Shown: piece after piece, positions 1 to 64,000 of the stretch | How the letters are laid out: each line of letters opens with the position of its first letter | How positions within the stretch are numbered: the first letter of the stretch is position 1 | Source of the DNA: a bacterium | GTDB lineage: Bacteria; Elusimicrobiota; Elusimicrobia; Elusimicrobiales; UBA9959 | Direction of reading: 5' to 3' | Length of the DNA stretch: 64,000 nt | NCBI GenBank assembly: GCA_021786295.1 | Contig: JAJYNO010000009.1 | Location: 35,977-99,976, forward strand | Notes under the pieces: model-generated | The model's database searches: none | Seen by the model: the letters and a program-made list of their open reading frames with translations, nothing else | What the model was told of the DNA's origin: nothing | Translations under genes and position numbers: made by a program

Positions 1-228
1 AGGGAGGCCTTCGGGCGGCTGGCCGGCTTCGAGGTCCGCTTCTCCGAGAAGGCCTACTGCTCCGACAACGCGGCCATGGTGGCGCTCTGCGCGCTGCGCA
101 GGCTGGAGGCGGGCCGTTTCGCCAACAGCCTCAAGGTCGCCCCGGAGCTTTCCGATCCGGGCTGGAAAGGGGCGGCGCTCCGGGGCCCGCGGGCCGGGAA
201 ACATTATAGTAACAACCGCGCGCTATAA
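1..228 (+). CDS. tsaD: tRNA N6-adenosine threonylcarbamoyltransferase TsaD, 3' end only
   Basis: Frame 1 reads REAFGRLAGFEVRFSEKAYCSDNAAMVALCAL..., matching the TsaD/Kae1 C-terminal C(T/S)DNAAM(I/V)A motif. Stop TAA at 226-228; the 5' part lies outside the window. Confidence 0.85.
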   Translation, partial: REAFGRLAGFEVRFSEKAYCSDNAAMVALCALRRLEAGRFANSLKVAPELSDPGWKGAALRGPRAGKHYSNNRAL

Positions 229-229
229 A
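198..229 (+). promoter_or_regulatory. Direct-repeat activator box plus -10 element (GAAAC-N6-GTAAC-N10-TATAAA)
   Basis: GAAAC 198-202 and GTAAC 209-213 (11-bp period), then TATAAA 224-229. The same geometry recurs at 4356, 11745, 19436 and 23723. Confidence 0.6.
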
Positions 230-236
230 TCTTAAG

Positions 237-1418
237 ATGCTCATCTGGCTGCTTTCGGACTACGACCACAGGAAACACCTGGCCTTCAAGAGCCTGCTGG
301 GCCGTTTTTCCTCCGCCTTCCCCGAGACGCGGGCCGAGTTCTCCGTGAAGAGCCGCCGCAGCATGTGGGAGAGCCTGTTCGCCCACCTGCGCGACCCCAA
401 GCGCAACCCGATGGCCGACGTGGTAGAGATCCCGCAGAACTGGACGGAGCTCTTCTCCCGGCTCGGCATGCTGTCCGAGCTGGCCTCGGAGGTCGGGCCG
501 CTGGAACAGCGCCGTTACCCGGATTTCATCCTGAAGGAACTGTGCCGGCACGACGAGTCCCGCGCCTGGTCGGCGCCGTGGTGGCTGGAGGCCCCGGCCC
601 TCTTCTACCGGCCGCAGGCGGTCAGGGGGGGCGTGGACGCCCCGGCGGAACAGCTGGCCACCTGGGAGGGCTTCAGGGCCGCCCTGGACAAGGTGCGGGC
701 GCCTTCCCGCCGCGGGAACTTCCGCGCGCTTTCCGTGCCAGGCTCCTCCGGCTCGGTCTCGGTCTCCGACGTGCTGCCGCGCATGTGGGGCAGGCGCGGC
801 GGCCTTTTTTCCGACGATTTCAACCGCGCCACTTTCAACCGCGACGAGACCATCGGCGGAGTGGAGGACTGGCTGGAGCTGGCGGTCAGCGGCAAGATAG
901 AGCTCTTCAGCGCCGACCGCTTCGAGAACGGCCCGAGGCCGGCCGAGGACTGCGCCTTCATGATCTCGTCGCGCAAGCTGCCCGGGGCCGCGCGCGCCGG
1001 CCTGAGGATGCTCCCGTACCCGGGCTATCCTTCCGGCGGCGGCCTGGCGCTGGTCTACAACCTGGCCGTCTCCTCCTCCAGCCGCGGGCACGCCGCCGCC
1101 TCGGCCTTCGTCTCCTGGGCCATGGAGCCTCGCAACGCCTCCTATTTCGCCGAGAGCTTCGGGGTGTTCCCCTGCCTGAGGACGGTTTTCGAGGACCGCC
1201 TGCGCGAGGAGCGCGAGGCGGAGGTGTACCGGAGGCTTTTTTCCGCCCCGGAGCTGATGCCCAACATCATGGTCTACCCTACCGCGGAGCTGCTGCTGGA
1301 GCGGGCGCTGTGGAACCTGTCGCTGAAGATAGCGCGCAGGGACTACGACCGCGAGGACCTGCTGAGGGAGCTGATCATGGCGCAGGGAGAGGCCGACTAT
1401 CTGCTGTCGCTGTATTGA
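237..1418 (+). CDS. Extracellular solute-binding-protein fold (family 1-like) lacking a signal peptide
   Basis: 393 aa. Segments such as 'FPETRAEFSV', 'DVVEIPQNWTELFSRLGMLSEL', 'SAPWWLEAPALFY' and 'AASAFVSWA' resemble sugar-type SBPs. No N-terminal h-region or lipobox, and no ABC permease or ATPase nearby. Confidence 0.65.
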   Translation: MLIWLLSDYDHRKHLAFKSLLGRFSSAFPETRAEFSVKSRRSMWESLFAHLRDPKRNPMADVVEIPQNWTELFSRLGMLSELASEVGPLEQRRYPDFILKELCRHDESRAWSAPWWLEAPALFYRPQAVRGGVDAPAEQLATWEGFRAALDKVRAPSRRGNFRALSVPGSSGSVSVSDVLPRMWGRRGGLFSDDFNRATFNRDETIGGVEDWLELAVSGKIELFSADRFENGPRPAEDCAFMISSRKLPGAARAGLRMLPYPGYPSGGGLALVYNLAVSSSSRGHAAASAFVSWAMEPRNASYFAESFGVFPCLRTVFEDRLREEREAEVYRRLFSAPELMPNIMVYPTAELLLERALWNLSLKIARRDYDREDLLRELIMAQGEADYLLSLY

Positions 1419-1422
1419 GACG

Positions 1423-2943
1423 ATGAAGAAGAACGGGAAGGAACTTTTCGCGCAGGCCGCCGGGGCCGTCCTCGAGGGCCGCGGGGCCTTCATGGCCGCT
1501 TCGCTGGAGGCCCTGGCCGAAAGGTTCTCGCTGGACGCCGCCTCCTATTACGAGTACGACGAGAAGACCGGGCTGCTGCGCCTGCTGCTGCGCCACGCTT
1601 CCGGGGTCTCGTTCGAGCACGAGGAGAACCTGCGCCCGCTGCCGGGGTCCGCCGCCGCCCGCGCGCTGGAGGGCCTGCAGGCGGTGTCCGCCAAGAGCCC
1701 GGCCGGCTGCTTCCTGTACTCCCCTTTCAGGCTCGACCACTGCGACCCGGCCGGAGGGCGCGGCGTGGTGCCGTGCTTCGGTCTGGTGCGCATGGAGCGC
1801 TCCCCGCGCCGCCGGCGCTTCTCCCCAGCGGAGGCGGCCAGGGCCGACGCGTACCTGCGCTCCTACCTGCGCGACTATTACAAGGCGGAGCTGCTCTCGC
1901 TGCACCGCAAATACGACAAGAACGTAGCCGCGATCACGGAGCTGACCGAGGTCTTCGCCACCGCGCTTCGCGTCAGCGACAGCTTCCGCCATATCCTCTC
2001 CGGCATCCAGACCTACTTCGGCTTCGACCGGGTGCGGCTGTACCTGATAGACGAAAAGAACCGCAAGCTGAAAGGCGAGCTCTCCGCCGACATCCGCGGC
2101 CAGGTCAAGAGCATCTCCTACGAGGAGATCCCGCTCGAGCCGGGGGCGCACCGCTTCGCCGACATCGTGCTGGGCAAGAGCTCCGGCGCGTTCATGGAGC
2201 GCTACAAGGACTGCGTGCTGTACATGCCCCTCGCCGTGCAGGGCGTGACGATAGGCCTGCTCATCGTCGACAACCTGCTCAGCCAGCAGAGGATAGAGCC
2301 GGAGGAACTGACGATGCTGAAGTCCTTCGGCGGCCAGATAGCGCTGGCCGTGGACAACTCCCGCCTGTTCGACAAGGTGGAGGAACTGTCCCTCTACGAC
2401 GAGCTGACGAAGCTGCCGCTGCGCCGTTATTTCAACCAGCGCTTCCAGGAGGAGTTCTACCGCGCGGAGCGTTTCAAGCAGCCGCTGGCCCTCGTCTGGG
2501 CGGACATAGACTATTTCAAAGAGGTCAACGACACCTACGGCCACCAGATAGGCGACAAGGTGCTGCGCGAGACCGGCCGCGTGATACTCGCCAACCTGCG
2601 CAAGATAGACTTCCCGTGCCGCTACGGCGGCGACGAGATCATCATCCTGCTGCCGCAGGCCACCGGCGAGGAGGCCAGGCGGCTGGCGGAGCGCCTCAGC
2701 CAGGAGCTCTCCGAACTGCGCATCCCGGTGCCCTTCTCCAAGGCGAAAGAGCTGCGCGTGACGCTCTCCATCGGCGTCTCCACCTTCCCCCAGGACGCCT
2801 CCTCTACGGACGCGCTGCTCGAGAAGGCGGACGACGCGCTCTACTGGGTGAAATCGCACGGCCGCGCCGGCATCGCGCTCTATTCCGACATGGCGGCGGA
2901 GAAGGAAAAGGCCGCCGGAGGAGGGGCTCATGCGCCCGTCTGA
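1423..2943 (+). CDS. GAF-domain diguanylate cyclase (GGDEI active site)
   Basis: GAF-like segments, 'YDELTKLPLRRYF', 'DIDYFKEVNDTYGHQIGDKVL', RxxD I-site (RKID), 'RYGGDEI', 'TLSIGV', 'ADDALYWVKSHGR'. Confidence 0.93.
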   Translation: MKKNGKELFAQAAGAVLEGRGAFMAASLEALAERFSLDAASYYEYDEKTGLLRLLLRHASGVSFEHEENLRPLPGSAAARALEGLQAVSAKSPAGCFLYSPFRLDHCDPAGGRGVVPCFGLVRMERSPRRRRFSPAEAARADAYLRSYLRDYYKAELLSLHRKYDKNVAAITELTEVFATALRVSDSFRHILSGIQTYFGFDRVRLYLIDEKNRKLKGELSADIRGQVKSISYEEIPLEPGAHRFADIVLGKSSGAFMERYKDCVLYMPLAVQGVTIGLLIVDNLLSQQRIEPEELTMLKSFGGQIALAVDNSRLFDKVEELSLYDELTKLPLRRYFNQRFQEEFYRAERFKQPLALVWADIDYFKEVNDTYGHQIGDKVLRETGRVILANLRKIDFPCRYGGDEIIILLPQATGEEARRLAERLSQELSELRIPVPFSKAKELRVTLSIGVSTFPQDASSTDALLEKADDALYWVKSHGRAGIALYSDMAAEKEKAAGGGAHAPV

Positions 2944-4345
2944 GGCCGGCGCCGCCGGGCCGCGCCGCGCGCGGCTCCCGGAAGGCCGGGCTCTCCTGCT
3001 GGGGGCGCTGCTGCTGGCCGCGCTGCCCGGCGTCTCGCTGGCGGTGTTCGAGGACCTTCCCGCCGGGGCCAGGCAGCTGGGGCTGGGGGGGCAGTCGGCC
3101 GCGCTGGAGGACGCTCTTTCCTTCTACGCCAACCCGGCCCTGCCGGGCTCCCGGCGCAAGTTCGAGACCGGCGGCCAGTTCCTCTCCTCCGACAGGACCA
3201 CGCAGGGGCCGGAGTCGGTCACGGCCTACGGGGCCTGGGCGGTAGTGCCGCGCATGGCCTACGGCAGGCTGGGCACCCTCACGCTGGGCTGGCTCGAGGA
3301 CGAGTACGGCGGCAGCCTGAAGCAGAAGACGCTCTCCCTGGGCTGGGGCACCTGGAACCTGATACGCGGCGATTCCGGGATGCTTGACTTCGGCGCCAAC
3401 TTCAAGGTGCTCAGCGCCTCCGACGGGCAGGACTCGGCCTCCGGCGCGGCGCTGGACCTCGGCGCGGCCTTCCGTCCCGACGGCAACCATACGCTCGGCT
3501 TCTCGATACTGAACGTCAACGCCCCGGCTTTCAACGTGGGCTCCCGCAAGGACCACGCCCCGCGCGTGGCGCGGCTGGCCGTCTCGGAGCGGCGGGAGGA
3601 CTATACGATCTCGCTGGACCTGGCGGCCCGCTCCGCCTCGGACGGCTACGGGGGCAACGTCAGTTTCGACCCGGGCGTGGAGCACGTCTGGCGTACCGAG
3701 CGCTCCGGGGCGTTCTATTCCCGGGCCGGCCTCAACCTGGCCGAGCGCGCCTCGGCGCTGAGCGCCGGCATCGGCTGGAAGCACGGCCCCTCCGAGCTCT
3801 CGTACGGCGTCGCGGTGCCGCTGACCGCGCCCGTCTCGGCGGCGCATTCGCTTACGCTTTCGCTGCGCTTCGGGGACCGCGACCTGGAGGACGACTACGA
3901 ACGCCTGATAAAGCGGGAGATAAAGTACCGCGAGGACCTGGTGGAGGCCCTGGACGAGTCCACGAAACGGGAGGGGATGCTGCGCGACGAGCTGGCCTCG
4001 ATGAAGGCGGAGATAGATTCCCTCAGCGCGCAGCTGCGCGGGGAGCAGGCGCAGAAGGCCAGCGTTACCAGCGAGAAGGAGCGCCTGGCCGCGATAGTGC
4101 GCAAGCAGCAGGCCGCCGAGGCCGAGCTCCAGGCGCTGGCCGCCAAGCGCAGGGCGGACAAGCTGAACCAGCTGCGCTACGGTTTCAGCCTGGACTGGGA
4201 GGCCTACCTCAAGCTGAAAGGGGGGGGCGCGCCGCCCGACGTGCTGAAGGCCTCGCTGCAGCGCATGATAAGCCAGTACCAGGATTCCGGGATCGACATC
4301 AGCCGGGCGACCGTGGAGCTGCAGGGGCTGCTGTCCGGCAAATAG
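2930..4345 (+). CDS. PorV/PorQ (UPF0164)-like outer-membrane beta-barrel with C-terminal coiled coil
   Basis: Signal peptide, family motif 'GARQLGLGGQSAALEDALSFYANPA', amphipathic beta strands ending 'LTLSLRFG', then ~150 aa of charged heptad helix. Confidence 0.7.
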   Translation: MRPSEAGAAGPRRARLPEGRALLLGALLLAALPGVSLAVFEDLPAGARQLGLGGQSAALEDALSFYANPALPGSRRKFETGGQFLSSDRTTQGPESVTAYGAWAVVPRMAYGRLGTLTLGWLEDEYGGSLKQKTLSLGWGTWNLIRGDSGMLDFGANFKVLSASDGQDSASGAALDLGAAFRPDGNHTLGFSILNVNAPAFNVGSRKDHAPRVARLAVSERREDYTISLDLAARSASDGYGGNVSFDPGVEHVWRTERSGAFYSRAGLNLAERASALSAGIGWKHGPSELSYGVAVPLTAPVSAAHSLTLSLRFGDRDLEDDYERLIKREIKYREDLVEALDESTKREGMLRDELASMKAEIDSLSAQLRGEQAQKASVTSEKERLAAIVRKQQAAEAELQALAAKRRADKLNQLRYGFSLDWEAYLKLKGGGAPPDVLKASLQRMISQYQDSGIDISRATVELQGLLSGK

Positions 4346-4355
4346 CCCGGCCCGT

Positions 4356-4409
4356 GTAACATTTTTTTAACAATTGTTTCACCGGCGGTTAATACCGCGC
4401 TGGTAAACT
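4356..4409 (+). promoter_or_regulatory. Four 11-bp-periodic half-sites plus -10 (TAAACT)
   Basis: GTAAC 4356, TTAAC 4367, TTCAC 4378, TTAAT 4389, then 10 nt and TAAACT 4404-4409, in an AT-rich intergenic gap. Confidence 0.65.
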
Positions 4410-4468
4410 TTGTTGACCGGGGCGGCCGGGGAACCGGCCTTTCCGGGCGGCGCCGGCGCTGGATACTT

Positions 4469-6211
4469 ATGGAAAGCAAGGATATAGACAGGCACATAAG
4501 CGAGCTGTGGAAGCGGGTGGCGGGCGGGGACTACGCCCCGGAGCCTCCCGCCGCGCTGCCCCCCGACGTGCGCCAGTCCAACATGGAGACCATGCGCCTG
4601 CTGCGCGACAATTTCTCGAAGGCCGAAGAAGAGTGGAAGGCGCTGCTGGCGGCGAAGGATTCCCAGCTGCGCGACCTCGCCGCCCAGCTGGAGGAGACCA
4701 GGGCCCACCTTTCCGAACTGAAGCAGCATTACCAGGAGGCCCGCGAGCGGGCGCTCGGCGAGGAGATGTCCGTCGCCGTCAACCTGGAGGAGTCCAGGAA
4801 GGTGCTGGAGGCGCAGAAGAAGAACCACGCGCGCGAGATCTCCCTGCTCAAGGAACTGCTGGAGCGCACGAAGACGGAGATCCTGGGCCTGCAGGAGCGC
4901 GTGGAGTCGCTGCGCTCCGAGCGCGACGCGCTGCGCGGCAGGGGCGTCTCGCTCTCCTCCGAGAGGGACGACCTGGCCGACGCGAAGGCCGGCCTCGAGG
5001 CCAAGCTGGCGGATTCCAAGGAGGCCGTGGAGAAGACCCTGGCCGAGCTGCTGGCCGAGCGCAAGAACAGGCGCGACGACCAGGCCAGGATGAAGGAGAT
5101 GGAGGCGAGGATAAAGGAGCTCACCGGGAACCTGGCCGCGGCCAAGGCCGACTGGGGCGCCGAGAGGACGCAGTGGCGCGAGATGTGGGACAGGGAGCGC
5201 TCCGTCTGGGAGACGCACCGCCAGGAGTTCGCCGTCTGGGAGGAGCGCCTGCGCTCCGAGCGCGAGGCCTGGACCCAGAAGATGCGCGAACAGGAGGCCG
5301 CCGGCGTCGAGAGCGCGGCCGGCCTGGCCAAGGTCCTGAAGGAGAGCAGCCAGTGGTCCGAGAAGGTGACCCAGGTGCTCAAGCTCTACGCGCTCAAGGG
5401 CGTGGAGCTGCCCAGCGTCTTCGTCTCGCCCTCCCCGGACGCCGCTTTCGTGCGCGCCCGCAGGAACGTTTCCCGCGCGCTGGCCATGGCGCTGGCCGGC
5501 CTGCTGCTGATGTCCGTGGCGGCCTGGCGGGCCTACGTCTGGCGCTCCGAGGCCCATTACAAGCTGCTGTCCTCCTCCCCGCTGGACCTGACCAGCCCCT
5601 CCGGCCTGGCCGTCGACAAGGACGGCCTCTGGCTGGCCGACTGGAACAAGGGCCTCTCGCTCATGGACCCCCGCGACCTTTCCACGCTGCGCGTGCTGCC
5701 GCCGCCGGCCGGGACGCCGATGCGCCCCGGCGCGCTCACCGATACCGGCTCCGGGCTGTGGACGCTGGACATGGCCCAGCTGCGCTACGCGAGGCAGAGC
5801 TACAGGGACGGCTCCATAACGGAGTCGGTCAAGACGCCGGGCCCCGCGCCGCAGGGCGCTGCCTGGGACGGCTACAGTCTGTGGGCCTTCGACGCTTCCT
5901 CCGGGCTGCTGTACAAATACGCGCTGGACCCTTCCGCCGGGGCTTCGGCCACCTACAGGCTGGAAGGGGTGAAGAGCGTGGCCTGCATGCAGTGGGTGGA
6001 CGGCCAGCTCTGGGTTCTGGACAGCTCCAACGTGCTGCGCCGCTACGCGCTGAAGGACGGAGCCTTCAGGGAGCTCTCCAGCCAGGTCTTCGGCAGGGAG
6101 AAGGCGGCCGCTTTCTGGGCCGACGACGGCACGCTCTGGAGCGTGGAAAAGAGCGGCGACCTGACCGGGGGGTACGAGCTGAAGAAGTATTCGCTGAAAG
6201 TGTACAGGTGA
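4469..6211 (+). CDS. Membrane protein: long cytoplasmic coiled coil, one TM helix, C-terminal beta-propeller-like domain
   Basis: ~300 aa E/K/R-rich coiled coil, TM 'ALAMALAGLLLMSVAAW', and repeated 'P.G.a.dg..LW..D' blades (NHL/glutaminyl-cyclase-like). Confidence 0.75.
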   Translation: MESKDIDRHISELWKRVAGGDYAPEPPAALPPDVRQSNMETMRLLRDNFSKAEEEWKALLAAKDSQLRDLAAQLEETRAHLSELKQHYQEARERALGEEMSVAVNLEESRKVLEAQKKNHAREISLLKELLERTKTEILGLQERVESLRSERDALRGRGVSLSSERDDLADAKAGLEAKLADSKEAVEKTLAELLAERKNRRDDQARMKEMEARIKELTGNLAAAKADWGAERTQWREMWDRERSVWETHRQEFAVWEERLRSEREAWTQKMREQEAAGVESAAGLAKVLKESSQWSEKVTQVLKLYALKGVELPSVFVSPSPDAAFVRARRNVSRALAMALAGLLLMSVAAWRAYVWRSEAHYKLLSSSPLDLTSPSGLAVDKDGLWLADWNKGLSLMDPRDLSTLRVLPPPAGTPMRPGALTDTGSGLWTLDMAQLRYARQSYRDGSITESVKTPGPAPQGAAWDGYSLWAFDASSGLLYKYALDPSAGASATYRLEGVKSVACMQWVDGQLWVLDSSNVLRRYALKDGAFRELSSQVFGREKAAAFWADDGTLWSVEKSGDLTGGYELKKYSLKVYR

Positions 6212-6233
6212 GGCGGGGGCCCCGGAATCTTTA

Positions 6234-6263
6234 TTGATTTCATTATGCCGAAAATGGCAGAAT
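6234..6263 (+). promoter_or_regulatory. Putative sigma70 promoter TTGATT-N18-CAGAAT (extended TG)
   Basis: AT-rich intergenic region upstream of the FlgD-repeat gene. Confidence 0.35.
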
Positions 6264-6335
6264 TGGACAGTGATTTTTTGCCGGGAGGCGGCCGCGCCGC
6301 GCTCTTCGGCCTTATTTTTGGCACAGAGAGAGATT

Positions 6336-9300
6336 ATGCTTAAAAGACCGGGGCTGGTTCTGGGGGCTATCGCGCTGCTTATGGGGCTGACCGCCTCTCT
6401 TTCCGCCCAGCAACTGTACATCAGCGCCATCAAGGCCGTCTACAAAGAGGGCGGCAACGGCTACTGCAACGACGTCAACGGCGATCTTACCGCCAGTGAT
6501 TACGACGTCTCCTACGTGACGAGCGGCGGCAACCCCGGGCAGGATTCCTCGCGCATAGAGTTCGAGCGCCCCACGCCCAAGGTCAACGACATCGGCTCTG
6601 GCGGCTCCTGCCCCGGCGGCTACTGCTACCCCAACAGCTGCCTCGCCCTCTGCGCCCAGCTGGTCTGCGTCAGCACCGACGGCTATTTCGGCATAGACCA
6701 GCTTACATTCGAGATCTTCAAGTTCGGCGCCGGCTCCAACCCGCTGGACCCGGCCTCCACCCCGCCCATACGCACCATCTCGATGTACAACATCGGCATG
6801 TGCAACAGCGATAATAACGCGCAGTACTATGTGAATCCGGGCGGAACGAGCGACCCCACCTATTACTACTGCACCCCGTGGGACGGCTATTACAACCTCA
6901 ACGGCATATTCGGCAAGACCAACGGGCAGTTCGGCTTCAGGGCCACGGTCAAGACCAACCAGGTCAGCCAGACCGCGGGCAACATCTCCATAGAGCAGAC
7001 CGCGGCCTTCCCGGGGCAGAGCCAGTTCCCGATACAGGTGGACGTGACCGACATTCACGCCGTGCGCTCGAGCCCGACGGTGGTCGGCAAGATAACGGGC
7101 GTGGCGGCTCAGCCATACAACATCTTGTACCGGCTTTCCAAGGATTCCATAGTCAACATGAACGTCTACGACGCCAACACCCCCGGGAAGCTGCCCGAGG
7201 TGCGGCATCTGCTGGTAAACGCCCCGCGCGTTGGAGAGGGCATACCGGACGGCACGCTCACCAACGGCGACTTCTGGGACGGCCGCGACGACAGCGGCAA
7301 CTTCGTGCCGGCAGGCAATTATATAACGCAGATAGACGCCAAAACCAACGGCATGTGGACCGGTACCACCGCCACCGAGGACCTGGCCTGGCCGGCCACG
7401 GTGCAGATGTCGCTGGACCCGCTGCAGGTGACCGACGTGGCCGTCAAGCCGCTGGGCGCCTCCTCCACCGACATGGCGGTCATCAGCTACATGCTTACCG
7501 AGGACGCCACCGTCTACGTGGACATCTACCCTCCTGGCACGACTTTCGACAACGTTAACGGCTATCCTCCGACGGTGGGCGGCAAGGTCTGCACCGGCGC
7601 CCCCGGAGACGCGTGCCTTAGACATTTTGTCGACCAGAAGACCCGGCGCGCCACCGCCACCACCCTCTGGGACGGCCGCGACAGCGCCGGCAGCCCGGTG
7701 TGCGACGGCAACTACGTCTACGCCATCTACGCCGAGATGCCCAGCAGCCACATAGACCCGAACACTAATCTGCCCATAGGCAACGTTACCACGAGCAAGA
7801 CGCAGATAGGCACGGTGCCGGTGGCCAGGGGCAGCGTGGTCGCGCTGATGATGCCCTCCTCCACGGTGCTGGACTCCACGCCGACGGTGGCGGGCCTGGA
7901 CCCGTTCTATTTCAGGTACACCCCGGCGCGCGACGCGCAGGTCAGCCTCAACATACTGGACATGGACGGAACGACCGTGGTGCGCCATCTGGTGCAGAAC
8001 GAGGAGCGTTTCGCCAATTTCTCCAACAAGGAACAGTGGGACGGCAAGGACGACAACGGCCTGTACGTCTCCAGCGGCTCCTACCTGGCGGAGCTCGTGA
8101 CCACGGACCCGTTCCAGTGCTCTCAACAGAAGGTCTCCACCGTCACGGCGGTGATCCCGGTGGACATGTGGCGCACGGTGAACGTGCAGAGCACGCCGCT
8201 GCTGGGCGGCACCTCCGACATGGCCACCGTGGGCTTCGAGCTGTCGCAGCCGATGTACATCAAGCTCAACGTCTATCCTCCCACCACCGTCATAAACCCG
8301 TCGGTATGGCCGCCCGTAGTGGGCGCCACGCCCGTGTACTCGGTGGAGGGCATGCGGCCGGGCCGCTTCAGGATCACCGAGTACTGGGACGGCCGCGACA
8401 CCGCCGGGAACATGGTGGAGGACGGCCGCTACCCGTTCACGCTGGTGACCTACAGTACCGGCGCGGCGCAGACGATGTATTCGACTGACCGGACGTACGG
8501 CTACGTGGACGTGACCAGGGGTAAGATCGTCTTCACCGACTTCGAGGTTATCCCGACGATTCCGCAGATGTACAACTCCTCCGACACCGTCAAGTTGCCT
8601 CCCTACGAGATAGATTATTCGCTGTCCAGGCAGTCCAGGGTAAAGATAGACATACTGGACGCCAACGGCGGCTCGACCAACGGGCAGACGGTGGCCACGG
8701 TTGTCACCGAGGCCAACGGGGTGCGCGACGGGGGGCTGCTGTACAAGGACTTCTGGGACGGCCATTATTCCACGGTGGACGGCAACGGCAACATCATAGA
8801 CGGGGACTTCGTGCCGCAGGGGTCTTACAACGTGCGGATAACGGCCAAGGACATAGACATAGACCCGAACCTGGTCTCGATGGCGACGGTGCAGATGACG
8901 ATAGACGTGGACCCGCTCAGGATCTACGACGTGTCGATAGTGCCGCTGACGCTGGACAATTCGGCGGTGGTCTCCTACCAGGTCTCCGAGCCCATGAAGG
9001 TGGTGGTGAAGGTCTACAAGCCCGGGGCCTCGGTGCCGCCGGGAGACCAGGACCCGCCGTCGGGCCTGGTGAAGCGCATCATCGGCGTCAGGCCGGCGCG
9101 CACGCAGATCTCCGAGTACTGGGACGGCACCGATCTGACTCTCTCCAAGGTGCCCGACGGGAACTACGGCTTCAAGATCTACGCTTCCACGGTCACTACC
9201 GCCATAAGCTCGATAGACGGCAGCGCCACGTCCGCGGCGCTGCTGGCGCCGGACGTCATAGTCTCCAACATCCCCGTGACCAGGGGCGGGACGGCGGACC

Positions 9301-9662
9301 TGTGCGGGGATTTCACCAGTCAGACCTTCTTCGCGCCCAATCCCTACACCGGCACCTCGGGCTGGTTCCATATCCCGATAGAGATGAACGGCTTCGTTAC
9401 GCTGCGGATCTACAACATAGCCGGGGACCTGGTGTACAAGAAGGACTACGGCAGCCTCGGCAGCCCGCTCGGCGGGAACAGCGTGATAGACGGGAACGGG
9501 CTGTGCGTCACGTCGCACAACCCGGACAACGGCTGCTGGCCCAGGGTGAACACGTACGGCAGGACCGTGGCGCCGGGGGTGTACTTCGCCGTTCTCAGGT
9601 ACCAGGCCACGGAGGGGACGCGGGACGTCTGCCAGGTGGTGAAGAAGATCCTGGTGCCGTAG
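6336..9662 (+). CDS. Secreted multi-FlgD-Ig-domain protein with T9SS-type-A-like C-terminal domain
   Basis: Likely start ATG 6336 (MLKRPGLVLGAIALLMGLTASLSA signal peptide). Cys-rich N-domain, seven WDG motifs ('WDGRD..G..V..G.Y'), and C-terminal 'FAPNPY...IYNIAGDLV...VAPGVYF...VKKILVP'. Confidence 0.8.
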   Translation: MLKRPGLVLGAIALLMGLTASLSAQQLYISAIKAVYKEGGNGYCNDVNGDLTASDYDVSYVTSGGNPGQDSSRIEFERPTPKVNDIGSGGSCPGGYCYPNSCLALCAQLVCVSTDGYFGIDQLTFEIFKFGAGSNPLDPASTPPIRTISMYNIGMCNSDNNAQYYVNPGGTSDPTYYYCTPWDGYYNLNGIFGKTNGQFGFRATVKTNQVSQTAGNISIEQTAAFPGQSQFPIQVDVTDIHAVRSSPTVVGKITGVAAQPYNILYRLSKDSIVNMNVYDANTPGKLPEVRHLLVNAPRVGEGIPDGTLTNGDFWDGRDDSGNFVPAGNYITQIDAKTNGMWTGTTATEDLAWPATVQMSLDPLQVTDVAVKPLGASSTDMAVISYMLTEDATVYVDIYPPGTTFDNVNGYPPTVGGKVCTGAPGDACLRHFVDQKTRRATATTLWDGRDSAGSPVCDGNYVYAIYAEMPSSHIDPNTNLPIGNVTTSKTQIGTVPVARGSVVALMMPSSTVLDSTPTVAGLDPFYFRYTPARDAQVSLNILDMDGTTVVRHLVQNEERFANFSNKEQWDGKDDNGLYVSSGSYLAELVTTDPFQCSQQKVSTVTAVIPVDMWRTVNVQSTPLLGGTSDMATVGFELSQPMYIKLNVYPPTTVINPSVWPPVVGATPVYSVEGMRPGRFRITEYWDGRDTAGNMVEDGRYPFTLVTYSTGAAQTMYSTDRTYGYVDVTRGKIVFTDFEVIPTIPQMYNSSDTVKLPPYEIDYSLSRQSRVKIDILDANGGSTNGQTVATVVTEANGVRDGGLLYKDFWDGHYSTVDGNGNIIDGDFVPQGSYNVRITAKDIDIDPNLVSMATVQMTIDVDPLRIYDVSIVPLTLDNSAVVSYQVSEPMKVVVKVYKPGASVPPGDQDPPSGLVKRIIGVRPARTQISEYWDGTDLTLSKVPDGNYGFKIYASTVTTAISSIDGSATSAALLAPDVIVSNIPVTRGGTADLCGDFTSQTFFAPNPYTGTSGWFHIPIEMNGFVTLRIYNIAGDLVYKKDYGSLGSPLGGNSVIDGNGLCVTSHNPDNGCWPRVNTYGRTVAPGVYFAVLRYQATEGTRDVCQVVKKILVP

Positions 9663-9692
9663 GGACGGCCGGGCCTAACCGAGGATAAGGGT

Positions 9693-10670
9693 ATGAAAAC
9701 CATCGACAAGCTCACCTTATTGCTGGCCGCCGCGCTGCTGCTCCCCGCCGCGCCGGTCCTGGCCGGCGACTCCGGCGTCGGCACCGACGGCGCCGCCTTC
9801 ATGAAGCTTCCCACCGGCAGCCCCAGGGTGCAGGCGCTCGGCAACAACGGCGTCTCGCTGGCGGAGGGCGGAGAGGCCCTGGCGGTCAACCCGGCGGGCA
9901 TCTCCTCAGCGCAGATGAGGGAGGTCTCGTTCTCCTACATGAGCTGGCTGCAGGGCTTTGACGGCCAGTACGTCTCTTTCCTGAACCCGGTGGGGCAGTC
10001 CGTGGTGGGGTTCAACATGGCCTACTACAACATCAGCGGCTTCGACGTACGCGACAGCAACGGCGTCCCGCAGTACGGCACCGACGTCAGGGTCCGCGAC
10101 GGCTACGCCACGCTCGGCGTCGCCAGGGGCTTTTTCCTGGAGAGACTGCAGCTCGGCGCCAGCGTGAAGGAGGTGCTGGAGGACAACTACACCGAGAAGT
10201 ACCAGAACACGGTGTTCGACCTCGGCGCCATCCTGCACGTGGGCCGCAAACTTTCGCTGGGCTGGGCCGCCCAGAACCTCTCCGGCAAGTCGCACCAGGT
10301 GGTGAAGGTCACCCGTCTCGGGGGGGCCTTCGTGTTCAATCCTTTCATTACCCTGGCGCTGGAGGAGAAGACCTATTCGGACCGCAGCGGGGTGCTGGGC
10401 GGCGGAATGGAGTTCAGCCTGCCGGAGGAGGTGCTGCAGGTCGGCCGCGTCTCGCTGCGCGTCGGCTACACCCCGTCCGACAGTTACGGCAAGAACATGG
10501 ACGACAGCACGCTCAAGAGCCTGGGCATGACGGACATCTCCGGCTGGTCCTTCGGCGTGGGCATCTACAGCTCTCAGGCTTTCGGCTACGGCATGGGCTT
10601 CGACTACACGATGGCGCCCTACGGCGCGCTGGGCAAGACCAGCCAGATGGCGCTGCGGTTCCAGTTCTAG
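9693..10670 (+). CDS. PorV/PorQ-family outer-membrane beta-barrel
   Basis: Signal peptide, 'GAAFMKLPTGSPRVQALG...ALAVNPAG' family motif, alternating beta strands and a C-terminal Phe (ALRFQF) BAM signal. Confidence 0.8.
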   Translation: MKTIDKLTLLLAAALLLPAAPVLAGDSGVGTDGAAFMKLPTGSPRVQALGNNGVSLAEGGEALAVNPAGISSAQMREVSFSYMSWLQGFDGQYVSFLNPVGQSVVGFNMAYYNISGFDVRDSNGVPQYGTDVRVRDGYATLGVARGFFLERLQLGASVKEVLEDNYTEKYQNTVFDLGAILHVGRKLSLGWAAQNLSGKSHQVVKVTRLGGAFVFNPFITLALEEKTYSDRSGVLGGGMEFSLPEEVLQVGRVSLRVGYTPSDSYGKNMDDSTLKSLGMTDISGWSFGVGIYSSQAFGYGMGFDYTMAPYGALGKTSQMALRFQF

Positions 10671-10678
10671 GAGGCCGC

Positions 10679-10888
10679 GTGAAGGCGGGACGGATGGAGG
10701 CGGACGGGGACGCGGCGGCCTGGCGGCGCCGCCGGAAAGGGCAGACCGCGATAGAATATCTGCTGGTGATGGTCTCCCTGCTTTTCGTTTTCGTCATCAT
10801 GTTCAAGGCGCTGCAGTACGCGCTCGGCAACCAGTTCAAGCGCGGCGGCATGGTGATAGTGCGGATGTACAAGGCGGATCCCTGGTGA
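10679..10888 (+). CDS. Flp/type IVc pilin-like protein (class III signal peptide)
   Basis: RRRRKG|QTAIEY followed by a hydrophobic helix. Alternative start ATG 10694. Confidence 0.75.
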   Translation: MKAGRMEADGDAAAWRRRRKGQTAIEYLLVMVSLLFVFVIMFKALQYALGNQFKRGGMVIVRMYKADPW

Positions 10889-10930
10889 GCCGCGGGGACA
10901 AGTTCTGAAATCCAGTACGGAGGATAGACA

Positions 10931-11125
10931 ATGAACAAGCTGTTCAAGAACAGGAAAGGCCAGAATACCGTGGAATACCTGCTGATGCTCGCGGTCGTGG
11001 TGGGCGTCGTGCTGGTGGCCGGCATGGCCCTCAAGAAGTACATGCCTTCGCTCTTTCAGAGCATACAGGGCATGATCAACGGGGCGGCCAGCAGCCTGGG
11101 CGCTTCCGGCGGCAACCAGCCGTAA
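10931..11125 (+). CDS. flp: Flp pilin, probable major subunit
   Basis: MNKLFKNRKG|QNTVEYLLMLAVVVGVV; 64 aa; strong GGAGG RBS; followed by a stable hairpin. Confidence 0.85.
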   Translation: MNKLFKNRKGQNTVEYLLMLAVVVGVVLVAGMALKKYMPSLFQSIQGMINGAASSLGASGGNQP

Positions 11126-11134
11126 GGGCCTGTT

Positions 11135-11167
11135 CCGGGCCGCGGCGTCTAAAGCGCCGCGGCCCGG
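11135..11167 (+). terminator. 13-bp GC stem-loop after flp (mRNA stabiliser or partial terminator)
   Basis: ccgggccgcggcg (11135-11147) / cgccgcggcccgg (11155-11167). No immediate U-tract. Confidence 0.55.
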
Positions 11168-11215
11168 GTATTCGCGGCTTTTCCCCGGGGACTGCCAGGG
11201 AAGAGGCGCGGTTTT

Positions 11216-11719
11216 ATGGGCATGCCGAGGACGGTCTTTAAGCGGCCCGCCGGTTCGCGCCGGCGCGGCCCGGGACAGGTGACCGTGGAGCTGCTGCTGG
11301 TGCTCCCGGTCTTCATGCTGCTGCTGTTCTTTATAATGGAGATGGGCAACCTCGGCTTTCAGACCATACTGGCCCATCACTGCGCCTACGAGCTGGCCCG
11401 CATCGGCTCTCTGGTCGCCGGGCCCAACGGGGCCGGCACGGGCGGCGGGGAAGCGGCCGCCAACATGAAGATGGAGGCGGTGCTCAAGGAAATGTTCCCG
11501 AACTCCCCCGGGGTGAGCGTGGACGGGACGATAGTGCCGACGCTGATGGACCCGCAGTCCGGCCAGATGGGGGAGGACCTGCTGGTGACGCTGACCTACG
11601 AGGCCAGGCTGATCTTCCCGGGGTCCGACTATTTCCTGGCCGACGGGCCGAAGCAGGCGCACAGGAAGAAGATAGTGGTGCGGGTCAGGATGCCGGTGGA
11701 GCAGCCCTACTTCCAGTGA
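11216..11719 (+). CDS. tadE: TadE-like minor pilin
   Basis: RRRGPG|QVTVELLLVLPVFMLLLFFIMEMG...AYELARIG. Confidence 0.85.
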   Translation: MGMPRTVFKRPAGSRRRGPGQVTVELLLVLPVFMLLLFFIMEMGNLGFQTILAHHCAYELARIGSLVAGPNGAGTGGGEAAANMKMEAVLKEMFPNSPGVSVDGTIVPTLMDPQSGQMGEDLLVTLTYEARLIFPGSDYFLADGPKQAHRKKIVVRVRMPVEQPYFQ

Positions 11720-11744
11720 GGGCGGAGCGGGCCGGAGGGCGGAT

Positions 11745-11787
11745 TTAACACGGATTTAACGGGAAGTTAACAGTCAAATTGGAGAAT
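11745..11787 (+). promoter_or_regulatory. Three TTAAC half-sites at 11-bp period upstream of cpaB
   Basis: TTAAC at 11745, 11756 and 11767 (two overlapping TTAA-N7-TTAAC units); weak -10-like GAGAAT 11782-11787 at the same offset as in the other copies. Confidence 0.65.
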
Positions 11788-11794
11788 ATCTGAT

Positions 11795-12550
11795 ATGGAA
11801 AAGAAAGGCATGCTTGTCCCGGTACTGCTCGCACTGGCGGCGTCTGCCATCTACTGGTGGGTCCTGACCTCCAAGGAGCGGGCGCTCGAGGCCCAGCACG
11901 AGCAGGCCACGGTGCTGGTCTCCCGTTTCGACCTCCCGGCCCGCACGATAATGAACGTGGACCTGGTGGAAACGCGTCAGATCCCGCGCATGTACATGGA
12001 ACAGGACGCCTACGAGGTCAAGAGCCAGTCCGACATAAAGCTGATAACCAATCTGGTCACCGCGGTGCGCATCCCGAAGGGCAACCAGATAACGCAGTCC
12101 GCTCTGCTCTCCCTCAGCCCGGAAGCCGGCCTCAGCGTCAAGGTGCCTCCCGGTTACCGCGGCTGCGTGCTGCCGGTGGACCAGGACCTGCTCCGGCTGA
12201 TAAAGCCGGGCGACCACGTGGACATACTCGTCACTTTCGACGCGGTCATGGGGGACAACCATAAGGAGAACGTCACCGCCACCATACTGCAGAACGTCCC
12301 GGTCCTGGGCGTGGGCTCCAATCTGGGGCAGGGCCTGTCCGGAGCGCAGGCCAGCGCCAAGGAAAAGGTGGCCGCGGCCGACCAGGCCTTCTCCGACAAG
12401 GCCGCCCTCAGCCTCTCCCTGAACCCGCAGGAGGCCCAGTACCTGGCCCTGGCGGAGAAGAACGGCAAGATAGACGTGATCGTGCGCGGCCTGGGCGACG
12501 TGGAGTTGCACCCGATGGAGATAGCTTCGTTCAAGAGGCTGATAAAATAA
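11795..12550 (+). CDS. cpaB: Flp pilus assembly protein CpaB/RcpC
   Basis: N-terminal TM, SAF domain ('VLVSRFDLPARTI'), 'VPPGYRG', 'IKPGDHVDIL', 'TILQNVPVLGV'. Confidence 0.92.
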   Translation: MEKKGMLVPVLLALAASAIYWWVLTSKERALEAQHEQATVLVSRFDLPARTIMNVDLVETRQIPRMYMEQDAYEVKSQSDIKLITNLVTAVRIPKGNQITQSALLSLSPEAGLSVKVPPGYRGCVLPVDQDLLRLIKPGDHVDILVTFDAVMGDNHKENVTATILQNVPVLGVGSNLGQGLSGAQASAKEKVAAADQAFSDKAALSLSLNPQEAQYLALAEKNGKIDVIVRGLGDVELHPMEIASFKRLIK

Positions 12551-12562
12551 GGACATAATATT

Positions 12563-13285
12563 ATGAAGAAACCTCTTTTCCTCCTCGCCGCGCTGCTGCT
12601 CCCGGCGGCCGCGGCCGCGGACGACACGCAGATGGTGGCCGTCAGCGCCGACATCGTGGAGATAAGCGGCTCGCTGCAGAAGACCCACGGCTTCTCCTGG
12701 AACCAGTTCCTCGACTTCAGCGAGAAGGACGTTCCCGGTATCATCACGCTGGGGGACTTCCAGCGCAAGACGCAGCTGGCCGCCTCGCTGAAACTGCTGG
12801 AGACGGAAGGCAAGGCCCAGCTGCTCTCCAACCCCAAGGTCATCACGAAGAGCGGCACGCAGGCCAACTTCACCGTAGGCGGCGAGATCCCGGTCCCCTA
12901 CTCCAACAACCAGGGCGTCGGCGCGGAGTTCAAGAAGTTCGGCGTGATCCTGGTGGTGCTGCCTGTCGTGCTGCCGGAGAAGAAGAACGCCGTGGACGTG
13001 CAGATCCAGCTGGAGGTCTCCAACCCCGACTATTCCAAGCCGGTCGTCGCCTCCGGGACCACGATCCCGTCCATGGTCACCCGGCAGATCCAGACCGAGG
13101 TGGAGCTGAAGAGCGGCGAGACGCTGGTAATAGGCGGGCTCAAGAGCAGCAACCGCAACGTTTCCAAGAACAGGGTCCCTATACTGGGAAGCCTGCCGCT
13201 GATAGGCGGGCTGTTCAGCTCCACGGACGTGGTGGAACAGCAGAGCTCGCTGTTCCTGTTCGTGACGTTCGATATCATAAAGTGA
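12563..13285 (+). CDS. cpaC: Minimal secretin (CpaC/RcpA-like), secretin domain only
   Basis: Signal peptide, then 'AQLLSNPKVITKSGTQANFTVGGEIPV', 'KFGVIL.V.P', 'TEVELKSGETLVIGGL', 'VPILGSLPLIGGLF'. Only 240 aa. Confidence 0.88.
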   Translation: MKKPLFLLAALLLPAAAAADDTQMVAVSADIVEISGSLQKTHGFSWNQFLDFSEKDVPGIITLGDFQRKTQLAASLKLLETEGKAQLLSNPKVITKSGTQANFTVGGEIPVPYSNNQGVGAEFKKFGVILVVLPVVLPEKKNAVDVQIQLEVSNPDYSKPVVASGTTIPSMVTRQIQTEVELKSGETLVIGGLKSSNRNVSKNRVPILGSLPLIGGLFSSTDVVEQQSSLFLFVTFDIIK

Positions 13286-13358
13286 CCCCCCGGCGCCGGA
13301 GGCGCGGGAGGCGGCCCGGCCTGAGCCGGGACCAGGGAGCGGTCGGATAGCACACGGT

Positions 13359-15575
13359 ATGGACGAACAAAATCTGGCGCCAAGAGTCGTGACTTTTTCC
13401 GGCCCCAAGGAAGGGGTCGGCAAGACCTCCATCGTCATGAACCTGGCGCTGGCCTGGGCCAACTACCAGAAGCGCAACGTGCTGATCCTGCCGCTGGACC
13501 CGCTGTGCCGGCCGGAGCACGCGCAGCTGCTGGGCCTTAACCCTCCGTCGATGGCCGAGATCGTCCGCCAGCTGGGGCGCGAATCGGTCGGCGCGCTGGG
13601 GGCGCTGCTGAAAGGCAAGATCCCGCTCTCGCAGTGGGGCGTCGGCGTGCTGCCGCTTTCCAAGCGGCGCTCGGACGTGGCCAAGATGTCGCCCGACATA
13701 ATCCTGCCGGTGCTTTCCAAGCTTTCCCAGAACTTCGACATCTTCATCGACGTGGACCCGTACTTCCCGATGCAGGTGTTCGCGTTCGACATCTCCGACC
13801 TGGTCTTCTGGGTCTCCAACTCCAACGTGGTCTCCCTCAACGCCACTGCCGGCATTTTCCGGGAGATAAACGAACTGCACTTCCCGATGAACAAGTTCGA
13901 GATCGTGGCAAACCTTTTCGATATGCCGGGCGCGATAGGCCCCAAGGAAGTGGAGAAATTCTACAAGCAGATGGGCAAGGACGTGCTGGCCTTCATGCCG
14001 TGGGAGGACGCGCTGCCCGCCTACGCCAACCAGAACAAGATCCTGATCACCGAGCAGCCCAACACGCAGTGGGTGCGCCTGCTGCGCGTGCTGCTGGGCC
14101 GGCTGGCCGAGCTGAAGCCGGGGGAGAAGCAATGGGTCTCCAACGTCTCGACGGCTGAGTTCGCGCACGGCTCCGACATGCTCTGGCGGCCCACCGAAAA
14201 GGAGGCGGCCGCTCCCCTCTCGGCCGAATCCCACGGCGGGGGCGCGGCCAAGGCGGCGAGGGTGGACGTGCCGCCGTTCTGGGAGGACCTGAAGATGAAG
14301 GTCCACCGCAACGTCGTGTCCGCGCTCGAGATGGAGCGCATAAAGATCTCCGACGACCCGGCGCAGAACGCCGAGAACCGCAAGAAGGTCGACGGCATCA
14401 TCAACGGCCTGCTGCAGAAGGAGACGGCCACGCCGCTGACCCGCGAACAGCGCGTCAAGTTCATCAACGAGCTGCTCGACGAGATCATGGGCCTCGGCCC
14501 GCTCGAGGAGCTGATGCGCGACCCGTCCGTCACCGAGATCATGGTCAACTCGGCAGACAAGGTCTACATAGAGAAGGCCGGCAAGCTGATCCTGACCAAG
14601 TACAAGTTCCGCAACGACGAGCAGATCCTGCAGGTCATGAAGCGCATCGTCGCGCCGCTCGGCCGCCGCATCGACGAGTCCGTGCCGCTGGTGGACGCCC
14701 GCCTGAAGGACGGCTCGCGCGTCAACGGCATCATCCCGCCGCTGGCCGTTTCCGGCCCGACGCTGACGATCCGCCGCTTCTCCGCCAAGCCGTTCACCGA
14801 CTCCGACCTGATCAAGAAAGGGTCCATCTCGCAGACCGCGGTGGACTTTCTGAAGGCCTGCGTCAGGCTGCGCAAGGACATCATCATCTCCGGCGGCACC
14901 GGCACCGGCAAGACGACCTTCCTGAACATGCTGTCGAGCTATATCCCGGAGGACGAGCGCATCGTCACCGTGGAGGACACGGCCGAACTCCGGCTGCAGC
15001 AGGACCACTGGGTGCGCCTCGAGTCCCGCCCGCCCAACATCGAGGGCAAGGGCGAGGTCAGCATCCGCGACCTGGTCAAGAACTGCCTCCGCATGCGCCC
15101 CGACCGCATAGTCGTAGGCGAGGTCCGCGGCTCCGAGGCCCTGGACATGCTTCAGGCAATGAACACCGGCCACGAGGGCTCGCTGGCCACCATTCACGCC
15201 AACACCCCGCGCGACGCGCTGACCCGCATGGAGGCCATGTGCCTGATGGCCGGCGCCGACCTGCCTATCTGGGCGCTGCGCGAGATGATCGCCTCCGCCG
15301 TGCACATGATAGTGCAGCTGACGCGCTTCTCCGACGGCACACGCAAGATCACCGCCATCACCGAGATCACCGGCCGCGAGGAGAACCAGATCCTGATCCA
15401 CGATATCTTCAGGTACCACCAGACCGGCATGGACGAGAACGGCAAGGTGGTGGGCTACTTCAGCGCCACCGGCGATCCGCCGAAGTTCTACAAGGAATTC
15501 GAGACGCACGGCATCCCGATGCCGGTGGAGATCTTCTGGACGGAGGAGCAGAAGCGCCAGAGGACGGGCAGATGA
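13359..15575 (+). CDS. cpaF: CpaE(TadZ)-CpaF(TadA) fusion pilus assembly ATPase
   Basis: N-terminal MinD/CpaE-like domain with deviant Walker [11 protein letters not shown]-terminal TadA domain: [39 protein letters not shown]. Confidence 0.92.
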
Positions 15576-17161
15576 GCGCGCGCGTCCGCGGAACGGGTCT
15601 TATGAAAAAGCTAGTGCTGATATTGTCTTTGGCCGGCCTGCTGGGGGCCGGGTCCGCTTCCGCCGCGGTCTTCACCAAGTCCGAAATGGACGAGGTGTCC
15701 TGCGCCGCGCTGAAGATGCAGCTCTTCTACTACTACCTGACCCCGGACCGGGACAAGTCCATCCTGAACTACACGCTGACCTGCAAGGGCGGCAAGCTCC
15801 AGCTGGCGATGCCGGCCTGGCTGAACACGGCGGTGCCGGACATGGTCAACCGCAAGGTCTGGCGCGACCCGCAGGAGGGCGAGCTTTCGGAAGCTTCCGT
15901 CTGGCAGACGCCCGTCTCCATCCTCTACGAGTTCATGGAGCTGACCAAGAAGACCTTCCCGCCGGAGCAGGGCGGCGCGGGCATACAGCCGGCGCTGCTG
16001 GTCAAGGAGTACGCGGACATCCGCATCCGCTTCCAGATGTCGATGGACAGGCTCTACAGGGCGCGTACGCCCGATTTTACGATGTTCGACTCGATGGACG
16101 GGCGCGGCCGTACGATAATGGCCCAGTTCTCGCTGATCCTGGACGAGATGGAATCCATAGCGGACGCTATCTCCAGCACCAACTCGCAGCGCTACGCCGC
16201 CGCCGTGACGGCCTCCGCCGCCCTCTCCGAGGACGCGTTCCGGACCCTTTTCCTGCCTCCGCGCGTCTATGCGCCGCCGCCGCAGGAGTCCCAGACGGAG
16301 AAGGTGGTCAACACCGCGCTGACGATCCTGGGCATCATACTTATATTCCTGGCCGTGCAGGCCTATTTCGCGCTGAACGACGAGAAGACGAACGCGCTGA
16401 TGGGGAGCTACGCGCAGAAGGTGGCCACGTTCACTGAGGCCTTCTCGCGGCAGTTCATCAGCATCAACGTCAAGTACCTGGTGCTGGGGCCGACCATCCT
16501 GCTGGCGCTGCTGGGCATGTTCACGGGCAGCATCCTGGCCTTTCTCGTGCTGTCGGCCCTGGGTTTCTTCATAGGCCTGCGCACGCCCGCGTTCGTGCTG
16601 AACGCGATGAAGCAGGCCCGCGGCCGCAAGATAGACGGCCAGCTGATGGACGGGCTGATCCTGCTGGCCAACTGCCTGCGCTCGGGCCTGGACATCGTCC
16701 AGGGCTTCGAGATGGTCTCGAAGGACCTGCTGCCCCCGATCTCCGACGAGTTCGGTCTCGTGATCAAGAACTACCAGCTCGGCATGACGTTCGAGAAGGC
16801 GCTGGGCGTGATGGAGGAGCGCGTGGCCTCCAAGATGCTCTCCTACATGATCCGCGCGATCGTGCTGCAGCGCCAGATGGGCGGCAATCTGACCAAGGTC
16901 TTCGAACGCATCGTCGTCGACATACGCGAGGAATCCAAGCTGGACGAGAAGACGAAGGCGATGACGGCGCAGCAGAAGATCCAGTCCATAGTGGTGGGCA
17001 TCATGCCGTGGGTCATGGTCGGCGTGATGTTCATGTTCCAGCCCGACCAGATGATAAGCTTCTACGGCAGCCCGCTGGGGATGGGCGTCTTCATCTTCTG
17101 CGCCGTCTGGATCGGCATAGGCATGAAGGTCGTCTCCAGCCTGGGGAAGATACGCGTATGA
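15572..17161 (+). CDS. tadB: TadB (T2SSF domain) with extra N-terminal exported domain
   Basis: Start at the ATGA overlap 15572 (alternative ATG 15602). Signal peptide, ~220-aa soluble domain, TMs, then 'QLMDGLILLANCLRSG', 'PISDEF', 'QRQMGGNLTKVF'. Confidence 0.88.
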   Translation: MSARVRGTGLMKKLVLILSLAGLLGAGSASAAVFTKSEMDEVSCAALKMQLFYYYLTPDRDKSILNYTLTCKGGKLQLAMPAWLNTAVPDMVNRKVWRDPQEGELSEASVWQTPVSILYEFMELTKKTFPPEQGGAGIQPALLVKEYADIRIRFQMSMDRLYRARTPDFTMFDSMDGRGRTIMAQFSLILDEMESIADAISSTNSQRYAAAVTASAALSEDAFRTLFLPPRVYAPPPQESQTEKVVNTALTILGIILIFLAVQAYFALNDEKTNALMGSYAQKVATFTEAFSRQFISINVKYLVLGPTILLALLGMFTGSILAFLVLSALGFFIGLRTPAFVLNAMKQARGRKIDGQLMDGLILLANCLRSGLDIVQGFEMVSKDLLPPISDEFGLVIKNYQLGMTFEKALGVMEERVASKMLSYMIRAIVLQRQMGGNLTKVFERIVVDIREESKLDEKTKAMTAQQKIQSIVVGIMPWVMVGVMFMFQPDQMISFYGSPLGMGVFIFCAVWIGIGMKVVSSLGKIRV

Positions 17162-18054
17162 CGGACAAGCTCACACAGTTCTTTCTCATAGCCGTTTCCA
17201 TCATCGGCTCCTTCTCCGTCTTCGCGGCGGTGCAGCGCTTCTTCGCCCCGCGCGAGGAGGACCGCTCCCCGATAGGCGACATCAGCGACATGGAGGGCAA
17301 GAGCATCTCCGCCTTCGCCAAGCTGGAGAACAGCAAGAACATGTGGGACAAGCTGGACCTGTTCTTCGCCAGGAAACTCGGCTTCGAGAGGAAGCTGGAA
17401 CAGACCTACGTCCTGCTGGGCAGCCCTTCCGGCACGAATCCCCTCAAGATGCTGCACCTCAAGCTGCTGGTCGGGGGCCTGCTGCCGGTAGTGTTCTACG
17501 TGCTGACAGGCTCGGTCTTCACGCTGGTCTTCGCGCCGCTGGGCTTCATGATCCCCGACGCCGGCATCTACGCGGGCCGCATCCGCCGCCGCCAGGAGGA
17601 CATCATCCACAACTTCCCCACGTTCGTGGACCTGGCCGCGCTGATGATAGAGTCCGGCCTCGACTACATGACGGCCTTCGACCGCATCGTGAAGATCGCC
17701 CCGGTCAAGACCGGGCTGGAGCTCGAGATCGAGAAGACCATAAACGAGGTGCAGCTGGGCTATTCCCGCCGCGACGCGCTGCGCCGCCTGGCGGACCGCA
17801 CCGGCCTGCAGGAGGTGCGCTCCTTCGTCGGCCTTATCGTGCAGTCGGACGAGCTGGGCACCAGCCTCGTGGACCTGCTGCGCAACTATTCGGCCGACAT
17901 GCGCTTCCGCCGCCTGAACAAGGCCGAGAAGCTGGCCGCGCAGGCCTCGACGAAGATGCTGATCCCGCTGTTCATCTTCATCTTTCCGACCGTGTTCATC
18001 CTGATGCTTTCTCCGATGGTCAGCGGACTGATAAAGGGCGGTATGCCTTTCTGA
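17158..18054 (+). CDS. tadC: TadC (T2SSF domain)
   Basis: ATGA overlap with tadB; 'FPTFVDLAALMIESGL', 'QSDELGTSLVDLLR', 'AEKLAAQASTKMLIPLFIFIFP'. Confidence 0.92.
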   Translation: MTDKLTQFFLIAVSIIGSFSVFAAVQRFFAPREEDRSPIGDISDMEGKSISAFAKLENSKNMWDKLDLFFARKLGFERKLEQTYVLLGSPSGTNPLKMLHLKLLVGGLLPVVFYVLTGSVFTLVFAPLGFMIPDAGIYAGRIRRRQEDIIHNFPTFVDLAALMIESGLDYMTAFDRIVKIAPVKTGLELEIEKTINEVQLGYSRRDALRRLADRTGLQEVRSFVGLIVQSDELGTSLVDLLRNYSADMRFRRLNKAEKLAAQASTKMLIPLFIFIFPTVFILMLSPMVSGLIKGGMPF

Positions 18055-18065
18055 AGAGGCTCTAT

Positions 18066-19418
18066 ATGGCGAACATCATTCCCTGGCTGGTCCTTTCCGC
18101 GGCGCTGTGCGCCCCCGCCGCCGCGCAGCAGCAGGCGCCGCAGCCGCAGCAGCAGGCGCCGCAGCCGCCGCGCAGCGAGGAGTCGCTGTTCCTGGACCTG
18201 CAGAAGACGGGGCTGGACTCGATGAGCGACGTGGAGGAGAAGAAGAAGTTCCTTGAGACCGTGAAGCTGGAGAAGGCGAAGATCCAGGACGCGATGCTGG
18301 AGGATATCTACGAGAACGCCTTCGACTATTACCGCAACGGCAAGTACGAGGACGCCAAGGACCTGGCGACGAAGATCCTTTCCATAGACCCGAACTTCAA
18401 GGACGCGCAGATGCTGCTGGACGCCTCCAACCAGCTGCGCGGGAGCGCGCGCCCGGCCATGAGCGAGAGGCTGATGATAGAGGACCGCTTCAAGGACGCT
18501 CTCTCCTACTACAACGAGGGCCGTATAATCGAGGCCCACGACAAGATGGAGGAGGTCGTCAAGCTGTCCCCCAACAACATCAAGGCCAAGTACTGGCTTT
18601 CGCGGATGAACGAGGACCTGAACGACTACTACTTCCAGCGGGGCATGGACGCCTACAAGCAGAACGACCTGAAGAACGCGCTGGACAACCTTTACAGCGC
18701 CCTGCTGATCAAGCCCCGGGACGGCCGGACGGTGGAGTGGGTGTCCCGCGTGGAGGACGAACTGCGCCAGCAGAAGGCCAACGACAGGCTGAAAGAGGCG
18801 CTCGGGTTCTACGCCCAGGGCGACCTCGCGCAGGCCTACGCCGGCCTGCAGCGGGCCCTCGAGGTTCAGCCCGGCGACTCCAAGGCCGCCAAGCTGCTGG
18901 CCGAGGTGAAGCAGGAGATCGAGAACGGTTTCCTCGACTCCGGCAGGAAACTTTACGGGCAGCGCAGGTACACCGACGCGATAGCCGAATGGGACAAGGC
19001 CAAGCCGTACGCCGACGACATGTCCTATATAGACAAGCTGATCAAGCGCGCCAACCAGCAGATGAAGCTGGAGGCCGCCGAGAAGAAGCGCCGCGCCGAG
19101 GAGGCCGCCCGCCGCGCCAAGGAGGAGGCCGACCGCAGGGCCGCCGAGGAGGCCGCCAGGGAGAAGGCCGCCGAGGAGGCCAAGCAGGCCGGCATGGCCC
19201 TGCAGCAGCAGGCGGAGGTACAGAAGCCGCCCGCCGTAACCCAGGAGGACAAGGTCGCCGCCAGGCAGCACTACCTGAACGGCCTGAAGTTCTTCCAGGA
19301 CTCCAATTACGACAAGGCCAAGGACGAGTGGACCATCGCCAAGCAGCTGGACCCGTCCAATCCCGACGTGCAGGCCGGCCTGAAGCGGATAGAGCAGATA
19401 CTGGCCGGCGGCCAGTAG
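18066..19418 (+). CDS. Secreted tetratricopeptide-repeat protein (TadD-like position)
   Basis: Start ATG 18066 with a signal peptide, multiple TPR motifs, an EAAR-rich helix and a final TPR. Confidence 0.85.
   Translation: MANIIPWLVLSAALCAPAAAQQQAPQPQQQAPQPPRSEESLFLDLQKTGLDSMSDVEEKKKFLETVKLEKAKIQDAMLEDIYENAFDYYRNGKYEDAKDLATKILSIDPNFKDAQMLLDASNQLRGSARPAMSERLMIEDRFKDALSYYNEGRIIEAHDKMEEVVKLSPNNIKAKYWLSRMNEDLNDYYFQRGMDAYKQNDLKNALDNLYSALLIKPRDGRTVEWVSRVEDELRQQKANDRLKEALGFYAQGDLAQAYAGLQRALEVQPGDSKAAKLLAEVKQEIENGFLDSGRKLYGQRRYTDAIAEWDKAKPYADDMSYIDKLIKRANQQMKLEAAEKKRRAEEAARRAKEEADRRAAEEAAREKAAEEAKQAGMALQQQAEVQKPPAVTQEDKVAARQHYLNGLKFFQDSNYDKAKDEWTIAKQLDPSNPDVQAGLKRIEQILAGGQ
18126..18167 (+). repeat. 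21-nt tandem repeat x2 (QQQAPQP) in the TPR protein linker
   Basis: cagcagcaggcgccgcagccg occurs twice in tandem. Confidence 0.9.
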
Positions 19419-19435
19419 CGCCTAAATCGCGGTAT

Positions 19436-19478
19436 TTAACATTTAGGCAACACTCCGTTAACAGCGGTTTTGTAAACT
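19436..19478 (+). promoter_or_regulatory. 11-bp-periodic half-sites plus -10 (TAAACT)
   Basis: TTAAC 19436, GCAAC 19447, TTAAC 19458, then 10 nt and TAAACT 19473-19478. Confidence 0.65.
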
Positions 19479-19527
19479 AATATTGCGGGCCGAGGAGGCC
19501 CGCCAGATTTTACGCAAGGAACTACGT

Positions 19528-20643
19528 ATGCGGCTGACCGCAAAATGGCTTATATGGTTCGTCGGGATAGGCATCTACGTGATGGTCCTTGGCGGCGTCT
19601 TCTATTACAACCTCTTCAAGTGGACGTTCGACGAGAAGCTGAAGACGGACGTGGTGGACAAGATCAAGACCTACGCGCCCACGATGCGCACCGGGCTGCT
19701 GAACAGCCCGGACGCCATCACTTTCGAGGAATACGACATCATGACCGAGCTCTCCAAGGACGAGCGGATCACCTCGCTGCTCTACCTGGACCGCATGGGC
19801 AGGGTGCGCTGGCACAAGGAAGCGCGCTTCATCGGCATGGGCTGGGACCAGCTGCAGAAGGAGGTTCCGCCGGCTACCGACGCGATCGCCCAGGCCTACC
19901 TGTCCAAGATGGTCAAGGTCCGCCAGGTCAGCGGCGAGCCGTTCTACGAGATCGCCATCCCGTTCTCCGTGCGGGGCGACATCATAGGCATAATAGACCT
20001 GCTGGTGTCGCGGGCCGGGGCAGAGGTGCTGATAGGCTCGGCGATGAGGAAGTACGTCTTCGGCGCAATAGGAGTGCTGTTCCTGCTGGGGCTGCCGCTG
20101 TACTTCTTCTTCCACCATTACGTCATCTCCCCGATGGAGGTGCTGCGCGAGAGCATAGAGGGCGTCTCGCTCAAGAACTTCGAGCTGCGCTTCCCGCTCC
20201 GGTCGGACGAGCTCGGGGACCTGGCGGCCTCGATAAACAGGCTGATGGGCAAGATGAAGACGGAGATAGAGGGGATCTCGAACAAGGACCGCACCTACAA
20301 GGAGGCCGAGCAGCGCTGGTGGCGCTCGCTGCTGAACATCATAGTCCCGGCCACCAGCTACGTGATAGTCGTGGACGAGAACAACAGCATCCTGTACGCC
20401 AATTTCGAGCTGGGGCAGGGCCTGGAGGCGAAGAACATCCACCTGCTGGACGTGGTGGACAGCCAGCAGCAGACCCTGCTGCGCCTGGTCGGGCAGGCCT
20501 TCGAGATGCCGGATCAGATCGTGGAGGGAGAGACCGTCTTCAAGGGGCAGAATTTCAACGTCAAGGTCCTGCACGTGGGCCAGACCGCCGACACCAACCG
20601 CACGCTGATACTTTTTCATCCCAAGGCCGGGATAGCTCTGTAG
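19528..20643 (+). CDS. Membrane sensor protein TM-periplasmic-TM-HAMP-PAS without output domain
   Basis: Two TMs, HAMP ('ISPMEVLRE...RSDELGDLAASINRL'), PAS-like end ('VIVVDENNSILYAN'). No H-box or GGDEF motif. Confidence 0.75.
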   Translation: MRLTAKWLIWFVGIGIYVMVLGGVFYYNLFKWTFDEKLKTDVVDKIKTYAPTMRTGLLNSPDAITFEEYDIMTELSKDERITSLLYLDRMGRVRWHKEARFIGMGWDQLQKEVPPATDAIAQAYLSKMVKVRQVSGEPFYEIAIPFSVRGDIIGIIDLLVSRAGAEVLIGSAMRKYVFGAIGVLFLLGLPLYFFFHHYVISPMEVLRESIEGVSLKNFELRFPLRSDELGDLAASINRLMGKMKTEIEGISNKDRTYKEAEQRWWRSLLNIIVPATSYVIVVDENNSILYANFELGQGLEAKNIHLLDVVDSQQQTLLRLVGQAFEMPDQIVEGETVFKGQNFNVKVLHVGQTADTNRTLILFHPKAGIAL

Positions 20644-20655
20644 CGGGCCCCGGGC

Positions 20656-20684
20656 TTGTCGTTCCCGTCCAATAATTATATATT
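20656..20684 (+). promoter_or_regulatory. Putative sigma70 promoter TTGTCG-N17-TATATT
   Basis: Correct 17-bp spacing in an AT-rich gap before the small membrane protein and regulator genes. Confidence 0.5.
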
Positions 20685-20736
20685 GTATAACCGAGCGCGC
20701 CGCGGCGCGCCGCTGTCGTTCATTTTTGGAGGGAAC

Positions 20737-21033
20737 ATGAAACTCGAAGTGCGCAATATCAGCGTTAGCTCCCTTGTCGGTTCGTCCCTGCCGCTGGTGA
20801 TCTTCGTCCTGGCGCTGCTCGGCGGCGCGGTGTCCTACCTGGTCATCCCCAATCCGCAGCTGGCCACGATGAGCGCGGCCCAGAGGCTGCTCAGCGTCGG
20901 CCTGTACGGCCTGCTCTACGTCGTGATAGCCACCGCCCTGCTGGTGTTCACGGCTTTCGTGTACAACATCCTGACGGAGGTGCTGGGCCTGCACGGCGTC
21001 GTTTTGGACATAGAGGAGATATCCCAGGATTGA
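20737..21033 (+). CDS. Small two-TM membrane protein (DUF3566-like)
   Basis: GGAGGG RBS, ATG 20737; 'MKLEVRNISVSSL...AFVYNILTEVLGLHGVVLDIEE'. Confidence 0.7.
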   Translation: MKLEVRNISVSSLVGSSLPLVIFVLALLGGAVSYLVIPNPQLATMSAAQRLLSVGLYGLLYVVIATALLVFTAFVYNILTEVLGLHGVVLDIEEISQD

Positions 21034-21065
21034 CGGAGCGGCAGGCGCTCCGCGGGAGAACATCT

Positions 21066-21827
21066 GTGAAAATAAACATTATCTTCGCTTCCAAGGACCT
21101 CTCCAGGGCCTCCCTGATGCTCGAGATGCTGTCGCGCCAGGGCTATTCCGTGGCCACCGCCAGCCGCGCCCGCGAGGTCATGGGGATGCTGGCTGAGAAG
21201 TCCTTCGACATGGTCATGATCGGACAGAACCTGGCGGACGAGGAGGGGCTGACCTTCCTGAAGAACCTGCGGGCCAAGAACAAGAACATCCCGGTCATCG
21301 CGGTCCTTGAATCCCCCGACACCTACCTGGACCACATGCCGTCCGGGCTGAGCGCCGAGACGCTGATGCCGCACGGTCCCTCCGGCCGCGAGGCGCCGAA
21401 GATCTCGTACAAGCTCGCCTTCTTCCAGCTCGGCGCCGACGAGGTGCTGGCCTACAGCCAGGACCTGCACGAGAGCGTGGCCCGCATCCGGGCCGTCGTG
21501 CGCCGTACCGTCAGCGTTCAGGCCGACGAGGTCCTGAAGATGAACGAGATAGAGCTGAACATGTCCAGCTACACCGTACGCATAGCGAACAGGGAGATCA
21601 CGGTGACGGCCAAGGAGTTCGACCTGCTCTACGTCTTCCTGAGCTCCCCCAACCGCGTGCTGTCGAGGCCCTACCTGATAGAGCGCGTGTGGGGCTACAA
21701 CTATTTCGGTTCGCCGCGCACGGTGGACGTGCACGTGCGCCGTCTGCGCTCCAAGATGGGCAAGGCCGCGCGCTACGTCCATACGGTGCCCTGCGTCGGC
21801 TACAAGCTGGTGCCGGGCACCAAGTAG
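21066..21827 (+). CDS. Atypical OmpR/PhoB-family response regulator (pseudo-receiver + winged helix)
   Basis: Likely GTG start 21066. Intact wHTH 'TAKEFDLL...VLSRPYLIERVWG...RTVDVHVRRLRSK...HTVPCVGY'. The receiver lacks the phospho-Asp and the conserved Lys. Confidence 0.88.
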   Translation: MKINIIFASKDLSRASLMLEMLSRQGYSVATASRAREVMGMLAEKSFDMVMIGQNLADEEGLTFLKNLRAKNKNIPVIAVLESPDTYLDHMPSGLSAETLMPHGPSGREAPKISYKLAFFQLGADEVLAYSQDLHESVARIRAVVRRTVSVQADEVLKMNEIELNMSSYTVRIANREITVTAKEFDLLYVFLSSPNRVLSRPYLIERVWGYNYFGSPRTVDVHVRRLRSKMGKAARYVHTVPCVGYKLVPGTK

Positions 21828-21846
21828 GGGAGACACGGAGGTTAAC

Positions 21847-22221
21847 ATGGCACACAAGATACTCGTTATCGACGACGACACCCACCTGCGCGAGAGCCTG
21901 GCCGAGGTGCTGGACATGGAGGGGTTCGAGACGCTGGAGGCCGGCAACGCCAAGTCTGGCATCGCCTCCGCCAAGAAGCAGAATCCCGACGTGGTGATCA
22001 TGGACATCCAGCTGCCGGACTCCTCCGGCTTCCAGATCTGCCAGGAGCTGCGCAAGCATTCCAGGGATTTCATCCTGATAATGATGACGGGCCGCTTCCT
22101 GTCCGCCGAGGAGAAGACCCAGGGGCTGAGCCTCGGCGCGGACGAGTACATCACGAAGCCGTTCGACATCAGGGAGCTTTCTATCCGCATACGCCAGCTG
22201 CTCGGCAGAAAGGGGAAATGA
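21847..22221 (+). CDS. Single-domain response regulator (receiver only)
   Basis: 'ILVIDDD', 'VVIMDIQLP', 'GADEYITKPF'. Confidence 0.92.
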   Translation: MAHKILVIDDDTHLRESLAEVLDMEGFETLEAGNAKSGIASAKKQNPDVVIMDIQLPDSSGFQICQELRKHSRDFILIMMTGRFLSAEEKTQGLSLGADEYITKPFDIRELSIRIRQLLGRKGK

Positions 22222-22222
22222 G

Positions 22223-23659
22223 ATGAGAAAATACGCATTGCTGCTCGCTTCGCTTCTTTTGGCCTCCCAGGCGCCAGCCGCGGTCCGGCGCGCCTCGCCG
22301 GCCGAAGGCGGCCGGATGACGCTGTACCTGGAGGCCATGGACGGCCAGGGCTGGCAGCTCTTCTTCAAGGCCGACGCCGTTAGGCGCGCGCTGCCCGCCT
22401 CCACGCTGCGCGTCCTGCCGCTGGTCACGAAGGGGACCGACGGCAAGTTCGCCTCGCGCCGCGGGCCGCAGGAGCTGGAGGAGGCCACGCGGCTCGCCGT
22501 GCTGGCGGCGGACTATCCGTCCAGGCTTTTGGCCTATCTCAACGGCCGCTCCCTCAGCCCCGACTCGGACGGCTGGCGCGACGCCGCCCTTTACGCCGGG
22601 ATCAACCCGGACGAGCTGGCGAAGAAGGCGGCCGCCGAGGGCCAGGCCGATCTGGCGAAGGCCTACGCCGCCTCGTCGGCCGCGGGGGCCGAAAGCTCCG
22701 AGCTGCTGCTGGACGGCAAGCCTTACGGCGGCTCCTCGAGGCTGATGGGGCTTTACGAGGCCGTCAACTCCTCGCTGCCGCCCGCCAGGCGCGTGAAGCC
22801 GCCGAAGGGCTATATCCCGAAGCCGCCGCCTCCGCCGCCGGGGTTCTGGGTCGTGCTCAGCTCCGGCATCCGGGAGAACCCGCAGCTGGTCGGCGTGTTC
22901 AGCCGCTACTTCGACGGGATAAAGGCCGACGTGCTCGACTACAACTCTCCGCAGCGCGCCAAGCTGTTCCCCGCGCTGCGCTACGTGCCGTCCTACATCC
23001 TGCAGGCAACCCCCGAGGCCAAAAAACAGCTGAGCCGGGAGATCCAGGCCGGGCTTTTCAGCGAGACCTCCGGGTACCTGGTCTTCGAGGACCGCCAGCA
23101 GCGCGGCGTATACGCGGACATGCCGGAGAAGAAGGATACGCTGGACGTCTACGTGATGAGCCATTGCCCCTACGGCGTCATGGCCGAGAACTCGCTGCTG
23201 CAGGCGGAAAAGGACAAGCTGCTGCCCGAGGGCCTTAAGTGGACCATCCACTACATCGGCGACGCGTCCAAGGGCGCCGACGGCCAGTGGACCTTCTCCA
23301 GCCTGCACGGGGACGCCGAATGGCGGGAGGACGCCAGGCAGCTCTATATAGCCGAGAAGTACCCCGGCAAGTTCCACGACTACCTGGCGGAGCGGGACAA
23401 GAACATAAACGGGGACTGGAAGGAGGCCGCCAAGGCCGCCGGGATAGACGCGGCCGACGTGGAGGCCAGTTCCGAGGCGGCCAAGGCCCTGCTGGCGGCC
23501 GATTTCGCCGCTTCCGGCGACATGGGCATGACCACCTCGCCGTCCTTCCTGGTGAACGGCCGGGAATTCATGGTGGGGCTCGGGGCGCTGATGAAGACGC
23601 CCGGCTTCGAAAAAGTGCCGGCGCCGGGCCAGCCGCCGGCCGGCGGCTGCAACAAGTAA
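22223..23659 (+). CDS. Exported thioredoxin/DsbA-like protein with duplicated domain (SHCPYG motif)
   Basis: Signal peptide and two similar halves ('F.S..G..E..E..R'). The C-half has 'YVMSHCPYG' and the cis-Pro motif 'TTSPSFLVNG'. Confidence 0.65.
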   Translation: MRKYALLLASLLLASQAPAAVRRASPAEGGRMTLYLEAMDGQGWQLFFKADAVRRALPASTLRVLPLVTKGTDGKFASRRGPQELEEATRLAVLAADYPSRLLAYLNGRSLSPDSDGWRDAALYAGINPDELAKKAAAEGQADLAKAYAASSAAGAESSELLLDGKPYGGSSRLMGLYEAVNSSLPPARRVKPPKGYIPKPPPPPPGFWVVLSSGIRENPQLVGVFSRYFDGIKADVLDYNSPQRAKLFPALRYVPSYILQATPEAKKQLSREIQAGLFSETSGYLVFEDRQQRGVYADMPEKKDTLDVYVMSHCPYGVMAENSLLQAEKDKLLPEGLKWTIHYIGDASKGADGQWTFSSLHGDAEWREDARQLYIAEKYPGKFHDYLAERDKNINGDWKEAAKAAGIDAADVEASSEAAKALLAADFAASGDMGMTTSPSFLVNGREFMVGLGALMKTPGFEKVPAPGQPPAGGCNK

Positions 23660-23670
23660 GCGCGCCAGCG

Positions 23671-23705
23671 GAACGCGCCGGCCCCGCGGCCGGCGCGTTC
23701 TTTTT
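23671..23705 (+). terminator. Intrinsic terminator
   Basis: gaacgcgccggcc-ccgc-ggccggcgcgttc followed by ttttt. Confidence 0.85.
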
Positions 23706-23722
23706 CCATATAGCTTCTCCCC

Positions 23723-23754
23723 GAAACAATTCCGTAACAGGCCTTTGTGATAAT
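23723..23754 (+). promoter_or_regulatory. GAAAC-N6-GTAAC-N10-GATAAT box upstream of the histidine kinase
   Basis: gaaacaattccgtaaca parallels gaaacattatagtaaca at 198, with the same offset to a -10-like hexamer. Confidence 0.55.
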
Positions 23755-23783
23755 ATAAAGGCGCCGGAAAAGCGCGCCCATAT

Positions 23784-25685
23784 ATGACCGAAGCACCCAA
23801 GAAACGAGGACGGCTTTTCTACAAGCTGCTGCTGATCTTCCTGATCGTCTCGCTCGTGCCGCTCGGCATCGTCGGATATTACCTCGTCAACCTCAGCCAG
23901 CTGACGCTCAACCGCGCCATCTCGCGCGACCAGGAGGCCCTGGCCGTCGGCTTCGCCGACACGGTCTCCAGCTACATCATCAATTTCCGCAACGTCCTCT
24001 CGGACGCCGCGCACATGCCCGATTTCGCCTCGATGGACACGGCCAAGCAGCAGGCGCTGGTCAGCCACATCATGCAGCTGCACCCGGCCTTCCTGGAGAT
24101 CTCCGTGGTGGACGCCAGCGGCCAGGAGCGCGTGCGGCTGGGGCGCTTCGTGCACGACACCACGATGCGCGACTTCTCCAACAACCCGCTCTTCACCAGG
24201 CTGATGCGCTCCGGGGAGATCGTCGGCGGGCTCGAGCGCTACATGGGCTCCTATCCGGCCATCACGATGGGCGTTCAGATCGTCAACCTGCAGACCGGCC
24301 AGCCGGAGGGCGCCATCCTCGCCAAGATGAGCCTGACGGCCCTCTCGAGCCTGCTGAAGACGGGCTTCCCGGAGACTACGCACACGCAGGCGGCGGTAAT
24401 AGACTCTGACGGCTTCCTGATAGCCGATTCGGACGAGAAGGAGATCTACAAGCCCGACGCGAAGCTGCCGGACGACGTGCTGCGCGTGCTGCTGCAGAAC
24501 GACGCGAAGAGCGGCGGCGGCGAGCTGGTGCTGCAGTCCACGGGCGAGCGCGTGCTGGGGGCCTTCGCGGAGGTGGCGGACCTGGGCTGGGTGGTCTACA
24601 TCCAGCGCTCCATCTCGGTGGCCTACCAGGCCTCCGACGACATGCTCAAGCGCACCTGGCGCATGATGCTGATAGTCACGGTTTTCGTGCTGTTCCTCGG
24701 CTACGCGGTGTCGCTGGTCATCACGCAGCCCATCCAGGCGCTGCGCGAGGCCGCGATCAAGCTGGGCGAGGGGGACTTCGACTACTTCCCCGATCTCAGC
24801 ATGCCCAACGACGAGATCGGAGAGCTCGCTCACACCTTCATGCAGATGAGCGAGAGCCTCAAGGTCAAGACGGCCGAGATCATGACGGCCAAGGACGAGC
24901 TGGAGAGGCTCAACCGCAGCCTCGAGAACCGCGTCGAGGCCCGCACGAGGGAGCTCCGGAGCGCGCAGGACGAGCTGATCAAGAAGGAGCGGCTGGCCGC
25001 GATCGGGCAGATGGCTTCCGTAGTGGGCCACGAGATCCGCAACCCGCTCGCGGTCATCAACAACTCTGTCTACTACATCAAGACCAAGGCCGCCGCCGGC
25101 CAGAACCCGGACCCGAAAGTGGCCAAGCACATCTCGATCATAGAGTCGGAGATCCGGCAGGCCAACGGCATCATAGACGAGATCCTCGGCTTCGCCCGCA
25201 CGCGCGAGCTGAACCCGAAGGTCATGCATATCAATTCCTACCTCGAGGACCTGACGATGAGCTTCCCGGTGCCGCCGCATATAGAGCTTGTCAAGAGCTT
25301 CGCGCCGGAGAACCCTTACGTCAACATCGACCCGGACGAAATGGCGCAGGCGCTCCGGAACCTGATCAAGAACGGCATAGAGGTCATGCCGGAGCACGGC
25401 AAGGTCTTCGTGCGCAGCGAAGTGGTCGAGGGCAACATGGTGCGCATAGACGTGGAGGATACAGGCCCCGGCATGCCGAAGGAGACGCTGGAGAAGATCT
25501 TCGCGCCGTTCTTCACGACTAAGGCCCGCGGAACCGGCCTCGGTCTCGCCGTGGTCAAGAAGGTGGCGGACCGCCACAAGGGCCGCGTGGAGGTCTCGAG
25601 CGTGGTCGGGAAGGGGACCTGCTTCAAGATCTTCATCCCGGTGGCCCAGGGCGCGCCTCCTCCTCCCCCGCCGCCGGCGCGTTGA
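23784..25685 (+). CDS. Sensor histidine kinase (Cache-HAMP-HisKA-HATPase)
   Basis: Two TMs, HAMP, 'VGHEIRNPL', 'NLIKNG', 'DTGPG', 'FFTTK.RGTGLGL'. Confidence 0.95.
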   Translation: MTEAPKKRGRLFYKLLLIFLIVSLVPLGIVGYYLVNLSQLTLNRAISRDQEALAVGFADTVSSYIINFRNVLSDAAHMPDFASMDTAKQQALVSHIMQLHPAFLEISVVDASGQERVRLGRFVHDTTMRDFSNNPLFTRLMRSGEIVGGLERYMGSYPAITMGVQIVNLQTGQPEGAILAKMSLTALSSLLKTGFPETTHTQAAVIDSDGFLIADSDEKEIYKPDAKLPDDVLRVLLQNDAKSGGGELVLQSTGERVLGAFAEVADLGWVVYIQRSISVAYQASDDMLKRTWRMMLIVTVFVLFLGYAVSLVITQPIQALREAAIKLGEGDFDYFPDLSMPNDEIGELAHTFMQMSESLKVKTAEIMTAKDELERLNRSLENRVEARTRELRSAQDELIKKERLAAIGQMASVVGHEIRNPLAVINNSVYYIKTKAAAGQNPDPKVAKHISIIESEIRQANGIIDEILGFARTRELNPKVMHINSYLEDLTMSFPVPPHIELVKSFAPENPYVNIDPDEMAQALRNLIKNGIEVMPEHGKVFVRSEVVEGNMVRIDVEDTGPGMPKETLEKIFAPFFTTKARGTGLGLAVVKKVADRHKGRVEVSSVVGKGTCFKIFIPVAQGAPPPPPPPAR

Positions 25686-25723
25686 CCCCGGCCGCCGGCT
25701 TTCCCGCGGCGGCCAGGTCCCTC

Positions 25724-25752
25724 TTGTATTGCCGGCCCTAAATTAATATAAA
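25724..25752 (+). promoter_or_regulatory. Putative sigma70 promoter TTGTAT-N17-TATAAA
   Basis: 17-bp spacing in an AT-rich gap before the hybrid kinase. Confidence 0.55.
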
Positions 25753-25790
25753 TATATGAGCGCACGGCCGGCGGCCTGGCGCCTAGACAC

Positions 25791-26975
25791 ATGGACAGCA
25801 AGATACTCATCGTGGACGACGACGCGCACCTGCGCGAGACGCTGCGCGACCTGCTGGAGATGGAGGGCTACAAGGTCTCCGAGGCGGAATCCGGCGCCGC
25901 CGCGATGAAGATGGTCGTCTCCGATTTCTTCCACGTCATCCTGATGGACTTCAACCTGACCGACAAGACCGGCATCGAGGTCATCAAGGACATCCGCAAG
26001 CTCAACACCGACAGCCAGATCCTGATGATGACCGCGCACGCCTCCCTCGACACAGCGGTCAAGGCCATCCAGGAGTCGGTCTACGACTTCCTGATCAAGC
26101 CAGTCGATTTCAACTACCTGCGCCGCGCCATCAAGAAGGCCGAGGAGAAGCTGTACCTCGAGCAGGAGAACAAGCGCCTCATCGACATGCTCAAGCACAA
26201 CAACGAGGAGCTCGACCGCCTCAACGGCATGAAGAGCAAGTTCATGTCGATGGCCTCGCACGACCTCTCCAACGCGCTGATGACGCTGCAGATCAGCTTC
26301 GAGATGCTGGCCGCCACGATCACGCCCAACAACGACCAGAAGAAGAAGATGGACTTCATCAGCGCGAGCATCACGCAGATCTCGCGCCTGATAGGCGACC
26401 TCGTGGACTGGGCCTCGATAGAGCAGGGCAAGTTCCGCCTCGAGAAGAACTATTTCGAGATGGACAAGATGGTGGAGGAGCTGGTCGTCGGGCCCAGGGC
26501 CCGCGCGATGCAGAAGAACATCGAGATCTCCACCGAGGTCTCGCCCGGGCTCAAGCTGGTGTGCGCCGACCGCCGCCGCATCGGCCAGGTGCTGATGAAC
26601 CTGCTCGAGAACGCGATACGCCACACGCAGCGCGGCGGGAGGATCACCGTTTCCGTGGCCCCCTTCGAGCAGGACAGGGACAACGTCTGCGTGGCCGTCA
26701 GGGACAACGGCGAGGGCATAGACCCCGAGGTGCTGCCGAAGCTGGGCCAGAGCTTCTATCAGCCGGCCGGCGGCAAGTCGCCGCACGGGCGCCTCGGGCT
26801 GGGGCTTTCAATTTCCAAGGAGATAGTGCAGAGCCACGACGGGCGCATCATCGTGGAGAGCGAGGGGGTGGGCAAGGGCTCCGCCTTCAAGTTCGTTATA
26901 CCGTTCGCCAAGGAGCCGCCCCCGCCCGAAGCGGGCAGAGAGGGGCAGCCGGCCGGCGGGGGGCAGCAGAAGTAA
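25791..26975 (+). CDS. Hybrid receiver-histidine kinase (cytoplasmic)
   Basis: N-terminal REC ('IVDDD', 'ILMDFN', 'FLIKP'), 'ASHDL' H-box, 'NLLENA', 'DNGEGI', 'GLGLSI'. Confidence 0.93.
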   Translation: MDSKILIVDDDAHLRETLRDLLEMEGYKVSEAESGAAAMKMVVSDFFHVILMDFNLTDKTGIEVIKDIRKLNTDSQILMMTAHASLDTAVKAIQESVYDFLIKPVDFNYLRRAIKKAEEKLYLEQENKRLIDMLKHNNEELDRLNGMKSKFMSMASHDLSNALMTLQISFEMLAATITPNNDQKKKMDFISASITQISRLIGDLVDWASIEQGKFRLEKNYFEMDKMVEELVVGPRARAMQKNIEISTEVSPGLKLVCADRRRIGQVLMNLLENAIRHTQRGGRITVSVAPFEQDRDNVCVAVRDNGEGIDPEVLPKLGQSFYQPAGGKSPHGRLGLGLSISKEIVQSHDGRIIVESEGVGKGSAFKFVIPFAKEPPPPEAGREGQPAGGGQQK

Positions 26976-27000
26976 AAACAGGCAGCATAAGGAGCTGAAT

Positions 27001-27675
27001 ATGGCCGTTGCCAAGAAGAACGTGACCGTGCTGATAGCTGACGACCAGACCCTTTTCCGCGAGGGCATAAAGGACCTGCTCGAGGACGAGAAAGGCATAG
27101 AGGTGGTGGGAGAGGCCTCCACCGGCCCGGAGGCCGTGGCGCTCGCCAAGAAGATCAAGCCCGACGTGATCCTGATGGACATCAAGCTGCCGCAGATGGA
27201 CGGCGTGTCAGCGACGCGCATCATCCGCAAGGAATGTCCGGCGACCAACGTGCTGATCCTGTCCTCCTACGAGGACGAGGCCCACGTGACCGAGGCCATC
27301 CAGGCCGGCGCGAACGGCTACCTGTCCAAGATGCTCCCGGCCAGCGAACTGGTGCACGCGCTGAAGACCTTCACCAGCGAGGGCGTGATGATACCCCAGC
27401 CTATCATGGGCAAGCTGATCCAGGGCCTGCGCCAGATGGGCACCCCAGGCTACGACAGCGCGCCGGATTCCCTGACCGCCACCGAGATCAAGGTGATGGC
27501 GCTGCTCGGCAAGGGCAAGAGCAACAAGGAGATAGCGGCGGAGCTCAACTGCTCCGTGAAGACGGTGAAGAACCACCTGAACAGCATCTTCCAGAAGCTC
27601 GGCGTCAACAACCGCACCGAGGCGGTGGTAAAGGCCATAGAGAAGGGCCTGATCTCCCCCGAGGACGGCAGATAA
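27001..27675 (+). CDS. NarL/LuxR-family DNA-binding response regulator
   Basis: 'IADDQ', 'ILMDIKLP', 'LTATEIKV...GKSNKEIA.ELNCSVKTVKNHL..IFQKLGV.NRTEAV'. Confidence 0.95.
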   Translation: MAVAKKNVTVLIADDQTLFREGIKDLLEDEKGIEVVGEASTGPEAVALAKKIKPDVILMDIKLPQMDGVSATRIIRKECPATNVLILSSYEDEAHVTEAIQAGANGYLSKMLPASELVHALKTFTSEGVMIPQPIMGKLIQGLRQMGTPGYDSAPDSLTATEIKVMALLGKGKSNKEIAAELNCSVKTVKNHLNSIFQKLGVNNRTEAVVKAIEKGLISPEDGR

Positions 27676-27694
27676 GCCTCCCCGGCGCGGGACG

Positions 27695-27726
27695 AACGGC
27701 CGGCCCGGCAAAGGCCGGCCGTTTTT
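27695..27726 (+). terminator. Intrinsic terminator
   Basis: aacggccggcc / ggccggccgtt stem followed by a T-tract. Confidence 0.75.
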
Positions 27727-27767
27727 ACGGGCGCCCGCAACAATAAAGAAACAACGGTAAGCTATAC

Positions 27768-27796
27768 TTGAAGCAGGCGGTTTTTGGTGCTATAAC
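27768..27796 (+). promoter_or_regulatory. sigma70 promoter TTGAAG-N17-(TGc)TATAAC
   Basis: Near-consensus elements; the TGCTATAACATT string is identical to the promoter at 31580. Confidence 0.65.
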
Positions 27797-27839
27797 ATTC
27801 TGAGAGGGGCGGCCGCGAAGCCGGTCCCCGCGGACGTCT

Positions 27840-28055
27840 ATGGAAGAAATGCGGTTCTTGGGCCTGTCCTTCCAGCTGTTGCGCTCCCTGCGCCGCCGGC
27901 GGCCGAGGCGGGGGCAGACCACGGTGGAATACCTGCTGCTGCTGGCCGTCATAGTGGGCATGACCCTCATGATGGGGGTGCTCTTCTACCGCCGCATACT
28001 GGGGGGCTTCTTCACGCTGGTGGGGATGATCATAGGCGCGGGCACCCCCAAGTGA
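27840..28055 (+). CDS. Flp-like pilin (third copy)
   Basis: RRG|QTTVEYLLLLAVIVGMTLMMG. Confidence 0.8.
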   Translation: MEEMRFLGLSFQLLRSLRRRRPRRGQTTVEYLLLLAVIVGMTLMMGVLFYRRILGGFFTLVGMIIGAGTPK

Positions 28056-28075
28056 GGGCGCGCTAAAAAAGGGCT

Positions 28076-29236
28076 ATGAAAGGATCCGGGCGCTGGCTGG
28101 CGGGGAGGAGGGCGGGGCAGATACTGTTCCCGGCGCTGTTCGTCATCCCGACGCTGATGCTCTTCGTCTACCTGCTCTTCGAGACCACGAAGCTCTCCCG
28201 CGAGAAGATCCGCGAGCAGTTCGCCGTGGACTCGGCGGCCTTCATCCAGATGGGCGACTACACCAATCTGCTCAACCGCACCGCCTACGTCAACGGAGCC
28301 TTCCCCTACCGCATCTTCAAGGAGGCCTGGGACTGTCCGCCCCACGCCAAGTATCAGCTTTCCGACGAGACCGGAGAGAAGTGCCCCTTCGACATGATGT
28401 ACGGGGCCGGCGACTTCCCGAAGCTCAAGAGCGATACCGCCGGCTCCCCGCCGCCCTCCATGGACAACTCCGGGAAATGGGAGATAGCTTTCGACCCGTC
28501 TAAAAGGCCGGAGTTCAACGACGACCCCACCTCGCGCCAGGACAAGCCGCTCCTCGACATGATCACCAAGGATGACGGCTTAAAGGTCATGATAAGCTGG
28601 GACGACGCGATCGGCTACTACAAGTTCTATACCCAGGTCTATAGTCTGCTGGGCACCGTGGAAAAGTCCCAGTGGACGGTCTTCGACCGGCTGACCGATA
28701 ACTTCAGCTTCTTCCGCAAGTCGTATTACCTCAACGCCAACGTCTGCGACCCGTCCCAGGCCGACAGCTGCGGGAACGACGGCGTCGGGTACGGCGCCTA
28801 CAGCACCGGCTTCTCCAGCAACAGGCTGAAGGAGGGGAACAATTTCTTCATGCATTACGTCCTGAAGATCGAGTTCTTCGCCAAGGTGTATACCGGGGCC
28901 ACGCTGCCGCCGTACTACCTTGGCCAGAGCGATCCGCCGATGGACATGACCAGCTGCCCCACCTGCAACACCAACGGCCTGTTCCAGCTGGCCACCGTGA
29001 CCGACTCGGCGCTGGACCAGCTCGGCAGGGGATACGACGTCTTCCAGGGCTGGGACGCGCCCAAGAACTATTTCAACGTGGACTTCAACAAGCTGGTGCA
29101 GTGCCAGGAGACCAGCCGGCCCTGCGTGCACGCCCTTATAACCACCCAGTGCCCGCAGCTGCAGGACGGCTCCCATCCCAACAACTGCGTCTGGCCCAAT
29201 CCCACCCCTAAATACCAGACGAGGCTTTACCCCTGA
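28076..29236 (+). CDS. TadG-like Cys-rich minor pilin
   Basis: RRAG|QILFPALFVIPTLMLFVYLL...QFAVDSAA (Tad N-terminal pattern, no E+5); many cysteines. Confidence 0.75.
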   Translation: MKGSGRWLAGRRAGQILFPALFVIPTLMLFVYLLFETTKLSREKIREQFAVDSAAFIQMGDYTNLLNRTAYVNGAFPYRIFKEAWDCPPHAKYQLSDETGEKCPFDMMYGAGDFPKLKSDTAGSPPPSMDNSGKWEIAFDPSKRPEFNDDPTSRQDKPLLDMITKDDGLKVMISWDDAIGYYKFYTQVYSLLGTVEKSQWTVFDRLTDNFSFFRKSYYLNANVCDPSQADSCGNDGVGYGAYSTGFSSNRLKEGNNFFMHYVLKIEFFAKVYTGATLPPYYLGQSDPPMDMTSCPTCNTNGLFQLATVTDSALDQLGRGYDVFQGWDAPKNYFNVDFNKLVQCQETSRPCVHALITTQCPQLQDGSHPNNCVWPNPTPKYQTRLYP

Positions 29237-29237
29237 T

Positions 29238-29822
29238 ATGAGCGCCGCCCTCCGGACCATGCGCCTGCGCCTCCTGCGCGCCGCCGGCCTCCTGCGAAGA
29301 GGGCGGCCAGGCCAGGCCATGACCGAGGTGGTGCTGCTTTTCCCGATCTTTCTGGTCATAGTGTTCATAACGGCCAAGATCTTCGCCCTGCTGGTGCTGG
29401 TGCAGAAAATGGAGATCGCCTCCTACTACGCCGCCCGCCGCTGGCAGCTGGAGTCGCACCTGAGCGCCGACCAGGTTTCGTGGGACGAGACCACGCTGAA
29501 GCCGGACATAGAGAAGGACGTGCGCGGCTACCTGGGCTTCGACAACCAGAGCGTCAGGAGCTTCCTCAATCTCAAGGATTTTACTATGACGGTGGAGCGC
29601 ACGCAGGTCTGGAACGTGGTCACCCTGACGGTGACCACGAACCCGGCCGGGATAAAGCTGCTCTGCAAGTACCCCCAGCAGGCGGTCTGTGCCGCTCCCT
29701 ACGGCGAGGCCTGCGTGAACGGTTACCAGTACCTTTGCCGGGGAGGCAGGCAGCTGCAGGTGATAAAATACGTCCCTAACAGGGACCGCCCCATCCCATT
29801 CGTTCTGCCCGGGTTGCATTAG
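29238..29822 (+). CDS. TadE-like minor pilin
   Basis: RPG|QAMTEVVLLFPIFL...ASYYAAR; Cys-rich C-terminus. Confidence 0.82.
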   Translation: MSAALRTMRLRLLRAAGLLRRGRPGQAMTEVVLLFPIFLVIVFITAKIFALLVLVQKMEIASYYAARRWQLESHLSADQVSWDETTLKPDIEKDVRGYLGFDNQSVRSFLNLKDFTMTVERTQVWNVVTLTVTTNPAGIKLLCKYPQQAVCAAPYGEACVNGYQYLCRGGRQLQVIKYVPNRDRPIPFVLPGLH

Positions 29823-29934
29823 GGACGCTGCTTCCTAACTTCCAAACTTCGGTTTAGGGGGCTGCGTCGCCATGGTTCCAGTAAAATACAGTTCGCGTGT
29901 CTCCGAGTTTGGAAGTTAGGAAGCAGCGTCCCTA
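29820..29934. mobile_element. 115-bp MITE/REP-like element with perfect 29-bp terminal inverted repeats, TA at both ends
   Basis: tagggacgctgcttcctaacttccaaact (29820-29848) is the exact reverse complement of agtttggaagttaggaagcagcgtcccta (29906-29934). Confidence 0.6.
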
Positions 29935-31583
29935 TGTTAAAGATAAAGTTTTTCCTGCAGAGGCATTGGCTGGGGCTTACGATAGCCGCCGTCGTGCTCG
30001 TGGCCGTCGTCTTCCCCGTCTGGTACCTGGCGGGGGTGGAGGAGAACACCCGCCGCTACATCATCAGCATGAACGTGGCCAGCATGCCGTGGATGGTGCT
30101 GAACACGCTGATCTTCGTCGGCTTCCTCTACCTGATGCAGTCGGGCGGCTTCAGCGCGCTCAAGAAGACCCGGGTGGACGCAGCCCGGGTGAACATCAGG
30201 TTCACGGACATCGTGGGCCTGGAAGAGGCCAAGCGCGAGGCCTGGGAGCTGGTGCAGCTCATAAAGGACCGCACCCGCGTAAAGGCCATCGGCGGCAAGA
30301 TCCTCAGGGGGGCGCTGCTGGTGGGGCCTCCGGGCTGCGGTAAGACGCTGCTGGCCAAGGCTGTGGCCACCGAGGCCGGCGTGCCGTTCCTCAACGTCTC
30401 GGGTTCCGAGTTCGTGGAGGTCTTCGTGGGGGTGGGCGCCGCCCGCGTGCGCAAGCTCTTCAAACAGGCCCGCGAGTACGCCCAGGTCCACGGCGCCTGC
30501 ATCGTCTTCATAGACGAGATAGAGGTCATCGGCCGCAGACGCATCCTGTACGACGCTTTCGGCGGCGGCTCCGAGACCAACAGCACGCAGAACCAGCTGC
30601 TGGTGGAGATGGACGGCCTGGAGTCCGGCTCCAACGTGGTGGTCTTCGGGGCCACCAACGCCGTTGAGGACATCCTGGACGAGGCGCTGCTGAGGCCGGG
30701 CCGGTTCGACCGGAAGATCTTCGTGGACAAGCCCAACCTGGCCGAGCGCGAGAAGCTCTTCGCCCATTATCTGGGCAAGGTCAGCTACGACCCGGCCATA
30801 GACGTGGGCCGCCTGGCGCGCAAGGCCGTGGGCAGTTCCCCGGCCGACATAGAGAACGTGGTCAAGGAGGCGGCGCTGATAGCGGTGCGCAACAGGTCCG
30901 ACAAGATGACCTACAAGGACGTCAGCGCGGCAATAGAACGCATAGAACTGGGGGTGGCCCACCGGCTGAGCATGACCCCGCGCGAGCGCGAGCGCATAGC
31001 CTGCCACGAGGCCGGCCACCTGGTCACCATCTACCTGTCCCACCCCACGGACGACGTCTTCAAAGCCTCCATCCTGCACCGCGGCGGAGCCCTGGGCGTG
31101 GTGCATCACATGCCGATAGAGGAGATCCACGCGCCCGACCGGGACAGCTTCATCGGCTGGGTGCGGGCGGCGCTGGGCGGGTACGCGGCCGAGCGCATAA
31201 AATACGGCATCACCTCCTCGGGGGTGGGGTCCGATTTCGCCGTGGCCGCCAACATGGCCCACCGCATGGTCTGGGGCATGGGCATGGGCACCAGCGGCTT
31301 CATCGGGAACTATTCCTCGGTCAATAGATGGGAGCGCTCCCCGGCCATGATGGACCAGCTGGAGCGCGAGACGCAGGAGCTGCTGCGCGCCCAGCTGGAG
31401 GAAGTGGAGAGGCTGCTGAAGGCCAACTGGGTCATTGTGGAGCGCTTCACGGCCGAGCTGCTCAGGCGCGAAGAGCTGGACTACGACGAGATAGCCGCCA
31501 TCTTCGCCGAGTTCGGCAAGCCGTCCAGGATGCTCAAGCCCGAGCAGACGGCCGTCTCTTCCCCGCCGCCCGCCGCCCCTTGA
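29934..31583 (+). CDS. ftsH: FtsH-family ATP-dependent zinc metalloprotease (paralog with short periplasmic loop)
   Basis: Two TMs, GPPGCGKT, IVFIDEIE, NQLLVEMDG, ALLRPGRFDR, HEAGH. Confidence 0.9.
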   Translation: MLKIKFFLQRHWLGLTIAAVVLVAVVFPVWYLAGVEENTRRYIISMNVASMPWMVLNTLIFVGFLYLMQSGGFSALKKTRVDAARVNIRFTDIVGLEEAKREAWELVQLIKDRTRVKAIGGKILRGALLVGPPGCGKTLLAKAVATEAGVPFLNVSGSEFVEVFVGVGAARVRKLFKQAREYAQVHGACIVFIDEIEVIGRRRILYDAFGGGSETNSTQNQLLVEMDGLESGSNVVVFGATNAVEDILDEALLRPGRFDRKIFVDKPNLAEREKLFAHYLGKVSYDPAIDVGRLARKAVGSSPADIENVVKEAALIAVRNRSDKMTYKDVSAAIERIELGVAHRLSMTPRERERIACHEAGHLVTIYLSHPTDDVFKASILHRGGALGVVHHMPIEEIHAPDRDSFIGWVRAALGGYAAERIKYGITSSGVGSDFAVAANMAHRMVWGMGMGTSGFIGNYSSVNRWERSPAMMDQLERETQELLRAQLEEVERLLKANWVIVERFTAELLRREELDYDEIAAIFAEFGKPSRMLKPEQTAVSSPPPAAP

Positions 31584-31608
31584 AATCCGCTGTTCCCTCT
31601 GCTATAAC
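31580..31608 (+). promoter_or_regulatory. sigma70 promoter TTGAAA-N17-(TGc)TATAAC
   Basis: Near-consensus elements with an extended -10. Confidence 0.65.
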
Positions 31609-31698
31609 ATTAAGGTGAAATGAAGGTCTTGGAGATGGGCCGGTGACCAGTCCCCAGACCCGAGGTTTTTTTTATTCAGGCTGGCAGAAGGGGGCCGC

Positions 31699-32958
31699 AT
31701 GGCTGCGGACGAAGAGAAGAAGGCCGCCGGACCGGAAGAAGCCGGGACCGGGGCGGAGAAAAAAGAGAGGAAATACTGGCCGCTGGCCCTGGGGCTTACG
31801 TTCGCCGTTCTGGCCGGCGGGGCCTATTACGCCGCCACCGGGCTCAGCGACGCGGCGCATAAGCTCGGCGGCGGAGAGGACTACGAGAAACTGGCCGCCG
31901 ACAACGCCGTCTACAGCGGCAAATCGCAGGGCAGGCCGGGGGACGTTTTTGCCGTAAGCGGGCAGGCCTCGTCCTCTCCGGCCGCCGAGAGCTCCCCCAG
32001 CGCCCTGAACCCGGCCCTGGTCCCCACGCGGGAAGAACTGGTGGCCGAGGCCAACGGCTCGCCGGCTGCCGGGGGCGGCGCGGTCCCGCGGGGGGGCGCC
32101 TCCGCCGACTCCGCCGCGCCGCAGCCGGGACCAGGCGCGCCCGCGCGCGGAGCCGGGCTTTCCATGGCCGGCAGGCTTAAAACTGCGGCTTCGCTGCCCC
32201 GCGGCGGGGGGGCGGCGGTCTCCGGGCCCGGCGCGGCTTCCGTCTTCGCGCAGAACGGCACGGCGGTGGGCCGGGCTTCCGCGCAGTCCCAGACGGCCCC
32301 GGCCCCCTCGAAAAAAGGCGGCCGCGGCGGGGTGCTGGAGTCGCTGAAGGGGGCCTTCGTGGCCTCTCTCTACGGCGCGCGGCTGGCCTCCAACGACGCC
32401 GCCGCGGCCTGGGTTTCCAAGGCTTTCGACGCCACGCCGGACGCGGAGGAGGCCATAGCCTACGGCGACCAGGTCCGCACCCAGCTGGACAAGGTGAACC
32501 CGAACTCCATCCCCAGGTTCCTGAAGGAGCAGGACCTGAGCGCCGACGGGGCCAGGACGCTGATGCCCTCGGACGTCTCCGAGCCCAAGATGGACAAGAC
32601 GGACACCGACGCCGCGCTTAACGACGACAAGGCCTATCAGCGGGAGAAGATGATGAAGGACCTCTCCAGCAGCATGATAAACAGCATTTTCGCCGGCGTG
32701 TCCGGGTCGGGGGACGGTTCGGCCCCCAAGACGAAGACGGTGGACGACGGCACGGGGGGGACCCAGACCTATTCTCTTTTCGCCAGCCCGGAGGACCAGC
32801 AGACCTACAGCGATATGCAGCTGCAGCAGTACGTGGACGCGTACGGCTACGGCGGGGAATGCGGCTGCACGCAGGACGCGCCGTGCTGCTGCCTGCAGTC
32901 GACCGGGGCCGGCGCGGACGGCGGCGGGGCCCTGGCCGATTTCCCGTCCGGGAACTGA
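31699..32958 (+). CDS. Hypothetical single-pass membrane protein, low-complexity linker, Cys-rich C-terminus
   Basis: TM 'WPLALGLTFAVLAGGAYY', an A/G/S/P-rich region and 'ECGCTQDAPCCCLQ'. Confidence 0.7.
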   Translation: MAADEEKKAAGPEEAGTGAEKKERKYWPLALGLTFAVLAGGAYYAATGLSDAAHKLGGGEDYEKLAADNAVYSGKSQGRPGDVFAVSGQASSSPAAESSPSALNPALVPTREELVAEANGSPAAGGGAVPRGGASADSAAPQPGPGAPARGAGLSMAGRLKTAASLPRGGGAAVSGPGAASVFAQNGTAVGRASAQSQTAPAPSKKGGRGGVLESLKGAFVASLYGARLASNDAAAAWVSKAFDATPDAEEAIAYGDQVRTQLDKVNPNSIPRFLKEQDLSADGARTLMPSDVSEPKMDKTDTDAALNDDKAYQREKMMKDLSSSMINSIFAGVSGSGDGSAPKTKTVDDGTGGTQTYSLFASPEDQQTYSDMQLQQYVDAYGYGGECGCTQDAPCCCLQSTGAGADGGGALADFPSGN

Positions 32959-32999
32959 GGCGCCGCGCTTTAGCTCCGGCGGCCGGCGGAAAAAGGAAC

Positions 33000-34172
33000 A
33001 TGAAAACCATCGCATCATCGATCGCCCTCCTCGCGCTGCTGGCCGCCTGCTCCTATAAAATGCCTGAGGAGCAGGCGGTGAAGATAATTTCCCGCCACGG
33101 CTTCAGCAGGACAGACCCGGGCAAGCTCAGGGAGCTGCTGCGCTCCGGGGGCCTGGCGGGCCTCAGGACGCTGGACAAGTACGCGGCCGTGGTCACGGGG
33201 GAGCGCGGAATAATGATCTCCCCGGCCGCCCCGTCGCCTTCTTACGGCATGCTGGCCGCCGCGCGGGACGGGAAATGCTACCTGCTGCGCGTCTTCAGGG
33301 GCTCGCCGGCGGAAAAGGCGGGCCTGAGGGACGGCGACAGGCTGCTGTCGGCGGACTCCTTCGAGCCCGGCTCCGGGGGCTTCAATAAGGCCCTTTCCGG
33401 GCTGGGCGACCTGGACCTGCGGGTGGAGAGAGCGGCGAAAAGCGGCGCCTCCGCCGTGGAGGTCAAGCTCAAGGCCGCCCCGTTCTCGCCGCCGCTCATC
33501 TTCGGCTTTTATGAGCCTTCCACCCGCACGGCCTTCGTCAGGGTCGGGCTTTTCTTCGGGGATTCGGCCTCCATAGTGGGGGCCGGCATAGCCGGGCTCA
33601 CGAAAATGGGCGCCAGGAACGTCATACTCGACCTGCGCGGCAACAGGGGCGGCCAGCCGGAGGAGGCCGCCGCGCTGCTGCGCCTTTTCGCCCGCGCCCC
33701 CGGGCCCGTGCTGAGGCTGCTCTCCTGCCACAAGGGCTACACCGAGGTGCTGGAGGCCAGGGCGGCCGGGCGCTTCTCCGGTCTGCCGGCGGCCGTGCTC
33801 GTGGACGGCTCCACCTCCATGACGGGGGAGGCCTTCGCCGCCGCAATGCGCGAGGTGGCCGGCGCCAGGGTGGTGGGCGCGCGCACGGCCGGAGACGTCT
33901 CCGTGCAGCGGACGTTCAGCCTCGGGGACGGGCGCGGCCTCGCCATCACGGTGGCCAGGATAGCCCCGCCTTCCGGGAGAGACCTGGAGGGCTCCGGGCT
34001 GGAGCCGGACATACAGGCCGGTTCTTCCGGGGCCGCGTGGGATTCGCCTCCGGCCGGGGAGCTGCTGGACGACGCGGCCTATCAGAAGGCTCTGGAACTT
34101 TTCAAGGCTGGTTCTGCCGCCTCCGCCGCCCCGGCCTCGCGGGCGGTTGACGCGTCAAGAGCCAGCTCTTGA
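33000..34172 (+). CDS. S41/CtpA-like PDZ lipoprotein, catalytic residues degenerate
   Basis: AGGA RBS, ATG 33000, lipobox LAAC, PDZ 'GSPAEKAGLRDGD', 'ILDLRGNRGG', 'GLEPDI'. The Ser and Lys motifs read TSMTGE and TAGDVSVQ. Confidence 0.8.
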   Translation: MKTIASSIALLALLAACSYKMPEEQAVKIISRHGFSRTDPGKLRELLRSGGLAGLRTLDKYAAVVTGERGIMISPAAPSPSYGMLAAARDGKCYLLRVFRGSPAEKAGLRDGDRLLSADSFEPGSGGFNKALSGLGDLDLRVERAAKSGASAVEVKLKAAPFSPPLIFGFYEPSTRTAFVRVGLFFGDSASIVGAGIAGLTKMGARNVILDLRGNRGGQPEEAAALLRLFARAPGPVLRLLSCHKGYTEVLEARAAGRFSGLPAAVLVDGSTSMTGEAFAAAMREVAGARVVGARTAGDVSVQRTFSLGDGRGLAITVARIAPPSGRDLEGSGLEPDIQAGSSGAAWDSPPAGELLDDAAYQKALELFKAGSAASAAPASRAVDASRASS

Positions 34173-34196
34173 CAAAAAACAATCATCTGCTATACT
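34169..34196 (+). promoter_or_regulatory. Strong sigma70 promoter TTGACA-N16-(TGc)TATACT
   Basis: Consensus -35 and extended -10; predicted TSS ~34203. Confidence 0.8.
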
Positions 34197-34216
34197 ATTC
34201 CTGCAGCGAGGTGGAA

Positions 34217-34317
34217 GCCCCGCCCTTTTGGCTTGGTGCAGCGGTGCGGTCGTGGTCAGCAGCAGCGGTCGCAGACAGGCAGAGCGCAGTCGCGTGTGTG
34301 TCCCAAAAGGGCGGGGC
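34217..34317 (+). repeat. 15-bp perfect inverted repeat enclosing a 71-nt CAG-rich loop
   Basis: gccccgcccttttgg (34217-34231) / ccaaaagggcggggc (34303-34317). Confidence 0.8.
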
Positions 34318-34334
34318 CTTCAGCGGATTTCAGA

Positions 34335-34418
34335 GTCCGATAATAGCAAAGCCGGCCAAAGCCGGCGGCGCAAAGCCAAGACCCGTTAAGCGAACGGGGG
34401 TCAGGCTGCCGAAGATGG
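34335..34418 (+). ncRNA. GEMM-I (c-di-GMP-I class) riboswitch aptamer, A20 variant
   Basis: cgataatAGCAAA-gccggc-caaa-gccggc-GGCGCAAAGCC...P3 (gcc/ggc, gacc/ggtc, ccgtt/aacgg)...GGCTGCCGAA follows the GEMM-I layout (GCAAA-P2-GnCGCAAAGC-P3-TGCCGA). Confidence 0.82.
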
Positions 34419-34461
34419 AGAGGCGAGCGGCTTCAGGCCGCCGCTATGGAACGGGTTAACG

Positions 34462-34525
34462 CCGTTCCCGTCGTCTTCGGGGTCCTTAAGCCGGACCTGA
34501 CGAAGACAGCGGGAGCGGTTTTTTT
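34462..34525 (+). terminator. Intrinsic terminator of the riboswitch expression platform
   Basis: Stacked stems ccgttcccg/cgggagcgg, gtcttcg/cgaagac and ggtcc/ggacc, followed by T7 (34519-34525). Confidence 0.85.
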
Positions 34526-34764
34526 ATCGCCGGCCGCGGGGAGGAAGGATGTCCTTCGCTGGAAAAGCCGGAAGTCCGTCTGAAAGGGGCCTTGAGGCCC
34601 TTATACGGCCGCGCGCGGCCGCCGCGGCCGCGTCACGAAGATTTAATTTTCGCGGAACGGCCAATTTATATTATAATGATTCGATTGTTCTGCCCGCCTC
34701 GCGCATGTCCCGCCGGTTACAGGGGACAGGCGCGCGGGGAGGGTGCGGCTTTTTGTTTTCACGC

Positions 34765-35391
34765 ATGACCAGATTTATAATATTTTTAATTGTGCTCGCG
34801 GCTCCGGGAGCCCGCGCCGCCGCGCCCGCGCTGGACCGGGCCTCCGCCGAGACCGGCCTGGCCGACAAGGATTTTCATAACCGCCGCAAGACCGTGGACG
34901 AGCTCGGCCAGGCGCCGGGCGCCTGGAAAATGGACCTGCTGAAGCGGTCCCTCTCCGACGAGGACCCGGTCATCAGGCAGAAGGCGGCCCGCCTGATAGG
35001 CCGGTCGAAGGACGGCGCGGCCTACGGCATCCTGGCCGAAGCCCTGAACTCCACCGACACCGTAACCCGCCTGGGGGCCATGGACGGCCTGCGGGACCTG
35101 GGCGACAAAAGGGCGGCGGCGCCGCTCTCCGCGCTGCTTGGTTCCGGGGACCGGAACACGCGCTGGAAGGCGGCAGAGACGCTGGGCGCGCTGGGCTCGG
35201 ACTCCGCGGTGCCGGCGCTGCGCAGGGCCGCGGTCTCGGACAAGGACCGCTTCGTGAGGAAGTCCGCCGTGGAGAGCCTGGGCAGGATAGGGACGCCCGC
35301 GGCCAGGGCGGCGCTGAACGCGCTCAAGGCCGGCCCGGACCCGGAGGTCTCCCTCTGGGCCGGCAACGTGCTGAAAACCCTGAAAAAGTGA
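34765..35391 (+). CDS. Secreted HEAT-repeat (PBS lyase-like) protein
   Basis: ATG 34765 gives the signal peptide MTRFIIFLIVLAAPGARA; repeats 'L.D.D..vR..Aa..LG'. An in-frame upstream ATG at 34549 also has an SD-like sequence. Confidence 0.85.
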   Translation: MTRFIIFLIVLAAPGARAAAPALDRASAETGLADKDFHNRRKTVDELGQAPGAWKMDLLKRSLSDEDPVIRQKAARLIGRSKDGAAYGILAEALNSTDTVTRLGAMDGLRDLGDKRAAAPLSALLGSGDRNTRWKAAETLGALGSDSAVPALRRAAVSDKDRFVRKSAVESLGRIGTPAARAALNALKAGPDPEVSLWAGNVLKTLKK

Positions 35392-35422
35392 GGACGGACG
35401 CGGCGGCTTGAAAGTCTAAGAT

Positions 35423-38400
35423 ATGCGCGCAAGGGGAAGAACCGGACTTTTCCGGGCGGCCAAGAAAAGCCTGCTCCTGGCGGGCCTTTCGCTTTTTTTC
35501 TCCGTCCCTTCCCTCTTCACCGCCGCCGGCGCCGACACCAAGACAGTTCAGACCATCTCCGGCGCCGATACGGTGGACTGGCCGGCCAGCCGCAAAGTGC
35601 TCTACGAGCAGGGCTACGGCCTCACCTGGGTCTTCTTCGAGAACGCGGCCGGCTTCTCCTACAGCGCCTTCAACGGCAACTCCTGGACCACCCCGGCCAC
35701 GGCCATCTCGGCGGCCGAGGCCGGCGGCGGGACCAACCCGATGTACGGCAGCGTCTACTACGTGGCCGCCTCCAGCGACGTCTACGTGATAACCACGGAC
35801 CCCGGCCCCGACCTCACCGGCAGCCCGTACAACAACGTCTACATGAAGAAGGGCCGCCTGAACGCGGACGGCAGCATAACCTGGGGCGGCCTCCAGACCA
35901 GGACTATAACCGGGACGGTCGGCGGCGGCACCGGCGACTGCTACGCCGGCGGCGGCGTGGACATAGCGCTGCTGGGCAACGAGACCAGCGGCGTGACGGC
36001 CTGGAGCTGCGACGCCAAGCGCACCGGGACGAGCTACAGGATCTCCGTGCTGGGCCAGGACGGCATGGGCACCAACCTGAGCGGCGGCTCCAACTTCGCC
36101 GTGGACGCCAAGGATTCCAACTCCGAGGGAGCCGGACCGTACAAACAGTTCGGCAGCCTGGTGCCGGTATACGACAGCGGCGCCTGGTACATGCTCAACT
36201 TCCAGAAGGACAGGAGCGACTACTACGGCACCCTCCGCGAGCACCGTTACGACAACAGCGGGGTATATTTGGCAAGGGAACTGGCCATAGCGCCCACAAA
36301 CACACCCGGCCAGGACCAGTGGGCCTATTCGGCCGCCGCCCAGCCGCAGTCCTCCATAGTGCACCTGGTATATACGGATAATACCGGGAACCTTATTTAT
36401 AAGCGGCGCGCCGGGCCCAGCAGCTGGCCTACCACCATCACCCTGACCACCAACGGCACCTCGGCCAGCCCGAATTACCACCCCAGCGTGGTCTTCGCCG
36501 CCAAGGACCCCGGCGACCCCAGCTCCTTCGACAAGGTGTACGTGATCTACGCTTCCACCTACGGCTCCGTGAACTACGCCGTGGGCTCGGCCACCGCGGC
36601 CAGCATCAGCGACTTCGACATGGTGAGCGGCCTCAACTGGAACCAGTCCGCCGGCGGCGCCACCTCGGTGCAGGCGCCCTCGTTCATACAGCTGCCGAAC
36701 CCCATCCCGGTGGCCTGGAACGGCAGCGGCGGGGTGCAGTTCGACCGCCTCCCCACCTCCAGCTACAGTCCGCCCTCCGTCGCCTCCGCCTCGCCCCTGA
36801 GCGTGGGCATAGGGGCCGGCGTGGCGGACTACGCCGGCAGTTCCTATTACGACATAACCCTGAACGGCTCCGGCTTCCTGAACAACCCGCCCCCCGGCGT
36901 CTCGTTCCAGAGCGGCGGCAACCCGGTGTCCGGCATAACCGTCTCCAGCGTCACGTACCTGTCCGGCACGCAGGTAAGGGCCAGCATAGCCGTGGACCAG
37001 TCCGTGGGGCAGGGCCCCGTGGACCTGGTGGTCACCAACTGGGACGGCCGGAACGGCTTCGCGACCGGCATAGCCACCGTCACGGTGCCCTCCTCCGCCC
37101 TCACCAGCCCGGTGGAGCCCATAGACTACTCCAGCGGCATAGTCTCCTTCGCGGGCGTCTCCGGTTTCGCCCCTTCCGGCTACGCCGGGGCGCCCACGCT
37201 CGCGACCCCGCAGGTCAGGATAACCCGCGGCGACGGCTACGAGTGGGACGGCACCCAGTTCGTGGACCCCGCGGTCTCGGGCGAACAGTGGCGCAACGCG
37301 ACCTCGGGCACTGCCAACTGGCTCTATTCCGACTGGCCCCCGGCCAGCCAGGCCGACGGGCAGAGCTACGTCCTCACCAGCCGCGGCAAGACCAGCGACA
37401 GGGGCTACTCCACTCCCAGCTCCAACGTGACCTTCACCATAGACAAGCTGGGGCCCGCCGTTTCCTATACTTTCCCGGCGGCCAACTCCAGCAACAATTC
37501 CATCACGGCCATACAGGGCACGGCGGCGGACGCCGGGGTCGGCATCCAGCACGTGAGCATGCAGCTGATAGACTCCGGCGACAACCTTTTCGGGAACGGC
37601 AACGACCTGTACTGGACCGGCTATCCCGCCACCGGCTTCCTGGCCTCCTCCACCTGGTACTACGTGGTCAACAACAGCGCCGTGCCCAGCGAGAACGCGA
37701 ATTACAGCTGCGGCACTTCCTGCCCCTACAAGAGCGTCAACTGGATAGTAAAGGCCACGCCCGATTCCGGCGGGGAGCCGCAGCTGCCCTCGTTCATAGA
37801 CGGCAGGAAATACCGGCTGCAGGTGGAGTCGGCCGACAAGTTCAACCCGGACACCTACGCCTCCAGCTTCGACTTCTATTACGACACCACCCCGCCCAAC
37901 GTCTCGGTGAGCGTGCCCGCGCAGCTGATGCCCAACCAGCCCGTGAGCATGGGCGACCCCTCCAACGTCTGGCGCAACAACTTCGACTTCCTGCAGGGCA
38001 GCCTCTCCGACAACGTCGTGGACCCCGTCATAGGCAGGCGGCACGTCTATTACTGCGTCTACGAGTACGGCGGCACCGACAAGTGGGGCACCGGCTGCGC
38101 CGGCCCGACGCCTGTCTACGCGTCGGCGCTCTACGCCCCCTCGGCCGACCCCTACAGCTACAGCATCGCGGTCTCCACCAACTGGCAGAACGGCTTCTGG
38201 TACCACCTGGCCGTGTACGCCGACGACGCGGCCGGCAACCTGGACGGCTCGCCGCTGTCCCCGGCCACCAGCGGCTATTTCTACTACGACGCCCTGCCGC
38301 CCAATATTTCCATAACCTATCCGGCCAACAACGTCAACTACGGCGCGGGCACCATGAACGCCCTGCTCGGCACCTCGCACGACGACCACTCCGGCGTGGC

Positions 38401-41400
38401 TACGGTGCAGTACCGGATAGAGCATCCGCCGCTGGCCAAGTGGAGCGCCGCCAGCAAGACCTGGATAGACCAGACCGCCCCCATCTGGAACGTGGCCGGC
38501 ACCACCACCGCCATCCCTTTCGACACCTGGCAGTCCTCGGAGACCGCGCAGGCCGGCCAGTGGCTCTCCGGCGAGCAGTACACGTTCATCGCCCAGTCGC
38601 TGGACAAGGCCGGCAACTACTCCGCCTCCTACTCCACGACCGTGTTCAAGTACGACACCACCCCGCCGGTCACGCTGGTGCTGAACCCGCCGCCTGCGGG
38701 CAGGTACTCCGACAACCAGTTCACCAATATCGCGGGCACGGCCAACGACATGCCGGACACCACGCGCCAGGCCGGCGCCGACATGACCTGCATAGGCGTG
38801 CAGCGCCAGTCCGACGGCCTCTGGTGGAACGGCACGGCCCTGGGCTGGCAGTCCGGCCGCAGCGACTCCTGCCAGACCTGGTCCTATAACTGGGCCCACC
38901 AGAGCATGGGCGGCTTCTGGAGCACCGTGGGCTCCACCGAAGCGTTCAATATCTACGCCTGGTCGCAGGACATGGTGCAGGTCCCCGGGCCCAACGTCGA
39001 GTCCAGCACCACGCTGAAGGACTCGTTCATCTACGACGTGCTGCCGCCGACCTCCACGCTGACCTCCCCGCAGGACAACACCTGGTACAGCGACCAGGCC
39101 GGCTACCAGCTCTCTTCCATAGCGGGCACGGCCGTGGACCTGCCGCTGACCGGCCCCGCCGCCGGCGGCTCCATCAGCGACATGCAGGTGGAGGTGCGCG
39201 ACGAAGTGACGCTGACCTGCTGGAACGGCTCCGACTTCACCGGCACCTGCGGCAGCGCGGCCACCTGGAAGGACATGGGCCTGGTGGCCGGCAGCACCTA
39301 CTCCTACAATACCGCCACGCTGATGGCCGCCGCCGTCGAGAACAGGCCCTACCGCGTCACGATACGCTCGATGGACAACGCGATGGACCTGGACAACAAT
39401 CCCAAGCCCAACGTCGAGAGTTCCTTCACGGAAGGCCGCAACCGCAGCTACTTCAGGGTGGACCGCACGCCGCCGTCCACGCTGATCCAGTCGCCCTCGG
39501 CCAGCAGCGTTTACGTCTTCAGCTCCCTCTCCGGCACGGCGCAGGATTCCTACACGCAGGTCCAGAAAGTGCAGGTGGCCTACTTCAGCGTCACCCTCCA
39601 GAAGTGGTGGAACCCGGCCTCCGGCAGTTTCGACCAGGGCGACGGCATCAACCCGCCGCCGGCCTCGGCCTTCGTGGCCGCCTCCACCACGACCGCGAAC
39701 CCCGTGCCTTGGACCGTGACCGGCTCCAGCGTGCCCGCGCTGACCAACGGCCAGAGCTACCTGGTGTTCGCGCGCGCCACGGACTCGGTCGGCAACCAGA
39801 CGGCCTTCCCGGGCTATTCCGGCTTCACCACGCCGCCCAACCAGTCCTCGCTGATAGAGATAACCAAGGTCACGCCGCTGCCTTCCTCGGTGATCACCAC
39901 GCCCCCGTCCGGCTCGCCCTACTACAGGCCCACCGACCTGACCTCCATCAGCGGCACGCTGTCGGCCGCCACCACGGTGCAGGTGATGATCACCGACCTC
40001 AGCGTCACGCCGAACCAGGTCTGGACCCCGGGCGGGTGGGTCTCCACCACCACCTACCTGGCCGGCTGCACCGACAGCACCTACGTGATAGGCCAGTCCA
40101 CCTGCGGCTATTTCGGCGTGGACACCATCTCGCTGGCCAACTGGACCAAGAGCACCTCCGGCATCTGGCCGGCCGGCACCGCGGAGTTCAGCGTAAAATC
40201 CAGGGCCGCCTCGGACGCGGACGGCATAACGCAGCTGACCCCGCTGCCACAGCGCTACTTTTACATAGACGGCGACGACCCGGCCACCACGCTGGTCGAC
40301 CCCGCCGCCGCCTACGAGCGCAGCCTCCCCGTCATCGACGGCACGGCCTCCGACGCCGGGGTGGGCAAGGTGGCCAACGTGGAGGTCGCCATCTCCACCG
40401 GCTCCGGCTCCTATTACTGGAACGGGACCTCCTGGCAGTCAGGCTCTCCGGTCTGGCTGCCGGCCGCGGCCGACGACGGGGCGTTCGACTCCAACCTCGA
40501 GGCCTGGAACCTGAACTCGGGCCTGCCGGTCTTCCAGAACAGCAAGACCTACGAGGTGCAGGTCCGGGTCACCGACATGGCCGGCCGCCAGACGCTGTAC
40601 CCCATCCCGTACCAGCAGTTCACCATAGACACGGCCTCCCCGACGGCCGCGATAGCCCTGCCCGACGGCAGCCACGGCATCAACGCGATGACGGCGCTCT
40701 CGGGCACCGCCTACGACAACGCCCTCAACCAGAGCGTGCAGGTGGCCATACAGCAGCTGGGCAGCCCGCAGCTCTGGTTCGACGGCAGCGGCTTCAACAA
40801 GCTGCAGACGGACCCCAACTGGCTCTACGTCGCCAACGGCGTGAACGGCTTCCTGTCGCCCAACGCCACCAGCTGGATGTACGCGCCGGCCGGGCTGGAC
40901 TCGGCCTTCCCGGGCGGGCTCCAGTACCTGCTGCTGACGCGCTCCACCGACGTGGCGGGCAACATCCAGACCAACTTCCAGGTCAACATCTCCTCGCGCG
41001 TGGTCTTCGTGGACAAGGCGCCGCCGGTCACCAGCGTCACGCTGCCGGCGGACGACGGCGACGGCGTCAGCGGCCGCTACAAGTCGGCGTACATAGGGGA
41101 GTCGCTGACCTCCTCGCGCTTCTACGGCTCGGCGGCCGACAATTTCTACGCGGCCAACAACGCCGGCGTGGAGCAGACGCAGATGCAGCTCTCCTATCTC
41201 TCCGCCGGGGACACCTGGTACTGGCTGGGCACCTACTTCAGCTCCGGCACGGCGGCGCAGAACGGCTCGTGGCTCAACGCCTCGGGCGTGGGGAGCTGGA
41301 TCTATCCCAACGACATCGCCTGGCCGGCGGGGGACAGGGAGTACACGCTGGAGGCCAGGTCCATGGACGCCACGCGCGCCGCCGACGGCACCGGCACCGG

Positions 41401-44400
41401 CAACTGGGAGACCGCCTTCAGCCAGGGGCAGAACGTGAAGAAGTTCATCATCTGCGACACCCCTCCCGACGTGGCCATCACCACGCCCACCGAACTGTCG
41501 CTGACGAACGACACGAACGTCTACGGCACCGCCAACGGCAACCTGGCCGGCTTCAGCAAGGCGCAGGTGCGCATCTCCACCGGCTCCGGGGCGGCCATCC
41601 GCTACTGGTCCGGCGGCTCCTCGGCCTGGGTCACGAACCCCGAGACCTGGAACGACTCCATCCGCCTGGGCAATACCTCCTGGTACTACACGATCCCGGC
41701 GTCGCTGCTGGTGGAGAAGACCACCTACACCGTCTCCGCCAGGGCGCTGGACTACGCCGGCAACTATTCGGTGACCTATTCCACCCGCGACTTCCTGAAC
41801 CAGCGGCCGTCGAGCTTCGTGCAGGACCCGTACAAGGCCGCCTATAACACGCTGACGCAGCTGGACGGCTACGCCACCGACAATACCGGGGTGAGCGCTG
41901 TGGCCATCAGCATCTTCAACTACGACCAGAACAAGTGCTACGACCCCTCCCAGCCGGGGGCCTGGAAGACGGTGGGCTGCCTCTCGGACAACGACGCGCC
42001 CTGGGTCGCGCCGCAGGTCAGCGTCTGGGCCTCCTCCGCCAGCTGGGTCTACACGGTCAGCGACTCCACCTGGACCAGCGGCGCCCATTACCGGATACGC
42101 GTGAAGTCCATGGACCAGGCCGGCAACTGGGACGTCACCTACGCCACCGCCACGTTCCAGTTCGACACCGAGATCCCGGTCTCCAACGTGGTCTACCCGT
42201 CCAGCGGCTCCTACCTGCCGCTGTCGGCCAACCCCATGACCATACAGGGCACGGCCTTCGACGGCTTCTCGGGCCTGAACCAGGTGAACTTCTACCTGCA
42301 GCGCTCGGACGGCTGGTACTGGAACGGCATAGGCTGGCAGGGCACCGCCATCGCCCTCAACGGCGACGCCCCCTACTCCGGCTGGAGCAAGCAGATAACC
42401 AACTCGGCGGCCTACATAGACGGCGAGCAGTACTCTATAACTTCCTGGGCGACGGACAACGCCGGCAACCAGGAGAGCCCGGCGGTCAAGTCCATGTTCG
42501 TATACGACGTCACGCCGCCCACCAGCACCATCACTTACCCGTACGACGGCGGTTATATCAGCCAGACCGGCATGGTGACCGGCGGCTCCTACGATCCGCC
42601 GCACGGCATGACCGGCGACGTCAGGGTCCGGATCAAGGCGCTGAGCGGCCCCAACGCCGGCTATTACTGGCGGGTGTCGGACTCCAGCTGGACGCTGCAG
42701 AACGCCCCCGAGGTCTGGAACAGCGTGGCCTCCTACGGCTCTCTCAGCTCCGGCGCCACCTGGTGGCAGCTCAATACCGCCCCGTGGCAGACCGGCGAGA
42801 CGTACGAGGTGAACTCCTACGCCGTCGACAAGGCGGGCAACGCGGAGGTCGTCTATTCCACGGCCACCAACATCAAGGCGGACTTCACGCCCCCGGTCTC
42901 CACGGTCACGCTCCCGGCGCAGGGCGCCACCTACGGCGACGTCCCGCTGCCGCAGCTGACCGGCACGGCCTACGATTCCTCCCCCGGCCAGGTGGACCAC
43001 GTCTACGTGCAGTTCGGCTATCTCCCTTCCGGGCAGGGCGGGGCCATAACCAACACTTTCGACGGCCAGAGCTGGCAGGCCAACGGCGCCACCTGGCTGC
43101 CTGTCTCCTCCGTGACGCTGTCGGCCGGCAACTGGACCTATAACGTCCCGGACTCGGTCTGGAACTGGAACAATTCCTGGTACACGGTCCGCGCCTACGC
43201 CGTGGACAAGGCCGGCAACGTGGAGGGGACGATCTGGCGCTCCGACTTCTATTACAGCGCCCCCTTCCCGGTCACGGCCATATCCGCGCCGGCGGACGGC
43301 AGTTATACCAACACCTTGCCGCAGAAGGTCTCCGGCACCGCCAGCAAGTTCACCTACTCCTCGCTCTCCGGCGTGCAGGTGTCCGTGGAGCGCAAGAGCG
43401 ACGGCTTCTACTGGTACGGCAGCTCCTTCTCGGCCCCGGGCTCCATGCAGTCGGCGCCGCGCGTCTACTTCAACGCCAGCGACGTCAGCGTGCTCGGCGA
43501 CGGCAGCCTGTACTGGGACTGGACCAGCAACATCTCCACCTCCGGCTGGACGGACAACACCTCCTACTATTTCCTCTCCAAAGGCTACGGCCCGGCCGGC
43601 CCGGAGCAGACGGCGGACCTGGTGGGCAACACGGTCATCTACGACGCCACTCCGCCCAACACCGCCGTAGCCGTCCCGGCGGCCGCCATCTACCAGAACA
43701 TGCCGCAGCTCTCGGGCACGGCTTCCGACACGCCGCCGGGCCTGGTGAGCTACGCCCAGATAACGATACAGGACCTGACCTACCCGGCCACCTACTGGAA
43801 CCCGGCAACCGGGGCCTGGCAGAACAGCGTGGTCTGGGCCACCACCACCCTCAACTCCGGCAACTGGTCCGTGGGCGCCGGGCTGCCCGCCTGGACGGAC
43901 GGGACCTGGTACCGGGTAACGCCCAAGGCCGCGGATATGGCCGCCAACGTCCAGACCGGCGGCTCCGTAGACTTCCTGATAGACCGGACCACCCCGACGG
44001 CCGACATCTCCAGTTTCGTGGCCCTCAACTCCACCGTGACCGCGGTCAACGGCCAGGTCAGGTCCTCGCTGAACTCCCTCATCGGCACGGCCTGGGACAA
44101 CGCCGGCCCCGGCGGGGGCGCCGGCGTCCTGGACAAGGTGCTGCTGCATATAACGCGGCCCAGCCAGCCCGGCACCTCGCTGCGCTACTGGCGCTGGGAC
44201 ACAGGCGCCTGGGACGCCTCGCAGCCGGCGGACTCGGACATCTACTGGGCCACGGCGACGGTCAGCGTTCCGGGCGTTACGGCCTCCTCCTGGACCATCG
44301 CCGGCCTGCCGCCGCCCGGCGCCTACATCCAGGGCGACTCCTACATAATCATGTCCAGGGCCAAGGACACCGCGCTCCCCGCCGGCAACACGCAGCAGGC

Positions 44401-47400
44401 CTTCGTGGACGGCTTCTCCTCCTTCACGGTGGTATGGGACGTCAATCCGCCGTCGGTCGTTCTGACCAGCTACGGCGACACGCTCGGCACCGGGCGCATA
44501 AATCCCGGCGGGGACTGGACCCTCTACGGCACCGCCTACGACTCCCCCGGCGGGGTCACCAGCGTGACCAACGTCAAGCTGCGCATAGCCAGGCTGGAGG
44601 GAGCCACCACCTATTACTGGACCGGCCTGGACTGGGGGACCACGCCTTCGGAGGTCCAGCCGGACGCCTTCACGCCTCCCAACTGGGACTACACGCTGCC
44701 GGCGGCGCAGCTGCCTTCCGACGAAAAGTACATGCTCTTCACGCGCGGCATAGACAACGCAGTGCCGCCCAACTCCGGCTCCTTCGGCGCGGAGACGGAC
44801 GTGATCCTGGACACCACGCCGCCGCTGGTGCAGATAACCTCGCCTACGGCCCTGGCCGAGGGCTCGCCGTTCAGCATCTACGGCACGGCCGACGCGAGCC
44901 TGGCCGGGCAGAACTACACCCAGATCAGGTTCTCCACCGGCACCGGCCTGAGCACCCAGTACTGGACCGGCGCCGGCTGGACCGCGGCGCCCGATACCTG
45001 GATACAGACCGTCAAACTGGGCGACACCTCCTGGTATTACACCCTTCCGGCGGCCATGCTGGCCAGCGACGTCTCCTATACCGCCTCGGCCCGGACCCTG
45101 GACTACGCCGGCAACTATTCCGCCGTCTATTCCACCTACGTCTTCACCTACGACACGGTGCCGCCCTACGTGACCCTGTCCTTCCCGGCTGACGGGGCGG
45201 CGTATTCGAACATAAAAGTGTCGACACCTATAGCCGGCACCTCCAACCAGAACGACCAGACGAACCCCTATTCCAAGGTCAGCGCCGTTTACGTGCAGGT
45301 GAAGGACCTTTCCAATACCACCTGTTTCGACGGCTCAGCTTTCTCGGCCTGTCCCTCGTGGCAGCTCGCGGGGGGGACCCTGGACAACTGGAGCTACAAC
45401 AGCCCGTCGCTCGGCTTCATCGGGAACCGGCAGTACTACATAGAGGCCAAGGCCGTCGACTACGCCGGCAACGAGTCGGCGCACGCCGCGGCCACGATAA
45501 AGTTCGACGTGGACAAGCCGACGTCGACCATAACCTACCCGCTGCAGGGCTACACCACCGGCTTTACGCAGGTCCGCGGCCAGGCGGCCGACGCGGCCGA
45601 TACCTACCGGGCGGACCTGGGCACCTATACCGTCAACGTCGCCTTCCAGCTGGTCGGCGGCAGCTGGTGGAACGGCTCCGCTTTCACCGCCGCGGACCCG
45701 GTCTGGTACCAGGCCTACGCTGACACTTCGCCGTACAACATCGGCAAGACCACGGTCACCTGGAGCTATAACCTGCCGGCGGCGCTGTCCGTCTATCTGG
45801 CGGACCCCGGGAACCAGAACTCCAATTACCGCGTCGTCTCCTGGTGCTACGACCTGGCCCTCAACCCTGAATACGGCCCGCCGGGGGCGCAGCCAAAGAC
45901 CGGGGACGTCCCGGCCGGGGACGGCGTGACGCTCACGTACGACAACCAGAAGCCGGTCAGCTATATCACGCTGCCTTCCCTGGCGAGCTATAATTCGCTG
46001 CCCTCCATAACCGGCACTTCGGGCGACAGCGTCGGCGTCGCGATAAAGCAGACCTGGATCACCGTCTATATGCCGGCGCTGGGCAAGTATTACGACCCGT
46101 CGCTGAGCCCGCCGTGGTCGCCCCCCGGCTCCGACGAGAATTCCGCGCCGTGGCTGTCCCCGCAGGAGACGGTGTACCAGAGCTCCTCGTCCTGGACCTA
46201 CGCCATACAGGACTCCACCTGGACCAGCGGCGCCACCTACCGCATCCGCGCCAGGGCCCTGGACGTGGCCGGGAACTACGACACCGTCTACACCACGGCC
46301 ACCTTCCTCTACGACAACCAGGCCCCGATCTCCACCGTGACGGTCCCGGCTGACGGGGCGAACCTGAACTACATGCCCGCCCAGCTGCAGGGCACCAGCT
46401 ACGACCCGGGCTCTTCCGGGGTCTCCAGCATAGCCCTCTACATAACGCGCGACTCGGACGGGCAGTACTGGAACGGCATCAACGGCTGGTCGCCCACGCC
46501 GCAGATGCTGACGGCGTCGCCGCCTTTCGACAACTGGACTTCGGCCATAAACCCGGCCATGTTCACCGGCAACGACGGCGTGCGCTTCTACGTGCAGACC
46601 AACGCCCGCGACGCGGCCGGCAACCAGGAGGGCTACGGCGTCAAGTCCTCGTTCGTCTACGACGTGACGCCCCCGACCTCCACCATCGCCTACCCGTACA
46701 ACAACGGCTATATCAGCCAGACCGGCAACATAAACGGCGGTTCCTACGACAGGCCGGACGGCATGGTGCGCGACGAACTGGTGCGGATACAGGACATTAA
46801 TCCCTCTTCGGCGAATTACCTGAAGTACTACAGCGTCGCCGGCTCCTCCTGGACCTCCGCCGTGACCGCCAACAGCGCGCTGAACTACGGCTCGCTCAGT
46901 CCCGGCGCCACCTGGTGGCAGCTGAACGCCGCGCCCTGGCAGAGCGGCGAGACCTACGAAATAAGCGCCTGGGCTGCGGACAAGGCCGGCAACTTCCAGG
47001 TGACGTACGCCACCGCCACCGCGGTGAAGGCCGACTTCACGCCCCCGACCTCTACCGTGACCTACCCGGTGAACGGCGTGGACGTCCATTCCGAGCTCAC
47101 CAGCATCTCCGGGTCCGCCTCCGACGTTCCGCCCGGCATGCTGGACAAGGTGCTGGTCTCCTACTACTGCGAGGACACCAATTATCCGGCCATCTACGGC
47201 AAGTACTGGAACAGCGCCGACGCGGCCTGGGACTCCTCCAACCCCGTTTTCTATCCGGCCGCGATAAACGGCGACACCTGGTATACGACGGGGGCCTCCA
47301 CCCCGACCTGGTACAACAACAAGAACGGCGTCTGGTACAGGGTCTTCGCCAAGGCCGTGGACCAGGCCGGCAACGCGGTGGCCGATCCCGGCCAGGCCCT

Positions 47401-50400
47401 GCCCGATTCCCCGGAGATACATTTCCGCCTGTTCCCGCCGCCGCCGGTGTCGTACATAATCACGCCGCCGGCCGGGGTGCCGAACTACAGCGCCGTCCCG
47501 ACCATCTCCGGCACGGCCGTCTACGCCACCACGGTGGCCGTGCGCATAATAGATTACGGCCCGGACCTGACGTACAACTCCGGGAACGACGACCTGGTCT
47601 GGGACGGCACGGCCTGGGTGTCCACCAGCACCGCCTGGGCCACGACGGTGGGCTATCTCGGGGTGGACAGCTTCTCCGCACCCAACTGGAGCATCACCGT
47701 CCCGTCCTGGAACGGCAACCGGCGCTACCGGGTGATCTCCAGGGCCTACGACGGCGTCAACGACGTCTACGAGACGGTCACCCCGGACCAGGGGAACGAG
47801 TTCATCCTGGACACCTCCAACCCAGCCGCCGGCGTGACCGCCCCGTCGACCACTTATCTGCACTCGCTGAACGCGCTGGCCGGCACGGCCTCCGACGTGG
47901 CGCCAGGCACGGTGGTTTCCGGCTATTTCCGGGTGAAGCGCCAGGCGTCCGCGCAGTACTGGAACTGGCAGGCCTCCACTTTCACGGCGCTGTCGGGCCA
48001 GTATACCGACCTGACGGCCGTCCCCAGCTGGAACAGCACCCTGGGCGTTTACCTGCTGAACTACACTACGGATTATTTCCAGAGCGGCGCGGCCTTCGAG
48101 CCGAACCAGTCGTACGTGGCGCAGCTCTCGGTGACCGACAAGGCCGGGAACGCCGGCTCCGCCGCGGACATGCCGTTCACGATAGACGTGGCCTCCCCCA
48201 CCGCGTACATAACCATCCCGTACGACGCCAACAACAGCGGCATACGCCGTATGGACTCCATCAGCGGCACGGCGGCCGACAATTTCGCCAACGCCAACGT
48301 GTCCATCGCCATTCAGGAGCAGGACTACCACCTCTGGTACAGCAACTCCGCGCAGGGCTTCGTGAGCTCGGCGCAGCCGATCTGGATCTCGCTGCTGAAC
48401 AACACCAGCGGCTACCTGTCCGCCTCCGCGACGAGCTGGACTTACGCCCCGGCGGGCTTCGACAGCAGGTTCTCGGCCGGGTCCGACGGCGACACCTACC
48501 TGGTGCTGGCCAGGGCCCAGGACATGGCCGGCAACGTCCAGGACCAGTTCGCCTCCCCGGTCTCCTCGACGGTCATAAAGATAGACAAGGCCCCGCCCTC
48601 CTCCTATTTCGCGTTCCCGGCGGACGATTCCGGCGCCGGGACAGGCCGCTACAACAGCTCCTCGCTGGGCTTCGTCAACGGCACCGCCGCCGACAATTAT
48701 TACACCGTCAACAACGCCGGCGTGGCGGAGGTGGAGCTGAGGCTGTCCTACCTGCAGGGCGGGACCACCTATTACTGGGACGGCTCCAACTTCGTGTCCG
48801 GCGGCGGGTTCGACACTACCGCCTGGCAGCCGATAACCCCGAGCGGCTCGGCCCCGGTCTGGAGCTGGGTGTACGCCCACCCGGTGACGATGCCCGGGGA
48901 CCGCGAGTACAGAGCGGAAGCCAGGGCCATGGACGACGCGCGGCTGGACGACGACACCGGGGACGGCAACTGGCAGGTCAACTACACCACCGTCAACTTC
49001 ATTGTCGACGACACGCCGCCGCTGGTCGCCGTCACCACCCCGACGGCTTCCGCGCTGTCCCAGCTGCAGGGCATAGGCGGCACCGCCGACGCCTCCATAG
49101 CCGGCTTCAGCGGCGCGCAGGTGCGCATCTCCACCAGCTCCGGCGCCAGCTATTGGAACGGCTCGGGCTGGACCTCCTCCCCGGTCTGGCTGAACGCGGC
49201 TAAACTGGGGAACACCTCCTGGTACTACACGGTGGACCAGGCGATGCTGCAGGACAACGCCGTCTACACCGTGGAGGCCATGGCGAAGGATTACGCCGGC
49301 AACTATTCCAGCGTCTACTCCACCTACACCTTTACCTACGACACGACCGGGCCTTCCGTCTCCGTCTCGTACCCGGTCAACGGCGCGGCCTATTCCGGGG
49401 TGCTGACCTCCACGCCCATAGCGGGCTCCTCCTCCAGTTCCCAGTCCGCCCCCAACACCGGCGTCAGCACGGTGGCCGTCGCCATCAGCGAGCTGGACAG
49501 CCTGAACCATTATATAGACTGCTTCGACGGCTCGGCCTTCTCGGCCTGCGCCTCGCCGGTCTGGCTGCCGGCGCAGTCCGCCGGCGGCTCCAACTGGCAG
49601 TTCAACAGCCCGGCGCTGTCCTTCGCCGACGACCACAAGTACCACGTGGAGGCCAGGGCGCAGGACGTGGCCGGGAACTACTCGGCCGTCCAGGGCGTGG
49701 ACTTCCGTTACGACGTGGACCCGCCCACCTCGACGATAGTCTCCCCGGGCTCCGGCTATATAAACGCGTGGAGCCAGATAACCGGCTACGCCTGGGACAA
49801 CTACAACAACAACAGGGTTTACGACGCGGGTTTCGGCACCTATACCGTGCTGGTGGCCATAAGGAGGGTCGGCGGCTCCTGGTGGACCGGCAGCGCCTTC
49901 AACGGCGGCGGCCCCTCCTGGCTGGAGGCGTCCGTCGATACCTCGGCCTACTCGCAGGGCTATACCACCTATACCTGGACCTACAGCATGCCCTCCGCCC
50001 TGCAGACGGCCATCGTCAGCGCCAGGACCAACGATTATTACGTCGTGCCCTGGTCCTACGACCTGGCGCTGAACCCGGAGTACGGTCCGGCCAACGGGCA
50101 GCCGGCGGCCGGGGACATCCCCGCGGGCGTCGGCCGGATAGTCCATTTCGACAACGACGTCCCGGTGGCCGTCGCCACCTCGCCCGTGAACATCTCCGCC
50201 CAGAACAACGTGCCGTACATCTACGGCGTGGCCACCGATACCGGCGTGATAGCCGGCGTGCAGGTGCTGGTCAAGGCCCGCGGCTCCTGGAACGCCGAGT
50301 GGGACGGCGGGACGACGGGCACCAACAGCGACTGGGACAACACCAGCTACGCGTACTGGAGTACGGCCACCCTTACCAACGGCGCCTGGTCGCTGGCCCT

Positions 50401-53400
50401 GCCGCCGCTGAATCCCGTCAATAACTACAAGCTTTCGGTCTGGGCCCGCGCCTACGACCTGGCGGGCAACTGGCAGGCCACGCCGACCAACACTCAGATA
50501 CTCAACAACCAGAACGCCGACGGCTCGGCCGCCTACTATTTCGACTACGACACCACGCTGCCGCAGACCGGCGTCACCGCGCCGGACAGGTATGCGCTGA
50601 ACGTGGCCACCGGGATGATCGCCGGCACGGCCTTCGACGCCGGCATAGAGCCCAGCGGCGTGGCCTACGTCTACCTGCGCCTGCACCGCTCCGACGGGGC
50701 CTACTGGCACTTCATAAACGGCAACTGGACCGACGCCACCGCCAGCGACAACTTCCTGGCCGGCTTCGGCAGCCCCTGGGCCGAGCCTATAACGCCGTCC
50801 TCCCAGGACGACGGCTACCGCTACGACGTCTACACCCTGGCCGTGGACAACGCCCAGAACAACTCCGCGAAGCAGTATTTCTCCACGTTCACGTTCATCG
50901 TGGACGAGACCCCGCCGGCCTCCAGGATAACCTTCCCGGCCAACAACAGCTTCATCGGCGCGGTCCCGGCCATCACCGGCACGGCCGACGACTCGGTGGA
51001 GGACCTGCACGGCTGGACAGCTCCGCGCGACTTCGAATCCGGCATCAGTTCCTCCACCGGGGTGCAGGTGGCCCTGCAGCGCCTGACGGACGGGCTCTGG
51101 TGGGACGGCGCCGGCTTCACTCTCTCCTCCAGGCAGTGGAACCCGGTCTCCTTCTCCGGCACCTCCTCCGGCACCTGGAGCTATTCGCTGCCGGCCGGGG
51201 CCATAGCGGACGGCACGACCTATTACGCCATGAGCCGGTCCCAGGATATCGCGGGGAATCTCGAGACGCAGTACACGACCAACTATTTCACCGGCGACGT
51301 GACCCCGCCGGTTTCCATGGCCTACGCGCCAAGCGGGACCACGGCGTCAGTCCCGCAGATAGTCGGCACGGCCTGGGATACCCCGCCCGGCCAGCTTAAG
51401 ACCACCAACATGGTGATGCTCTCGCTGAAGGAGGTCGACCCGGTCGTCAGCTGCTACGACAACGGGCTGAACCTGTTCGTCGCCTGCCCCGGCGGGCTGT
51501 ACCCGAACAACAGGATCTGGTTCACCACCGGCACGCTGACGGTGAGCCCGGACCCGACCCAGCTCAGCACCTGGACCTGGAACACCTCGGCCATAGGCTG
51601 GACCAACTCCGCCCAGTACAACGTCATAGCCCTGGCCATAGACAAGGCCGGCAACCAGAAGGCCTACGGCACCGTGGAGAACCCGGACATCAGCTTCACG
51701 CTCGTGACCCCGCAGGCCATGGCTACGATAGCCACGCCCCTGGGCCCCGACGACAAGAACTACATGGCCACCGACATCCCCAGCGTCAGCGGCACCGGCT
51801 CCAACCTGAGGGCGGTGGACAGCGTGCAGATAAGGCTGGAGAGGCTGATAGGGAGCACCAGCTGGTGGTACGAACCTTCCCTTTCCTGGGTGAGCCAGGA
51901 TACCTGGACCTGGTACAGCAGCAGCGACCAGAGCTGGCAGCAGCACATAAGCTCGGTCGCGTTCTCGGTGGACAACGCCTCCTACACCTTCGTCGTCACC
52001 CCGTACAACTCCACCGGCCAGACCGGCACCGACGCCACGAGGCGGGTAGTGATAGACAACACCAAGCCGGTGGGTTCCATACTGTATCCCGGCACGCCGT
52101 ACATCAACGCCATGGGCGTTCTTTACGGCACGGCCACCGACCCCAACAATATTACCCAGCCTTCCCTGCAGAAGGACTTCGGCGGCGACGTCTACGTCAG
52201 GATAAAGAACGTCGAGAACGGCTATTACTGGACCGGCTCCAGTTTCACGGCGACCGTGACGAACATAGAGACCAGCTATTCCCCGCAGACCGTGGTCAGC
52301 TGGTCAACGGCCACGGCGGTCACCGCGGGGCTGCAGGACGGGCAGCGCTACCAGGTGCTGCTGCTGCCCAAGGACAAGGCCGGGAACATGGAGAGCAACG
52401 AGAGCGCGATGCCCTCGTACCAGGTGCTTTACGACACCAATCCCCCGTCGGCCTATTTCTCCTTCCCCGGCAACAGGCAGGTGCTGCGCAGCCTTACTGC
52501 CATCACCGGAACGGCTTACGACCCGATCGGCGCCTACTCCCCGTACATGAAATCGGACCTCAACAACGTGCAGCTGCAGATCTACGACGAACAGGGGGTG
52601 AAGTGGTGGGCCGACGGGGCCGGCGGCTTCACGATCACCGGATCGAGCTTCAACGTGGTTTCCGGCACGGACACCTGGAGCTATTCTCCTCCGAACCTGG
52701 TCTCCGCGCTGACCTCCGGAAAATATTACGTGATCCAGGCCATGGCCACCGACCGCGCCGGCAACCAGCAGACGGGCTTCACCGACGTGGTCTCGTCCAG
52801 GGTCTTCATCTGGGACACCACGCCGCCGACCTCGGCCATAGCGCAGCCCGCCGACCAGGGCACCTATATGCCCGGCGCGCTGACCGGGGTGAACGCCCTG
52901 AGCGGCACGGCCACCGACTCCCCGCTGCCGTTCGTCGGCGTCCGGCTGAGCACGCCGCAGGTCAACCTGAGCTATATCGACGGCGGGACCACCTACTACT
53001 GGACCGGGTCGTCCTTCAGCTCGTACACGGTCACGTTCGACGGCGCCTGGCAGGACGCCATCGGCACTGACACCTGGCATTATCCTTTCGACGGGGCCAA
53101 CTGGGTCTCGGACAAACTGTACACGCTTTACGTGCGCGCCTTCGACCTGGCCGAGCCGCTCGGCCCCAACGGCGGCAACGAGCAGAACCCGTGGACGGTG
53201 CACCAGTTCGTGGTGGACGGCACGCCGCCGGTCTCCAGGATAACCGTCCCGCAGGACGGCAGCTTCATCCAGAACTCGCTGCCGGCCATCTCCGGCACCA
53301 GTTACGGCGGTCTTTCCGGCCTCGCCTCTCCTCCGTCCGGCCTGAAACTGCGGATCTCGCACGTGATAGGAGCGCAGACCTACTATTGGAGCGGGACCGC

Positions 53401-56400
53401 GGCCGGCGGCTGGAGCACGACTCCGGTCGATCTGCCGGTAAATTATACGGCTTCGGCCTCCACCATAACCTGGAGCTACCCGCCGGCCACCTACGACCCT
53501 CCGGACATCTCCACCAACAATCACGTGTATACCGTCTCCGTGGCCGGACTGGACAAGGCCGGCAACCAGGAGGCGTATAATTCCGTCAACGTCACCTCGG
53601 ATTTCAACTACCCGAGCATCAGCATCTCCACGCCCATGGCCGGGGCCGACGCCTTCTACGGCGCCGCGCGCCCCACCGGCCAGCTGGCCGGGGATTCGCT
53701 GGACGCCCCCGCGGGAGTGGCCCCGCCGATAACGACGGAGATCACCGACCTGTCGGAGAGCGGGGCGGTCAAGCCCAAGTGGGACGGCGCGGCCTGGTCG
53801 GTCGTCAATTCCACCTGGCTGGCCGTCAGCGGCCTCAGCCCCTGGTCCTACTCGCCGCCGGCCTGGCCGGCCAACAAGCGCTTCAGGGTGGAGCTCTACG
53901 CCGTGGACAACGCCGGCAACCAGGTCCCGCCCGGCACGTACGTGCGCGAGTTCATCTACGACGTCAACACGCCGTCGAGCACGATCCTGTCCCCGTCCTC
54001 GATATATCAGAACGCCTCGCAGGTGGCGTCCTTCTCCGGCACGGCCGTGGACTGGGTGAACAGCCCCTCCACCGAGGCCATGAGCGGCCTGGCCCCGCAG
54101 GGCGTGCAGGTGCAGATCGTCGACAACTCGCAGACCGGCGTCACGTTCAACGGCACCGGTTTCGCCTCCGGGGACTACTGGCGCAACGCCCAGTTCACGC
54201 CCACGTCCCAGATCACGGACGCGGTGCTGGGGGTGAACATCGTCCAGGCCGCCGACTGGTCCTATCCGCCGGCCGGCGATTCCTGGCCGCCGGCGCTGGT
54301 GCAGGGGCACAGCTACACGGTGCGCTCCCGCGCGCTGGACCGCGCCGGCAATCAGGAGAACTACCAGGAGCGGACCTTCACCTACGACGCCTCCGCCCCC
54401 ACGACCACGATCACGATGCCCGGCAATTTCGCCTATGCCTCGCTGCCGCTGAGCTCCGGCACGCTGCGCGAGGACTACAGCTACGTCCCGCCCGGCGGCA
54501 TACAGCTGCTGTTCAAGCGGAACTCGGACAGTCAGTACTGGACGGGTTCCGGCTGGGGGGCTTTCGCCGCCGCCGATTGGCTCGACGCCACCTCCGTCTA
54601 CCAGTCCTCCTGGACCTACGCGGACGCGGCGCTCTCCAACTATTTCAACACGCTTTCCGGTTCGCTGGATTTCACCGAATATATCCGCGGGACCGACGCC
54701 GCCGGCAACACCAATCTGCCGCAGACCCCGGCCCCGTCCGGCGGCGTGGTCTTCAAGATGGACCATTTCGTGCCGGTCTCGCTGACCACGTACCCGGCGA
54801 CCGGGAACGGCCAGCTGGTCTTCCGCAATACCCCGGTCTCGGCACTGGCCGGCACCGCCTCCGATTACGATCCCGGCTCGCCCTCCGGCCTCAACGGCGT
54901 CTACGTGCGCATACGCCGCTACGATTCCGGCGGCACTCCCTGCTACTACGACCAGACCTTCGGCAACTGGGTCACGGCGGCCGGCGGCTCGGAGTGGATG
55001 CCCCAGAACGCGGGGACCTTGTCCGCCTGGGCCAAGTCGCTGCCGGCCACCGCTTTCTCCGGCTCCAACGGCGGCGACTGCTATCCGGGCCTGGACAAGG
55101 GCGACGGGTTCCGCTTCGAAGTGCAGTCCTACGCGGTGGACAACACGCAGCCGGTCAACGGCGGGCCCAATACCGAGGTGAACTACTCCACGGCCTCGTT
55201 CCTGCTGGATTACAGCACGCCCACGGCCGCGATACTCCAGCCCGCCGACCAGTCCTACCTGCGCAACATCTACCAGCTGGCCGGCACCGCGGCCGATCCG
55301 GTGGCCGGGGGGGGGATACCGTCCGGGCTCGCCTCCATCGAATACGAGCTGACCGACACCGACGCCAACCCGAACCGCTACTGGAACTTCAACGCGCTGC
55401 AGTGGCAGACGGCCTACGTTTCCAGCGTGACGGCTCCGGCCGCCAACTGGACCGTCACGTCCATCCCGAACAACAACCCGTCCGGCAACGATTCCTGGGC
55501 GGTGGGCCGCTCGAGCGCCACCTTCCAGCTCCGGATCAAGGTCTCCGACAAGGCCGGCAACTACTCCGGTTTCGCGAACAACGTCTCCACGTTCACGCTG
55601 GACCTGCTGCCGCCCGACTCGCAGATCACGTCCCCGCCGACCCAGAACGGCTACTATCTCGCCGTCAGCAGCATAACCGGCACCGCGGCGGATTACAACT
55701 CCGGCGTCTCCACCGTGGCGCTGAGCGTGCAGCAGGACAACACGCAGGACGCCGACTGCACCAATACCGGGAACAACTCCTACTACTGGAACGGCTCCTC
55801 CTGGCAGGGCGGCCAGGTCTGGCTGCCGGTCAACTCCTACAATCCGGTGGGCGGCTCCTGGCGCTACGACGACGCGTCCAAGATAGTGTTCAACGCGTAC
55901 TGCTATTACGTCGTAATGTCGAGCGCGGTGGACAACGTCGGCAACGGGCAGGTGACATGGGGTTCCCGCCGCTTCAAGTTCACGCCGCCGCCGGCCGTCA
56001 CCCGCGTGCTGGTGCCGGCCAACGGGGTCTATTACCGCAACCTCTCGCAGGTCAGCGGCACGGCCAACGTGAACACCCAGTCCGTCTGGCTCAACGCCCG
56101 GCGGCTGCAGGACAACGACTACTGGAATTTCGGCTCCTCGTCGTGGCAGGTCGCCTTCTCCAGCGTCCAGGTGATCCCGGCGGCCGGCGCGTGGACGTTC
56201 GCCTCCTCGCTGCCTCCGCTGGTCACGAACTCCTCCTACACCTTTACCGCGGTCGGCCTCAACGGTTCCGGGGTTTTCGAGGCCGCGCCGGTCACCAATC
56301 AGGTCTATTTCGATACGACGCCTCCTGTCTCCCTGGTGCTGCTGCCCTCCCAGACCCAGCTCTATTACAACTCGCTGCCCAAGCTGGGCGGTACCGCCCA

Positions 56401-59400
56401 GGACCCGCCCGGAGTCTCGCCGCCGGCTTCCGGCGTCAGCGGCGTCTGGGTCAGGATACAGGAGACCACAGGGCCCTATTCCGGGGACTACTGGGACAAC
56501 TCCGCCTCCGCCTACACCCCGACCCAGACCGACAACAAGGCGGCCTACTACGTGGCGGCCTCCTCCTGGGATTTCACGGTCTCCTACCCTACGGCCGCGT
56601 TCACCGACGGCGCCGGCTATACGGCGCAGTCCTACTCGCTGGACAATACCTACGACAACGGCACGTTCAAGGGCACGCAGTCCCCTCTGTCGGCCCCGGT
56701 CGTCTTCAACTACGACGTAAGCGCCCCCACCGCCACGGTCACCTCGGTCTCTCCCGGGCAGGCGCGCTCTGCCGTGAGCGTGGCGAGCGGCGCGGTGCAG
56801 GAGACGATGGTCCTCTCCAACTTCGGCCAGCCGCCAGGCACCCAGATCAGCGAGGTCCGCCTGCATCTGCGCTATAACAACGTGAACAGCTATTGGAGCG
56901 GGTCCGGCTGGGTCCCCGCGGCCCCGGCCACGTATTTCGACGCCCAGGTCTTCCAGTCCTCCTGGACCTCCGCCGCGCTGCCGGTCTGGGCCGACGCCGG
57001 CTCCTACACGCTGTGGGCCGAGGCCATAGACAAGGCCGGCAACGACCAGACCAATTTCACCGCCAACGGCTCCTCCGTCACGTTCACGGTGGACAGTTCG
57101 GCTCCCGTAGTGGCGGTCCTCAACCCCGTCCCCGGCAGCAAGATCTCCTCCGTGGCCTCGGTCACGGGGACGGCGAACGACCCGAACTGGAGCACCAATT
57201 CCGGGATAGCCGGGGCCTCCAACGTGCAGGTCCAGGTGTCCTACCTGTACGGCGGCAGCACCTATTACTACGACAACGCGCTCTCGTTCTCCTCGTACAC
57301 CCTGGGCGACACCAATTCCTGGTGGCCGGCCACCAACTGGGCCGCCCAGGGGGCCTCCTCCGGGACCTGGACCTACGCCCCGGCCGGCCTCTCCTCGGCC
57401 ATGGTGGGGGACAGGGTCTACAAGTTCCGGGCCAGGGCCCAGGACAACGCGGTGCCGGTCCCCAACCCGGCGGTCCTCACCGACAACGCGGCGTCCAATT
57501 CCGGCGTGATCTACGACGTGACGCCGCCGGTGTCCCGCATCACCCTCCCGAAGGACGGCTCGAAAATACGTTCGCTCTCCGCCATAACCGGAACGGCGCT
57601 GGACAACCTGGCCGGCATCTCCACCCTGGGCCAGATCAGCGTCAGCATCGCGGCGCTCTCCCCCGTGGCCGGAAACTGGAACGGCGCCTCCCCGGGCGAC
57701 TTCTCGCTGCCCTCGGAGACCTTCCAGCCGCTCAGCGGAGGCTCCCTGGCCGCCACCTACGACGGCCTCAACTGGAGCTTCACGGCCCCGGCCCTGAGCG
57801 ACGGCTACACGTACCTGATGAAGGTCAAGGCCTCGGACGACGTCACGCCGCCGAACGTCGAGACGAACGTCTCTTCCGTGACGTTCACTTACGACATCAC
57901 GCCGCCGGCAGCCGCCATAGTCTCCCCGGTCTCGCTGCCTAACTCCGGGGCCAACCTGAACGCTCTGGCCTCCGTGTCCGGCACCGCCTTCGAGCAGTTC
58001 ACCCTCAAGTCCGCCTCCGTCTCGGTGCAGGAGGACGACACTCACCTGTACTACGACGCGCAGACTTCGACCTTCAACTCGGTGACGCAGAAATGGCTCA
58101 CGGCCGGCATTTCCGGCACGGGCCCGAACTATACGTGGACGGTCCCGGCGCCGCCGCTGACGGACAACAAGAACTACAACCTGCAGGTGACCGCGATCGA
58201 CGCGGCCGGCAACCAGCTCACGCCGCCCTCGGCCACGGTCATCAGGTACGACGTGACGCCGCCCGTCTCCCAGCCGGTCGCGCCCGCCAACGGCAGCTTC
58301 ATCAACAAGCTGGCGTCGGTCGCCGGCACGGCCTCCGATCCCAATTCCAACCCCTCCGGGGTGGCGGGAACCCAGATAAGGGTGCAGCGCAATTCGGACG
58401 GGAAGTTCTGGACCGGGGCGACCTGGGGCTCCGAGACCTGGCTTTCCGGGGTTCCCGGGACGGCCTGGACCAAGTCCTCGCAGCTGCCGCCGTCCGACAA
58501 CAACGTAGGCCTGACGGACGGCAACGTCTATACCGTGACCTCCCGTTCCTACGACGTCGCCGCCAACACCCAGAGCGTCATACTGGCCGGCACCTCCTTC
58601 ATGTTCGACGTTTCGAGCCCGACCGCCTTCGTGCAGCTGCCGCTCAACGGCGCCAGGTACAACGCGCTGCCCCAGCTCTCCGGCACGGCCGCCGACGCCA
58701 ACAACGTGACTTTCCCGCAGGTGCGCATCTACGATATCCCGCTGGGCAAGTACTGGATGACCGGCACCGGCACCTGCGGCGGCGTCACGCTGCCCGGCTG
58801 GGTGGGCAACACCTGCCCCGCTTTCCCGGAGATCTGGAACGTCGCCGTGGGCTCTTCGGCGACCGGCGCCCCTTTCACCTGGAGCTACGACTCCTCGGGC
58901 GTGGCGTGGCCTAACCGCGACGCCGGGCTGCGCGTGGACCTGAAGGCGCAGGACGCGGCCGGGAACTATTCCGTCACCTCTTCCACGTTCAGCTTCGACA
59001 ACGTGCCGCCCTCCTCGCTGATCCTCTACCCGCCGGTGGACGGCACGACGTATTCCTCGATGACCGCGATCTCCGGCACTTCTTACGACCTGACCTCCGC
59101 GATCAACGAGGTGGACATCCGCATGTGGTACCTGTCCGGCGGCACCACCTACTACTGGAACCCGGTGGCCCCGCACTGGACCGCCTCCGACCCCGGCTGG
59201 TTCTCCATCCCCGACGGGCCCGGCTCAAAGGGCATAGACAACCCGTGGACCTACTCGGACCCCAACTACGACTTCGACGACCCGGGCACCAACAACTTCG
59301 CCTGGAAGGAGGGGACGAACGACCACGCCAACGGCAAACTGTTCTATATAGTCACGCGGGCCATAGATTCGACGACCAACGACCAGGTCGTCCTTGCGAC

Positions 59401-62400
59401 GCGCACGTTCCAGTTCGACAACGTGCCGCCGCTCTCCGCCCCGGTGCAGCCGGGGCCGGATACGGCCTACAGCGGCCTCACCACCCTCTGGGGGACGGCC
59501 GCCGACGACGTCTCCGGCGTGGCCTCGGTCAAGGTCTCCATCCTAAGCGAGGACGCGACGGGCGGCCCCAAGTATTACGACGGCTCCGGCTTCAACAACG
59601 CGGCCGAGACCTGGCTGCCGGTGCAGAACCTCTATCCTTCCTCCTGGACCTACACCAGCGCCCTGCTGAGCTTCAGCGACACGATGCACTACGTCGTGAA
59701 GTCCTCGGCCACCGACTCCGTGGGCAACGTGCAGACCGTAGTCGGGGAGTCCCGCTTCCTGTTCGACACCACGCCTGCCACCTCGACGGTGCTGGCGCCG
59801 CTCAACGGCAACGTCTACGAGGACAACGAGTCCCTGATCGGCAACTACTACGACCCCGGCTACACTACCGGCATAAACGGGACCGGCTCGGGCGTCTTCC
59901 ATGACGCCTCCAACCCGTGGGGCAGGGGCCTGGTGGAGGTGGCTGTCTTCCGGGACACCTACCCCTACATGAGTTCCGTGGGGCCGCTGGTGTTCGGCCC
60001 CGGTTCCGGCTGGGACGACTCCGGCTATTTCTGGAACGGCTCTACGTGGACGGACGTCTCGGCGGGAGTGGTGTGGGTACCGGCCCAGTTCGATACGCAG
60101 CCGACCTGGGTCTACACCGCCCTGCAGTGCGCCAGCGACGCCCAGCGCGCCGCGCATACCTGCTGGGTGCGCGGCGACCGCTACGTGGTCTGGTCCCGCG
60201 CCACGGACAACGCGGGCGTTCTCGGCACCCCGCTGTCGGGTCCCAAGTTCTACATATCCGCCCCGGCCAAGAGCTTCAAGGTCTGGGTGGACGCCGGCCA
60301 GAACCCGATGACGGCGGGCGACATCGTGAACCTTAACGTGCAGGCCACGGACGCCGACGGGAACGTGGCCGCCGCCTATATCGGCACCGTCACGTTCCAG
60401 ATGGACTCAGGCCTCGGCCCGGAGGTCATGGGCGCCAACGCCGCCGAGGCCGTGGACGAACTGCACGGCCTGCCGCCGGAGTACCAGTTCCAGCCCTCCG
60501 ACTACGGCTTCAAGACCTTCCAGATGCGGCTGCGCAAGGCGGGCTCCAGGAGCCTGCTGGTCTCGGACCTTTACACGCCCAGCATAAACGGCAATTCCAC
60601 CCTCACGGTCAACCCGGCCGCGGCGCAGCAGACGCAGATCATCGCGGATTACGACCCGGCCGGGGAGATGCCGGCTCCGGGCACGGTCTCCGGCAAGACC
60701 GGAACCCCCAGGACCAAGCCCGCCGGGGCCAGCGTGCCGTTCCTGCTGCAGGTGACGGACAAGTACTGGAACGTCGTTCCGTCCTCCTCGGTCTCGCTGG
60801 GCGTGACCGATACCGACCCGAACAACTCGCTGGTCAGCCCCGACGGCCCGGCGGTCTTCGTGGGCTCGGCCACTATCAACCGGACCTTCGTCTCGGCGGA
60901 CAGCCAGGGCTGGAGCCTCCTCTGCAACGGCGCGGTCTCCAGCAAGGTCCCGGTGACCCCGAACCAGGCCGCGGGCCTGCTGGCGCTGATGCCGGGCGAG
61001 ACCAGGAACCAGGGCAAATACACCGTGCAGCCCTACGGCAAGGACGGCGTGGTGGCCGATCAGCTTGTCGGCTCCACGTTCACGGTCCGCGTCTACGCGG
61101 TGGACCAGTTCTACAACACCGACGTGTCCACGTCCTTCCCGGTCTCGGTGAGCATGCCGGGGGATAAATACGAGGTCAACCCGGCCCCGGCCCAGCTCTC
61201 CAACGGCACGACCAGTTTCGTGTTCACCCCTATCGTGGCCGGGACCCAGACCGTAGAGGCGCAGCAGGCCGGCGCCGGATACCTGAGCGGCGGCACTTCG
61301 TTCTACGTGACGCCCAACACGGTGAAGGTCTGGTGGGGCGGGCCGGCCCAGCTCAACCTGGTGGTTCCCGGCCAGACGCTGGAGCCGGGGCTGCCGCCTT
61401 ACGGCTCCAATCCCTCTCCGGGCGGGAAACTGGGCTCGCCTTCGCCGCTGACGGCCGGCGTCACGGTGCAGATGTCGGTCTACCTGACGGACCAGTACTA
61501 CAACGTCGTGCTGGGGACCACGCCTTTCATGGCGGTCTCCTCCAACACCCCGCAGGTGGAGATATCCTTCCCCAACGATCCCAACATCGCGGCCCGCGGC
61601 CTGCCGCCCTTCTCCGGAGGCTTCGATATCAGGAGCCTGATAGGCGGCTCCACCACGTTCAGCGTGATCCCGGTCACCCACGACGAATCCCCGGGCATGA
61701 CCGCGACGGTGTACGATACCGGGCTTACCGGCACCAATTTCAGCACCGACACCGTCACCGGGATAGTCGTGAAGTCGGCTCCCGCGACGCACCTGCTGCT
61801 GATGGTGCCGAACGAGGTCCCGGCAGAAGGCCTCATCGGCGGGAAATCCGGGACGGCCGGCCCGCTGACCGCCGGCTCCACCTACCAGATAACGGTGCGC
61901 GCCGTGGACGATTTCGGCAACCTGGCCAGCGACGGCCGCTCCGTCAGGATACAGTCCAACGACGTCTATGCCTCCACCTATGCGGCCGGCGCTCCCGCCG
62001 TTTTCCCGCCGCAGGCCCTGGCGAACGGCCAGACCGTCTTCAAGGGCTTCCTGCCCAGCGCCGCCACCGGCAACCTGGTGATAGACGCGGTCGACAACGA
62101 TACCATCTATCCCAAGCTTTCGACGAGCACCGACTCCGGCGTGACGGTCAGCCCGGGACAGGCTTCCCGCCTGATAGTGCTGCTGCCCACGCAGTCCCTC
62201 GTGCCCGGCAAGGTGCTGCCGCCCTACGGCACCGCCGGGAGCATCTCTACCCAGACCGCCGGCGTCGGCTTCAGCGCGCAGGTCTACGCCGCCGATTCCC
62301 GCTACAACATGGTCTCCGACGTCTCGCTGAACAAGACCATGCACGCGGTGGCCGACGACGCCTTCGGCGGTCCCTCCAGCAACGGGGACCTGGGGACCTT

Positions 62401-64000
62401 CAGCATGACGGCCGGCAGCGCCACGCTCTCCAACATCCTCCTGCGCACCGCCGGCTACAGGACCATCACCGTGACCGACCAGAGCGGCACCTACCCGGCT
62501 CTCGGCTCCACTCCCAGCGGCACGCTGACGCTGCAGCCGTATACCCCGACCAGGATCCGCGCGCTGCTGCCCGGAGAAAGTCCGGCCCCCGGCAACGTCG
62601 CCGCCAACGGCCGTTCCGGCGCCCCTACGGCGCAGCAGGCCGGCTCCACGTTCACGGTCACGGTGAACATAACCGACTCCTTCTGGAACCTGACGCCGGG
62701 GGCCAGCCAGGAGATACAGCTCTCGGCCGACGATCCCAACGCCGTAATAACGCCCTCCTCCCAGGTCGTGGTCGGCTCCGCCACCTTTACGGTGACCCCG
62801 ATACGGGCCGGCTACACCGTGCTGACCGCGGCGGTGGTCGCCCCCGGCCTGCCCGGAGGCCCTACGCTGGCCCAGGACGTCGCCAGCACGGTGCAGGTGG
62901 CGCCGGGGGTGCCCAAGCGCCTGCTGGTGCTGCTGCCGGGCCAGAACTGGCAGCAGGGGACGCTGTCCGGGGTAGGGGTCACGGGCACCCCGTCCGACAC
63001 GACCGCGGGCAGCACCGATTTCAAGGTGCGCGTCGGCGTGGTGGACAGCTACTTCAACCTCGTCCCGGGCCGGCCCGCGGACGTCAGGGTCAACACGCCT
63101 TCGGACCCGTTCGCGCCCGCGGTCAGCACGGCCGCCGTCAACACCGCCTACGGCTATACGGACCTGATCTACGTGACGCTGAGGCGCGCGGCGACACAGT
63201 ACCTGACGGCCACCGACTACGGCAACTCCGGCCTGGCCGACGACCCGGGCTCCTCCACCTTCACGGTCCGGCCGGCCGCCCCGGTGGGGCTGCAGCTGGT
63301 GCTGCCCGGGGAGCTGGCGGTGCCGGGCTCCGGCAGCTATCCTTCGGGCGGCAAATCGCTGACGGCCTCCACGCAGACGGCCGGGGTGACCTTCAAGGCC
63401 ACCGTCAACCTGGTGGACAGCTACATGAACGTCTACAACGGGCTTTCCGTAGGGCCCACGGTCTACCTGGTCACTTCGGACCTATACGACATCGACTCCT
63501 CGAGCGTGCCGCTGAACTACGGGACGGTGCAGGTCCCGCTGACGCTCGTCACCAGGTCGGCGGCCTCCACCGTCAAGGTCTTCCCGGTCAGCGCCGCGGA
63601 CAACCAGGTCTGCTCCGGCAGCTCCGGCGGGATATGCCGCAACGACAACGCGGCCGCCATGTCCTCGTTCAAGGTCTACGCCTCGACGGCGACGCGCCTG
63701 CTGGTGGTGCTGCCGGGACAGAGCCTGGTGGAGGGCAAGTGCAATATAAGCCCGCCCTGCGCTTCGGCCTCGGTGGCCTGGCCCGGCGTGAGCGGTCCGC
63801 CCTCGGCCCACACCATAGGCACGGGCTCGCTCTTCGCCGGCGTCTATCTCACCGACGCCTTCTTTAACCGGGCCACCGACGCGACCGGCTCCGCGCAGGA
63901 CACCAATCCTCCGGCTGTGATGCCCGAGGTGCGCGTTACCATGCCCAACGACCCCGGGGCCACCCCGCCCAGCCCGCAGACGCTCTCCAACGGCAGCTCG
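35423..64000 (+). CDS. Giant secreted Ig-like repeat surface protein/adhesin, >9,526 aa, 3' end beyond window
   Basis: ATG 35423 with signal peptide MRARGRTGLFRAAKKSLLLAGLSLFFSVPSLFTAAGA. The track lists no terminated ORF in this frame, and spot translations through to 64000 give coherent T/S/G/Y/W-rich repeats. It is absent from the track because there is no stop in the window. Confidence 0.93.
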   Translation, partial: MRARGRTGLFRAAKKSLLLAGLSLFFSVPSLFTAAGADTKTVQTISGADTVDWPASRKVLYEQGYGLTWVFFENAAGFSYSAFNGNSWTTPATAISAAEAGGGTNPMYGSVYYVAASSDVYVITTDPGPDLTGSPYNNVYMKKGRLNADGSITWGGLQTRTITGTVGGGTGDCYAGGGVDIALLGNETSGVTAWSCDAKRTGTSYRISVLGQDGMGTNLSGGSNFAVDAKDSNSEGAGPYKQFGSLVPVYDSGAWYMLNFQKDRSDYYGTLREHRYDNSGVYLARELAIAPTNTPGQDQWAYSAAAQPQSSIVHLVYTDNTGNLIYKRRAGPSSWPTTITLTTNGTSASPNYHPSVVFAAKDPGDPSSFDKVYVIYASTYGSVNYAVGSATAASISDFDMVSGLNWNQSAGGATSVQAPSFIQLPNPIPVAWNGSGGVQFDRLPTSSYSPPSVASASPLSVGIGAGVADYAGSSYYDITLNGSGFLNNPPPGVSFQSGGNPVSGITVSSVTYLSGTQVRASIAVDQSVGQGPVDLVVTNWDGRNGFATGIATVTVPSSALTSPVEPIDYSSGIVSFAGVSGFAPSGYAGAPTLATPQVRITRGDGYEWDGTQFVDPAVSGEQWRNATSGTANWLYSDWPPASQADGQSYVLTSRGKTSDRGYSTPSSNVTFTIDKLGPAVSYTFPAANSSNNSITAIQGTAADAGVGIQHVSMQLIDSGDNLFGNGNDLYWTGYPATGFLASSTWYYVVNNSAVPSENANYSCGTSCPYKSVNWIVKATPDSGGEPQLPSFIDGRKYRLQVESADKFNPDTYASSFDFYYDTTPPNVSVSVPAQLMPNQPVSMGDPSNVWRNNFDFLQGSLSDNVVDPVIGRRHVYYCVYEYGGTDKWGTGCAGPTPVYASALYAPSADPYSYSIAVSTNWQNGFWYHLAVYADDAAGNLDGSPLSPATSGYFYYDALPPNISITYPANNVNYGAGTMNALLGTSHDDHSGVATVQYRIEHPPLAKWSAASKTWIDQTAPIWNVAGTTTAIPFDTWQSSETAQAGQWLSGEQYTFIAQSLDKAGNYSASYSTTVFKYDTTPPVTLVLNPPPAGRYSDNQFTNIAGTANDMPDTTRQAGADMTCIGVQRQSDGLWWNGTALGWQSGRSDSCQTWSYNWAHQSMGGFWSTVGSTEAFNIYAWSQDMVQVPGPNVESSTTLKDSFIYDVLPPTSTLTSPQDNTWYSDQAGYQLSSIAGTAVDLPLTGPAAGGSISDMQVEVRDEVTLTCWNGSDFTGTCGSAATWKDMGLVAGSTYSYNTATLMAAAVENRPYRVTIRSMDNAMDLDNNPKPNVESSFTEGRNRSYFRVDRTPPSTLIQSPSASSVYVFSSLSGTAQDSYTQVQKVQVAYFSVTLQKWWNPASGSFDQGDGINPPPASAFVAASTTTANPVPWTVTGSSVPALTNGQSYLVFARATDSVGNQTAFPGYSGFTTPPNQSSLIEITKVTPLPSSVITTPPSGSPYYRPTDLTSISGTLSAATTVQVMITDLSVTPNQVWTPGGWVSTTTYLAGCTDSTYVIGQSTCGYFGVDTISLANWTKSTSGIWPAGTAEFSVKSRAASDADGITQLTPLPQRYFYIDGDDPATTLVDPAAAYERSLPVIDGTASDAGVGKVANVEVAISTGSGSYYWNGTSWQSGSPVWLPAAADDGAFDSNLEAWNLNSGLPVFQNSKTYEVQVRVTDMAGRQTLYPIPYQQFTIDTASPTAAIALPDGSHGINAMTALSGTAYDNALNQSVQVAIQQLGSPQLWFDGSGFNKLQTDPNWLYVANGVNGFLSPNATSWMYAPAGLDSAFPGGLQYLLLTRSTDVAGNIQTNFQVNISSRVVFVDKAPPVTSVTLPADDGDGVSGRYKSAYIGESLTSSRFYGSAADNFYAANNAGVEQTQMQLSYLSAGDTWYWLGTYFSSGTAAQNGSWLNASGVGSWIYPNDIAWPAGDREYTLEARSMDATRAADGTGTGNWETAFSQGQNVKKFIICDTPPDVAITTPTELSLTNDTNVYGTANGNLAGFSKAQVRISTGSGAAIRYWSGGSSAWVTNPETWNDSIRLGNTSWYYTIPASLLVEKTTYTVSARALDYAGNYSVTYSTRDFLNQRPSSFVQDPYKAAYNTLTQLDGYATDNTGVSAVAISIFNYDQNKCYDPSQPGAWKTVGCLSDNDAPWVAPQVSVWASSASWVYTVSDSTWTSGAHYRIRVKSMDQAGNWDVTYATATFQFDTEIPVSNVVYPSSGSYLPLSANPMTIQGTAFDGFSGLNQVNFYLQRSDGWYWNGIGWQGTAIALNGDAPYSGWSKQITNSAAYIDGEQYSITSWATDNAGNQESPAVKSMFVYDVTPPTSTITYPYDGGYISQTGMVTGGSYDPPHGMTGDVRVRIKALSGPNAGYYWRVSDSSWTLQNAPEVWNSVASYGSLSSGATWWQLNTAPWQTGETYEVNSYAVDKAGNAEVVYSTATNIKADFTPPVSTVTLPAQGATYGDVPLPQLTGTAYDSSPGQVDHVYVQFGYLPSGQGGAITNTFDGQSWQANGATWLPVSSVTLSAGNWTYNVPDSVWNWNNSWYTVRAYAVDKAGNVEGTIWRSDFYYSAPFPVTAISAPADGSYTNTLPQKVSGTASKFTYSSLSGVQVSVERKSDGFYWYGSSFSAPGSMQSAPRVYFNASDVSVLGDGSLYWDWTSNISTSGWTDNTSYYFLSKGYGPAGPEQTADLVGNTVIYDATPPNTAVAVPAAAIYQNMPQLSGTASDTPPGLVSYAQITIQDLTYPATYWNPATGAWQNSVVWATTTLNSGNWSVGAGLPAWTDGTWYRVTPKAADMAANVQTGGSVDFLIDRTTPTADISSFVALNSTVTAVNGQVRSSLNSLIGTAWDNAGPGGGAGVLDKVLLHITRPSQPGTSLRYWRWDTGAWDASQPADSDIYWATATVSVPGVTASSWTIAGLPPPGAYIQGDSYIIMSRAKDTALPAGNTQQAFVDGFSSFTVVWDVNPPSVVLTSYGDTLGTGRINPGGDWTLYGTAYDSPGGVTSVTNVKLRIARLEGATTYYWTGLDWGTTPSEVQPDAFTPPNWDYTLPAAQLPSDEKYMLFTRGIDNAVPPNSGSFGAETDVILDTTPPLVQITSPTALAEGSPFSIYGTADASLAGQNYTQIRFSTGTGLSTQYWTGAGWTAAPDTWIQTVKLGDTSWYYTLPAAMLASDVSYTASARTLDYAGNYSAVYSTYVFTYDTVPPYVTLSFPADGAAYSNIKVSTPIAGTSNQNDQTNPYSKVSAVYVQVKDLSNTTCFDGSAFSACPSWQLAGGTLDNWSYNSPSLGFIGNRQYYIEAKAVDYAGNESAHAAATIKFDVDKPTSTITYPLQGYTTGFTQVRGQAADAADTYRADLGTYTVNVAFQLVGGSWWNGSAFTAADPVWYQAYADTSPYNIGKTTVTWSYNLPAALSVYLADPGNQNSNYRVVSWCYDLALNPEYGPPGAQPKTGDVPAGDGVTLTYDNQKPVSYITLPSLASYNSLPSITGTSGDSVGVAIKQTWITVYMPALGKYYDPSLSPPWSPPGSDENSAPWLSPQETVYQSSSSWTYAIQDSTWTSGATYRIRARALDVAGNYDTVYTTATFLYDNQAPISTVTVPADGANLNYMPAQLQGTSYDPGSSGVSSIALYITRDSDGQYWNGINGWSPTPQMLTASPPFDNWTSAINPAMFTGNDGVRFYVQTNARDAAGNQEGYGVKSSFVYDVTPPTSTIAYPYNNGYISQTGNINGGSYDRPDGMVRDELVRIQDINPSSANYLKYYSVAGSSWTSAVTANSALNYGSLSPGATWWQLNAAPWQSGETYEISAWAADKAGNFQVTYATATAVKADFTPPTSTVTYPVNGVDVHSELTSISGSASDVPPGMLDKVLVSYYCEDTNYPAIYGKYWNSADAAWDSSNPVFYPAAINGDTWYTTGASTPTWYNNKNGVWYRVFAKAVDQAGNAVADPGQALPDSPEIHFRLFPPPPVSYIITPPAGVPNYSAVPTISGTAVYATTVAVRIIDYGPDLTYNSGNDDLVWDGTAWVSTSTAWATTVGYLGVDSFSAPNWSITVPSWNGNRRYRVISRAYDGVNDVYETVTPDQGNEFILDTSNPAAGVTAPSTTYLHSLNALAGTASDVAPGTVVSGYFRVKRQASAQYWNWQASTFTALSGQYTDLTAVPSWNSTLGVYLLNYTTDYFQSGAAFEPNQSYVAQLSVTDKAGNAGSAADMPFTIDVASPTAYITIPYDANNSGIRRMDSISGTAADNFANANVSIAIQEQDYHLWYSNSAQGFVSSAQPIWISLLNNTSGYLSASATSWTYAPAGFDSRFSAGSDGDTYLVLARAQDMAGNVQDQFASPVSSTVIKIDKAPPSSYFAFPADDSGAGTGRYNSSSLGFVNGTAADNYYTVNNAGVAEVELRLSYLQGGTTYYWDGSNFVSGGGFDTTAWQPITPSGSAPVWSWVYAHPVTMPGDREYRAEARAMDDARLDDDTGDGNWQVNYTTVNFIVDDTPPLVAVTTPTASALSQLQGIGGTADASIAGFSGAQVRISTSSGASYWNGSGWTSSPVWLNAAKLGNTSWYYTVDQAMLQDNAVYTVEAMAKDYAGNYSSVYSTYTFTYDTTGPSVSVSYPVNGAAYSGVLTSTPIAGSSSSSQSAPNTGVSTVAVAISELDSLNHYIDCFDGSAFSACASPVWLPAQSAGGSNWQFNSPALSFADDHKYHVEARAQDVAGNYSAVQGVDFRYDVDPPTSTIVSPGSGYINAWSQITGYAWDNYNNNRVYDAGFGTYTVLVAIRRVGGSWWTGSAFNGGGPSWLEASVDTSAYSQGYTTYTWTYSMPSALQTAIVSARTNDYYVVPWSYDLALNPEYGPANGQPAAGDIPAGVGRIVHFDNDVPVAVATSPVNISAQNNVPYIYGVATDTGVIAGVQVLVKARGSWNAEWDGGTTGTNSDWDNTSYAYWSTATLTNGAWSLALPPLNPVNNYKLSVWARAYDLAGNWQATPTNTQILNNQNADGSAAYYFDYDTTLPQTGVTAPDRYALNVATGMIAGTAFDAGIEPSGVAYVYLRLHRSDGAYWHFINGNWTDATASDNFLAGFGSPWAEPITPSSQDDGYRYDVYTLAVDNAQNNSAKQYFSTFTFIVDETPPASRITFPANNSFIGAVPAITGTADDSVEDLHGWTAPRDFESGISSSTGVQVALQRLTDGLWWDGAGFTLSSRQWNPVSFSGTSSGTWSYSLPAGAIADGTTYYAMSRSQDIAGNLETQYTTNYFTGDVTPPVSMAYAPSGTTASVPQIVGTAWDTPPGQLKTTNMVMLSLKEVDPVVSCYDNGLNLFVACPGGLYPNNRIWFTTGTLTVSPDPTQLSTWTWNTSAIGWTNSAQYNVIALAIDKAGNQKAYGTVENPDISFTLVTPQAMATIATPLGPDDKNYMATDIPSVSGTGSNLRAVDSVQIRLERLIGSTSWWYEPSLSWVSQDTWTWYSSSDQSWQQHISSVAFSVDNASYTFVVTPYNSTGQTGTDATRRVVIDNTKPVGSILYPGTPYINAMGVLYGTATDPNNITQPSLQKDFGGDVYVRIKNVENGYYWTGSSFTATVTNIETSYSPQTVVSWSTATAVTAGLQDGQRYQVLLLPKDKAGNMESNESAMPSYQVLYDTNPPSAYFSFPGNRQVLRSLTAITGTAYDPIGAYSPYMKSDLNNVQLQIYDEQGVKWWADGAGGFTITGSSFNVVSGTDTWSYSPPNLVSALTSGKYYVIQAMATDRAGNQQTGFTDVVSSRVFIWDTTPPTSAIAQPADQGTYMPGALTGVNALSGTATDSPLPFVGVRLSTPQVNLSYIDGGTTYYWTGSSFSSYTVTFDGAWQDAIGTDTWHYPFDGANWVSDKLYTLYVRAFDLAEPLGPNGGNEQNPWTVHQFVVDGTPPVSRITVPQDGSFIQNSLPAISGTSYGGLSGLASPPSGLKLRISHVIGAQTYYWSGTAAGGWSTTPVDLPVNYTASASTITWSYPPATYDPPDISTNNHVYTVSVAGLDKAGNQEAYNSVNVTSDFNYPSISISTPMAGADAFYGAARPTGQLAGDSLDAPAGVAPPITTEITDLSESGAVKPKWDGAAWSVVNSTWLAVSGLSPWSYSPPAWPANKRFRVELYAVDNAGNQVPPGTYVREFIYDVNTPSSTILSPSSIYQNASQVASFSGTAVDWVNSPSTEAMSGLAPQGVQVQIVDNSQTGVTFNGTGFASGDYWRNAQFTPTSQITDAVLGVNIVQAADWSYPPAGDSWPPALVQGHSYTVRSRALDRAGNQENYQERTFTYDASAPTTTITMPGNFAYASLPLSSGTLREDYSYVPPGGIQLLFKRNSDSQYWTGSGWGAFAAADWLDATSVYQSSWTYADAALSNYFNTLSGSLDFTEYIRGTDAAGNTNLPQTPAPSGGVVFKMDHFVPVSLTTYPATGNGQLVFRNTPVSALAGTASDYDPGSPSGLNGVYVRIRRYDSGGTPCYYDQTFGNWVTAAGGSEWMPQNAGTLSAWAKSLPATAFSGSNGGDCYPGLDKGDGFRFEVQSYAVDNTQPVNGGPNTEVNYSTASFLLDYSTPTAAILQPADQSYLRNIYQLAGTAADPVAGGGIPSGLASIEYELTDTDANPNRYWNFNALQWQTAYVSSVTAPAANWTVTSIPNNNPSGNDSWAVGRSSATFQLRIKVSDKAGNYSGFANNVSTFTLDLLPPDSQITSPPTQNGYYLAVSSITGTAADYNSGVSTVALSVQQDNTQDADCTNTGNNSYYWNGSSWQGGQVWLPVNSYNPVGGSWRYDDASKIVFNAYCYYVVMSSAVDNVGNGQVTWGSRRFKFTPPPAVTRVLVPANGVYYRNLSQVSGTANVNTQSVWLNARRLQDNDYWNFGSSSWQVAFSSVQVIPAAGAWTFASSLPPLVTNSSYTFTAVGLNGSGVFEAAPVTNQVYFDTTPPVSLVLLPSQTQLYYNSLPKLGGTAQDPPGVSPPASGVSGVWVRIQETTGPYSGDYWDNSASAYTPTQTDNKAAYYVAASSWDFTVSYPTAAFTDGAGYTAQSYSLDNTYDNGTFKGTQSPLSAPVVFNYDVSAPTATVTSVSPGQARSAVSVASGAVQETMVLSNFGQPPGTQISEVRLHLRYNNVNSYWSGSGWVPAAPATYFDAQVFQSSWTSAALPVWADAGSYTLWAEAIDKAGNDQTNFTANGSSVTFTVDSSAPVVAVLNPVPGSKISSVASVTGTANDPNWSTNSGIAGASNVQVQVSYLYGGSTYYYDNALSFSSYTLGDTNSWWPATNWAAQGASSGTWTYAPAGLSSAMVGDRVYKFRARAQDNAVPVPNPAVLTDNAASNSGVIYDVTPPVSRITLPKDGSKIRSLSAITGTALDNLAGISTLGQISVSIAALSPVAGNWNGASPGDFSLPSETFQPLSGGSLAATYDGLNWSFTAPALSDGYTYLMKVKASDDVTPPNVETNVSSVTFTYDITPPAAAIVSPVSLPNSGANLNALASVSGTAFEQFTLKSASVSVQEDDTHLYYDAQTSTFNSVTQKWLTAGISGTGPNYTWTVPAPPLTDNKNYNLQVTAIDAAGNQLTPPSATVIRYDVTPPVSQPVAPANGSFINKLASVAGTASDPNSNPSGVAGTQIRVQRNSDGKFWTGATWGSETWLSGVPGTAWTKSSQLPPSDNNVGLTDGNVYTVTSRSYDVAANTQSVILAGTSFMFDVSSPTAFVQLPLNGARYNALPQLSGTAADANNVTFPQVRIYDIPLGKYWMTGTGTCGGVTLPGWVGNTCPAFPEIWNVAVGSSATGAPFTWSYDSSGVAWPNRDAGLRVDLKAQDAAGNYSVTSSTFSFDNVPPSSLILYPPVDGTTYSSMTAISGTSYDLTSAINEVDIRMWYLSGGTTYYWNPVAPHWTASDPGWFSIPDGPGSKGIDNPWTYSDPNYDFDDPGTNNFAWKEGTNDHANGKLFYIVTRAIDSTTNDQVVLATRTFQFDNVPPLSAPVQPGPDTAYSGLTTLWGTAADDVSGVASVKVSILSEDATGGPKYYDGSGFNNAAETWLPVQNLYPSSWTYTSALLSFSDTMHYVVKSSATDSVGNVQTVVGESRFLFDTTPATSTVLAPLNGNVYEDNESLIGNYYDPGYTTGINGTGSGVFHDASNPWGRGLVEVAVFRDTYPYMSSVGPLVFGPGSGWDDSGYFWNGSTWTDVSAGVVWVPAQFDTQPTWVYTALQCASDAQRAAHTCWVRGDRYVVWSRATDNAGVLGTPLSGPKFYISAPAKSFKVWVDAGQNPMTAGDIVNLNVQATDADGNVAAAYIGTVTFQMDSGLGPEVMGANAAEAVDELHGLPPEYQFQPSDYGFKTFQMRLRKAGSRSLLVSDLYTPSINGNSTLTVNPAAAQQTQIIADYDPAGEMPAPGTVSGKTGTPRTKPAGASVPFLLQVTDKYWNVVPSSSVSLGVTDTDPNNSLVSPDGPAVFVGSATINRTFVSADSQGWSLLCNGAVSSKVPVTPNQAAGLLALMPGETRNQGKYTVQPYGKDGVVADQLVGSTFTVRVYAVDQFYNTDVSTSFPVSVSMPGDKYEVNPAPAQLSNGTTSFVFTPIVAGTQTVEAQQAGAGYLSGGTSFYVTPNTVKVWWGGPAQLNLVVPGQTLEPGLPPYGSNPSPGGKLGSPSPLTAGVTVQMSVYLTDQYYNVVLGTTPFMAVSSNTPQVEISFPNDPNIAARGLPPFSGGFDIRSLIGGSTTFSVIPVTHDESPGMTATVYDTGLTGTNFSTDTVTGIVVKSAPATHLLLMVPNEVPAEGLIGGKSGTAGPLTAGSTYQITVRAVDDFGNLASDGRSVRIQSNDVYASTYAAGAPAVFPPQALANGQTVFKGFLPSAATGNLVIDAVDNDTIYPKLSTSTDSGVTVSPGQASRLIVLLPTQSLVPGKVLPPYGTAGSISTQTAGVGFSAQVYAADSRYNMVSDVSLNKTMHAVADDAFGGPSSNGDLGTFSMTAGSATLSNILLRTAGYRTITVTDQSGTYPALGSTPSGTLTLQPYTPTRIRALLPGESPAPGNVAANGRSGAPTAQQAGSTFTVTVNITDSFWNLTPGASQEIQLSADDPNAVITPSSQVVVGSATFTVTPIRAGYTVLTAAVVAPGLPGGPTLAQDVASTVQVAPGVPKRLLVLLPGQNWQQGTLSGVGVTGTPSDTTAGSTDFKVRVGVVDSYFNLVPGRPADVRVNTPSDPFAPAVSTAAVNTAYGYTDLIYVTLRRAATQYLTATDYGNSGLADDPGSSTFTVRPAAPVGLQLVLPGELAVPGSGSYPSGGKSLTASTQTAGVTFKATVNLVDSYMNVYNGLSVGPTVYLVTSDLYDIDSSSVPLNYGTVQVPLTLVTRSAASTVKVFPVSAADNQVCSGSSGGICRNDNAAAMSSFKVYASTATRLLVVLPGQSLVEGKCNISPPCASASVAWPGVSGPPSAHTIGTGSLFAGVYLTDAFFNRATDATGSAQDTNPPAVMPEVRVTMPNDPGATPPSPQTLSNGSS
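37085..60258 (+). repeat. ~60 tandem Trp-rich bacterial Ig-like repeats (~115-165 aa each)
   Basis: Recurring 'D.tpP.s.i..P....isGTA.D..sgv..V.v......yWnG..W....W...g...Wsy....g..Y....rA.D.AGN.....f.yD'. Counted by eye from the D-x-x-P boundaries. Confidence 0.85.
60259..64000 (+). repeat. ~10 repeats of a second Ig-like type
   Basis: Recurring 'L.vllPG....PG....G..GtP...tAG..f.v.V..vD.y.N' at ~350-450-nt spacing. Confidence 0.75.

Follow-up and report, generated by a model that had tools for sequence, protein, structure and literature searches.

A tandem 11-bp promoter element shared by six pilus and signalling operons of an uncultured Elusimicrobiota bacterium, and an aspartate-less OmpR/PhoB-family protein as its probable binder

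Six adjacent plus-strand operons for pili and signalling, all lying within the 64-kb stretch of DNA analysed here (the window) from an uncultured Elusimicrobiota bacterium, carry one and the same type of promoter array, made of short boxes repeated in tandem and in one orientation upstream of a -10 hexamer. The boxes are a real, strand-specific element, placed at a fixed 10 nt from the -10, in promoters without a -35. With moderate confidence, we favour the reading that they are sites for a winged-helix activator, and that at all six of these -35-less promoters they are bound by the product of the gene at nt 21066–21827. Elusimicrobiota are almost entirely uncultured, and a search of the literature retrieved neither a regulator–operator pair for the phylum nor any paper on this protein or motif; the analysis yields a precise operator, a candidate protein and a putative six-operon regulon embracing Tad/Flp pili, c-di-GMP synthesis and two-component signalling.

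Results

Six Arrays in the Window

Five of the sites had been listed in an earlier note on this DNA, and direct reading of the sequence confirmed them all; site 6 was absent from it. The half-site proposed there, (G/T)(A/T)AAC, fits 11 of the 14 units listed, those at 4378, 4389 and 19447 departing from it, and in all five sites the -10-like hexamer does begin 15 nt after the start of the last half-site. In the following description, scores in bits are those of the cross-species matrix, and all sites are on the plus strand.

Site 1 (nt 198–229, 15.0 bits) consists of GAAAC (198–202) and GTAAC (209–213), a 10-nt spacer and the -10-like TATAAA (224–229). It precedes an operon (237–4345) with a 393-aa ORF, a GAF-GGDEF cyclase gene and a 471-aa ORF; as the ATG of the first ORF (237) lies only 7 nt past the hexamer, the mRNA may be leaderless, given the start site inferred from the -10. 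Site 2 (4356–4409) shows four units in 11-bp register, GTAAC (4356), TTAAC (4367), TTCAC (4378) and TTAAT (4389), followed by TAAACT (4404–4409). Its distal pair is perfect and its proximal pair degenerate, the latter scoring, together with the -10, just 5.8 bits, the weakest value of the six, so that this site rests on the in-register perfect distal units. The operon downstream (4469–11719) comprises a 580-aa ORF, the genes for a FlgD_ig/CHU_C protein and a PorV/Q-like protein, two Flp-like genes and TadE.

Site 3 (11745–11787; 22.2 bits, scored at 11756) has three TTAAC units (11745, 11756, 11767) before GAGAAT (11782–11787), and leads into the cpaB-secretin-TadZ/CpaF-TadB-TadC/TPR operon (11795–19418), with the cpaB ATG (11795) located 7 nt past the hexamer. 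This GAGAAT in front of cpaB shares bases with a GGAG, which might be a ribosome-binding site instead. Site 4 (19436–19478; 24.2 bits, scored at 19447) is formed by TTAAC (19436), GCAAC (19447), TTAAC (19458) and TAAACT (19473–19478); a register shifted by one unit, at 19436, gives 13.4 bits. The operon that follows is the one encoding the regulator itself: 19528–20643, 20656–21033, the regulator gene (21066–21827), a CheY-like gene (21847–22221) and 22223–23659. The first of these codes for a membrane protein with a weak HAMP match; its start was chosen because the N-terminus is then membrane-like and opens with the conserved ATGCGGCT.

Site 5 (23723–23754, 37.9 bits), with GAAAC (23723), GTAAC (23734) and GATAAT (23749–23754), lies downstream of a terminator with a 14-bp stem (23670–23701) and precedes the genes for a dCache histidine kinase (23784–25685), a hybrid kinase (25791–26975) and a LuxR-type regulator (27001–27675). 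Site 6 (27737–27768, 25.0 bits), with GCAAC (27737), GAAAC (27748) and TATACT (27763–27768), is likewise preceded by a terminator-like hairpin (27705–27718) and is followed by a Flp-like pilin gene (27840–28055), an ORF at 28076–29236 and a TadE-like gene (29238–29822). A search against Rfam found no RNA families at these promoters.

Promoter Architecture

The -10 hexamers of the six promoters match TATAAT at 4–5 of 6 positions. A two-hexamer consensus scan, requiring a -35 at 16–18 nt upstream, found none of the six, and the same scan picked out a canonical TTGACA-N16-TATACT at 34169–34196 with 11 of 12 matches. The last unit of each array falls inside the usual -35/-10 spacer, and the one before it reaches into the -35 position. 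Unlike the spacing to the -10, which is fixed, the gap between array and start codon can be anything from 0 to 286 nt. Two other ways of reading the boxes were rejected: with xTAACA taken as a -35 and the -10 placed 17–18 nt downstream, no conserved hexamer occurs there in the six sites, and an ECF-type reading, in which the AAC core would be paired with a conserved element downstream, fails for want of any conservation 16–17 nt after the units.

Direct repeats in one orientation, about one helical turn apart, are the layout of an OmpR/PhoB-type tandem operator, and this is what the arrays display. The geometry of OmpR/PhoB-family activation invoked in the earlier note is in accordance with the two 11-bp tandem repeats of PhoB and the head-to-tail protomers of GlnR, as far as the available text of the published accounts describes them.

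Controls for Chance Occurrence

Over the 64 kb and both strands, the strict pair KWAAC-N6-KWAAC occurs 5 times versus 0.21 expected, always on the plus strand and in intergenic DNA, and none of 100 shuffles of the window reaches 5 matches. Allowing one mismatch, 16 matches versus 9.3 expected are obtained, a figure barely above chance, since 4 of the 100 shuffles reach it. For an intergenic-only control, the 13 intergenic stretches of the window (1538 nt) were dinucleotide-shuffled 2000 times: the strict pair is present in 4 of the 13 regions versus a shuffle mean of 0.0375, no shuffle out of 2000 attains 4, and the reverse strand of the same 13 regions contains no such pair. Enrichment over shuffled intergenic DNA, which the earlier note had set as a check on its own proposal, is thus found.

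The cross-species matrix, run on both strands, recovers five window sites (at 23723, 27737, 19447, 11756 and 198), and no other position in the window exceeds 8 bits on either strand, barring the shifted register of site 4; the best score over 100 shuffles was 12.0 bits. Because orthologues of sites 3–6 were used for training, only site 1 represents an independent detection by the matrix.

Conservation in Related Loci

The comparison set consisted of 80 syntenic Elusimicrobiota loci (1.24 Mb), many of them close relatives, with flanks reaching 10 kb from the regulator gene; orthologous promoters were counted for sites 3–6 at a threshold of >12 bits. The array is kept before the histidine kinase gene (HK, site 5) in 64 of 72 loci, before p371 (site 4) in 43 of 57, before flp3 (site 6) in 38 of 43 and before cpaB (site 3) in 25 of 31, 22 of which have three units, so that the conservation in orthologous promoters, named as a check in the earlier note, was borne out for these four genes. 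Matrix matches over the 80 loci number 193 on the gene strand versus 10 on the opposite strand, and 172 of the 193 precede one of the same four genes. The spacer between the last unit, taken as a 5-mer, and the -10 peaks at 10 nt across loci.

The same element was returned by an unsupervised expectation-maximisation search started from 30 random seeds, whose 8 best solutions all describe one motif: a pair of G/T-N-A-A-C/T-A units with an 11-bp offset, followed after 9 nt by a TAtAAT-like -10. It occupies 14/18 gaps upstream of p371, 24/28 of HK, 10/14 of flp3 and 5/5 of cpaB, and was found in none of the 22 RR, 16 CheY, 21 hybrid-kinase and 6 FtsH gaps. Spacing was counted per sequence over 37 non-redundant loci with 223 intergenic gaps, as a tandem repeat in one locus (L061) distorts the total. 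Two AACs at a distance of 11 nt are seen in 23 gaps versus 4.8 expected (z 8.8), with a second peak at 22; WAAY half-sites show peaks at 11 and 22, plus 16 and 27, which are the half-site to -10 distances. No spacing signal was present on the opposite strand of the 223 gaps.

The array is kept in genomes ranging from 27% to 66% GC, those of 27–40% GC included, and in a clade whose regulator is just 49–53% identical. In the most distant clade, the full element stands before CheY in 3 of 9 loci (L075, L078, L080), a half-site pair before p386 in another (L072), and in the remaining five the element was not found in the sequence examined; the promoters of this clade, found by reading, carry a TATAGT -10. 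Among the Elusimicrobium minutum-like loci the kinase promoter keeps the element in both L069 (25.5 bits) and L068 (35.4 bits), and neither a LuxR-type regulator nor a Tad gene was found within 10 kb in L069. The gene order p371-p125-regulator-CheY is preserved in nearly all 80 loci.

The Candidate Regulator

The gene at 21066–21827 (plus strand) codes for a 253-aa protein composed of a receiver-like domain, an inserted loop (approximately residues 82–114) and a winged-helix domain. The latter matches PF00486 (Trans_reg_C) with an E-value of 5.3e-25, and the receiver gives a partial match to PF00072 (3.2e-10, positions 12–76 of 111), its predicted fold being one of alternating strands and helices with a pLDDT of about 90 over residues 1–80. 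A fold search with the model matched full-length OmpR/PhoB regulators and receiver-domain structures, and of 88 solved relatives all those among the 60 matches listed are OmpR-family proteins. By its winged-helix domain and N-terminal receiver fold the protein belongs to the OmpR/PhoB family. Other OmpR-family proteins may be encoded elsewhere in the genome.

Alignment with the window's three canonical receivers shows Gly in place of the acceptor Asp, ASKD at the acidic pair, and neither the Thr nor the Lys; the receiver also bears a 29-residue insertion. The acceptor position is occupied by Gly, Ser or Ala in 23 of 23 orthologues. The protein is not, then, a canonical phosphorylatable response regulator and, with the Asp replaced at the acceptor position, it is an aspartate-less receiver protein as defined in the available text of a review. 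The winged-helix domain is nearly invariant over the 23 orthologues, whose identity spans 54–92%, and all named relatives are from Elusimicrobiota.

The earlier note had pointed to this winged-helix protein as a plausible regulator, and it indeed emerges as the best candidate: judging from sequence, the product of 21066–21827, encoded within one of the controlled operons, probably binds the arrays. A site stands before its own operon, its DNA-binding domain hardly changes and, among the Elusimicrobium minutum group, no other DNA-binding protein is left beside a motif-bearing promoter.

Discussion

Proposed Mechanism

In the model we propose, the hexamer unit G/T-N-A-A-C/T-A, present in 2 to 4 copies at 11-bp intervals, would bind one protomer of the 21066–21827 product per copy, and the protomers would line up head to tail along the same side of the helix. 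Those nearest to the promoter would stand in for the missing -35 contact and recruit RNA polymerase, as the actinobacterial GlnR does, and stronger distal units may help to fill weaker proximal ones cooperatively. The regulon would comprise the GGDEF cyclase operon, three Tad/Flp pilus operons, the operon of the kinases and the LuxR-type regulator, and the operon of the regulator itself, which implies positive autoregulation. Since the Asp and three more catalytic positions are lost, what governs activity is probably the abundance of the protein or its partner proteins, and not Asp phosphorylation. A more daring extension, to which we give little credence, would make the regulator one half of a split response regulator, switched through pairing with the phosphorylatable, single-domain CheY-like protein of the adjacent gene (21847–22221) or by the HAMP-like membrane protein; a kinase signal would thus reach a GlnR-type four-protomer activation complex without phosphorylation of the DNA-binding protein, in a master switch for adhesion by Tad pili working throughout the phylum.

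Alternative Explanations

The 21066–21827 protein might bind as proposed and yet repress, by filling the -35/-10 spacer. The proximal unit does lie in that spacer, where repressors often sit, and CtrA sites upstream of pilA are described as able to repress. However, a repressor leaves unexplained both the missing -35 and the exact, conserved spacing to the -10, and from the very same position GlnR is reported to activate; we consider repression unlikely, and infer activation.

Another OmpR-family regulator, encoded outside the window, might bind the arrays, the 21066–21827 protein having other targets. Our view is limited to 64 kb of the genome and to 10-kb flanks in the related loci, and recognition helices are similar across members of the family. 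Against this, the element and the 21066–21827 gene co-occur over all clades examined, the former also in or beside the operon of the latter, and the DNA-binding domain varies no more than the element does, making a second protein distinctly unlikely.

The LuxR/NarL-type regulator (27001–27675) might itself occupy the arrays, as the output through which the dCache kinase controls the pilus operons. Its gene belongs to the cluster, following both kinases and immediately preceding site 6, its product is 77–98% identical even in distant loci, and its receiver is intact and canonical, which would provide a simple signalling path. NarL-type proteins, however, usually bind inverted repeats. Tandem units of 11 bp in the same orientation, abutting the -10, are a mode documented for OmpR/PhoB proteins and speak against a LuxR-type binder. 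Moreover, in L068–L070 the kinase promoter keeps the element, whereas no LuxR-type orthologue was found within 10 kb, just receiver-level matches of 29–33%. This assignment therefore appears improbable.

Highly improbable is that RNA polymerase itself reads the boxes as part of the core promoter, by means of an alternative sigma factor or of an upstream element peculiar to the lineage: the fixed distance to the -10 and the strictly uniform orientation would agree with it, but no sigma factor needs 2, 3 or 4 helically spaced repeats, the -10 is of sigma-70 type in a window that also holds a canonical promoter, and the array is absent from the other intergenic regions of window and loci.

Comparison with Known Systems

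Binding by the 21066–21827 product, the reading that we prefer, invites comparison with better characterized members of its family. The earlier note had drawn a parallel with CtrA, whose consensus is TTAA-N7-TTAA and which has several sites per Tad-type pilin promoter. One part of it stands, as the TTAAC-N6-TTAAC copies at cpaB literally contain this consensus. The rest does not: the consensus is matched by the TTAAC copies alone and by none of GAAAC, GTAAC and GCAAC; the regulator scores 78.7 bits with the CtrA model versus a cut-off of 350; the host belongs to Elusimicrobiota and not to Alphaproteobacteria; and CtrA is phosphorylated and its site overlaps the -35, whereas here the phospho-acceptor Asp is missing and the last unit is placed beyond the -35 position. 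The likeness to CtrA is superficial.

The pho box is located 10 bp upstream of the -10, replacing the -35. According to published work, PhoB of E. coli contacts two tandem 11-bp repeats, in each of which a 5-bp tract is read in the major groove and AT-rich flanks in the minor groove, and it interacts with sigma. The tandem 11-bp repeats are shared with our arrays; unlike them, the PhoB half-site is TGTCA and not GTAAC, and PhoB requires Asp phosphorylation. PhoB models score the regulator well below their cut-offs (121.7 bits versus 296.2 for TIGR02154; 95.9 versus 471 for NF007546).

ChxR of Chlamydia and HP1043 of Helicobacter have unphosphorylated receivers that dimerize intrinsically, with ChxR binding direct repeats; they resemble the present protein as atypical OmpR-family members with a pseudo-receiver, and HP1043 (2hqr) is a weak match in both sequence and fold. 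There is no close sequence relation (2hqr, E 5.7e-8), and sites and regulons differ. According to the available text of the review, control mechanisms of aspartate-less regulators are still unclear, and the present protein offers a natural case of a putative activator of this kind.

The closest resemblance is with GlnR. When the DNA-binding domain was searched by itself, GlnR entries took the first three places among solved relatives (E 3e-21 to 3e-20), ahead of RegX3 and PhoB, even if the fold search places GlnR only 36th and does not single it out. Ten of the 12 residues listed as contacting DNA in S. erythraea GlnR are the same here, the wing differing at two (R211 to P, N212 to C), although this likeness does not fix specificity, the recognition helix being conserved across the whole OmpR family. 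As the published accounts available to us describe it, GlnR is an orphan regulator of the OmpR/PhoB subfamily, independent of Asp phosphorylation, which retains the conserved Asp and uses it in dimer contacts. It recognizes gTnAc/GaAAC half-sites (GTAAC in the co-crystal) separated by a 6-nt gap, two to six sites being bound by protomers arranged head to tail, at promoters with a non-optimal -35 and a good -10; the protomer closest to the promoter is placed on the downstream side of the -35, where it touches sigma region 4 and the beta flap, and the promoter-proximal box is the weakest and depends on the upstream ones. Half-site, 6-nt gap (hence the 11-bp period) and a proximal site downstream of the -35 all recur in our arrays, as does the weak proximal box, seen in site 2. 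Unlike GlnR, the present regulator is from Elusimicrobiota and not Actinobacteria, has lost the Asp, carries an insertion in its receiver, and would control Tad/Flp pili, a cyclase and kinases instead of nitrogen metabolism. It is not a GlnR orthologue, since the likeness is confined to the DNA-binding domain, the Asp is absent and the relatives are Elusimicrobiota. By analogy, the regulator appears to work like GlnR without being GlnR, which is a closer analogue than CtrA; this suggests that actinobacteria are not alone in using the unusual GlnR mode, in which a protomer of the activator is placed between -35 and -10.

Six array promoters in the window

The earlier note had described an 11-bp-periodic (G/T)(A/T)AAC box at five promoters, with arrays starting at 198, 4356, 11745, 19436 and 23723 (here sites 1 to 5). 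Direct reading found every half-site and every hexamer at these five places, the -10-like hexamer beginning 15 nt past the start of the last half-site in all five. The proposed consensus held for 11 of the 14 listed half-sites, the departures being TTCAC at 4378, TTAAT at 4389 and GCAAC at 19447. Listing of the intergenic stretches added a sixth copy, absent from that note (GCAAC at 27737, GAAAC at 27748 and TATACT at 27763; site 6), with the spacing of the other five and a small Flp-like pilin gene downstream.

The window has a G+C content of about 65%, and all plausible genes lie on the + strand. The strict pair KWAAC-N6-KWAAC gave five matches over both strands of the 64 kb, against 0.21 expected; all five are intergenic and on the + strand, and 0 of 100 shuffles attained this number. 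With one mismatch, 16 matches were counted versus 9.3 expected and 4 of 100 shuffles attained 16, a near-chance result that makes the simple consensus alone a weak detector. An excess over shuffled AT-rich intergenic DNA, on which the earlier note had let its reading depend, was indeed present: the strict pair lies in 4 of the 13 intergenic stretches (1538 nt in total), where dinucleotide-preserving shuffling of these stretches alone gave a mean of 0.0375 and none of 2000 shuffles attained 4. On the reverse strand of these 13 stretches the strict pair does not occur. A looser pattern including the -10 was found in 5 of the 13 stretches versus 0.004, a figure which counts for less because the pattern was composed after the sites were known.

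Conservation of the array in related loci

The candidate binder, an OmpR/PhoB-family protein encoded at 21066-21827 (hereafter the regulator), has many close relatives, all those with a named source being from Elusimicrobia/Elusimicrobiota. A profile search of genome contigs, using as query an alignment of 23 regulator orthologues, retrieved 80 loci from different species (identity 49-98%, up to 10 kb on each side). Gene order is kept, running TadE, cpaB, secretin, TadZ/CpaF, TadB, TadC/TPR, p371, p125, regulator, CheY, p478, kinase, hybrid kinase, LuxR-type regulator, Flp gene, p386, p194 and FtsH (p-genes are named by length). These loci contain the strict pair at 97 places on the gene strand and at 9 on the opposite strand, with a concentration at the equivalents of sites 3-6.

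A non-redundant set of 37 loci (regulator DNA identity below 85%) provided 223 mapped gaps of at least 40 nt. AAC pairs 11 nt apart were present in 23 gaps versus 4.8 expected (z 8.8), with a further spacing peak at 22. The looser half-site WAAY peaked at 11 (44 versus 8.5) and 22, and also at 16 and 27, which are the unit-to--10 distances; GTT, representing the opposite strand, gave no signal at 11 or 22 in the same gaps. One locus (L061) carries a short GAAC/TAAC-rich tandem repeat in place of the usual array upstream of its p371 orthologue (~8200-8320), and the false spacing peaks that it produced at 7, 9, 14 and 16 nt were gone with per-sequence counting.

An expectation-maximisation search (width 34, 30 random starting windows), in which the reader's consensus was not used, returned GtAAtAtTT..GtAACA...tTtTggtAtAATAT in all of its 8 best solutions. 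The motif occupied the gaps before p371 (14/18), the kinase (24/28), flp3 (10/14) and cpaB (5/5), the promoters corresponding to sites 3-6. Stray occurrences preceded p125 (1/17), LuxR (2/14), p386 (1/15), p419 (1/2) and secretin (1/8), and none was found in the gaps of the regulator (0/22), CheY (0/16), hybrid kinase (0/21), p478 (0/7), p194 (0/9), FtsH (0/6), TadB (0/7), TadZ/CpaF (0/10) or TadC (0/4).

Scored with the resulting matrix, the + strand of the window gave 37.9 bits at site 5 (23723), 25.0 at site 6 (27737), 24.2 at site 4 (19447; 13.4 with the register shifted by one unit), 22.2 at site 3 (11756) and 15.0 at site 1 (198), with no further position above 8 bits on either strand. 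In 100 block shuffles of the window the top score was 12.0, and matches above 8 bits averaged 0.08. Detection of site 1 is independent because it lies outside the training DNA; that of sites 3-6 is not, since their orthologues were among the promoters used for training. At site 2 the proximal pair reached 5.8 bits, and this site rests on two perfect distal units in register with two degenerate units and TAAACT.

At 12 bits, 193 matches on the gene strand of the 80 loci compared with 10 on the opposite one (159 versus 3 in the 67 loci with G+C of at least 50%). The same four genes follow 172 of the 193, and 15 have no assigned gene, mainly from very AT-rich loci. Counting only loci with enough upstream DNA, the element precedes the kinase in 64/72, p371 in 43/57, flp3 in 38/43 and cpaB in 25/31; three units are present in 22 of the 25 cpaB matches and two in most kinase and Flp promoters. 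We consider the element very likely to be a true, conserved array of regulator-binding sites, whatever the binder.

Geometry and promoter class

The conserved property is the geometry of the array. Measured from the end of the last 5-mer, the TAnnnT hexamer is most often 10 nt away (25 hexamers), a secondary peak at 12 being due to an overlapping TAATAT within GATAATAT; the distance from hexamer to start codon, in contrast, can be anything between 0 and 286 nt. One clade has the array and TAAACT of its cpaB promoter ~20 nt farther from the ATG and a ribosome-binding site separate from them, with the unit-hexamer spacing retained, and the element is also kept in genomes of 27-40% G+C despite unrelated flanking DNA. 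In the clade with regulator identity of 49-53%, an element before CheY overlaps the 3' end of the regulator gene in three loci (L075, L078 and L080) and a half-site pair precedes p386 in another (L072); the remaining 5 of 9 loci have no element in the DNA examined.

No TTGACA-like sequence was read 16-18 nt upstream of any of the six hexamers, and a two-hexamer consensus scan of the window detected none of the six array promoters. The same scan detects TTGACA-N16-TATACT at 34169-34196 (11/12 matches), which indicates that ordinary sigma-70 promoters are in use and that the six stand apart; judging from sequence, they would form a separate, activator-dependent class. Terminator-like hairpins at 23670-23701 (14-bp stem) and 27705-27718, before sites 5 and 6 respectively, support separate transcription units. 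The ATGs at 237 and 11795 each lie 7 nt past the hexamer, and mRNAs from these promoters would be leaderless; the cpaB hexamer, however, overlaps a GGAG that might instead be a ribosome-binding site.

Just past site 6, a promoter-like sequence at 27768-27796 (TTGAAG, 17 nt, TGC-TATAAC) has its -35 overlapping the TATACT of the array. Similar extended -10 sequences, TGCTATAAC/TGCTATACT, occur at about 31600 and 34188. In the intergenic stretch 31584-31698, the TGCTATAAC -10 is followed by ~60 nt and then an eight-T run before the next gene; this stretch had no Rfam match and its predicted fold was no better than that of shuffles (z +1.75).

Operons downstream of the arrays

Site 1 precedes a 393-aa protein, a GAF-GGDEF cyclase and a 471-aa protein. 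Site 2 precedes a 580-aa protein, a 1142-aa protein (6234-10670) with an FlgD_ig and a CHU_C (type IX secretion signal) domain, a PorV/PorQ-like protein below the cut-off (72.8 bits versus 90), two Flp-like genes and TadE. The site 3 operon runs from cpaB through TadC/TPR; it includes, at 13359-15575, a single 738-aa protein whose N-terminal part is CbiA/ParA-like (TadZ-type) and is fused to a T2SSE (CpaF-type) ATPase, a fusion matched full length in many loci. Site 4 is followed by a membrane protein (19528-20643), a 125-aa protein, the regulator, a CheY-like protein and a 478-aa protein. The conserved ATGCGGCT start, membrane-like N-terminus and weak HAMP match of 19528-20643 mark it as the real gene; the ORF 19545-20675, overlapping it in a different frame, was rejected, its tblastn matches of 33-87% being explained by conservation of the underlying DNA. 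Site 5 precedes the genes of a dCache kinase, a hybrid kinase and the LuxR-type regulator (27001-27675), and site 6 those of a Flp-like pilin, a 386-aa protein and a TadE-like protein. The downstream limit of the motif-bearing cluster is marked by a perfect 29-nt inverted repeat (29820-29848/29906-29934, 57-nt loop), which reaches exactly from the TadE-like stop codon to the FtsH ATG.

A c-di-GMP-I riboswitch (RF01051, 34335-34413, 55.7 bits) lies downstream of the near-consensus sigma-70 promoter at 34169-34196 and precedes the gene of a HEAT-repeat protein (34549-35391). A giant ORF follows at 35423-64000 (at least 9526 aa), continuing past the window end. A possible giant surface protein is thereby connected with c-di-GMP, for which the proposed regulon includes a cyclase.

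The candidate regulator

The product of 21066-21827, whose GTG start at 21066 agrees with the orthologues, carries a Trans_reg_C domain and matches part of the receiver model. Its predicted structure (pLDDT 78.6, pTM 0.70) comprises a receiver-like domain with a disordered insertion, then a winged helix. A fold search retrieved full-length OmpR/PhoB regulators in general, with PrrA and MtrA on top and a GlnR complex at rank 36. Aligned with three canonical receivers of the window, the regulator has Gly for the acceptor Asp, ASKD at the acidic pair, no conserved Thr and Lys positions and a 29-residue insertion; all 23 orthologues have Gly, Ser or Ala in place of the acceptor. By the definitions of a published review, this makes it an aspartate-less receiver. 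Among orthologues of 54-92% identity the winged-helix domain hardly varies, matching the constancy of the DNA element.

The arrays might instead be bound by the LuxR-type regulator (27001-27675), which is conserved and has an intact receiver. However, the kinase promoters of Elusimicrobium minutum-like loci keep the element (35.4, 25.5 and 12.2 bits in L068, L069 and L070), and the genes within 10 kb in L069 have cell-wall and housekeeping roles; neither a LuxR-type regulator nor any Tad gene is among them. On this evidence the OmpR-type protein is the better candidate, short of proof, and we regard it as rather probable that the product of 21066-21827 acts as activator at these sites.

Comparison with known systems

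The OmpR-family tandem operator is well known as a kind of system; no report of this protein or motif in Elusimicrobiota was found in the literature searched, most subscription journals lying outside the search. The pho box is placed 10 bp from the -10. PhoB binds two 11-bp tandem repeats with AT-rich minor-groove flanks, as described in PMC4447250, both features being common to the array, whose matrix has A/T-rich positions after the distal unit. The likeness to CtrA sites put forward in the earlier note is partial: TTAAC copies contain the TTAA-N7-TTAA consensus given in PMC11264516, and GAAAC, GTAAC and GCAAC do not fit. At the protein level that parallel fails, the regulator scoring 78.7 against the NCBIfam equivalog cut-off of 350 for CtrA; the PhoB cut-off is likewise not reached (121.7 versus 296.2).

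With the regulator DNA-binding domain alone as query, the best three solved relatives were GlnR structures (8hig, 8hml and 8hih; E 3e-21 to 3e-20), followed by RegX3 (1.4e-17) and PhoB (1.5e-16). According to PMC10235972, GlnR boxes comprise an a site (gTnAc) and a b site (GaAAC), with GTAAC as co-crystal consensus and 6 nt between sites; of the four protomers, arranged head to tail, the proximal one is bound downstream of the -35 and contacts the beta flap and sigma region 4, and action is independent of Asp phosphorylation. Ten of the 12 DNA-contact residues published there are identical in the regulator (numbering taken from the printed alignment and verified on Y137, T149, Y150 and K151), the two differing ones being in the wing (R211 to P and N212 to C). 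The regulator is outside GlnR by phylum, targets and its lost Asp; it may nevertheless activate at the arrays in a GlnR-like manner. According to PMC5826061, the promoter-proximal a2-b2 box of GlnR shows the weakest binding and relies on upstream boxes, which parallels the degenerate proximal units of site 2.

Follow-up and report, generated by a model that had tools for sequence, protein, structure and literature searches.

The window, that is the whole 64,000-nucleotide stretch of DNA analysed here, belongs to an Elusimicrobiales genome of 79% estimated completeness, a figure that bears on every absence scored in that genome. Gene models were ORFs picked by hand in DNA of 65% G+C. A sequence-only reading of the window had listed a series of co-oriented parts and joined them in one envelope apparatus; all listed parts were found on the + strand by ORF, profile and covariance-model scores (Table 1). 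The joining into one apparatus is partly supported; we read the stretch as two adjoining modules, A (237–29,822) and B (from 34,169), rather than one proven machine. The protease block at 29934–34172, syntenic in the relative G001, was assigned to neither. Pfam and NCBIfam scans of the 376-, 386- and 419-aa proteins of the window gave no family match.

Table 1. Features of the window, with coordinates, strand and supporting matches
Feature	Coordinates	Strand	Evidence
AACA-N7-AACA sites	200–214, 4358–4372, 19438–19463 (repeats), 23725–23739, 27739–27753	+	motif scan
Solute-binding-protein-like gene, first of module A	237–1418	+	SBP_bac_8 22.7 bits, below cut-off; syntenic in G001 and family f2 loci
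GAF-GGDEF diguanylate cyclase	1423–2943	+	GGDEF 155.7, GAF_3 38.6, TIGR00254 168.9 bits
PorV-family barrel (residues ~40–314) with C-terminal coiled coil	2930–4345	+	own-genome PorV HMM
580-aa coiled-coil protein	4469–6211	+	AACA-N7-AACA site at 4358–4372; orthologues in relatives
FlgD-Ig repeat protein with T9SS-like C-terminal domain (CTD), end KKILVP	6234–9662	+	profile and own-genome HMM
PorV-family outer-membrane barrel, 30 nt past CTD gene	9693–10670	+	NF033709 and own-genome HMM
Two Flp-like pilin genes	10679–10888 and 10931–11125	+	GQTAIEYLL and GQNTVEYLL; conserved in relatives
TadE / CpaB / short 240-aa secretin	11216–11719 / 11795–12550 / 12563–13285	+	Pfam, NCBIfam
CpaE/MinD-like ATPase fused to CpaF/TadA secretion ATPase, 738 aa	13359–15575	+	T2SSE 215.3, CbiA 36.6 bits
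TadB/C-type platform protein	15572–17161	+	T2SSF 67.2 bits
TPR protein (start a candidate)	17343–19418	+	TPR_2 49 bits
Operon: 376-aa protein, 125-aa membrane protein, OmpR-type regulator (21030–21827), REC (21847–22221), DsbA-like (22223–23659)	19545–23659	+	
dCache-HAMP histidine kinase, REC-histidine kinase, LuxR-type response regulator	23784–27675	+	Pfam domains
Third Flp-like gene (27840–28055), 386-aa membrane protein, second TadE-like gene (29238–29822)	27840–29822	+	
FtsH-like short AAA/M41 protease, 419-aa protein, S41 C-terminal processing protease	29934–34172	+	AAA 135.7, Peptidase_M41 104.3, Peptidase_S41 97.8 bits
Near-consensus sigma-70 promoter, extended -10, for riboswitch 1	34169–34196	+	11/12 hexamer positions match
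c-di-GMP-I (GEMM-I) riboswitch aptamer 1	34335–34413	+	RF01051 55.7 bits, gathering score 35
Terminator-like expression platform: long hairpin, then seven U	34460–34527	+	folding
HEAT-repeat protein	34549–35391	+	HEAT_2 90.3 bits
Ig-like repeat adhesin, first 9,526 residues	35423–64000	+	ORF to window end; signal-like N-terminal segment

The Tad pilus island and its regulators

Module A is a Tad/Flp pilus locus with its own GAF-GGDEF cyclase and two-component set. The cyclase named in the earlier reading was borne out by its GGDEF domain score (Table 1); its active-site motif reads GGDEI, with an RxxD I-site (RKID) five residues upstream. The Tad core exceeded Pfam cut-offs for T2SSE, T2SSF, RcpC, Secretin and TadE, with 40.4 bits for TadE, 62.9 for RcpC (CpaB) and 141.3 for Secretin, and TIGR03177 scored 95.5 bits against a cut-off of 71. 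Each of the three small Flp-like ORFs carries a motif resembling G-x4-EY, which we take to be the Flp-pilin motif, followed by a hydrophobic helix; an NCBIfam scan of the ORFs at 10679–10888 and 10931–11125 gave nothing. In the region of the third, a repeat is 81% identical to Flp2, and the second TadE-like gene is a weak match (TadE 18.6 bits). For the 580-aa coiled-coil protein Pfam gave no match, and NCBIfam at most weak SMC-like coiled-coil matches.

The cluster of pilin, TadE, CpaB, secretin, ATPase and platform genes is the same as in type IVc pili, for example the Caulobacter Cpa and Aggregatibacter Tad systems. Unlike those systems, this one has a secretin of only 240 aa, a CpaE-CpaF fusion, a single fused platform protein and no prepilin peptidase in the island, and throughout the order its locus invariably includes a CTD protein and a PorV barrel. 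Three parts of the Tad machine had been called atypical and all three are real, but the CpaE-CpaF fusion is widespread, with near full-length matches across many phyla; it was present in 41/41 relatives, and its best match was an Elusimicrobiales MAG at 91% identity. For the A24 prepilin peptidase, none was found in the island, and the best match in the genome (contig C33) reached 23.3 bits against a cut-off of 26.5, whereas controls were positive in 12/14 genomes.

Gene order in module A was strongly conserved. The genes for the CTD protein, PorV, Flp1, Flp2, TadE, CpaB, secretin and CpaE-CpaF had the same order in 11/11 loci (3/3 and 8/8), drawn from families f1, f2 and f3 of the order, and the cyclase also stayed with the CTD protein, the PorV barrel and the Tad genes in all 11. 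The whole island was retained in G001. The presence of a fixed pair of CTD protein and PorV barrel in a Tad locus points to a possible new accessory of type IVc pili.

The operon at 19545–23659 encodes proteins with Trans_reg_C (87.7 bits) and Response_reg (96.9 bits) domains. The ORF described earlier as DsbA-like is present, but its domain match is weak and below cut-off (DSBA 22.5 against 25.6 bits). The direct repeat AACA-N7-AACA had six matches in the window against 0.42 expected, a number reached in 0/100 shuffles; all were intergenic and on the + strand, and they made up 6 of the 22 matches in the genome. Sites before the operons at 19545 and 23784 were conserved in G001 (two orthologous sites). 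The promoter motif attributed to several regulators is thus real, but it precedes operons generally and not regulator genes alone. Sharing of this repeat suggests that the operons of module A may be co-regulated. With its 11-bp spacing and location at the -35 position, the repeat would be the site of the OmpR-type regulator of the island.

Gene pairing of CTD proteins with PorV-family barrels

Both the T9SS-like CTD and the two PorV-like barrels ascribed to the window were recovered. The CTD protein at 6234–9662 scored 85.1 bits with FlgD_ig, 30.7 with CHU_C (cut-off 27) and 75.3 with an own-genome CTD HMM. The barrel at 9693–10670 scored 72.8 bits with NF033709 (E 3.6e-20, cut-off 90) and 210.7 with an own-genome PorV-paralog HMM, and 11 orthologues were found at 36–74% identity. 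The barrel at 2930–4345 matched the own-genome PorV HMM at 60.5 bits (E 3.3e-19, HMM positions 5–275) and NF033709 at just 24.8 bits; its orthologues are present in G001, G002 and G030.

Modelling of the barrel at 9693–10670 with the CTD of the FlgD-Ig protein gave an ipSAE of 0.73 against 0.44 for the best control, a score that may mirror likeness to already solved PorV–CTD complexes. In the benchmark, the mark was reached by 58/80 solved complexes and 2/110 mismatched pairs. Partner pLDDT did not fall below 65, the runs had at least 87% of contacts in common, and the input consisted of shallow own alignments of 11–12 rows. The docking anticipated from the sequence is therefore predicted for this barrel, and in the cell the CTD of the FlgD-Ig surface protein would dock this downstream barrel as its private partner.

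The pairing is a genome-wide rule and not special to the Tad island. There were 19 ORFs ending in a CTD; in 13 of these cases a PorV gene came next, no more than 349 bp downstream and in the same orientation. PorV_fam had 23 matches in about 20 places in the genome, 14 of which reached the NF033709 cut-off of 90 bits, and the equivalog model NF033710 scored 34–43 bits against a cut-off of 250. Por_Secre_tail (TIGR04183) had 14 matches, 13 of them above cut-off. The proteins of the window itself fall under the curated cut-offs of PorV_fam and Por_Secre_tail.

T9SS core components, by which a true T9SS might be recognized, were searched for in the genome. A distant SprA-like protein of 1,803 aa is encoded elsewhere in the genome, matching TIGR04189 below cut-off at 140.4 bits (cut-off 200, E 3.9e-41) in three stretches of a model of 2,319 positions; homologues were found in 4/4 Elusimicrobia genomes tested, and the Gemmatimonas control scored 639 bits. 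SprA_N (PF14349) had no match in the genome, but no control was positive either. For the PorU sortase (NF033707), matches in 3/5 genomes covered only model positions ~950–1094, which is the CTD of PorU itself, and none was above cut-off. The GldL and GldM models (TIGR03513, TIGR03517) were silent in 5/5 genomes and equally so in the SprA-positive control genome. GldK (TIGR03525) had no match in the genome of the window and gave 66–69-bit matches of FGE-sulfatase type in two relatives, with the SprA-positive control again silent, so that for all three models a missing match does not establish absence.

In the SprB/SprF system of Bacteroidota, type B CTD cargo is anchored by an adjacent PorP/SprF-like barrel and powered by GldLM/PorLM. 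The present genome resembles the Bacteroidota T9SS in its large surface proteins ending in a beta-sandwich CTD, its SprA-like giant outer-membrane protein and a stator-type ion motor nearby (see below). It differs in its private barrels, which belong to the PorV/PorQ family instead of PorP, in the failure to recover a PorU sortase domain, in a motor candidate composed of FliF/FliG and MotAB instead of GldLM, and in the position of the organism outside the FCB group. Two reviews confine the T9SS to that group (PMC12398890, PMC11205867).

The riboswitch, adhesin and motor module

Module B opens with a strong promoter and a GEMM-I riboswitch, the latter as called in the sequence-only reading and well above its gathering score. 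A second aptamer (RF01051, 61.2 bits) lies outside the window between the adhesin stop codon and the next gene, which encodes a PorV-TPR barrel. The promoter string TTGACA-N13-TGCTATA was considered as a shared regulatory motif and dropped: it has six copies in the genome, among them one ahead of riboswitch 2 and one ahead of the rRNA operon, and it was read as a plain strong promoter. In the leader of riboswitch 1 the terminator was present both with the aptamer forced and without (-93.4 vs -91.5 kcal/mol); in the folded leader of riboswitch 2 no expression platform stood out.

The Ig-repeat protein, expected to exceed 9,500 aa, has 9,526 aa in the window and 12,795 aa overall, ending at window-equivalent position 73,810 in a T9SS-like CTD (TIGR04183 19.5 bits, cut-off 23; own-genome CTD HMM 73.4 bits). 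Its Ig-like matches are weak (Pfam Big_13, Big_3_2, Big_3_3 and Big_3_4). It is 57% identical to a 13,124-aa protein of G001, although its N-terminus diverges even there; for the N-terminal 800 aa no orthologue was found in three relatives, only weak repeat matches.

The position of the aptamer supports placing the adhesin under c-di-GMP riboswitch control. The arrangement is like that in Clostridioides difficile and of CbpA in Bacillus thuringiensis, where control of adhesins and pili by c-di-GMP riboswitches is described (PMC6200980, PMC7423583): here too the gene of a large surface adhesin has a c-di-GMP-I aptamer in its leader. Unlike those cases, two aptamers here flank one 38-kb gene, and the second precedes a barrel and motor module that is kept across a diderm phylum.

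Downstream of riboswitch 2 follow genes for the PorV-TPR barrel, a fusion of FliF (RBM3) and FliG, a coiled-coil protein, MotA, MotB and a lipoprotein; the seven-gene order recurred in 4/4 orthologous loci. PorV-TPR scored 111.8 bits with PorV_fam (NF033709). The fusion has a signal peptide, a periplasmic domain and one transmembrane helix. Its FliG part scored 117 bits with FliG, 98.1 with FliG_C and 40.8 with FliG_M, and the FliG_MC fold matched 1qc7_B (TM 0.96) and 8ucs_H (TM 0.93, rmsd 1.2). The periplasmic domain was nearest to FliF RBM3 (Z 11.4, rmsd 4.2 over 113 residues), followed by matches with Z of 11.1 and 9.9 and EscJ at 8.6; PF08345 matched 5/5 paralogs at E ≤0.0015, with 2/5 above cut-off. 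MotA/PomA models scored 210–235 bits and MotA_ExbB 98.4, and MotB has MotB_plug and OmpA domains.

The module therefore shares with the flagellar motor the FliG middle and C domains, an RBM3-like domain of FliF, and flagellar-type MotA and MotB with plug and OmpA domains. In contrast to the flagellar motor, the FliF and FliG parts are joined in a single chain whose signal peptide is followed by one transmembrane helix, the FliG N domain is missing, a TPR tail is added, and the torque-helix charges are lost. Compared with FliG of T. maritima, 3/4 charged residues of this helix are gone (SQG for SKR, KEI for KDE, EVT for PVR); in E. coli numbering, R281 is G, D289 is I, R297 is T and D288 is E, and EHPQ reads EDPW. 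A further difference is that a genome has several copies, every one next to a PorV barrel, in a genus in which FlhA (PF00771) and flagellin (PF00669) were each found in 0/26 genomes, 16 of them at least 90% complete; controls were positive in the four flagellated species (4/14 genomes). In a phylum sample, FliG_C was found in 57/151 genomes and FlhA in 4/151.

The association with barrels recurs beyond this locus. A second set of FliG-like, MotA and two MotB genes stands beside a PorV gene in the same genome, and a CTD gene lies at a distance of about 3 kb. Across 16 paralogous loci, PorV was present in 14, MotA and MotB in 13, and a CTD in 11. Among 20 loci from 20 genomes phylum-wide, which were chosen by their FliG match and show what adjoins FliG-like genes, not the reverse, PorV was the immediate neighbour of the fusion gene in 18, a CTD was present in 16, and MotA and MotB in 12. 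Of the 14 loci searched for one, 12 had a riboswitch of the c-di-GMP-I clan immediately before the PorV gene. In these counts locus L161, which lacked its upstream side, was taken as a miss. Within the genome, the motor adjoins only 2 of about 20 PorV genes, so a motor in cis is unneeded for most pairs.

These counts bear on a reading in which the parts have no shared function: the barrels would be FadL-like transporters or porins, FliG and MotAB the remnants of a flagellum since lost, and the adhesin an ordinary one for biofilms. The sub-cut-off PorV_fam scores in the window, the weak FadL/Toluene_X matches of PorV-TPR and the diverged torque-helix residues would all fit. This account nevertheless seems very unlikely, given a PorV gene directly after 13/19 CTD genes, the frequencies of PorV and of the riboswitch at the phylum-wide loci, and a docking model that passed its controls. 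There are also two to seven intact FliG-like paralogs per genome, most matches having no internal stop, and relics in decay would be neither duplicated nor retained in order from family to family.

Relationship of the two modules and a possible motor-driven route

The sequence-only reading proposed one co-regulated apparatus. Conservation of module A, its shared AACA repeat, the predicted docking of barrel and CTD and the riboswitch of the adhesin agree with parts of that claim, but the adhesin has other promoters, its own partner genes downstream of the window, and a place beside the Tad island in the genus only. CpaE-CpaF, riboswitch 1, riboswitch 2 and the FliG-TPR gene followed one another on a single contig in seven genus genomes, and G001 had the same order as far as PorV-TPR, where its contig ends. 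The synteny expected for the whole stretch held for module A in three families, and for the adjacency of A and B within the genus only. In G030 the modules lie on separate contigs with the riboswitch–HEAT pair kept.

In its strongest form the single-machine reading gives the Tad pilus, the CTD protein, the two PorV barrels and the giant adhesin a common regulatory programme and makes them a single apparatus for attachment or contact killing. All genes are co-oriented, a 74-kb order is kept in the eight genus genomes contiguous enough to be counted, and a cyclase at one end could be linked to c-di-GMP riboswitches at the other. Its improbability comes from regulation and distribution. The AACA repeat stops at 27,753 with none before the adhesin, whose promoter is of a different type. 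In family f2, which has small genomes, the Tad island was kept in 14/14 genomes while the riboswitch was found in 0/14 and no FliG-TPR orthologue was detected, with weak matches to the TPR region in 5/14. The module of riboswitch, PorV and FliF/FliG recurs as several paralogs per genome, and also in 20 genomes across the phylum, whose loci were scored for PorV, CTD, MotA and MotB. Nothing pointed to contact with prey or host. The Kil system of Myxococcus is likewise a Tad-like machine with unusual accessory genes; no predation-linked genes were identified here. We lean slightly towards two neighbouring envelope modules in a non-flagellated Elusimicrobiales bacterium that are regulated separately, with c-di-GMP probably tying the two together.

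For module B, the parts may be connected as follows. The adhesin would leave the cytoplasm by Sec and would then take a T9SS-like route to cross, or stay at, the outer membrane; on this route a distant SprA-like translocon would act with a PorV barrel that is specific to the cargo and holds its CTD. Proton-motive energy for secretion or movement of the adhesin would come from the FliF/FliG ring and the MotAB stators, by analogy with GldLM in Bacteroidota, and the strong promoter and riboswitch copies that precede both the HEAT/adhesin and the PorV-TPR/motor genes would switch the two together. We put forward only tentatively, as a possibility somewhat on the unlikely side, that this is an undescribed machine: a FliF(RBM3)-FliG ring turned by MotAB and wired to a cargo-specific PorV barrel, driving export or movement of a giant CTD adhesin and switched by c-di-GMP riboswitches. 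To our knowledge, the flagellar rotor–stator pair is known from flagella only. In the openly accessible literature searched, no account of a PorV-FliF/FliG-riboswitch system was found.

The same motor could instead serve gliding, moving the adhesin over the surface as GldLM moves SprB in Flavobacterium, and so provide movement and not power for export. In its favour, one locus brings together a giant repetitive CTD adhesin, a barrel gene next to it and a motor driven by ions, and flagella appear to be absent from the genus (FlhA and flagellin, as above). This reading is nonetheless distinctly doubtful. No track and no GldJ/K/N-like parts were found, the silence of the GldK model being shared by its control; the torque-helix charges are lost; and a single genome encodes several paralogous motors, every one with a separate barrel. 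Induction by c-di-GMP also usually goes with attachment rather than movement. A preprint (10.1101/2022.07.08.499144) reports numerous homologues of motAB and fliG among free-living Elusimicrobiota that lack structural genes for flagella, which would suit a gliding engine, and calls their role unclear; its accessible text links them neither to PorV, CTD proteins nor riboswitches and mentions no FliF-FliG fusion.

The proposed export or movement machine, if real, would be an independent counterpart outside the FCB group to the T9SS and gliding motor, and would put the flagellar rotor–stator pair to a second use. A conserved operon in a separate phylum, in whose sampled genomes flagellar export genes are mostly missing, combines T9SS-like cargo and barrels with a FliF/FliG fusion and MotAB behind c-di-GMP riboswitches. 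It offers a testable role for the motAB and fliG homologues called enigmatic in the preprint, whose subject is magnetotactic Elusimicrobiota (10.1101/2022.07.08.499144), and would bear on the evolutionary reuse of rotary motors.

Genes of the window and its continuation

The window spans bases 35,977-99,976 of a 133-kb contig in a 2.30-Mb assembly (37 contigs, 79% complete), and every assigned gene in it is on the + strand. All of the parts listed in the sequence-only reading were present, the DsbA-like protein being the weakest call (22.5 bits against a cut-off of 25.6). For the CpaE-CpaF fusion protein, the best match was in an Elusimicrobiales MAG (91% identity) and the next two were in Elusimicrobia MAGs (58%). 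Near full-length matches also occurred in MAGs labelled Omnitrophota, Bdellovibrionales, Firmicutes, Actinobacteria and others, so the fusion is widespread and not special to the island. The space separating the second TadE-like gene from the FtsH-like gene is taken up by a perfect inverted repeat (29-nt arms, 57 nt apart), which could form a strong hairpin or be a recombination site.

Followed on the contig past the window, the giant ORF reaches 12,795 aa, and its last 100 residues are the same T9SS-like C-terminal domain (CTD) that ends 18 other ORFs of the genome. GC skew is near zero before the giant gene and steadily negative along it (−0.07 to −0.16), probably reflecting the Ser/Thr/Ala/Gly-rich composition of its protein. 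Riboswitch 2 starts 122 nt past the giant gene's stop codon, and an identical promoter string (TTGACA-N13-TGCTATA) precedes riboswitches 1 and 2. In the closest relative (G001), riboswitch 1 is separated from the giant gene by an additional 11-kb gene set (loci L096-L097); the first residues of its proteins gave the impression of two radical-SAM-like, one membrane and one HEAT-like protein, while two more may be glycosyltransferase-like. The first 1,200-1,500 residues of the adhesin in this relative are unlike those in the window.

Features of the window, of its continuation on the contig and of related genomes
Feature	Position	Strand	Detail
Solute-binding-like protein	gene 1	+	
GAF-GGDEF cyclase	gene 2	+	motif GGDEI, RxxD site present
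PorV-family barrel	gene 3	+	coiled-coil tail
Coiled-coil protein	gene 4	+	580 aa
FlgD-Ig protein	gene 5	+	1,142 aa, T9SS-like CTD
Second PorV-family barrel	gene 6, after FlgD-Ig/CTD gene	+	
Tad set	after second barrel	+	two Flp-like pilins, TadE, CpaB, 240-aa secretin, CpaE-CpaF fusion (13359-15575), TadB/C protein, TPR protein
Two proteins	after TPR protein	+	no assigned family
Regulator group	next	+	OmpR-type regulator, REC protein, weakly DsbA-like protein
Two histidine kinases, LuxR-type regulator	next	+	
Third Flp-like gene, membrane protein, second TadE-like gene	next	+	membrane protein of no assigned family
Inverted repeat	29820-29848 / 29906-29934		
Short FtsH-like protease, protein of no assigned family, S41 protease	next	+	
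Riboswitch 1	before HEAT gene	+	c-di-GMP-I aptamer, 55.7 bits
HEAT protein, then giant ORF	after riboswitch 1	+	ORF still open at window's end
Negative GC skew	36001-64000		along giant gene
Riboswitch 2	beyond window		c-di-GMP-I aptamer, 61.2 bits
PorV-family barrel	downstream gene 1		TPR tail; NF033709, 111.8 bits
FliG-like protein	downstream gene 2		655 aa, FliG middle + C domains, TPR tail
Proline-rich coiled-coil protein	downstream gene 3		828 aa
MotA	downstream gene 4		210-235 bits to MotA, MotP, PomA models
MotB	downstream gene 5		plug + OmpA domains
Lipoprotein	downstream gene 6		
Additional gene set, G001	C43:56161-67587		
Third, longer aptamer	G015:C41:22144-22233, G021:C9:114475-114567		examples in two relatives
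CTD-PorV locus L105, G000	C31:46939-54878		

The Tad island and its CTD-PorV pair

The order CTD protein, PorV, Flp1, Flp2, TadE, CpaB, secretin, CpaEF was kept in 3/3 and 8/8 loci from three families of the order, at identities down to 30-40%, bearing out for the Tad part (11 of 11 loci) the linkage proposed from the sequence. Every locus whose retrieved sequence extends far enough also has the cyclase and the binding protein upstream, and the entire island is kept in the closest relative. In some relatives the Tad-linked FlgD-Ig/CTD gene has a tandem duplicate, and G001 has an additional 1,218-aa paralog (loci L146, L150 and L014).

Six operon starts are preceded by an AACA repeat with 11-bp spacing, which sits immediately upstream of a −10-like element (6 matches where 0.42 were expected; 0/100 shuffles reached 6). 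Six of its 22 genome-wide matches fall in the island; G001 retains two of the sites at orthologous positions, and a further site lies ahead of a CTD gene on contig C30. This spacing of direct repeats fits a regulator of the OmpR/PhoB type, and we infer a pairing with the island's own OmpR-type regulator.

Docking of a barrel with the CTD, which the sequence-only reading had named as a check, was predicted for the island's barrel. The model passed its controls with an ipSAE of 0.73 (best control 0.44), a mark reached by 58/80 solved complexes and 2/110 mismatched pairs. The pLDDT of the partners was 65 or higher, and the runs had 87% or more of their contacts in common. Solved PorV-cargo complexes exist, and the score may owe something to them.

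Such pairs recur in this genome: among about 20 PorV-family places and 19 CTD-ended ORFs, 13/19 of the latter are followed by a PorV gene that has their orientation and lies no more than 349 bp away. In the search for a true T9SS, the SprA model matched, in three stretches, a protein of 1,803 aa encoded at another place in the genome (140.4 bits, E 3.9e-41, 200-bit cut-off), with homologues in 4/4 Elusimicrobia genomes tested and 639 bits in a Gemmatimonas control genome. PorU matches were confined to its CTD part. Searches for GldM, GldL and GldK yielded no meaningful match, and they were equally silent in the control genome. Because the SprA match is below the cut-off, PorU matches are to the CTD part only and the Gld searches are uninformative, we call the system T9SS-like and refrain from classing it as a T9SS. 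Locus L105 encodes a CTD protein with its PorV barrel and, after them, proteins of 272 and 1,542 aa, with the SprA-like gene 6 kb away; the 1,542-aa protein ends in an FGE-sulfatase domain (26.9 bits), the fold family of GldK/PorK.

Motor-like sets with a FliF-FliG fusion

The 655-aa FliG-like protein begins with a signal peptide, followed by a periplasmic part of about 200 residues, a single transmembrane helix and the FliG domains. The whole-protein model (mean pLDDT 70.6, pTM 0.30) matched FliG structures 1qc7_B (TM 0.96) and 8ucs_H, which is bound to MotAB (TM 0.93, rmsd 1.2). For the periplasmic domain modelled separately (mean pLDDT 66.7; below 50 at residues 55-123), the closest VIA-align match was RBM3 of the FliF MS-ring (Z 11.4, rmsd 4.2, 113 residues aligned; runners-up Z 11.1 and 9.9, EscJ 8.6, PrgK 8.2). 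FliF entries took 17/18 top Foldseek ranks at weak E-values (4e-4 to 0.09). Pfam YscJ_FliF_C had no match in the genome's own copy and matched 5/5 scanned paralogs, two above the cut-off. On these models, the protein is a FliF-FliG fusion. With residues numbered as in E. coli FliG, 3/4 checked torque-helix charges are not kept and EHPQ has become EDPW, which speaks against a rotor that works in the conventional way.

FlhA and flagellin were each found in 0/26 genus genomes by searches that were positive in four flagellated controls. Among 151 genomes sampled across the phylum, FliG_C was present in 57 and FlhA in 4, the FliG_C matches being mostly in ORFs of 470-860 aa compared with the usual ~335 aa. 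A preprint on magnetotactic Elusimicrobiota likewise reports many motAB and fliG homologues with flagellar structural genes absent, and calls their role unclear (10.1101/2022.07.08.499144).

The seven-gene order was kept in 4/4 orthologous loci from four relatives. The 16 paralogous loci held a PorV gene in 14 cases, MotA and MotB in 13 and a CTD ORF in 11. Across 20 loci from 20 genomes of the phylum, PorV immediately adjoined the fusion gene in 18 (of the two loci counted as misses, one was taken without its upstream side); a CTD ORF was present in 16 and MotA with MotB in 12. The window's genome has a second set (FliG-like, MotA, two MotB), which adjoins a PorV gene and lies about 3 kb from a CTD gene.

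One or two c-di-GMP-I-clan aptamers were found in 12/14 searched phylum loci, immediately ahead of either the PorV gene or a small CTD ORF preceding it. Aptamers were present in 22/24 genus genomes and 2/2 genomes of family f3, and in 0/14 genomes of family f2, which has small genomes. The GGC-variant model (RF03167) scored best in several loci, and loci L164 and L167 have a tandem aptamer pair followed by a small CTD ORF and a PorV gene. Many genus genomes carry a third, longer aptamer (90-93 nt), whose locus was not seen in the window's assembly (79% complete).

Relationship between the two modules

The sequence-only reading had proposed a single co-regulated apparatus. Supporting this, the genes are co-oriented, and CpaEF, riboswitch 1, riboswitch 2 and the FliF/FliG gene follow in that order on a single contig in 7 genus genomes, the count covering genomes whose contigs span the region, with contig breaks in the others. 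G001 has the same order as far as the PorV-TPR gene, at a contig end. A distance of 35-53 kb separates the two riboswitches. Against it, family f2 keeps the Tad island (module A) and lacks the riboswitch-led genes (module B), the parts are on separate contigs in relative G030, and the module B promoters are of a different type. The modules are read not as one machine but as neighbours, which may be coupled through c-di-GMP.

Follow-up and report, generated by a model that had tools for sequence, protein, structure and literature searches.

The DNA that we analyzed, referred to here as the window, is a 64,000-nucleotide stretch from a member of the Elusimicrobiales whose assembly (2.3 Mb, 37 contigs) is 79% complete. 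An S41 peptidase gene ends at 34172, upstream of a riboswitch, and the first gene after the riboswitch (34765–35391, + strand) encodes a secreted HEAT-repeat protein of 208 aa (Pfam HEAT_2, 1.1e-31). This gene is followed by a giant open reading frame that starts at 35423 on the same strand and continues beyond the end of the window at 64000, where 9,526 aa are open; in the contig it encodes 12,795 aa and ends at window-equivalent position 73810. The giant protein has a signal peptide and bacterial Ig-like repeats (Big_13, Big_3_2, Big_3_3, and Big_3_4), and its C-terminal 100 residues give weak, below cut-off matches to FlgD_ig and Por_Secre_tail (T9SS type A sorting). Directly 3' of this gene are a second riboswitch and a gene for a PorV/PorQ-family protein (NF033709; score 112 bits, cut-off 90). 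The HEAT-repeat gene and the giant Ig-repeat gene would form one operon, with the riboswitch in its leader and a strong sigma-70 promoter.

We examined the riboswitch with covariance models. The segment 34335–34413 (+ strand) matched the c-di-GMP-I family (RF01051) over the complete model, positions 1–87, with 55.7 bits and an E value of 3.5e-08. This is above the gathering score of 35, by which the segment belongs to RF01051, and it bears out the original prediction of a GEMM-I riboswitch at this site. That prediction had placed the element at 34335–34418; its start holds, but the model stops at 34413, 5 nt earlier. With cmscan this was the sole Rfam match above gathering in the whole 64-kb window. 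Membership in c-di-GMP-I-GGC (RF03167), a family of the same clan, was rejected: the match at 34336–34414 scored 48.8 bits, under the gathering score of 59.

The base at 34345 in the RF01051 alignment is A, as had been predicted for the specificity position. It corresponds to model position 11, which is unpaired, has G as its consensus, and lies immediately 5' of the paired GC in GCAAA. PMC6140456 describes the roles of G20, A47, and C92, and by that account it is the equivalent of G20 in the Vc2 aptamer of Vibrio cholerae. The G that makes the c-di-GMP-specific contact is thus replaced in the window; a minority of c-di-GMP-I members is known to have A at position 20, so this still allows membership in the class. 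One guanine of the ligand pairs with G20 of Vc2 and the other with C92, and the published account names A47 through a backbone contact only (PMC6140456, PMC5888326). The window RNA retains an A at 34372, after CGC, as the A47 equivalent and a C at 34409, which opens the 3' CCGAA, as the C92 equivalent. A47 stacks between both ligand bases.

Both P2 and P3 are formed, and they are retained across 11 orthologues, where one pair is compensatory (paired fractions of 100% for P2 and 85% for P3). The P2 hairpin occupies 34351–34366 and its loop at 34357–34360 is CAAA, which agrees with the prediction, in place of the consensus GAAA; orthologues have GAAA, CAAA, UAAA, or UUAA in this loop. The tetraloop receptor, a four-base bulge, is deleted from P3. 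As a comparison, the window aptamer and Vc2 share the three-helix fold of the covariance model, the A47 and C92 equivalents, the G-C/C-G pairs at the foot of P2, and a location in a 5' leader in front of surface or membrane genes, whereas A20, U19, the CAAA loop, and the absence of the tetraloop-receptor bulge in P3 set the window aptamer apart. From its sequence, we file the element as a new A20 member of the known c-di-GMP-I class that carries GEMM-Ib sequence marks.

The second riboswitch (L001) contains a GEMM-I aptamer of 61.2 bits, 39.6 kb downstream on the same contig, and it also has A at site 20. By the base at this site, aptamers are called A20 or G20 below. In the set of order-level relatives, GEMM-I aptamers are present at 1–3 copies per genome in 22 of 24 congeners and in both genomes of a second family; none was found in the 14 genomes of a small-genome sister family. 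Position 20 is A in 50 and G in 4 of all 54 matches, which come from 25 genomes, and the pocket and stems are near-invariant across these aptamers. Across Elusimicrobiota, 49 of 151 genomes contain GEMM-I aptamers, with up to 12 copies per genome. GEMM-I was found in none of the 45 and 44 genomes of two families with small (1.2–1.8 Mb), near-complete genomes and is present in most other families of the phylum.

Three paralogous riboswitch types occur among the relatives. In type A, the aptamer ends 1–7 nt 5' of the start codon of a gene for a PorV/PorQ-family outer-membrane protein. Type B, to which the window copy belongs, consists of aptamer and terminator followed by the HEAT-repeat gene and then the giant gene; in 11 type B loci, tblastn placed the HEAT-repeat gene 3' of the aptamer. 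Type C is a 91-nt aptamer 5' of a gene for a secreted Kelch-like protein. A spacing of 35–53 kb between two aptamers on the same strand recurs in at least 10 congeners. The predicted regulon would thus include the giant surface protein, its likely outer-membrane partner of the PorV family, and the secreted Kelch-like protein.

The sigma-70-type promoter of the window copy lies at 34169–34196 (+ strand). It consists of TTGACA, a 16-nt spacer, and TATACT with TG before the -10, and it matches the consensus at 11 of 12 positions. The promoter search returned two overlapping sites, both starting at 34169, when 0.1 was expected from shuffled sequences, and aptamers of types A and B share the conserved pattern TTGACAAA...TCTGCTATAAT upstream. 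The palindrome TTGACGCGTCAA at 34147–34158 (+ strand), 22 nt upstream of the -35 hexamer, is a candidate operator to which a transcription factor would bind. At the equal promoter offset, 22–23 nt upstream of the -35, TTGACNNGTCAA is found in 37 of the 39 promoter-bearing type A/B loci of relatives, including L001, and this palindrome is probably an operator common to type A and B loci. Between promoter and aptamer, a long leader hairpin can form at 34205–34330 (+ strand) with a minimum free energy (MFE) of -63.9 kcal/mol and a z score of -2.4. The hairpin is GC-rich and approximately 125–130 nt long. Leaders are 164–250 nt in type B orthologues and approximately 35 nt in type A. In a permissive scan of 34000–34900 for other Rfam families, the leader hairpin gave only sub-threshold matches to F6 and miRNA families, with E values of 0.14–0.63. 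For 34100–36100, no RNA data set was listed, and the four listed DNA data sets come from a single study.

Downstream of the aptamer are two small platform hairpins (34422–34468, + strand) and an intrinsic terminator (34461–34525, + strand) made of a long hairpin at 34461–34518 and seven T at 34519–34525. The first small hairpin, at 34422–34445, is variable, with four pairs altered on both sides among orthologues. The second, GGAACGG/CCGUUCC at 34448–34468, overlaps the base of the terminator 5' arm and is 100% paired in all 11 orthologues. The terminator hairpin is part of the full-length MFE fold (-93.4 kcal/mol); its helix is 90% paired in the 11 orthologues, and three pairs have compensatory changes. 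The terminator 5' arm begins approximately 50 nt 3' of the aptamer and has no nucleotides in common with it. However, the part of this arm at 34472–34489, CCGUCGUCUUCGGGGUCC, is complementary to the aptamer 3' strand and tail, GGCUGCCGAAGAUGG, at 34404–34418 (+ strand), and this alternative pairing is the predicted anti-terminator. When we folded 34335–34490, which ends before the terminator 3' arm, the MFE structure was a three-way junction with the tail paired to the arm (-74.1 kcal/mol, compared with -62.3 kcal/mol when the tail was blocked).

Conservation of this pairing was compared across the 11 orthologues. The CCGAAGA/UCUUCGG core (34409–34415 with a partner inside 34472–34489) has standard pairs in 10 of them, with six of its seven pairs invariant and pair 80–141 broken in one. 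Because the core pairs do not vary they cannot covary, so the core is uninformative, neither for nor against the pairing. One pair flanking the core does covary (GC in six orthologues, AU in three). The pre-terminator fold uses the 3' tail in five orthologues and the 5' J1/2 strand in the other six, with the same terminator arm engaged in each case. Whichever pre-terminator fold is considered, the full-length MFE prefers the terminator by 5.7 kcal/mol, so the switching decision would be kinetic.

According to this model, in cells lacking the ligand the pocket strands (GGCUGCCGAAGAUGG, or 5' J1/2 in some orthologues) would pair with the terminator 5' arm and allow read-through. With ligand bound, the same strands would be locked in the aptamer, the terminator would form, and transcription would stop at 34519–34525. 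Since the anti-terminator is built from nucleotides that the ligand would lock, an OFF switch is predicted. The direction comes from folding energies, and on balance we lean toward a transcriptional OFF switch in which the ligand would cause termination.

High levels of c-di-GMP usually turn adhesion on. A c-di-GMP OFF switch 5' of an adhesin-like gene counters this pattern, which would be better served by an ON switch that senses the same ligand, c-di-GMP, and whose binding prevents termination, as in Geobacter pilM and pgcA. With such a switch the adhesin-like operon would be on at high c-di-GMP, as is common. The GEMM-Ib switches of Geobacter are described as ON switches in two reports (PMC6456294, PMC9262584). 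Against this, the terminator 5' arm starts approximately 50 nt after the aptamer and shares nothing with it, and the only conserved link that we found is the complementarity between pocket strands and terminator 5' arm, which gives read-through when the aptamer is empty. We consider the ON direction unlikely. A separate route to an ON switch, in which the downstream GGAACGG would pair with the P3 5' arm and act as an anti-anti-terminator, was rejected when the complementarity proved to be lost in orthologues with a different P3.

To judge which dinucleotide the aptamer would sense, we compared it with the 22 GEMM-I aptamers of one Geobacter metagenome-assembled genome (MAG; L213–L234). Twelve of these have the classic look ACGAYAAUA-CU[A/C]AAC ... 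GCGGAAAGCC; the remainder are five A20 aptamers with GCAAA and five G20 aptamers. The 5' context of the window aptamer, CGAUAAUA, is identical in 12 of the 22, so that the Geobacter-type context described in the original prediction was found again, and J1/2 is AUAAUA in the window as in those 12. In the numbering of Gs1761, J1/2 comprises A9–A14, P2 C15–G40, J2/3 A41, and J1/3 G74–C75 (PMC6274999). Compared with the Geobacter GEMM-Ib aptamers Gs1761 (pgcA) and Gm0970 (pilM), the window aptamer is alike in A20, in J1/2 (AUAAUA and A-Y-AAUA), in the A of J2/3, and in the GC of J1/3, and both have a terminator-based expression platform. The foot of P2 differs, being the canonical GEMM-I G-C/C-G in the window and C-G/U-G in Geobacter. 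The genes differ as well (a giant Ig-repeat protein here, cytochromes or pili in Geobacter), as does the direction, predicted to be OFF here and ON in Geobacter.

Because the junction strands are those of a proven cGAMP sensor type, the pocket is fully compatible with cGAMP and as fit for it as that of such a sensor, and the window RNA can very probably bind 3',3'-cGAMP in vitro. This raises the alternative that the A20 aptamers of the window family are cGAMP-selective GEMM-Ib switches and belong to a second network whose synthase is missing from the assemblies or unrecognized. This compatibility of the pocket, with J1/2 identical to the 12 Ib-type aptamers of Geobacter, is the strongest point in favor of this idea, which was that of the original prediction. 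Other points are the prevalence of A at the G20 site in the order-level relatives and the 1200–1600-fold selectivity for cGAMP that is reported for Geobacter aptamers of similar look (PMC6456294, PMC8835794). In addition, G016 and G018, both congeners, resemble Geobacter with its two ligands in having A20 as well as G20 aptamers. By contrast, the canonical foot of P2 speaks against it, as do the cyclases and the history of position 20 described below.

A cGAMP network would need a source of cGAMP, either a Hypr GGDEF enzyme or a DncV-like CD-NTase in the same genome. Hypr enzymes are recognized by a Ser at the site where PleD has Asp (D344), which corresponds to Ser348 of GacA (PMC8835794). 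The window encodes a GAF-GGDEF diguanylate cyclase at 1423–2940 (+ strand; PF00990, 155.7 bits; TIGR00254, 168.9 bits), which has the motif NDTYGHQIGDKVL ... RYGGDEI and, in GHQIGDKVL, Asp at the PleD D344 position; this is the residue originally reported for the local cyclase. We then read the same site by regular expression in every GGDEF match of a set of genomes. All four matches in the host genome were parsed and have Asp (GHQIGD, GHDVGD, GFEAGD, and GYLKGD); they comprise one GAF-GGDEI, one GGEEF, and two Rec-GGDDF proteins. Five congeners that are 97–100% complete gave 30 matches, of which 28 could be parsed, with Asp in every case. One other genus of the family (G155) together with four genomes of families f6 and f8 gave 31 matches, of which 23 were parsed (22 Asp, 1 Asn). 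Thus, two of 34 matches in the genus and eight of 31 in the other genomes were unparsed.

In this census, 55 GGDEF domains were parsed in 11 genomes of Elusimicrobiota (seven of the window family and four of f6 and f8), and none of them has Ser or Thr at the Hypr site. Within the window genus, none of the 32 domains parsed from 34 matches in six genomes is of the Hypr type, with the host genome in this set being 79% complete. The Geobacter MAG, used as a control, had 23 matches, 17 of which were parsed (15 Asp and 2 Ser), so Hypr enzymes are picked up by this procedure in a genome that has GEMM-Ib. The lack of Hypr GGDEF domains in the window lineage is a further difference from Geobacter. The divergent Rec-GGDDF response regulators are an additional observation: they were seen at 1300–3018 (- strand) in L005 and 1051–1986 (+ strand) in L006, have relatives in families f1, f6, and f8, are conserved across the class, carry the motifs ND.YG[F/Y]..GD and GHIGGDDF, and match approximately two thirds of the Pfam model.

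CD-NTases gave a similar picture. SMODS CD-NTases are sporadic, being present in 4 of 41 genomes of the genus and absent from the host genome (79% complete). The CD-NTase of one congener (G015) best matches CBASS cyclase models, for which the PADLOC cyclase models were applied solely to name this protein, and phmmer found no relative of this cyclase among all six-frame ORFs of the host genome. Neither kind of cGAMP synthase expected beside a GEMM-Ib switch was found in the same genome. The host genome does encode two PilZ domains and one DAC domain, and no EAL domain was found in it.

We also followed position 20 across the phylum. When the best aptamer of each of 29 other Elusimicrobiota genomes was taken, 24 had G20 and five A20, and three of these five were from the window family. 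The type A riboswitch is informative here: 5' of the PorV-family gene it has G20 at four loci in families f5, f6, and f8 (CGAUAA[C/A]G-GCAAA), and it has UA at 19–20 in three genera of the window family, g1 (L001), g6, and g7, with the g6 and g7 copies reading CGAUAAUA-GCAAA. Because sister families have G20 in front of the same gene, A20 with U19 is derived in the window family from a G20 ancestor. This derivation within Elusimicrobiales from G20 orthologues is one more difference from Geobacter GEMM-Ib. Lineages with G20 and those with A20 have the same GGDEF families, namely Rec-GGDDF, a GGDE[I] form, and a tandem pair of the GGEEF kind, of which the host genome shows only one protein. Within the genus, the type C aptamer 5' of the same Kelch-like gene has A in eight congeners and G in two. 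On the other hand, U-A at 19–20 (window 34344–34345) is fixed in all type A/B aptamers, in at least four genera, which shows selection for A and not drift.

The base at 19 varies with that at 20 more widely. The Geobacter MAG has 17 A20 aptamers, 16 of them with U19, and U19 is likewise present in 43 of the 45 distinct A20 sequences of order-level relatives that we extracted by pattern. G20 aptamers mostly have A, C, or G at 19, and five have U (L013, L017, L044, L244, and L256).

The swaps between G and A in front of an unchanged gene, with unchanged cyclase families, are easiest to explain by the same signal sensed with different affinity. Published affinities of A20 aptamers fit this view. 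According to PMC6140456, the affinities of Vc2 with the G20A change are 53 nM for c-di-GMP and 120 nM for cGAMP, and those of Cbe 1-2, a natural A20 aptamer, are 30 nM for c-di-GMP and 463 nM for cGAMP; the authors term bispecific behavior widespread in the GEMM-I class. Published A20 aptamers thus bind c-di-GMP well, and selectivity cannot be read from sequence. The window aptamer resembles aptamers such as Cbe 1-2 in having A20 in an otherwise canonical GEMM-I frame, a likeness drawn from their description. As in the window lineage, no cGAMP synthase is known in the host of Cbe 1-2.

Together, these data support the idea that the cellular signal would be c-di-GMP, with the host's Asp-type GGDEF cyclases as its source, and that A in place of G20 would lower the affinity and broaden the specificity of the aptamer rather than define a separate cGAMP pathway. 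With good confidence, we take c-di-GMP to be the most probable cellular ligand, as suggested by the cyclase census, the evolution of the site, and the published A20 affinities. For the reading as a whole, that the element at 34335–34413 is a functional GEMM-I riboswitch of the A20 subtype in Elusimicrobiales with c-di-GMP as its ligand and an OFF mechanism, our confidence is about 0.62. As regards the claim that the element is a candidate c-AMP-GMP sensor, the pocket strand is of the Geobacter type and binding of cGAMP is plausible, but a cGAMP signal in vivo is unsupported. The same applies to the second cyclic-dinucleotide network that had been suggested for this lineage, given that Hypr GGDEF domains were not found among the parsed domains, CD-NTases are sporadic, and sister families have G20. 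A cGAMP-selective switch in the window family is thus quite improbable in our view. That the aptamer is a decaying relic devoid of ligand-dependent function, as its non-GNRA P2 loop and deleted tetraloop-receptor bulge might suggest, is very hard to reconcile with a pocket and stems that are near-invariant in 54 aptamers from 25 genomes and with the conserved promoter, terminator, and gene context.

A more speculative possibility, to which we give little credence, is that the window family switched an ancestral c-di-GMP regulon to cGAMP or another mixed dinucleotide through the G-to-A change, using a synthase beyond current markers. The Asp-type Rec-GGDDF proteins (G[F/Y]xxGD, GHIGGDDF), which are conserved in the class, may be candidates for such a synthase. 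We know of no cGAMP signaling in Elusimicrobiota, and a ligand switch of this kind, if true, would place cGAMP signaling outside the Hypr and DncV paradigms.

Returning to c-di-GMP as the preferred ligand, the interest that remains lies in a natural switch from G20 to A20 in an orthologous riboswitch and in an unusual regulon. A20 is commonly read as a sign of cGAMP sensing. The same riboswitch in front of the same gene has G in sister families and A here, while the cyclase set is visibly unchanged and neither a Hypr nor a DncV-type enzyme was found, which makes this a clean natural test. If the RNA prefers c-di-GMP, A20 would be an affinity dial and GEMM-Ib calls made from one base would be unsafe; if it prefers cGAMP, an unknown synthase would exist in Elusimicrobiota. 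Cyclic-dinucleotide control is predicted to extend to an outer-membrane protein of the PorV family and to a surface protein of 12,795 residues, and this in a phylum that has hardly been studied by experiment. Our searches of the papers available to us returned no relevant paper linking Elusimicrobia with a c-di-GMP riboswitch and none on the phylogenetic spread of the GEMM-I G20 state in relation to cGAMP.

Two further expression platforms were seen among the relatives. In type C (L027, L039, L049, L051, L055–L057, L017, L040, and L044), the aptamer 3' strand GCCGGNNNGGCUGCCGAA, 18 nt long, is repeated approximately 20 nt downstream, and the CCGAA of the duplicate opens the terminator 5' arm, an unusual platform based on strand duplication. 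A second platform variant, type B2 (L016, L024, L030, L035–L037, L042, L043, and L054), has a conserved short frame, AUG [K/E][K/E]R, that starts directly 3' of the aptamer and crosses the terminator hairpin; it is either a candidate leader peptide or mere RNA structure.
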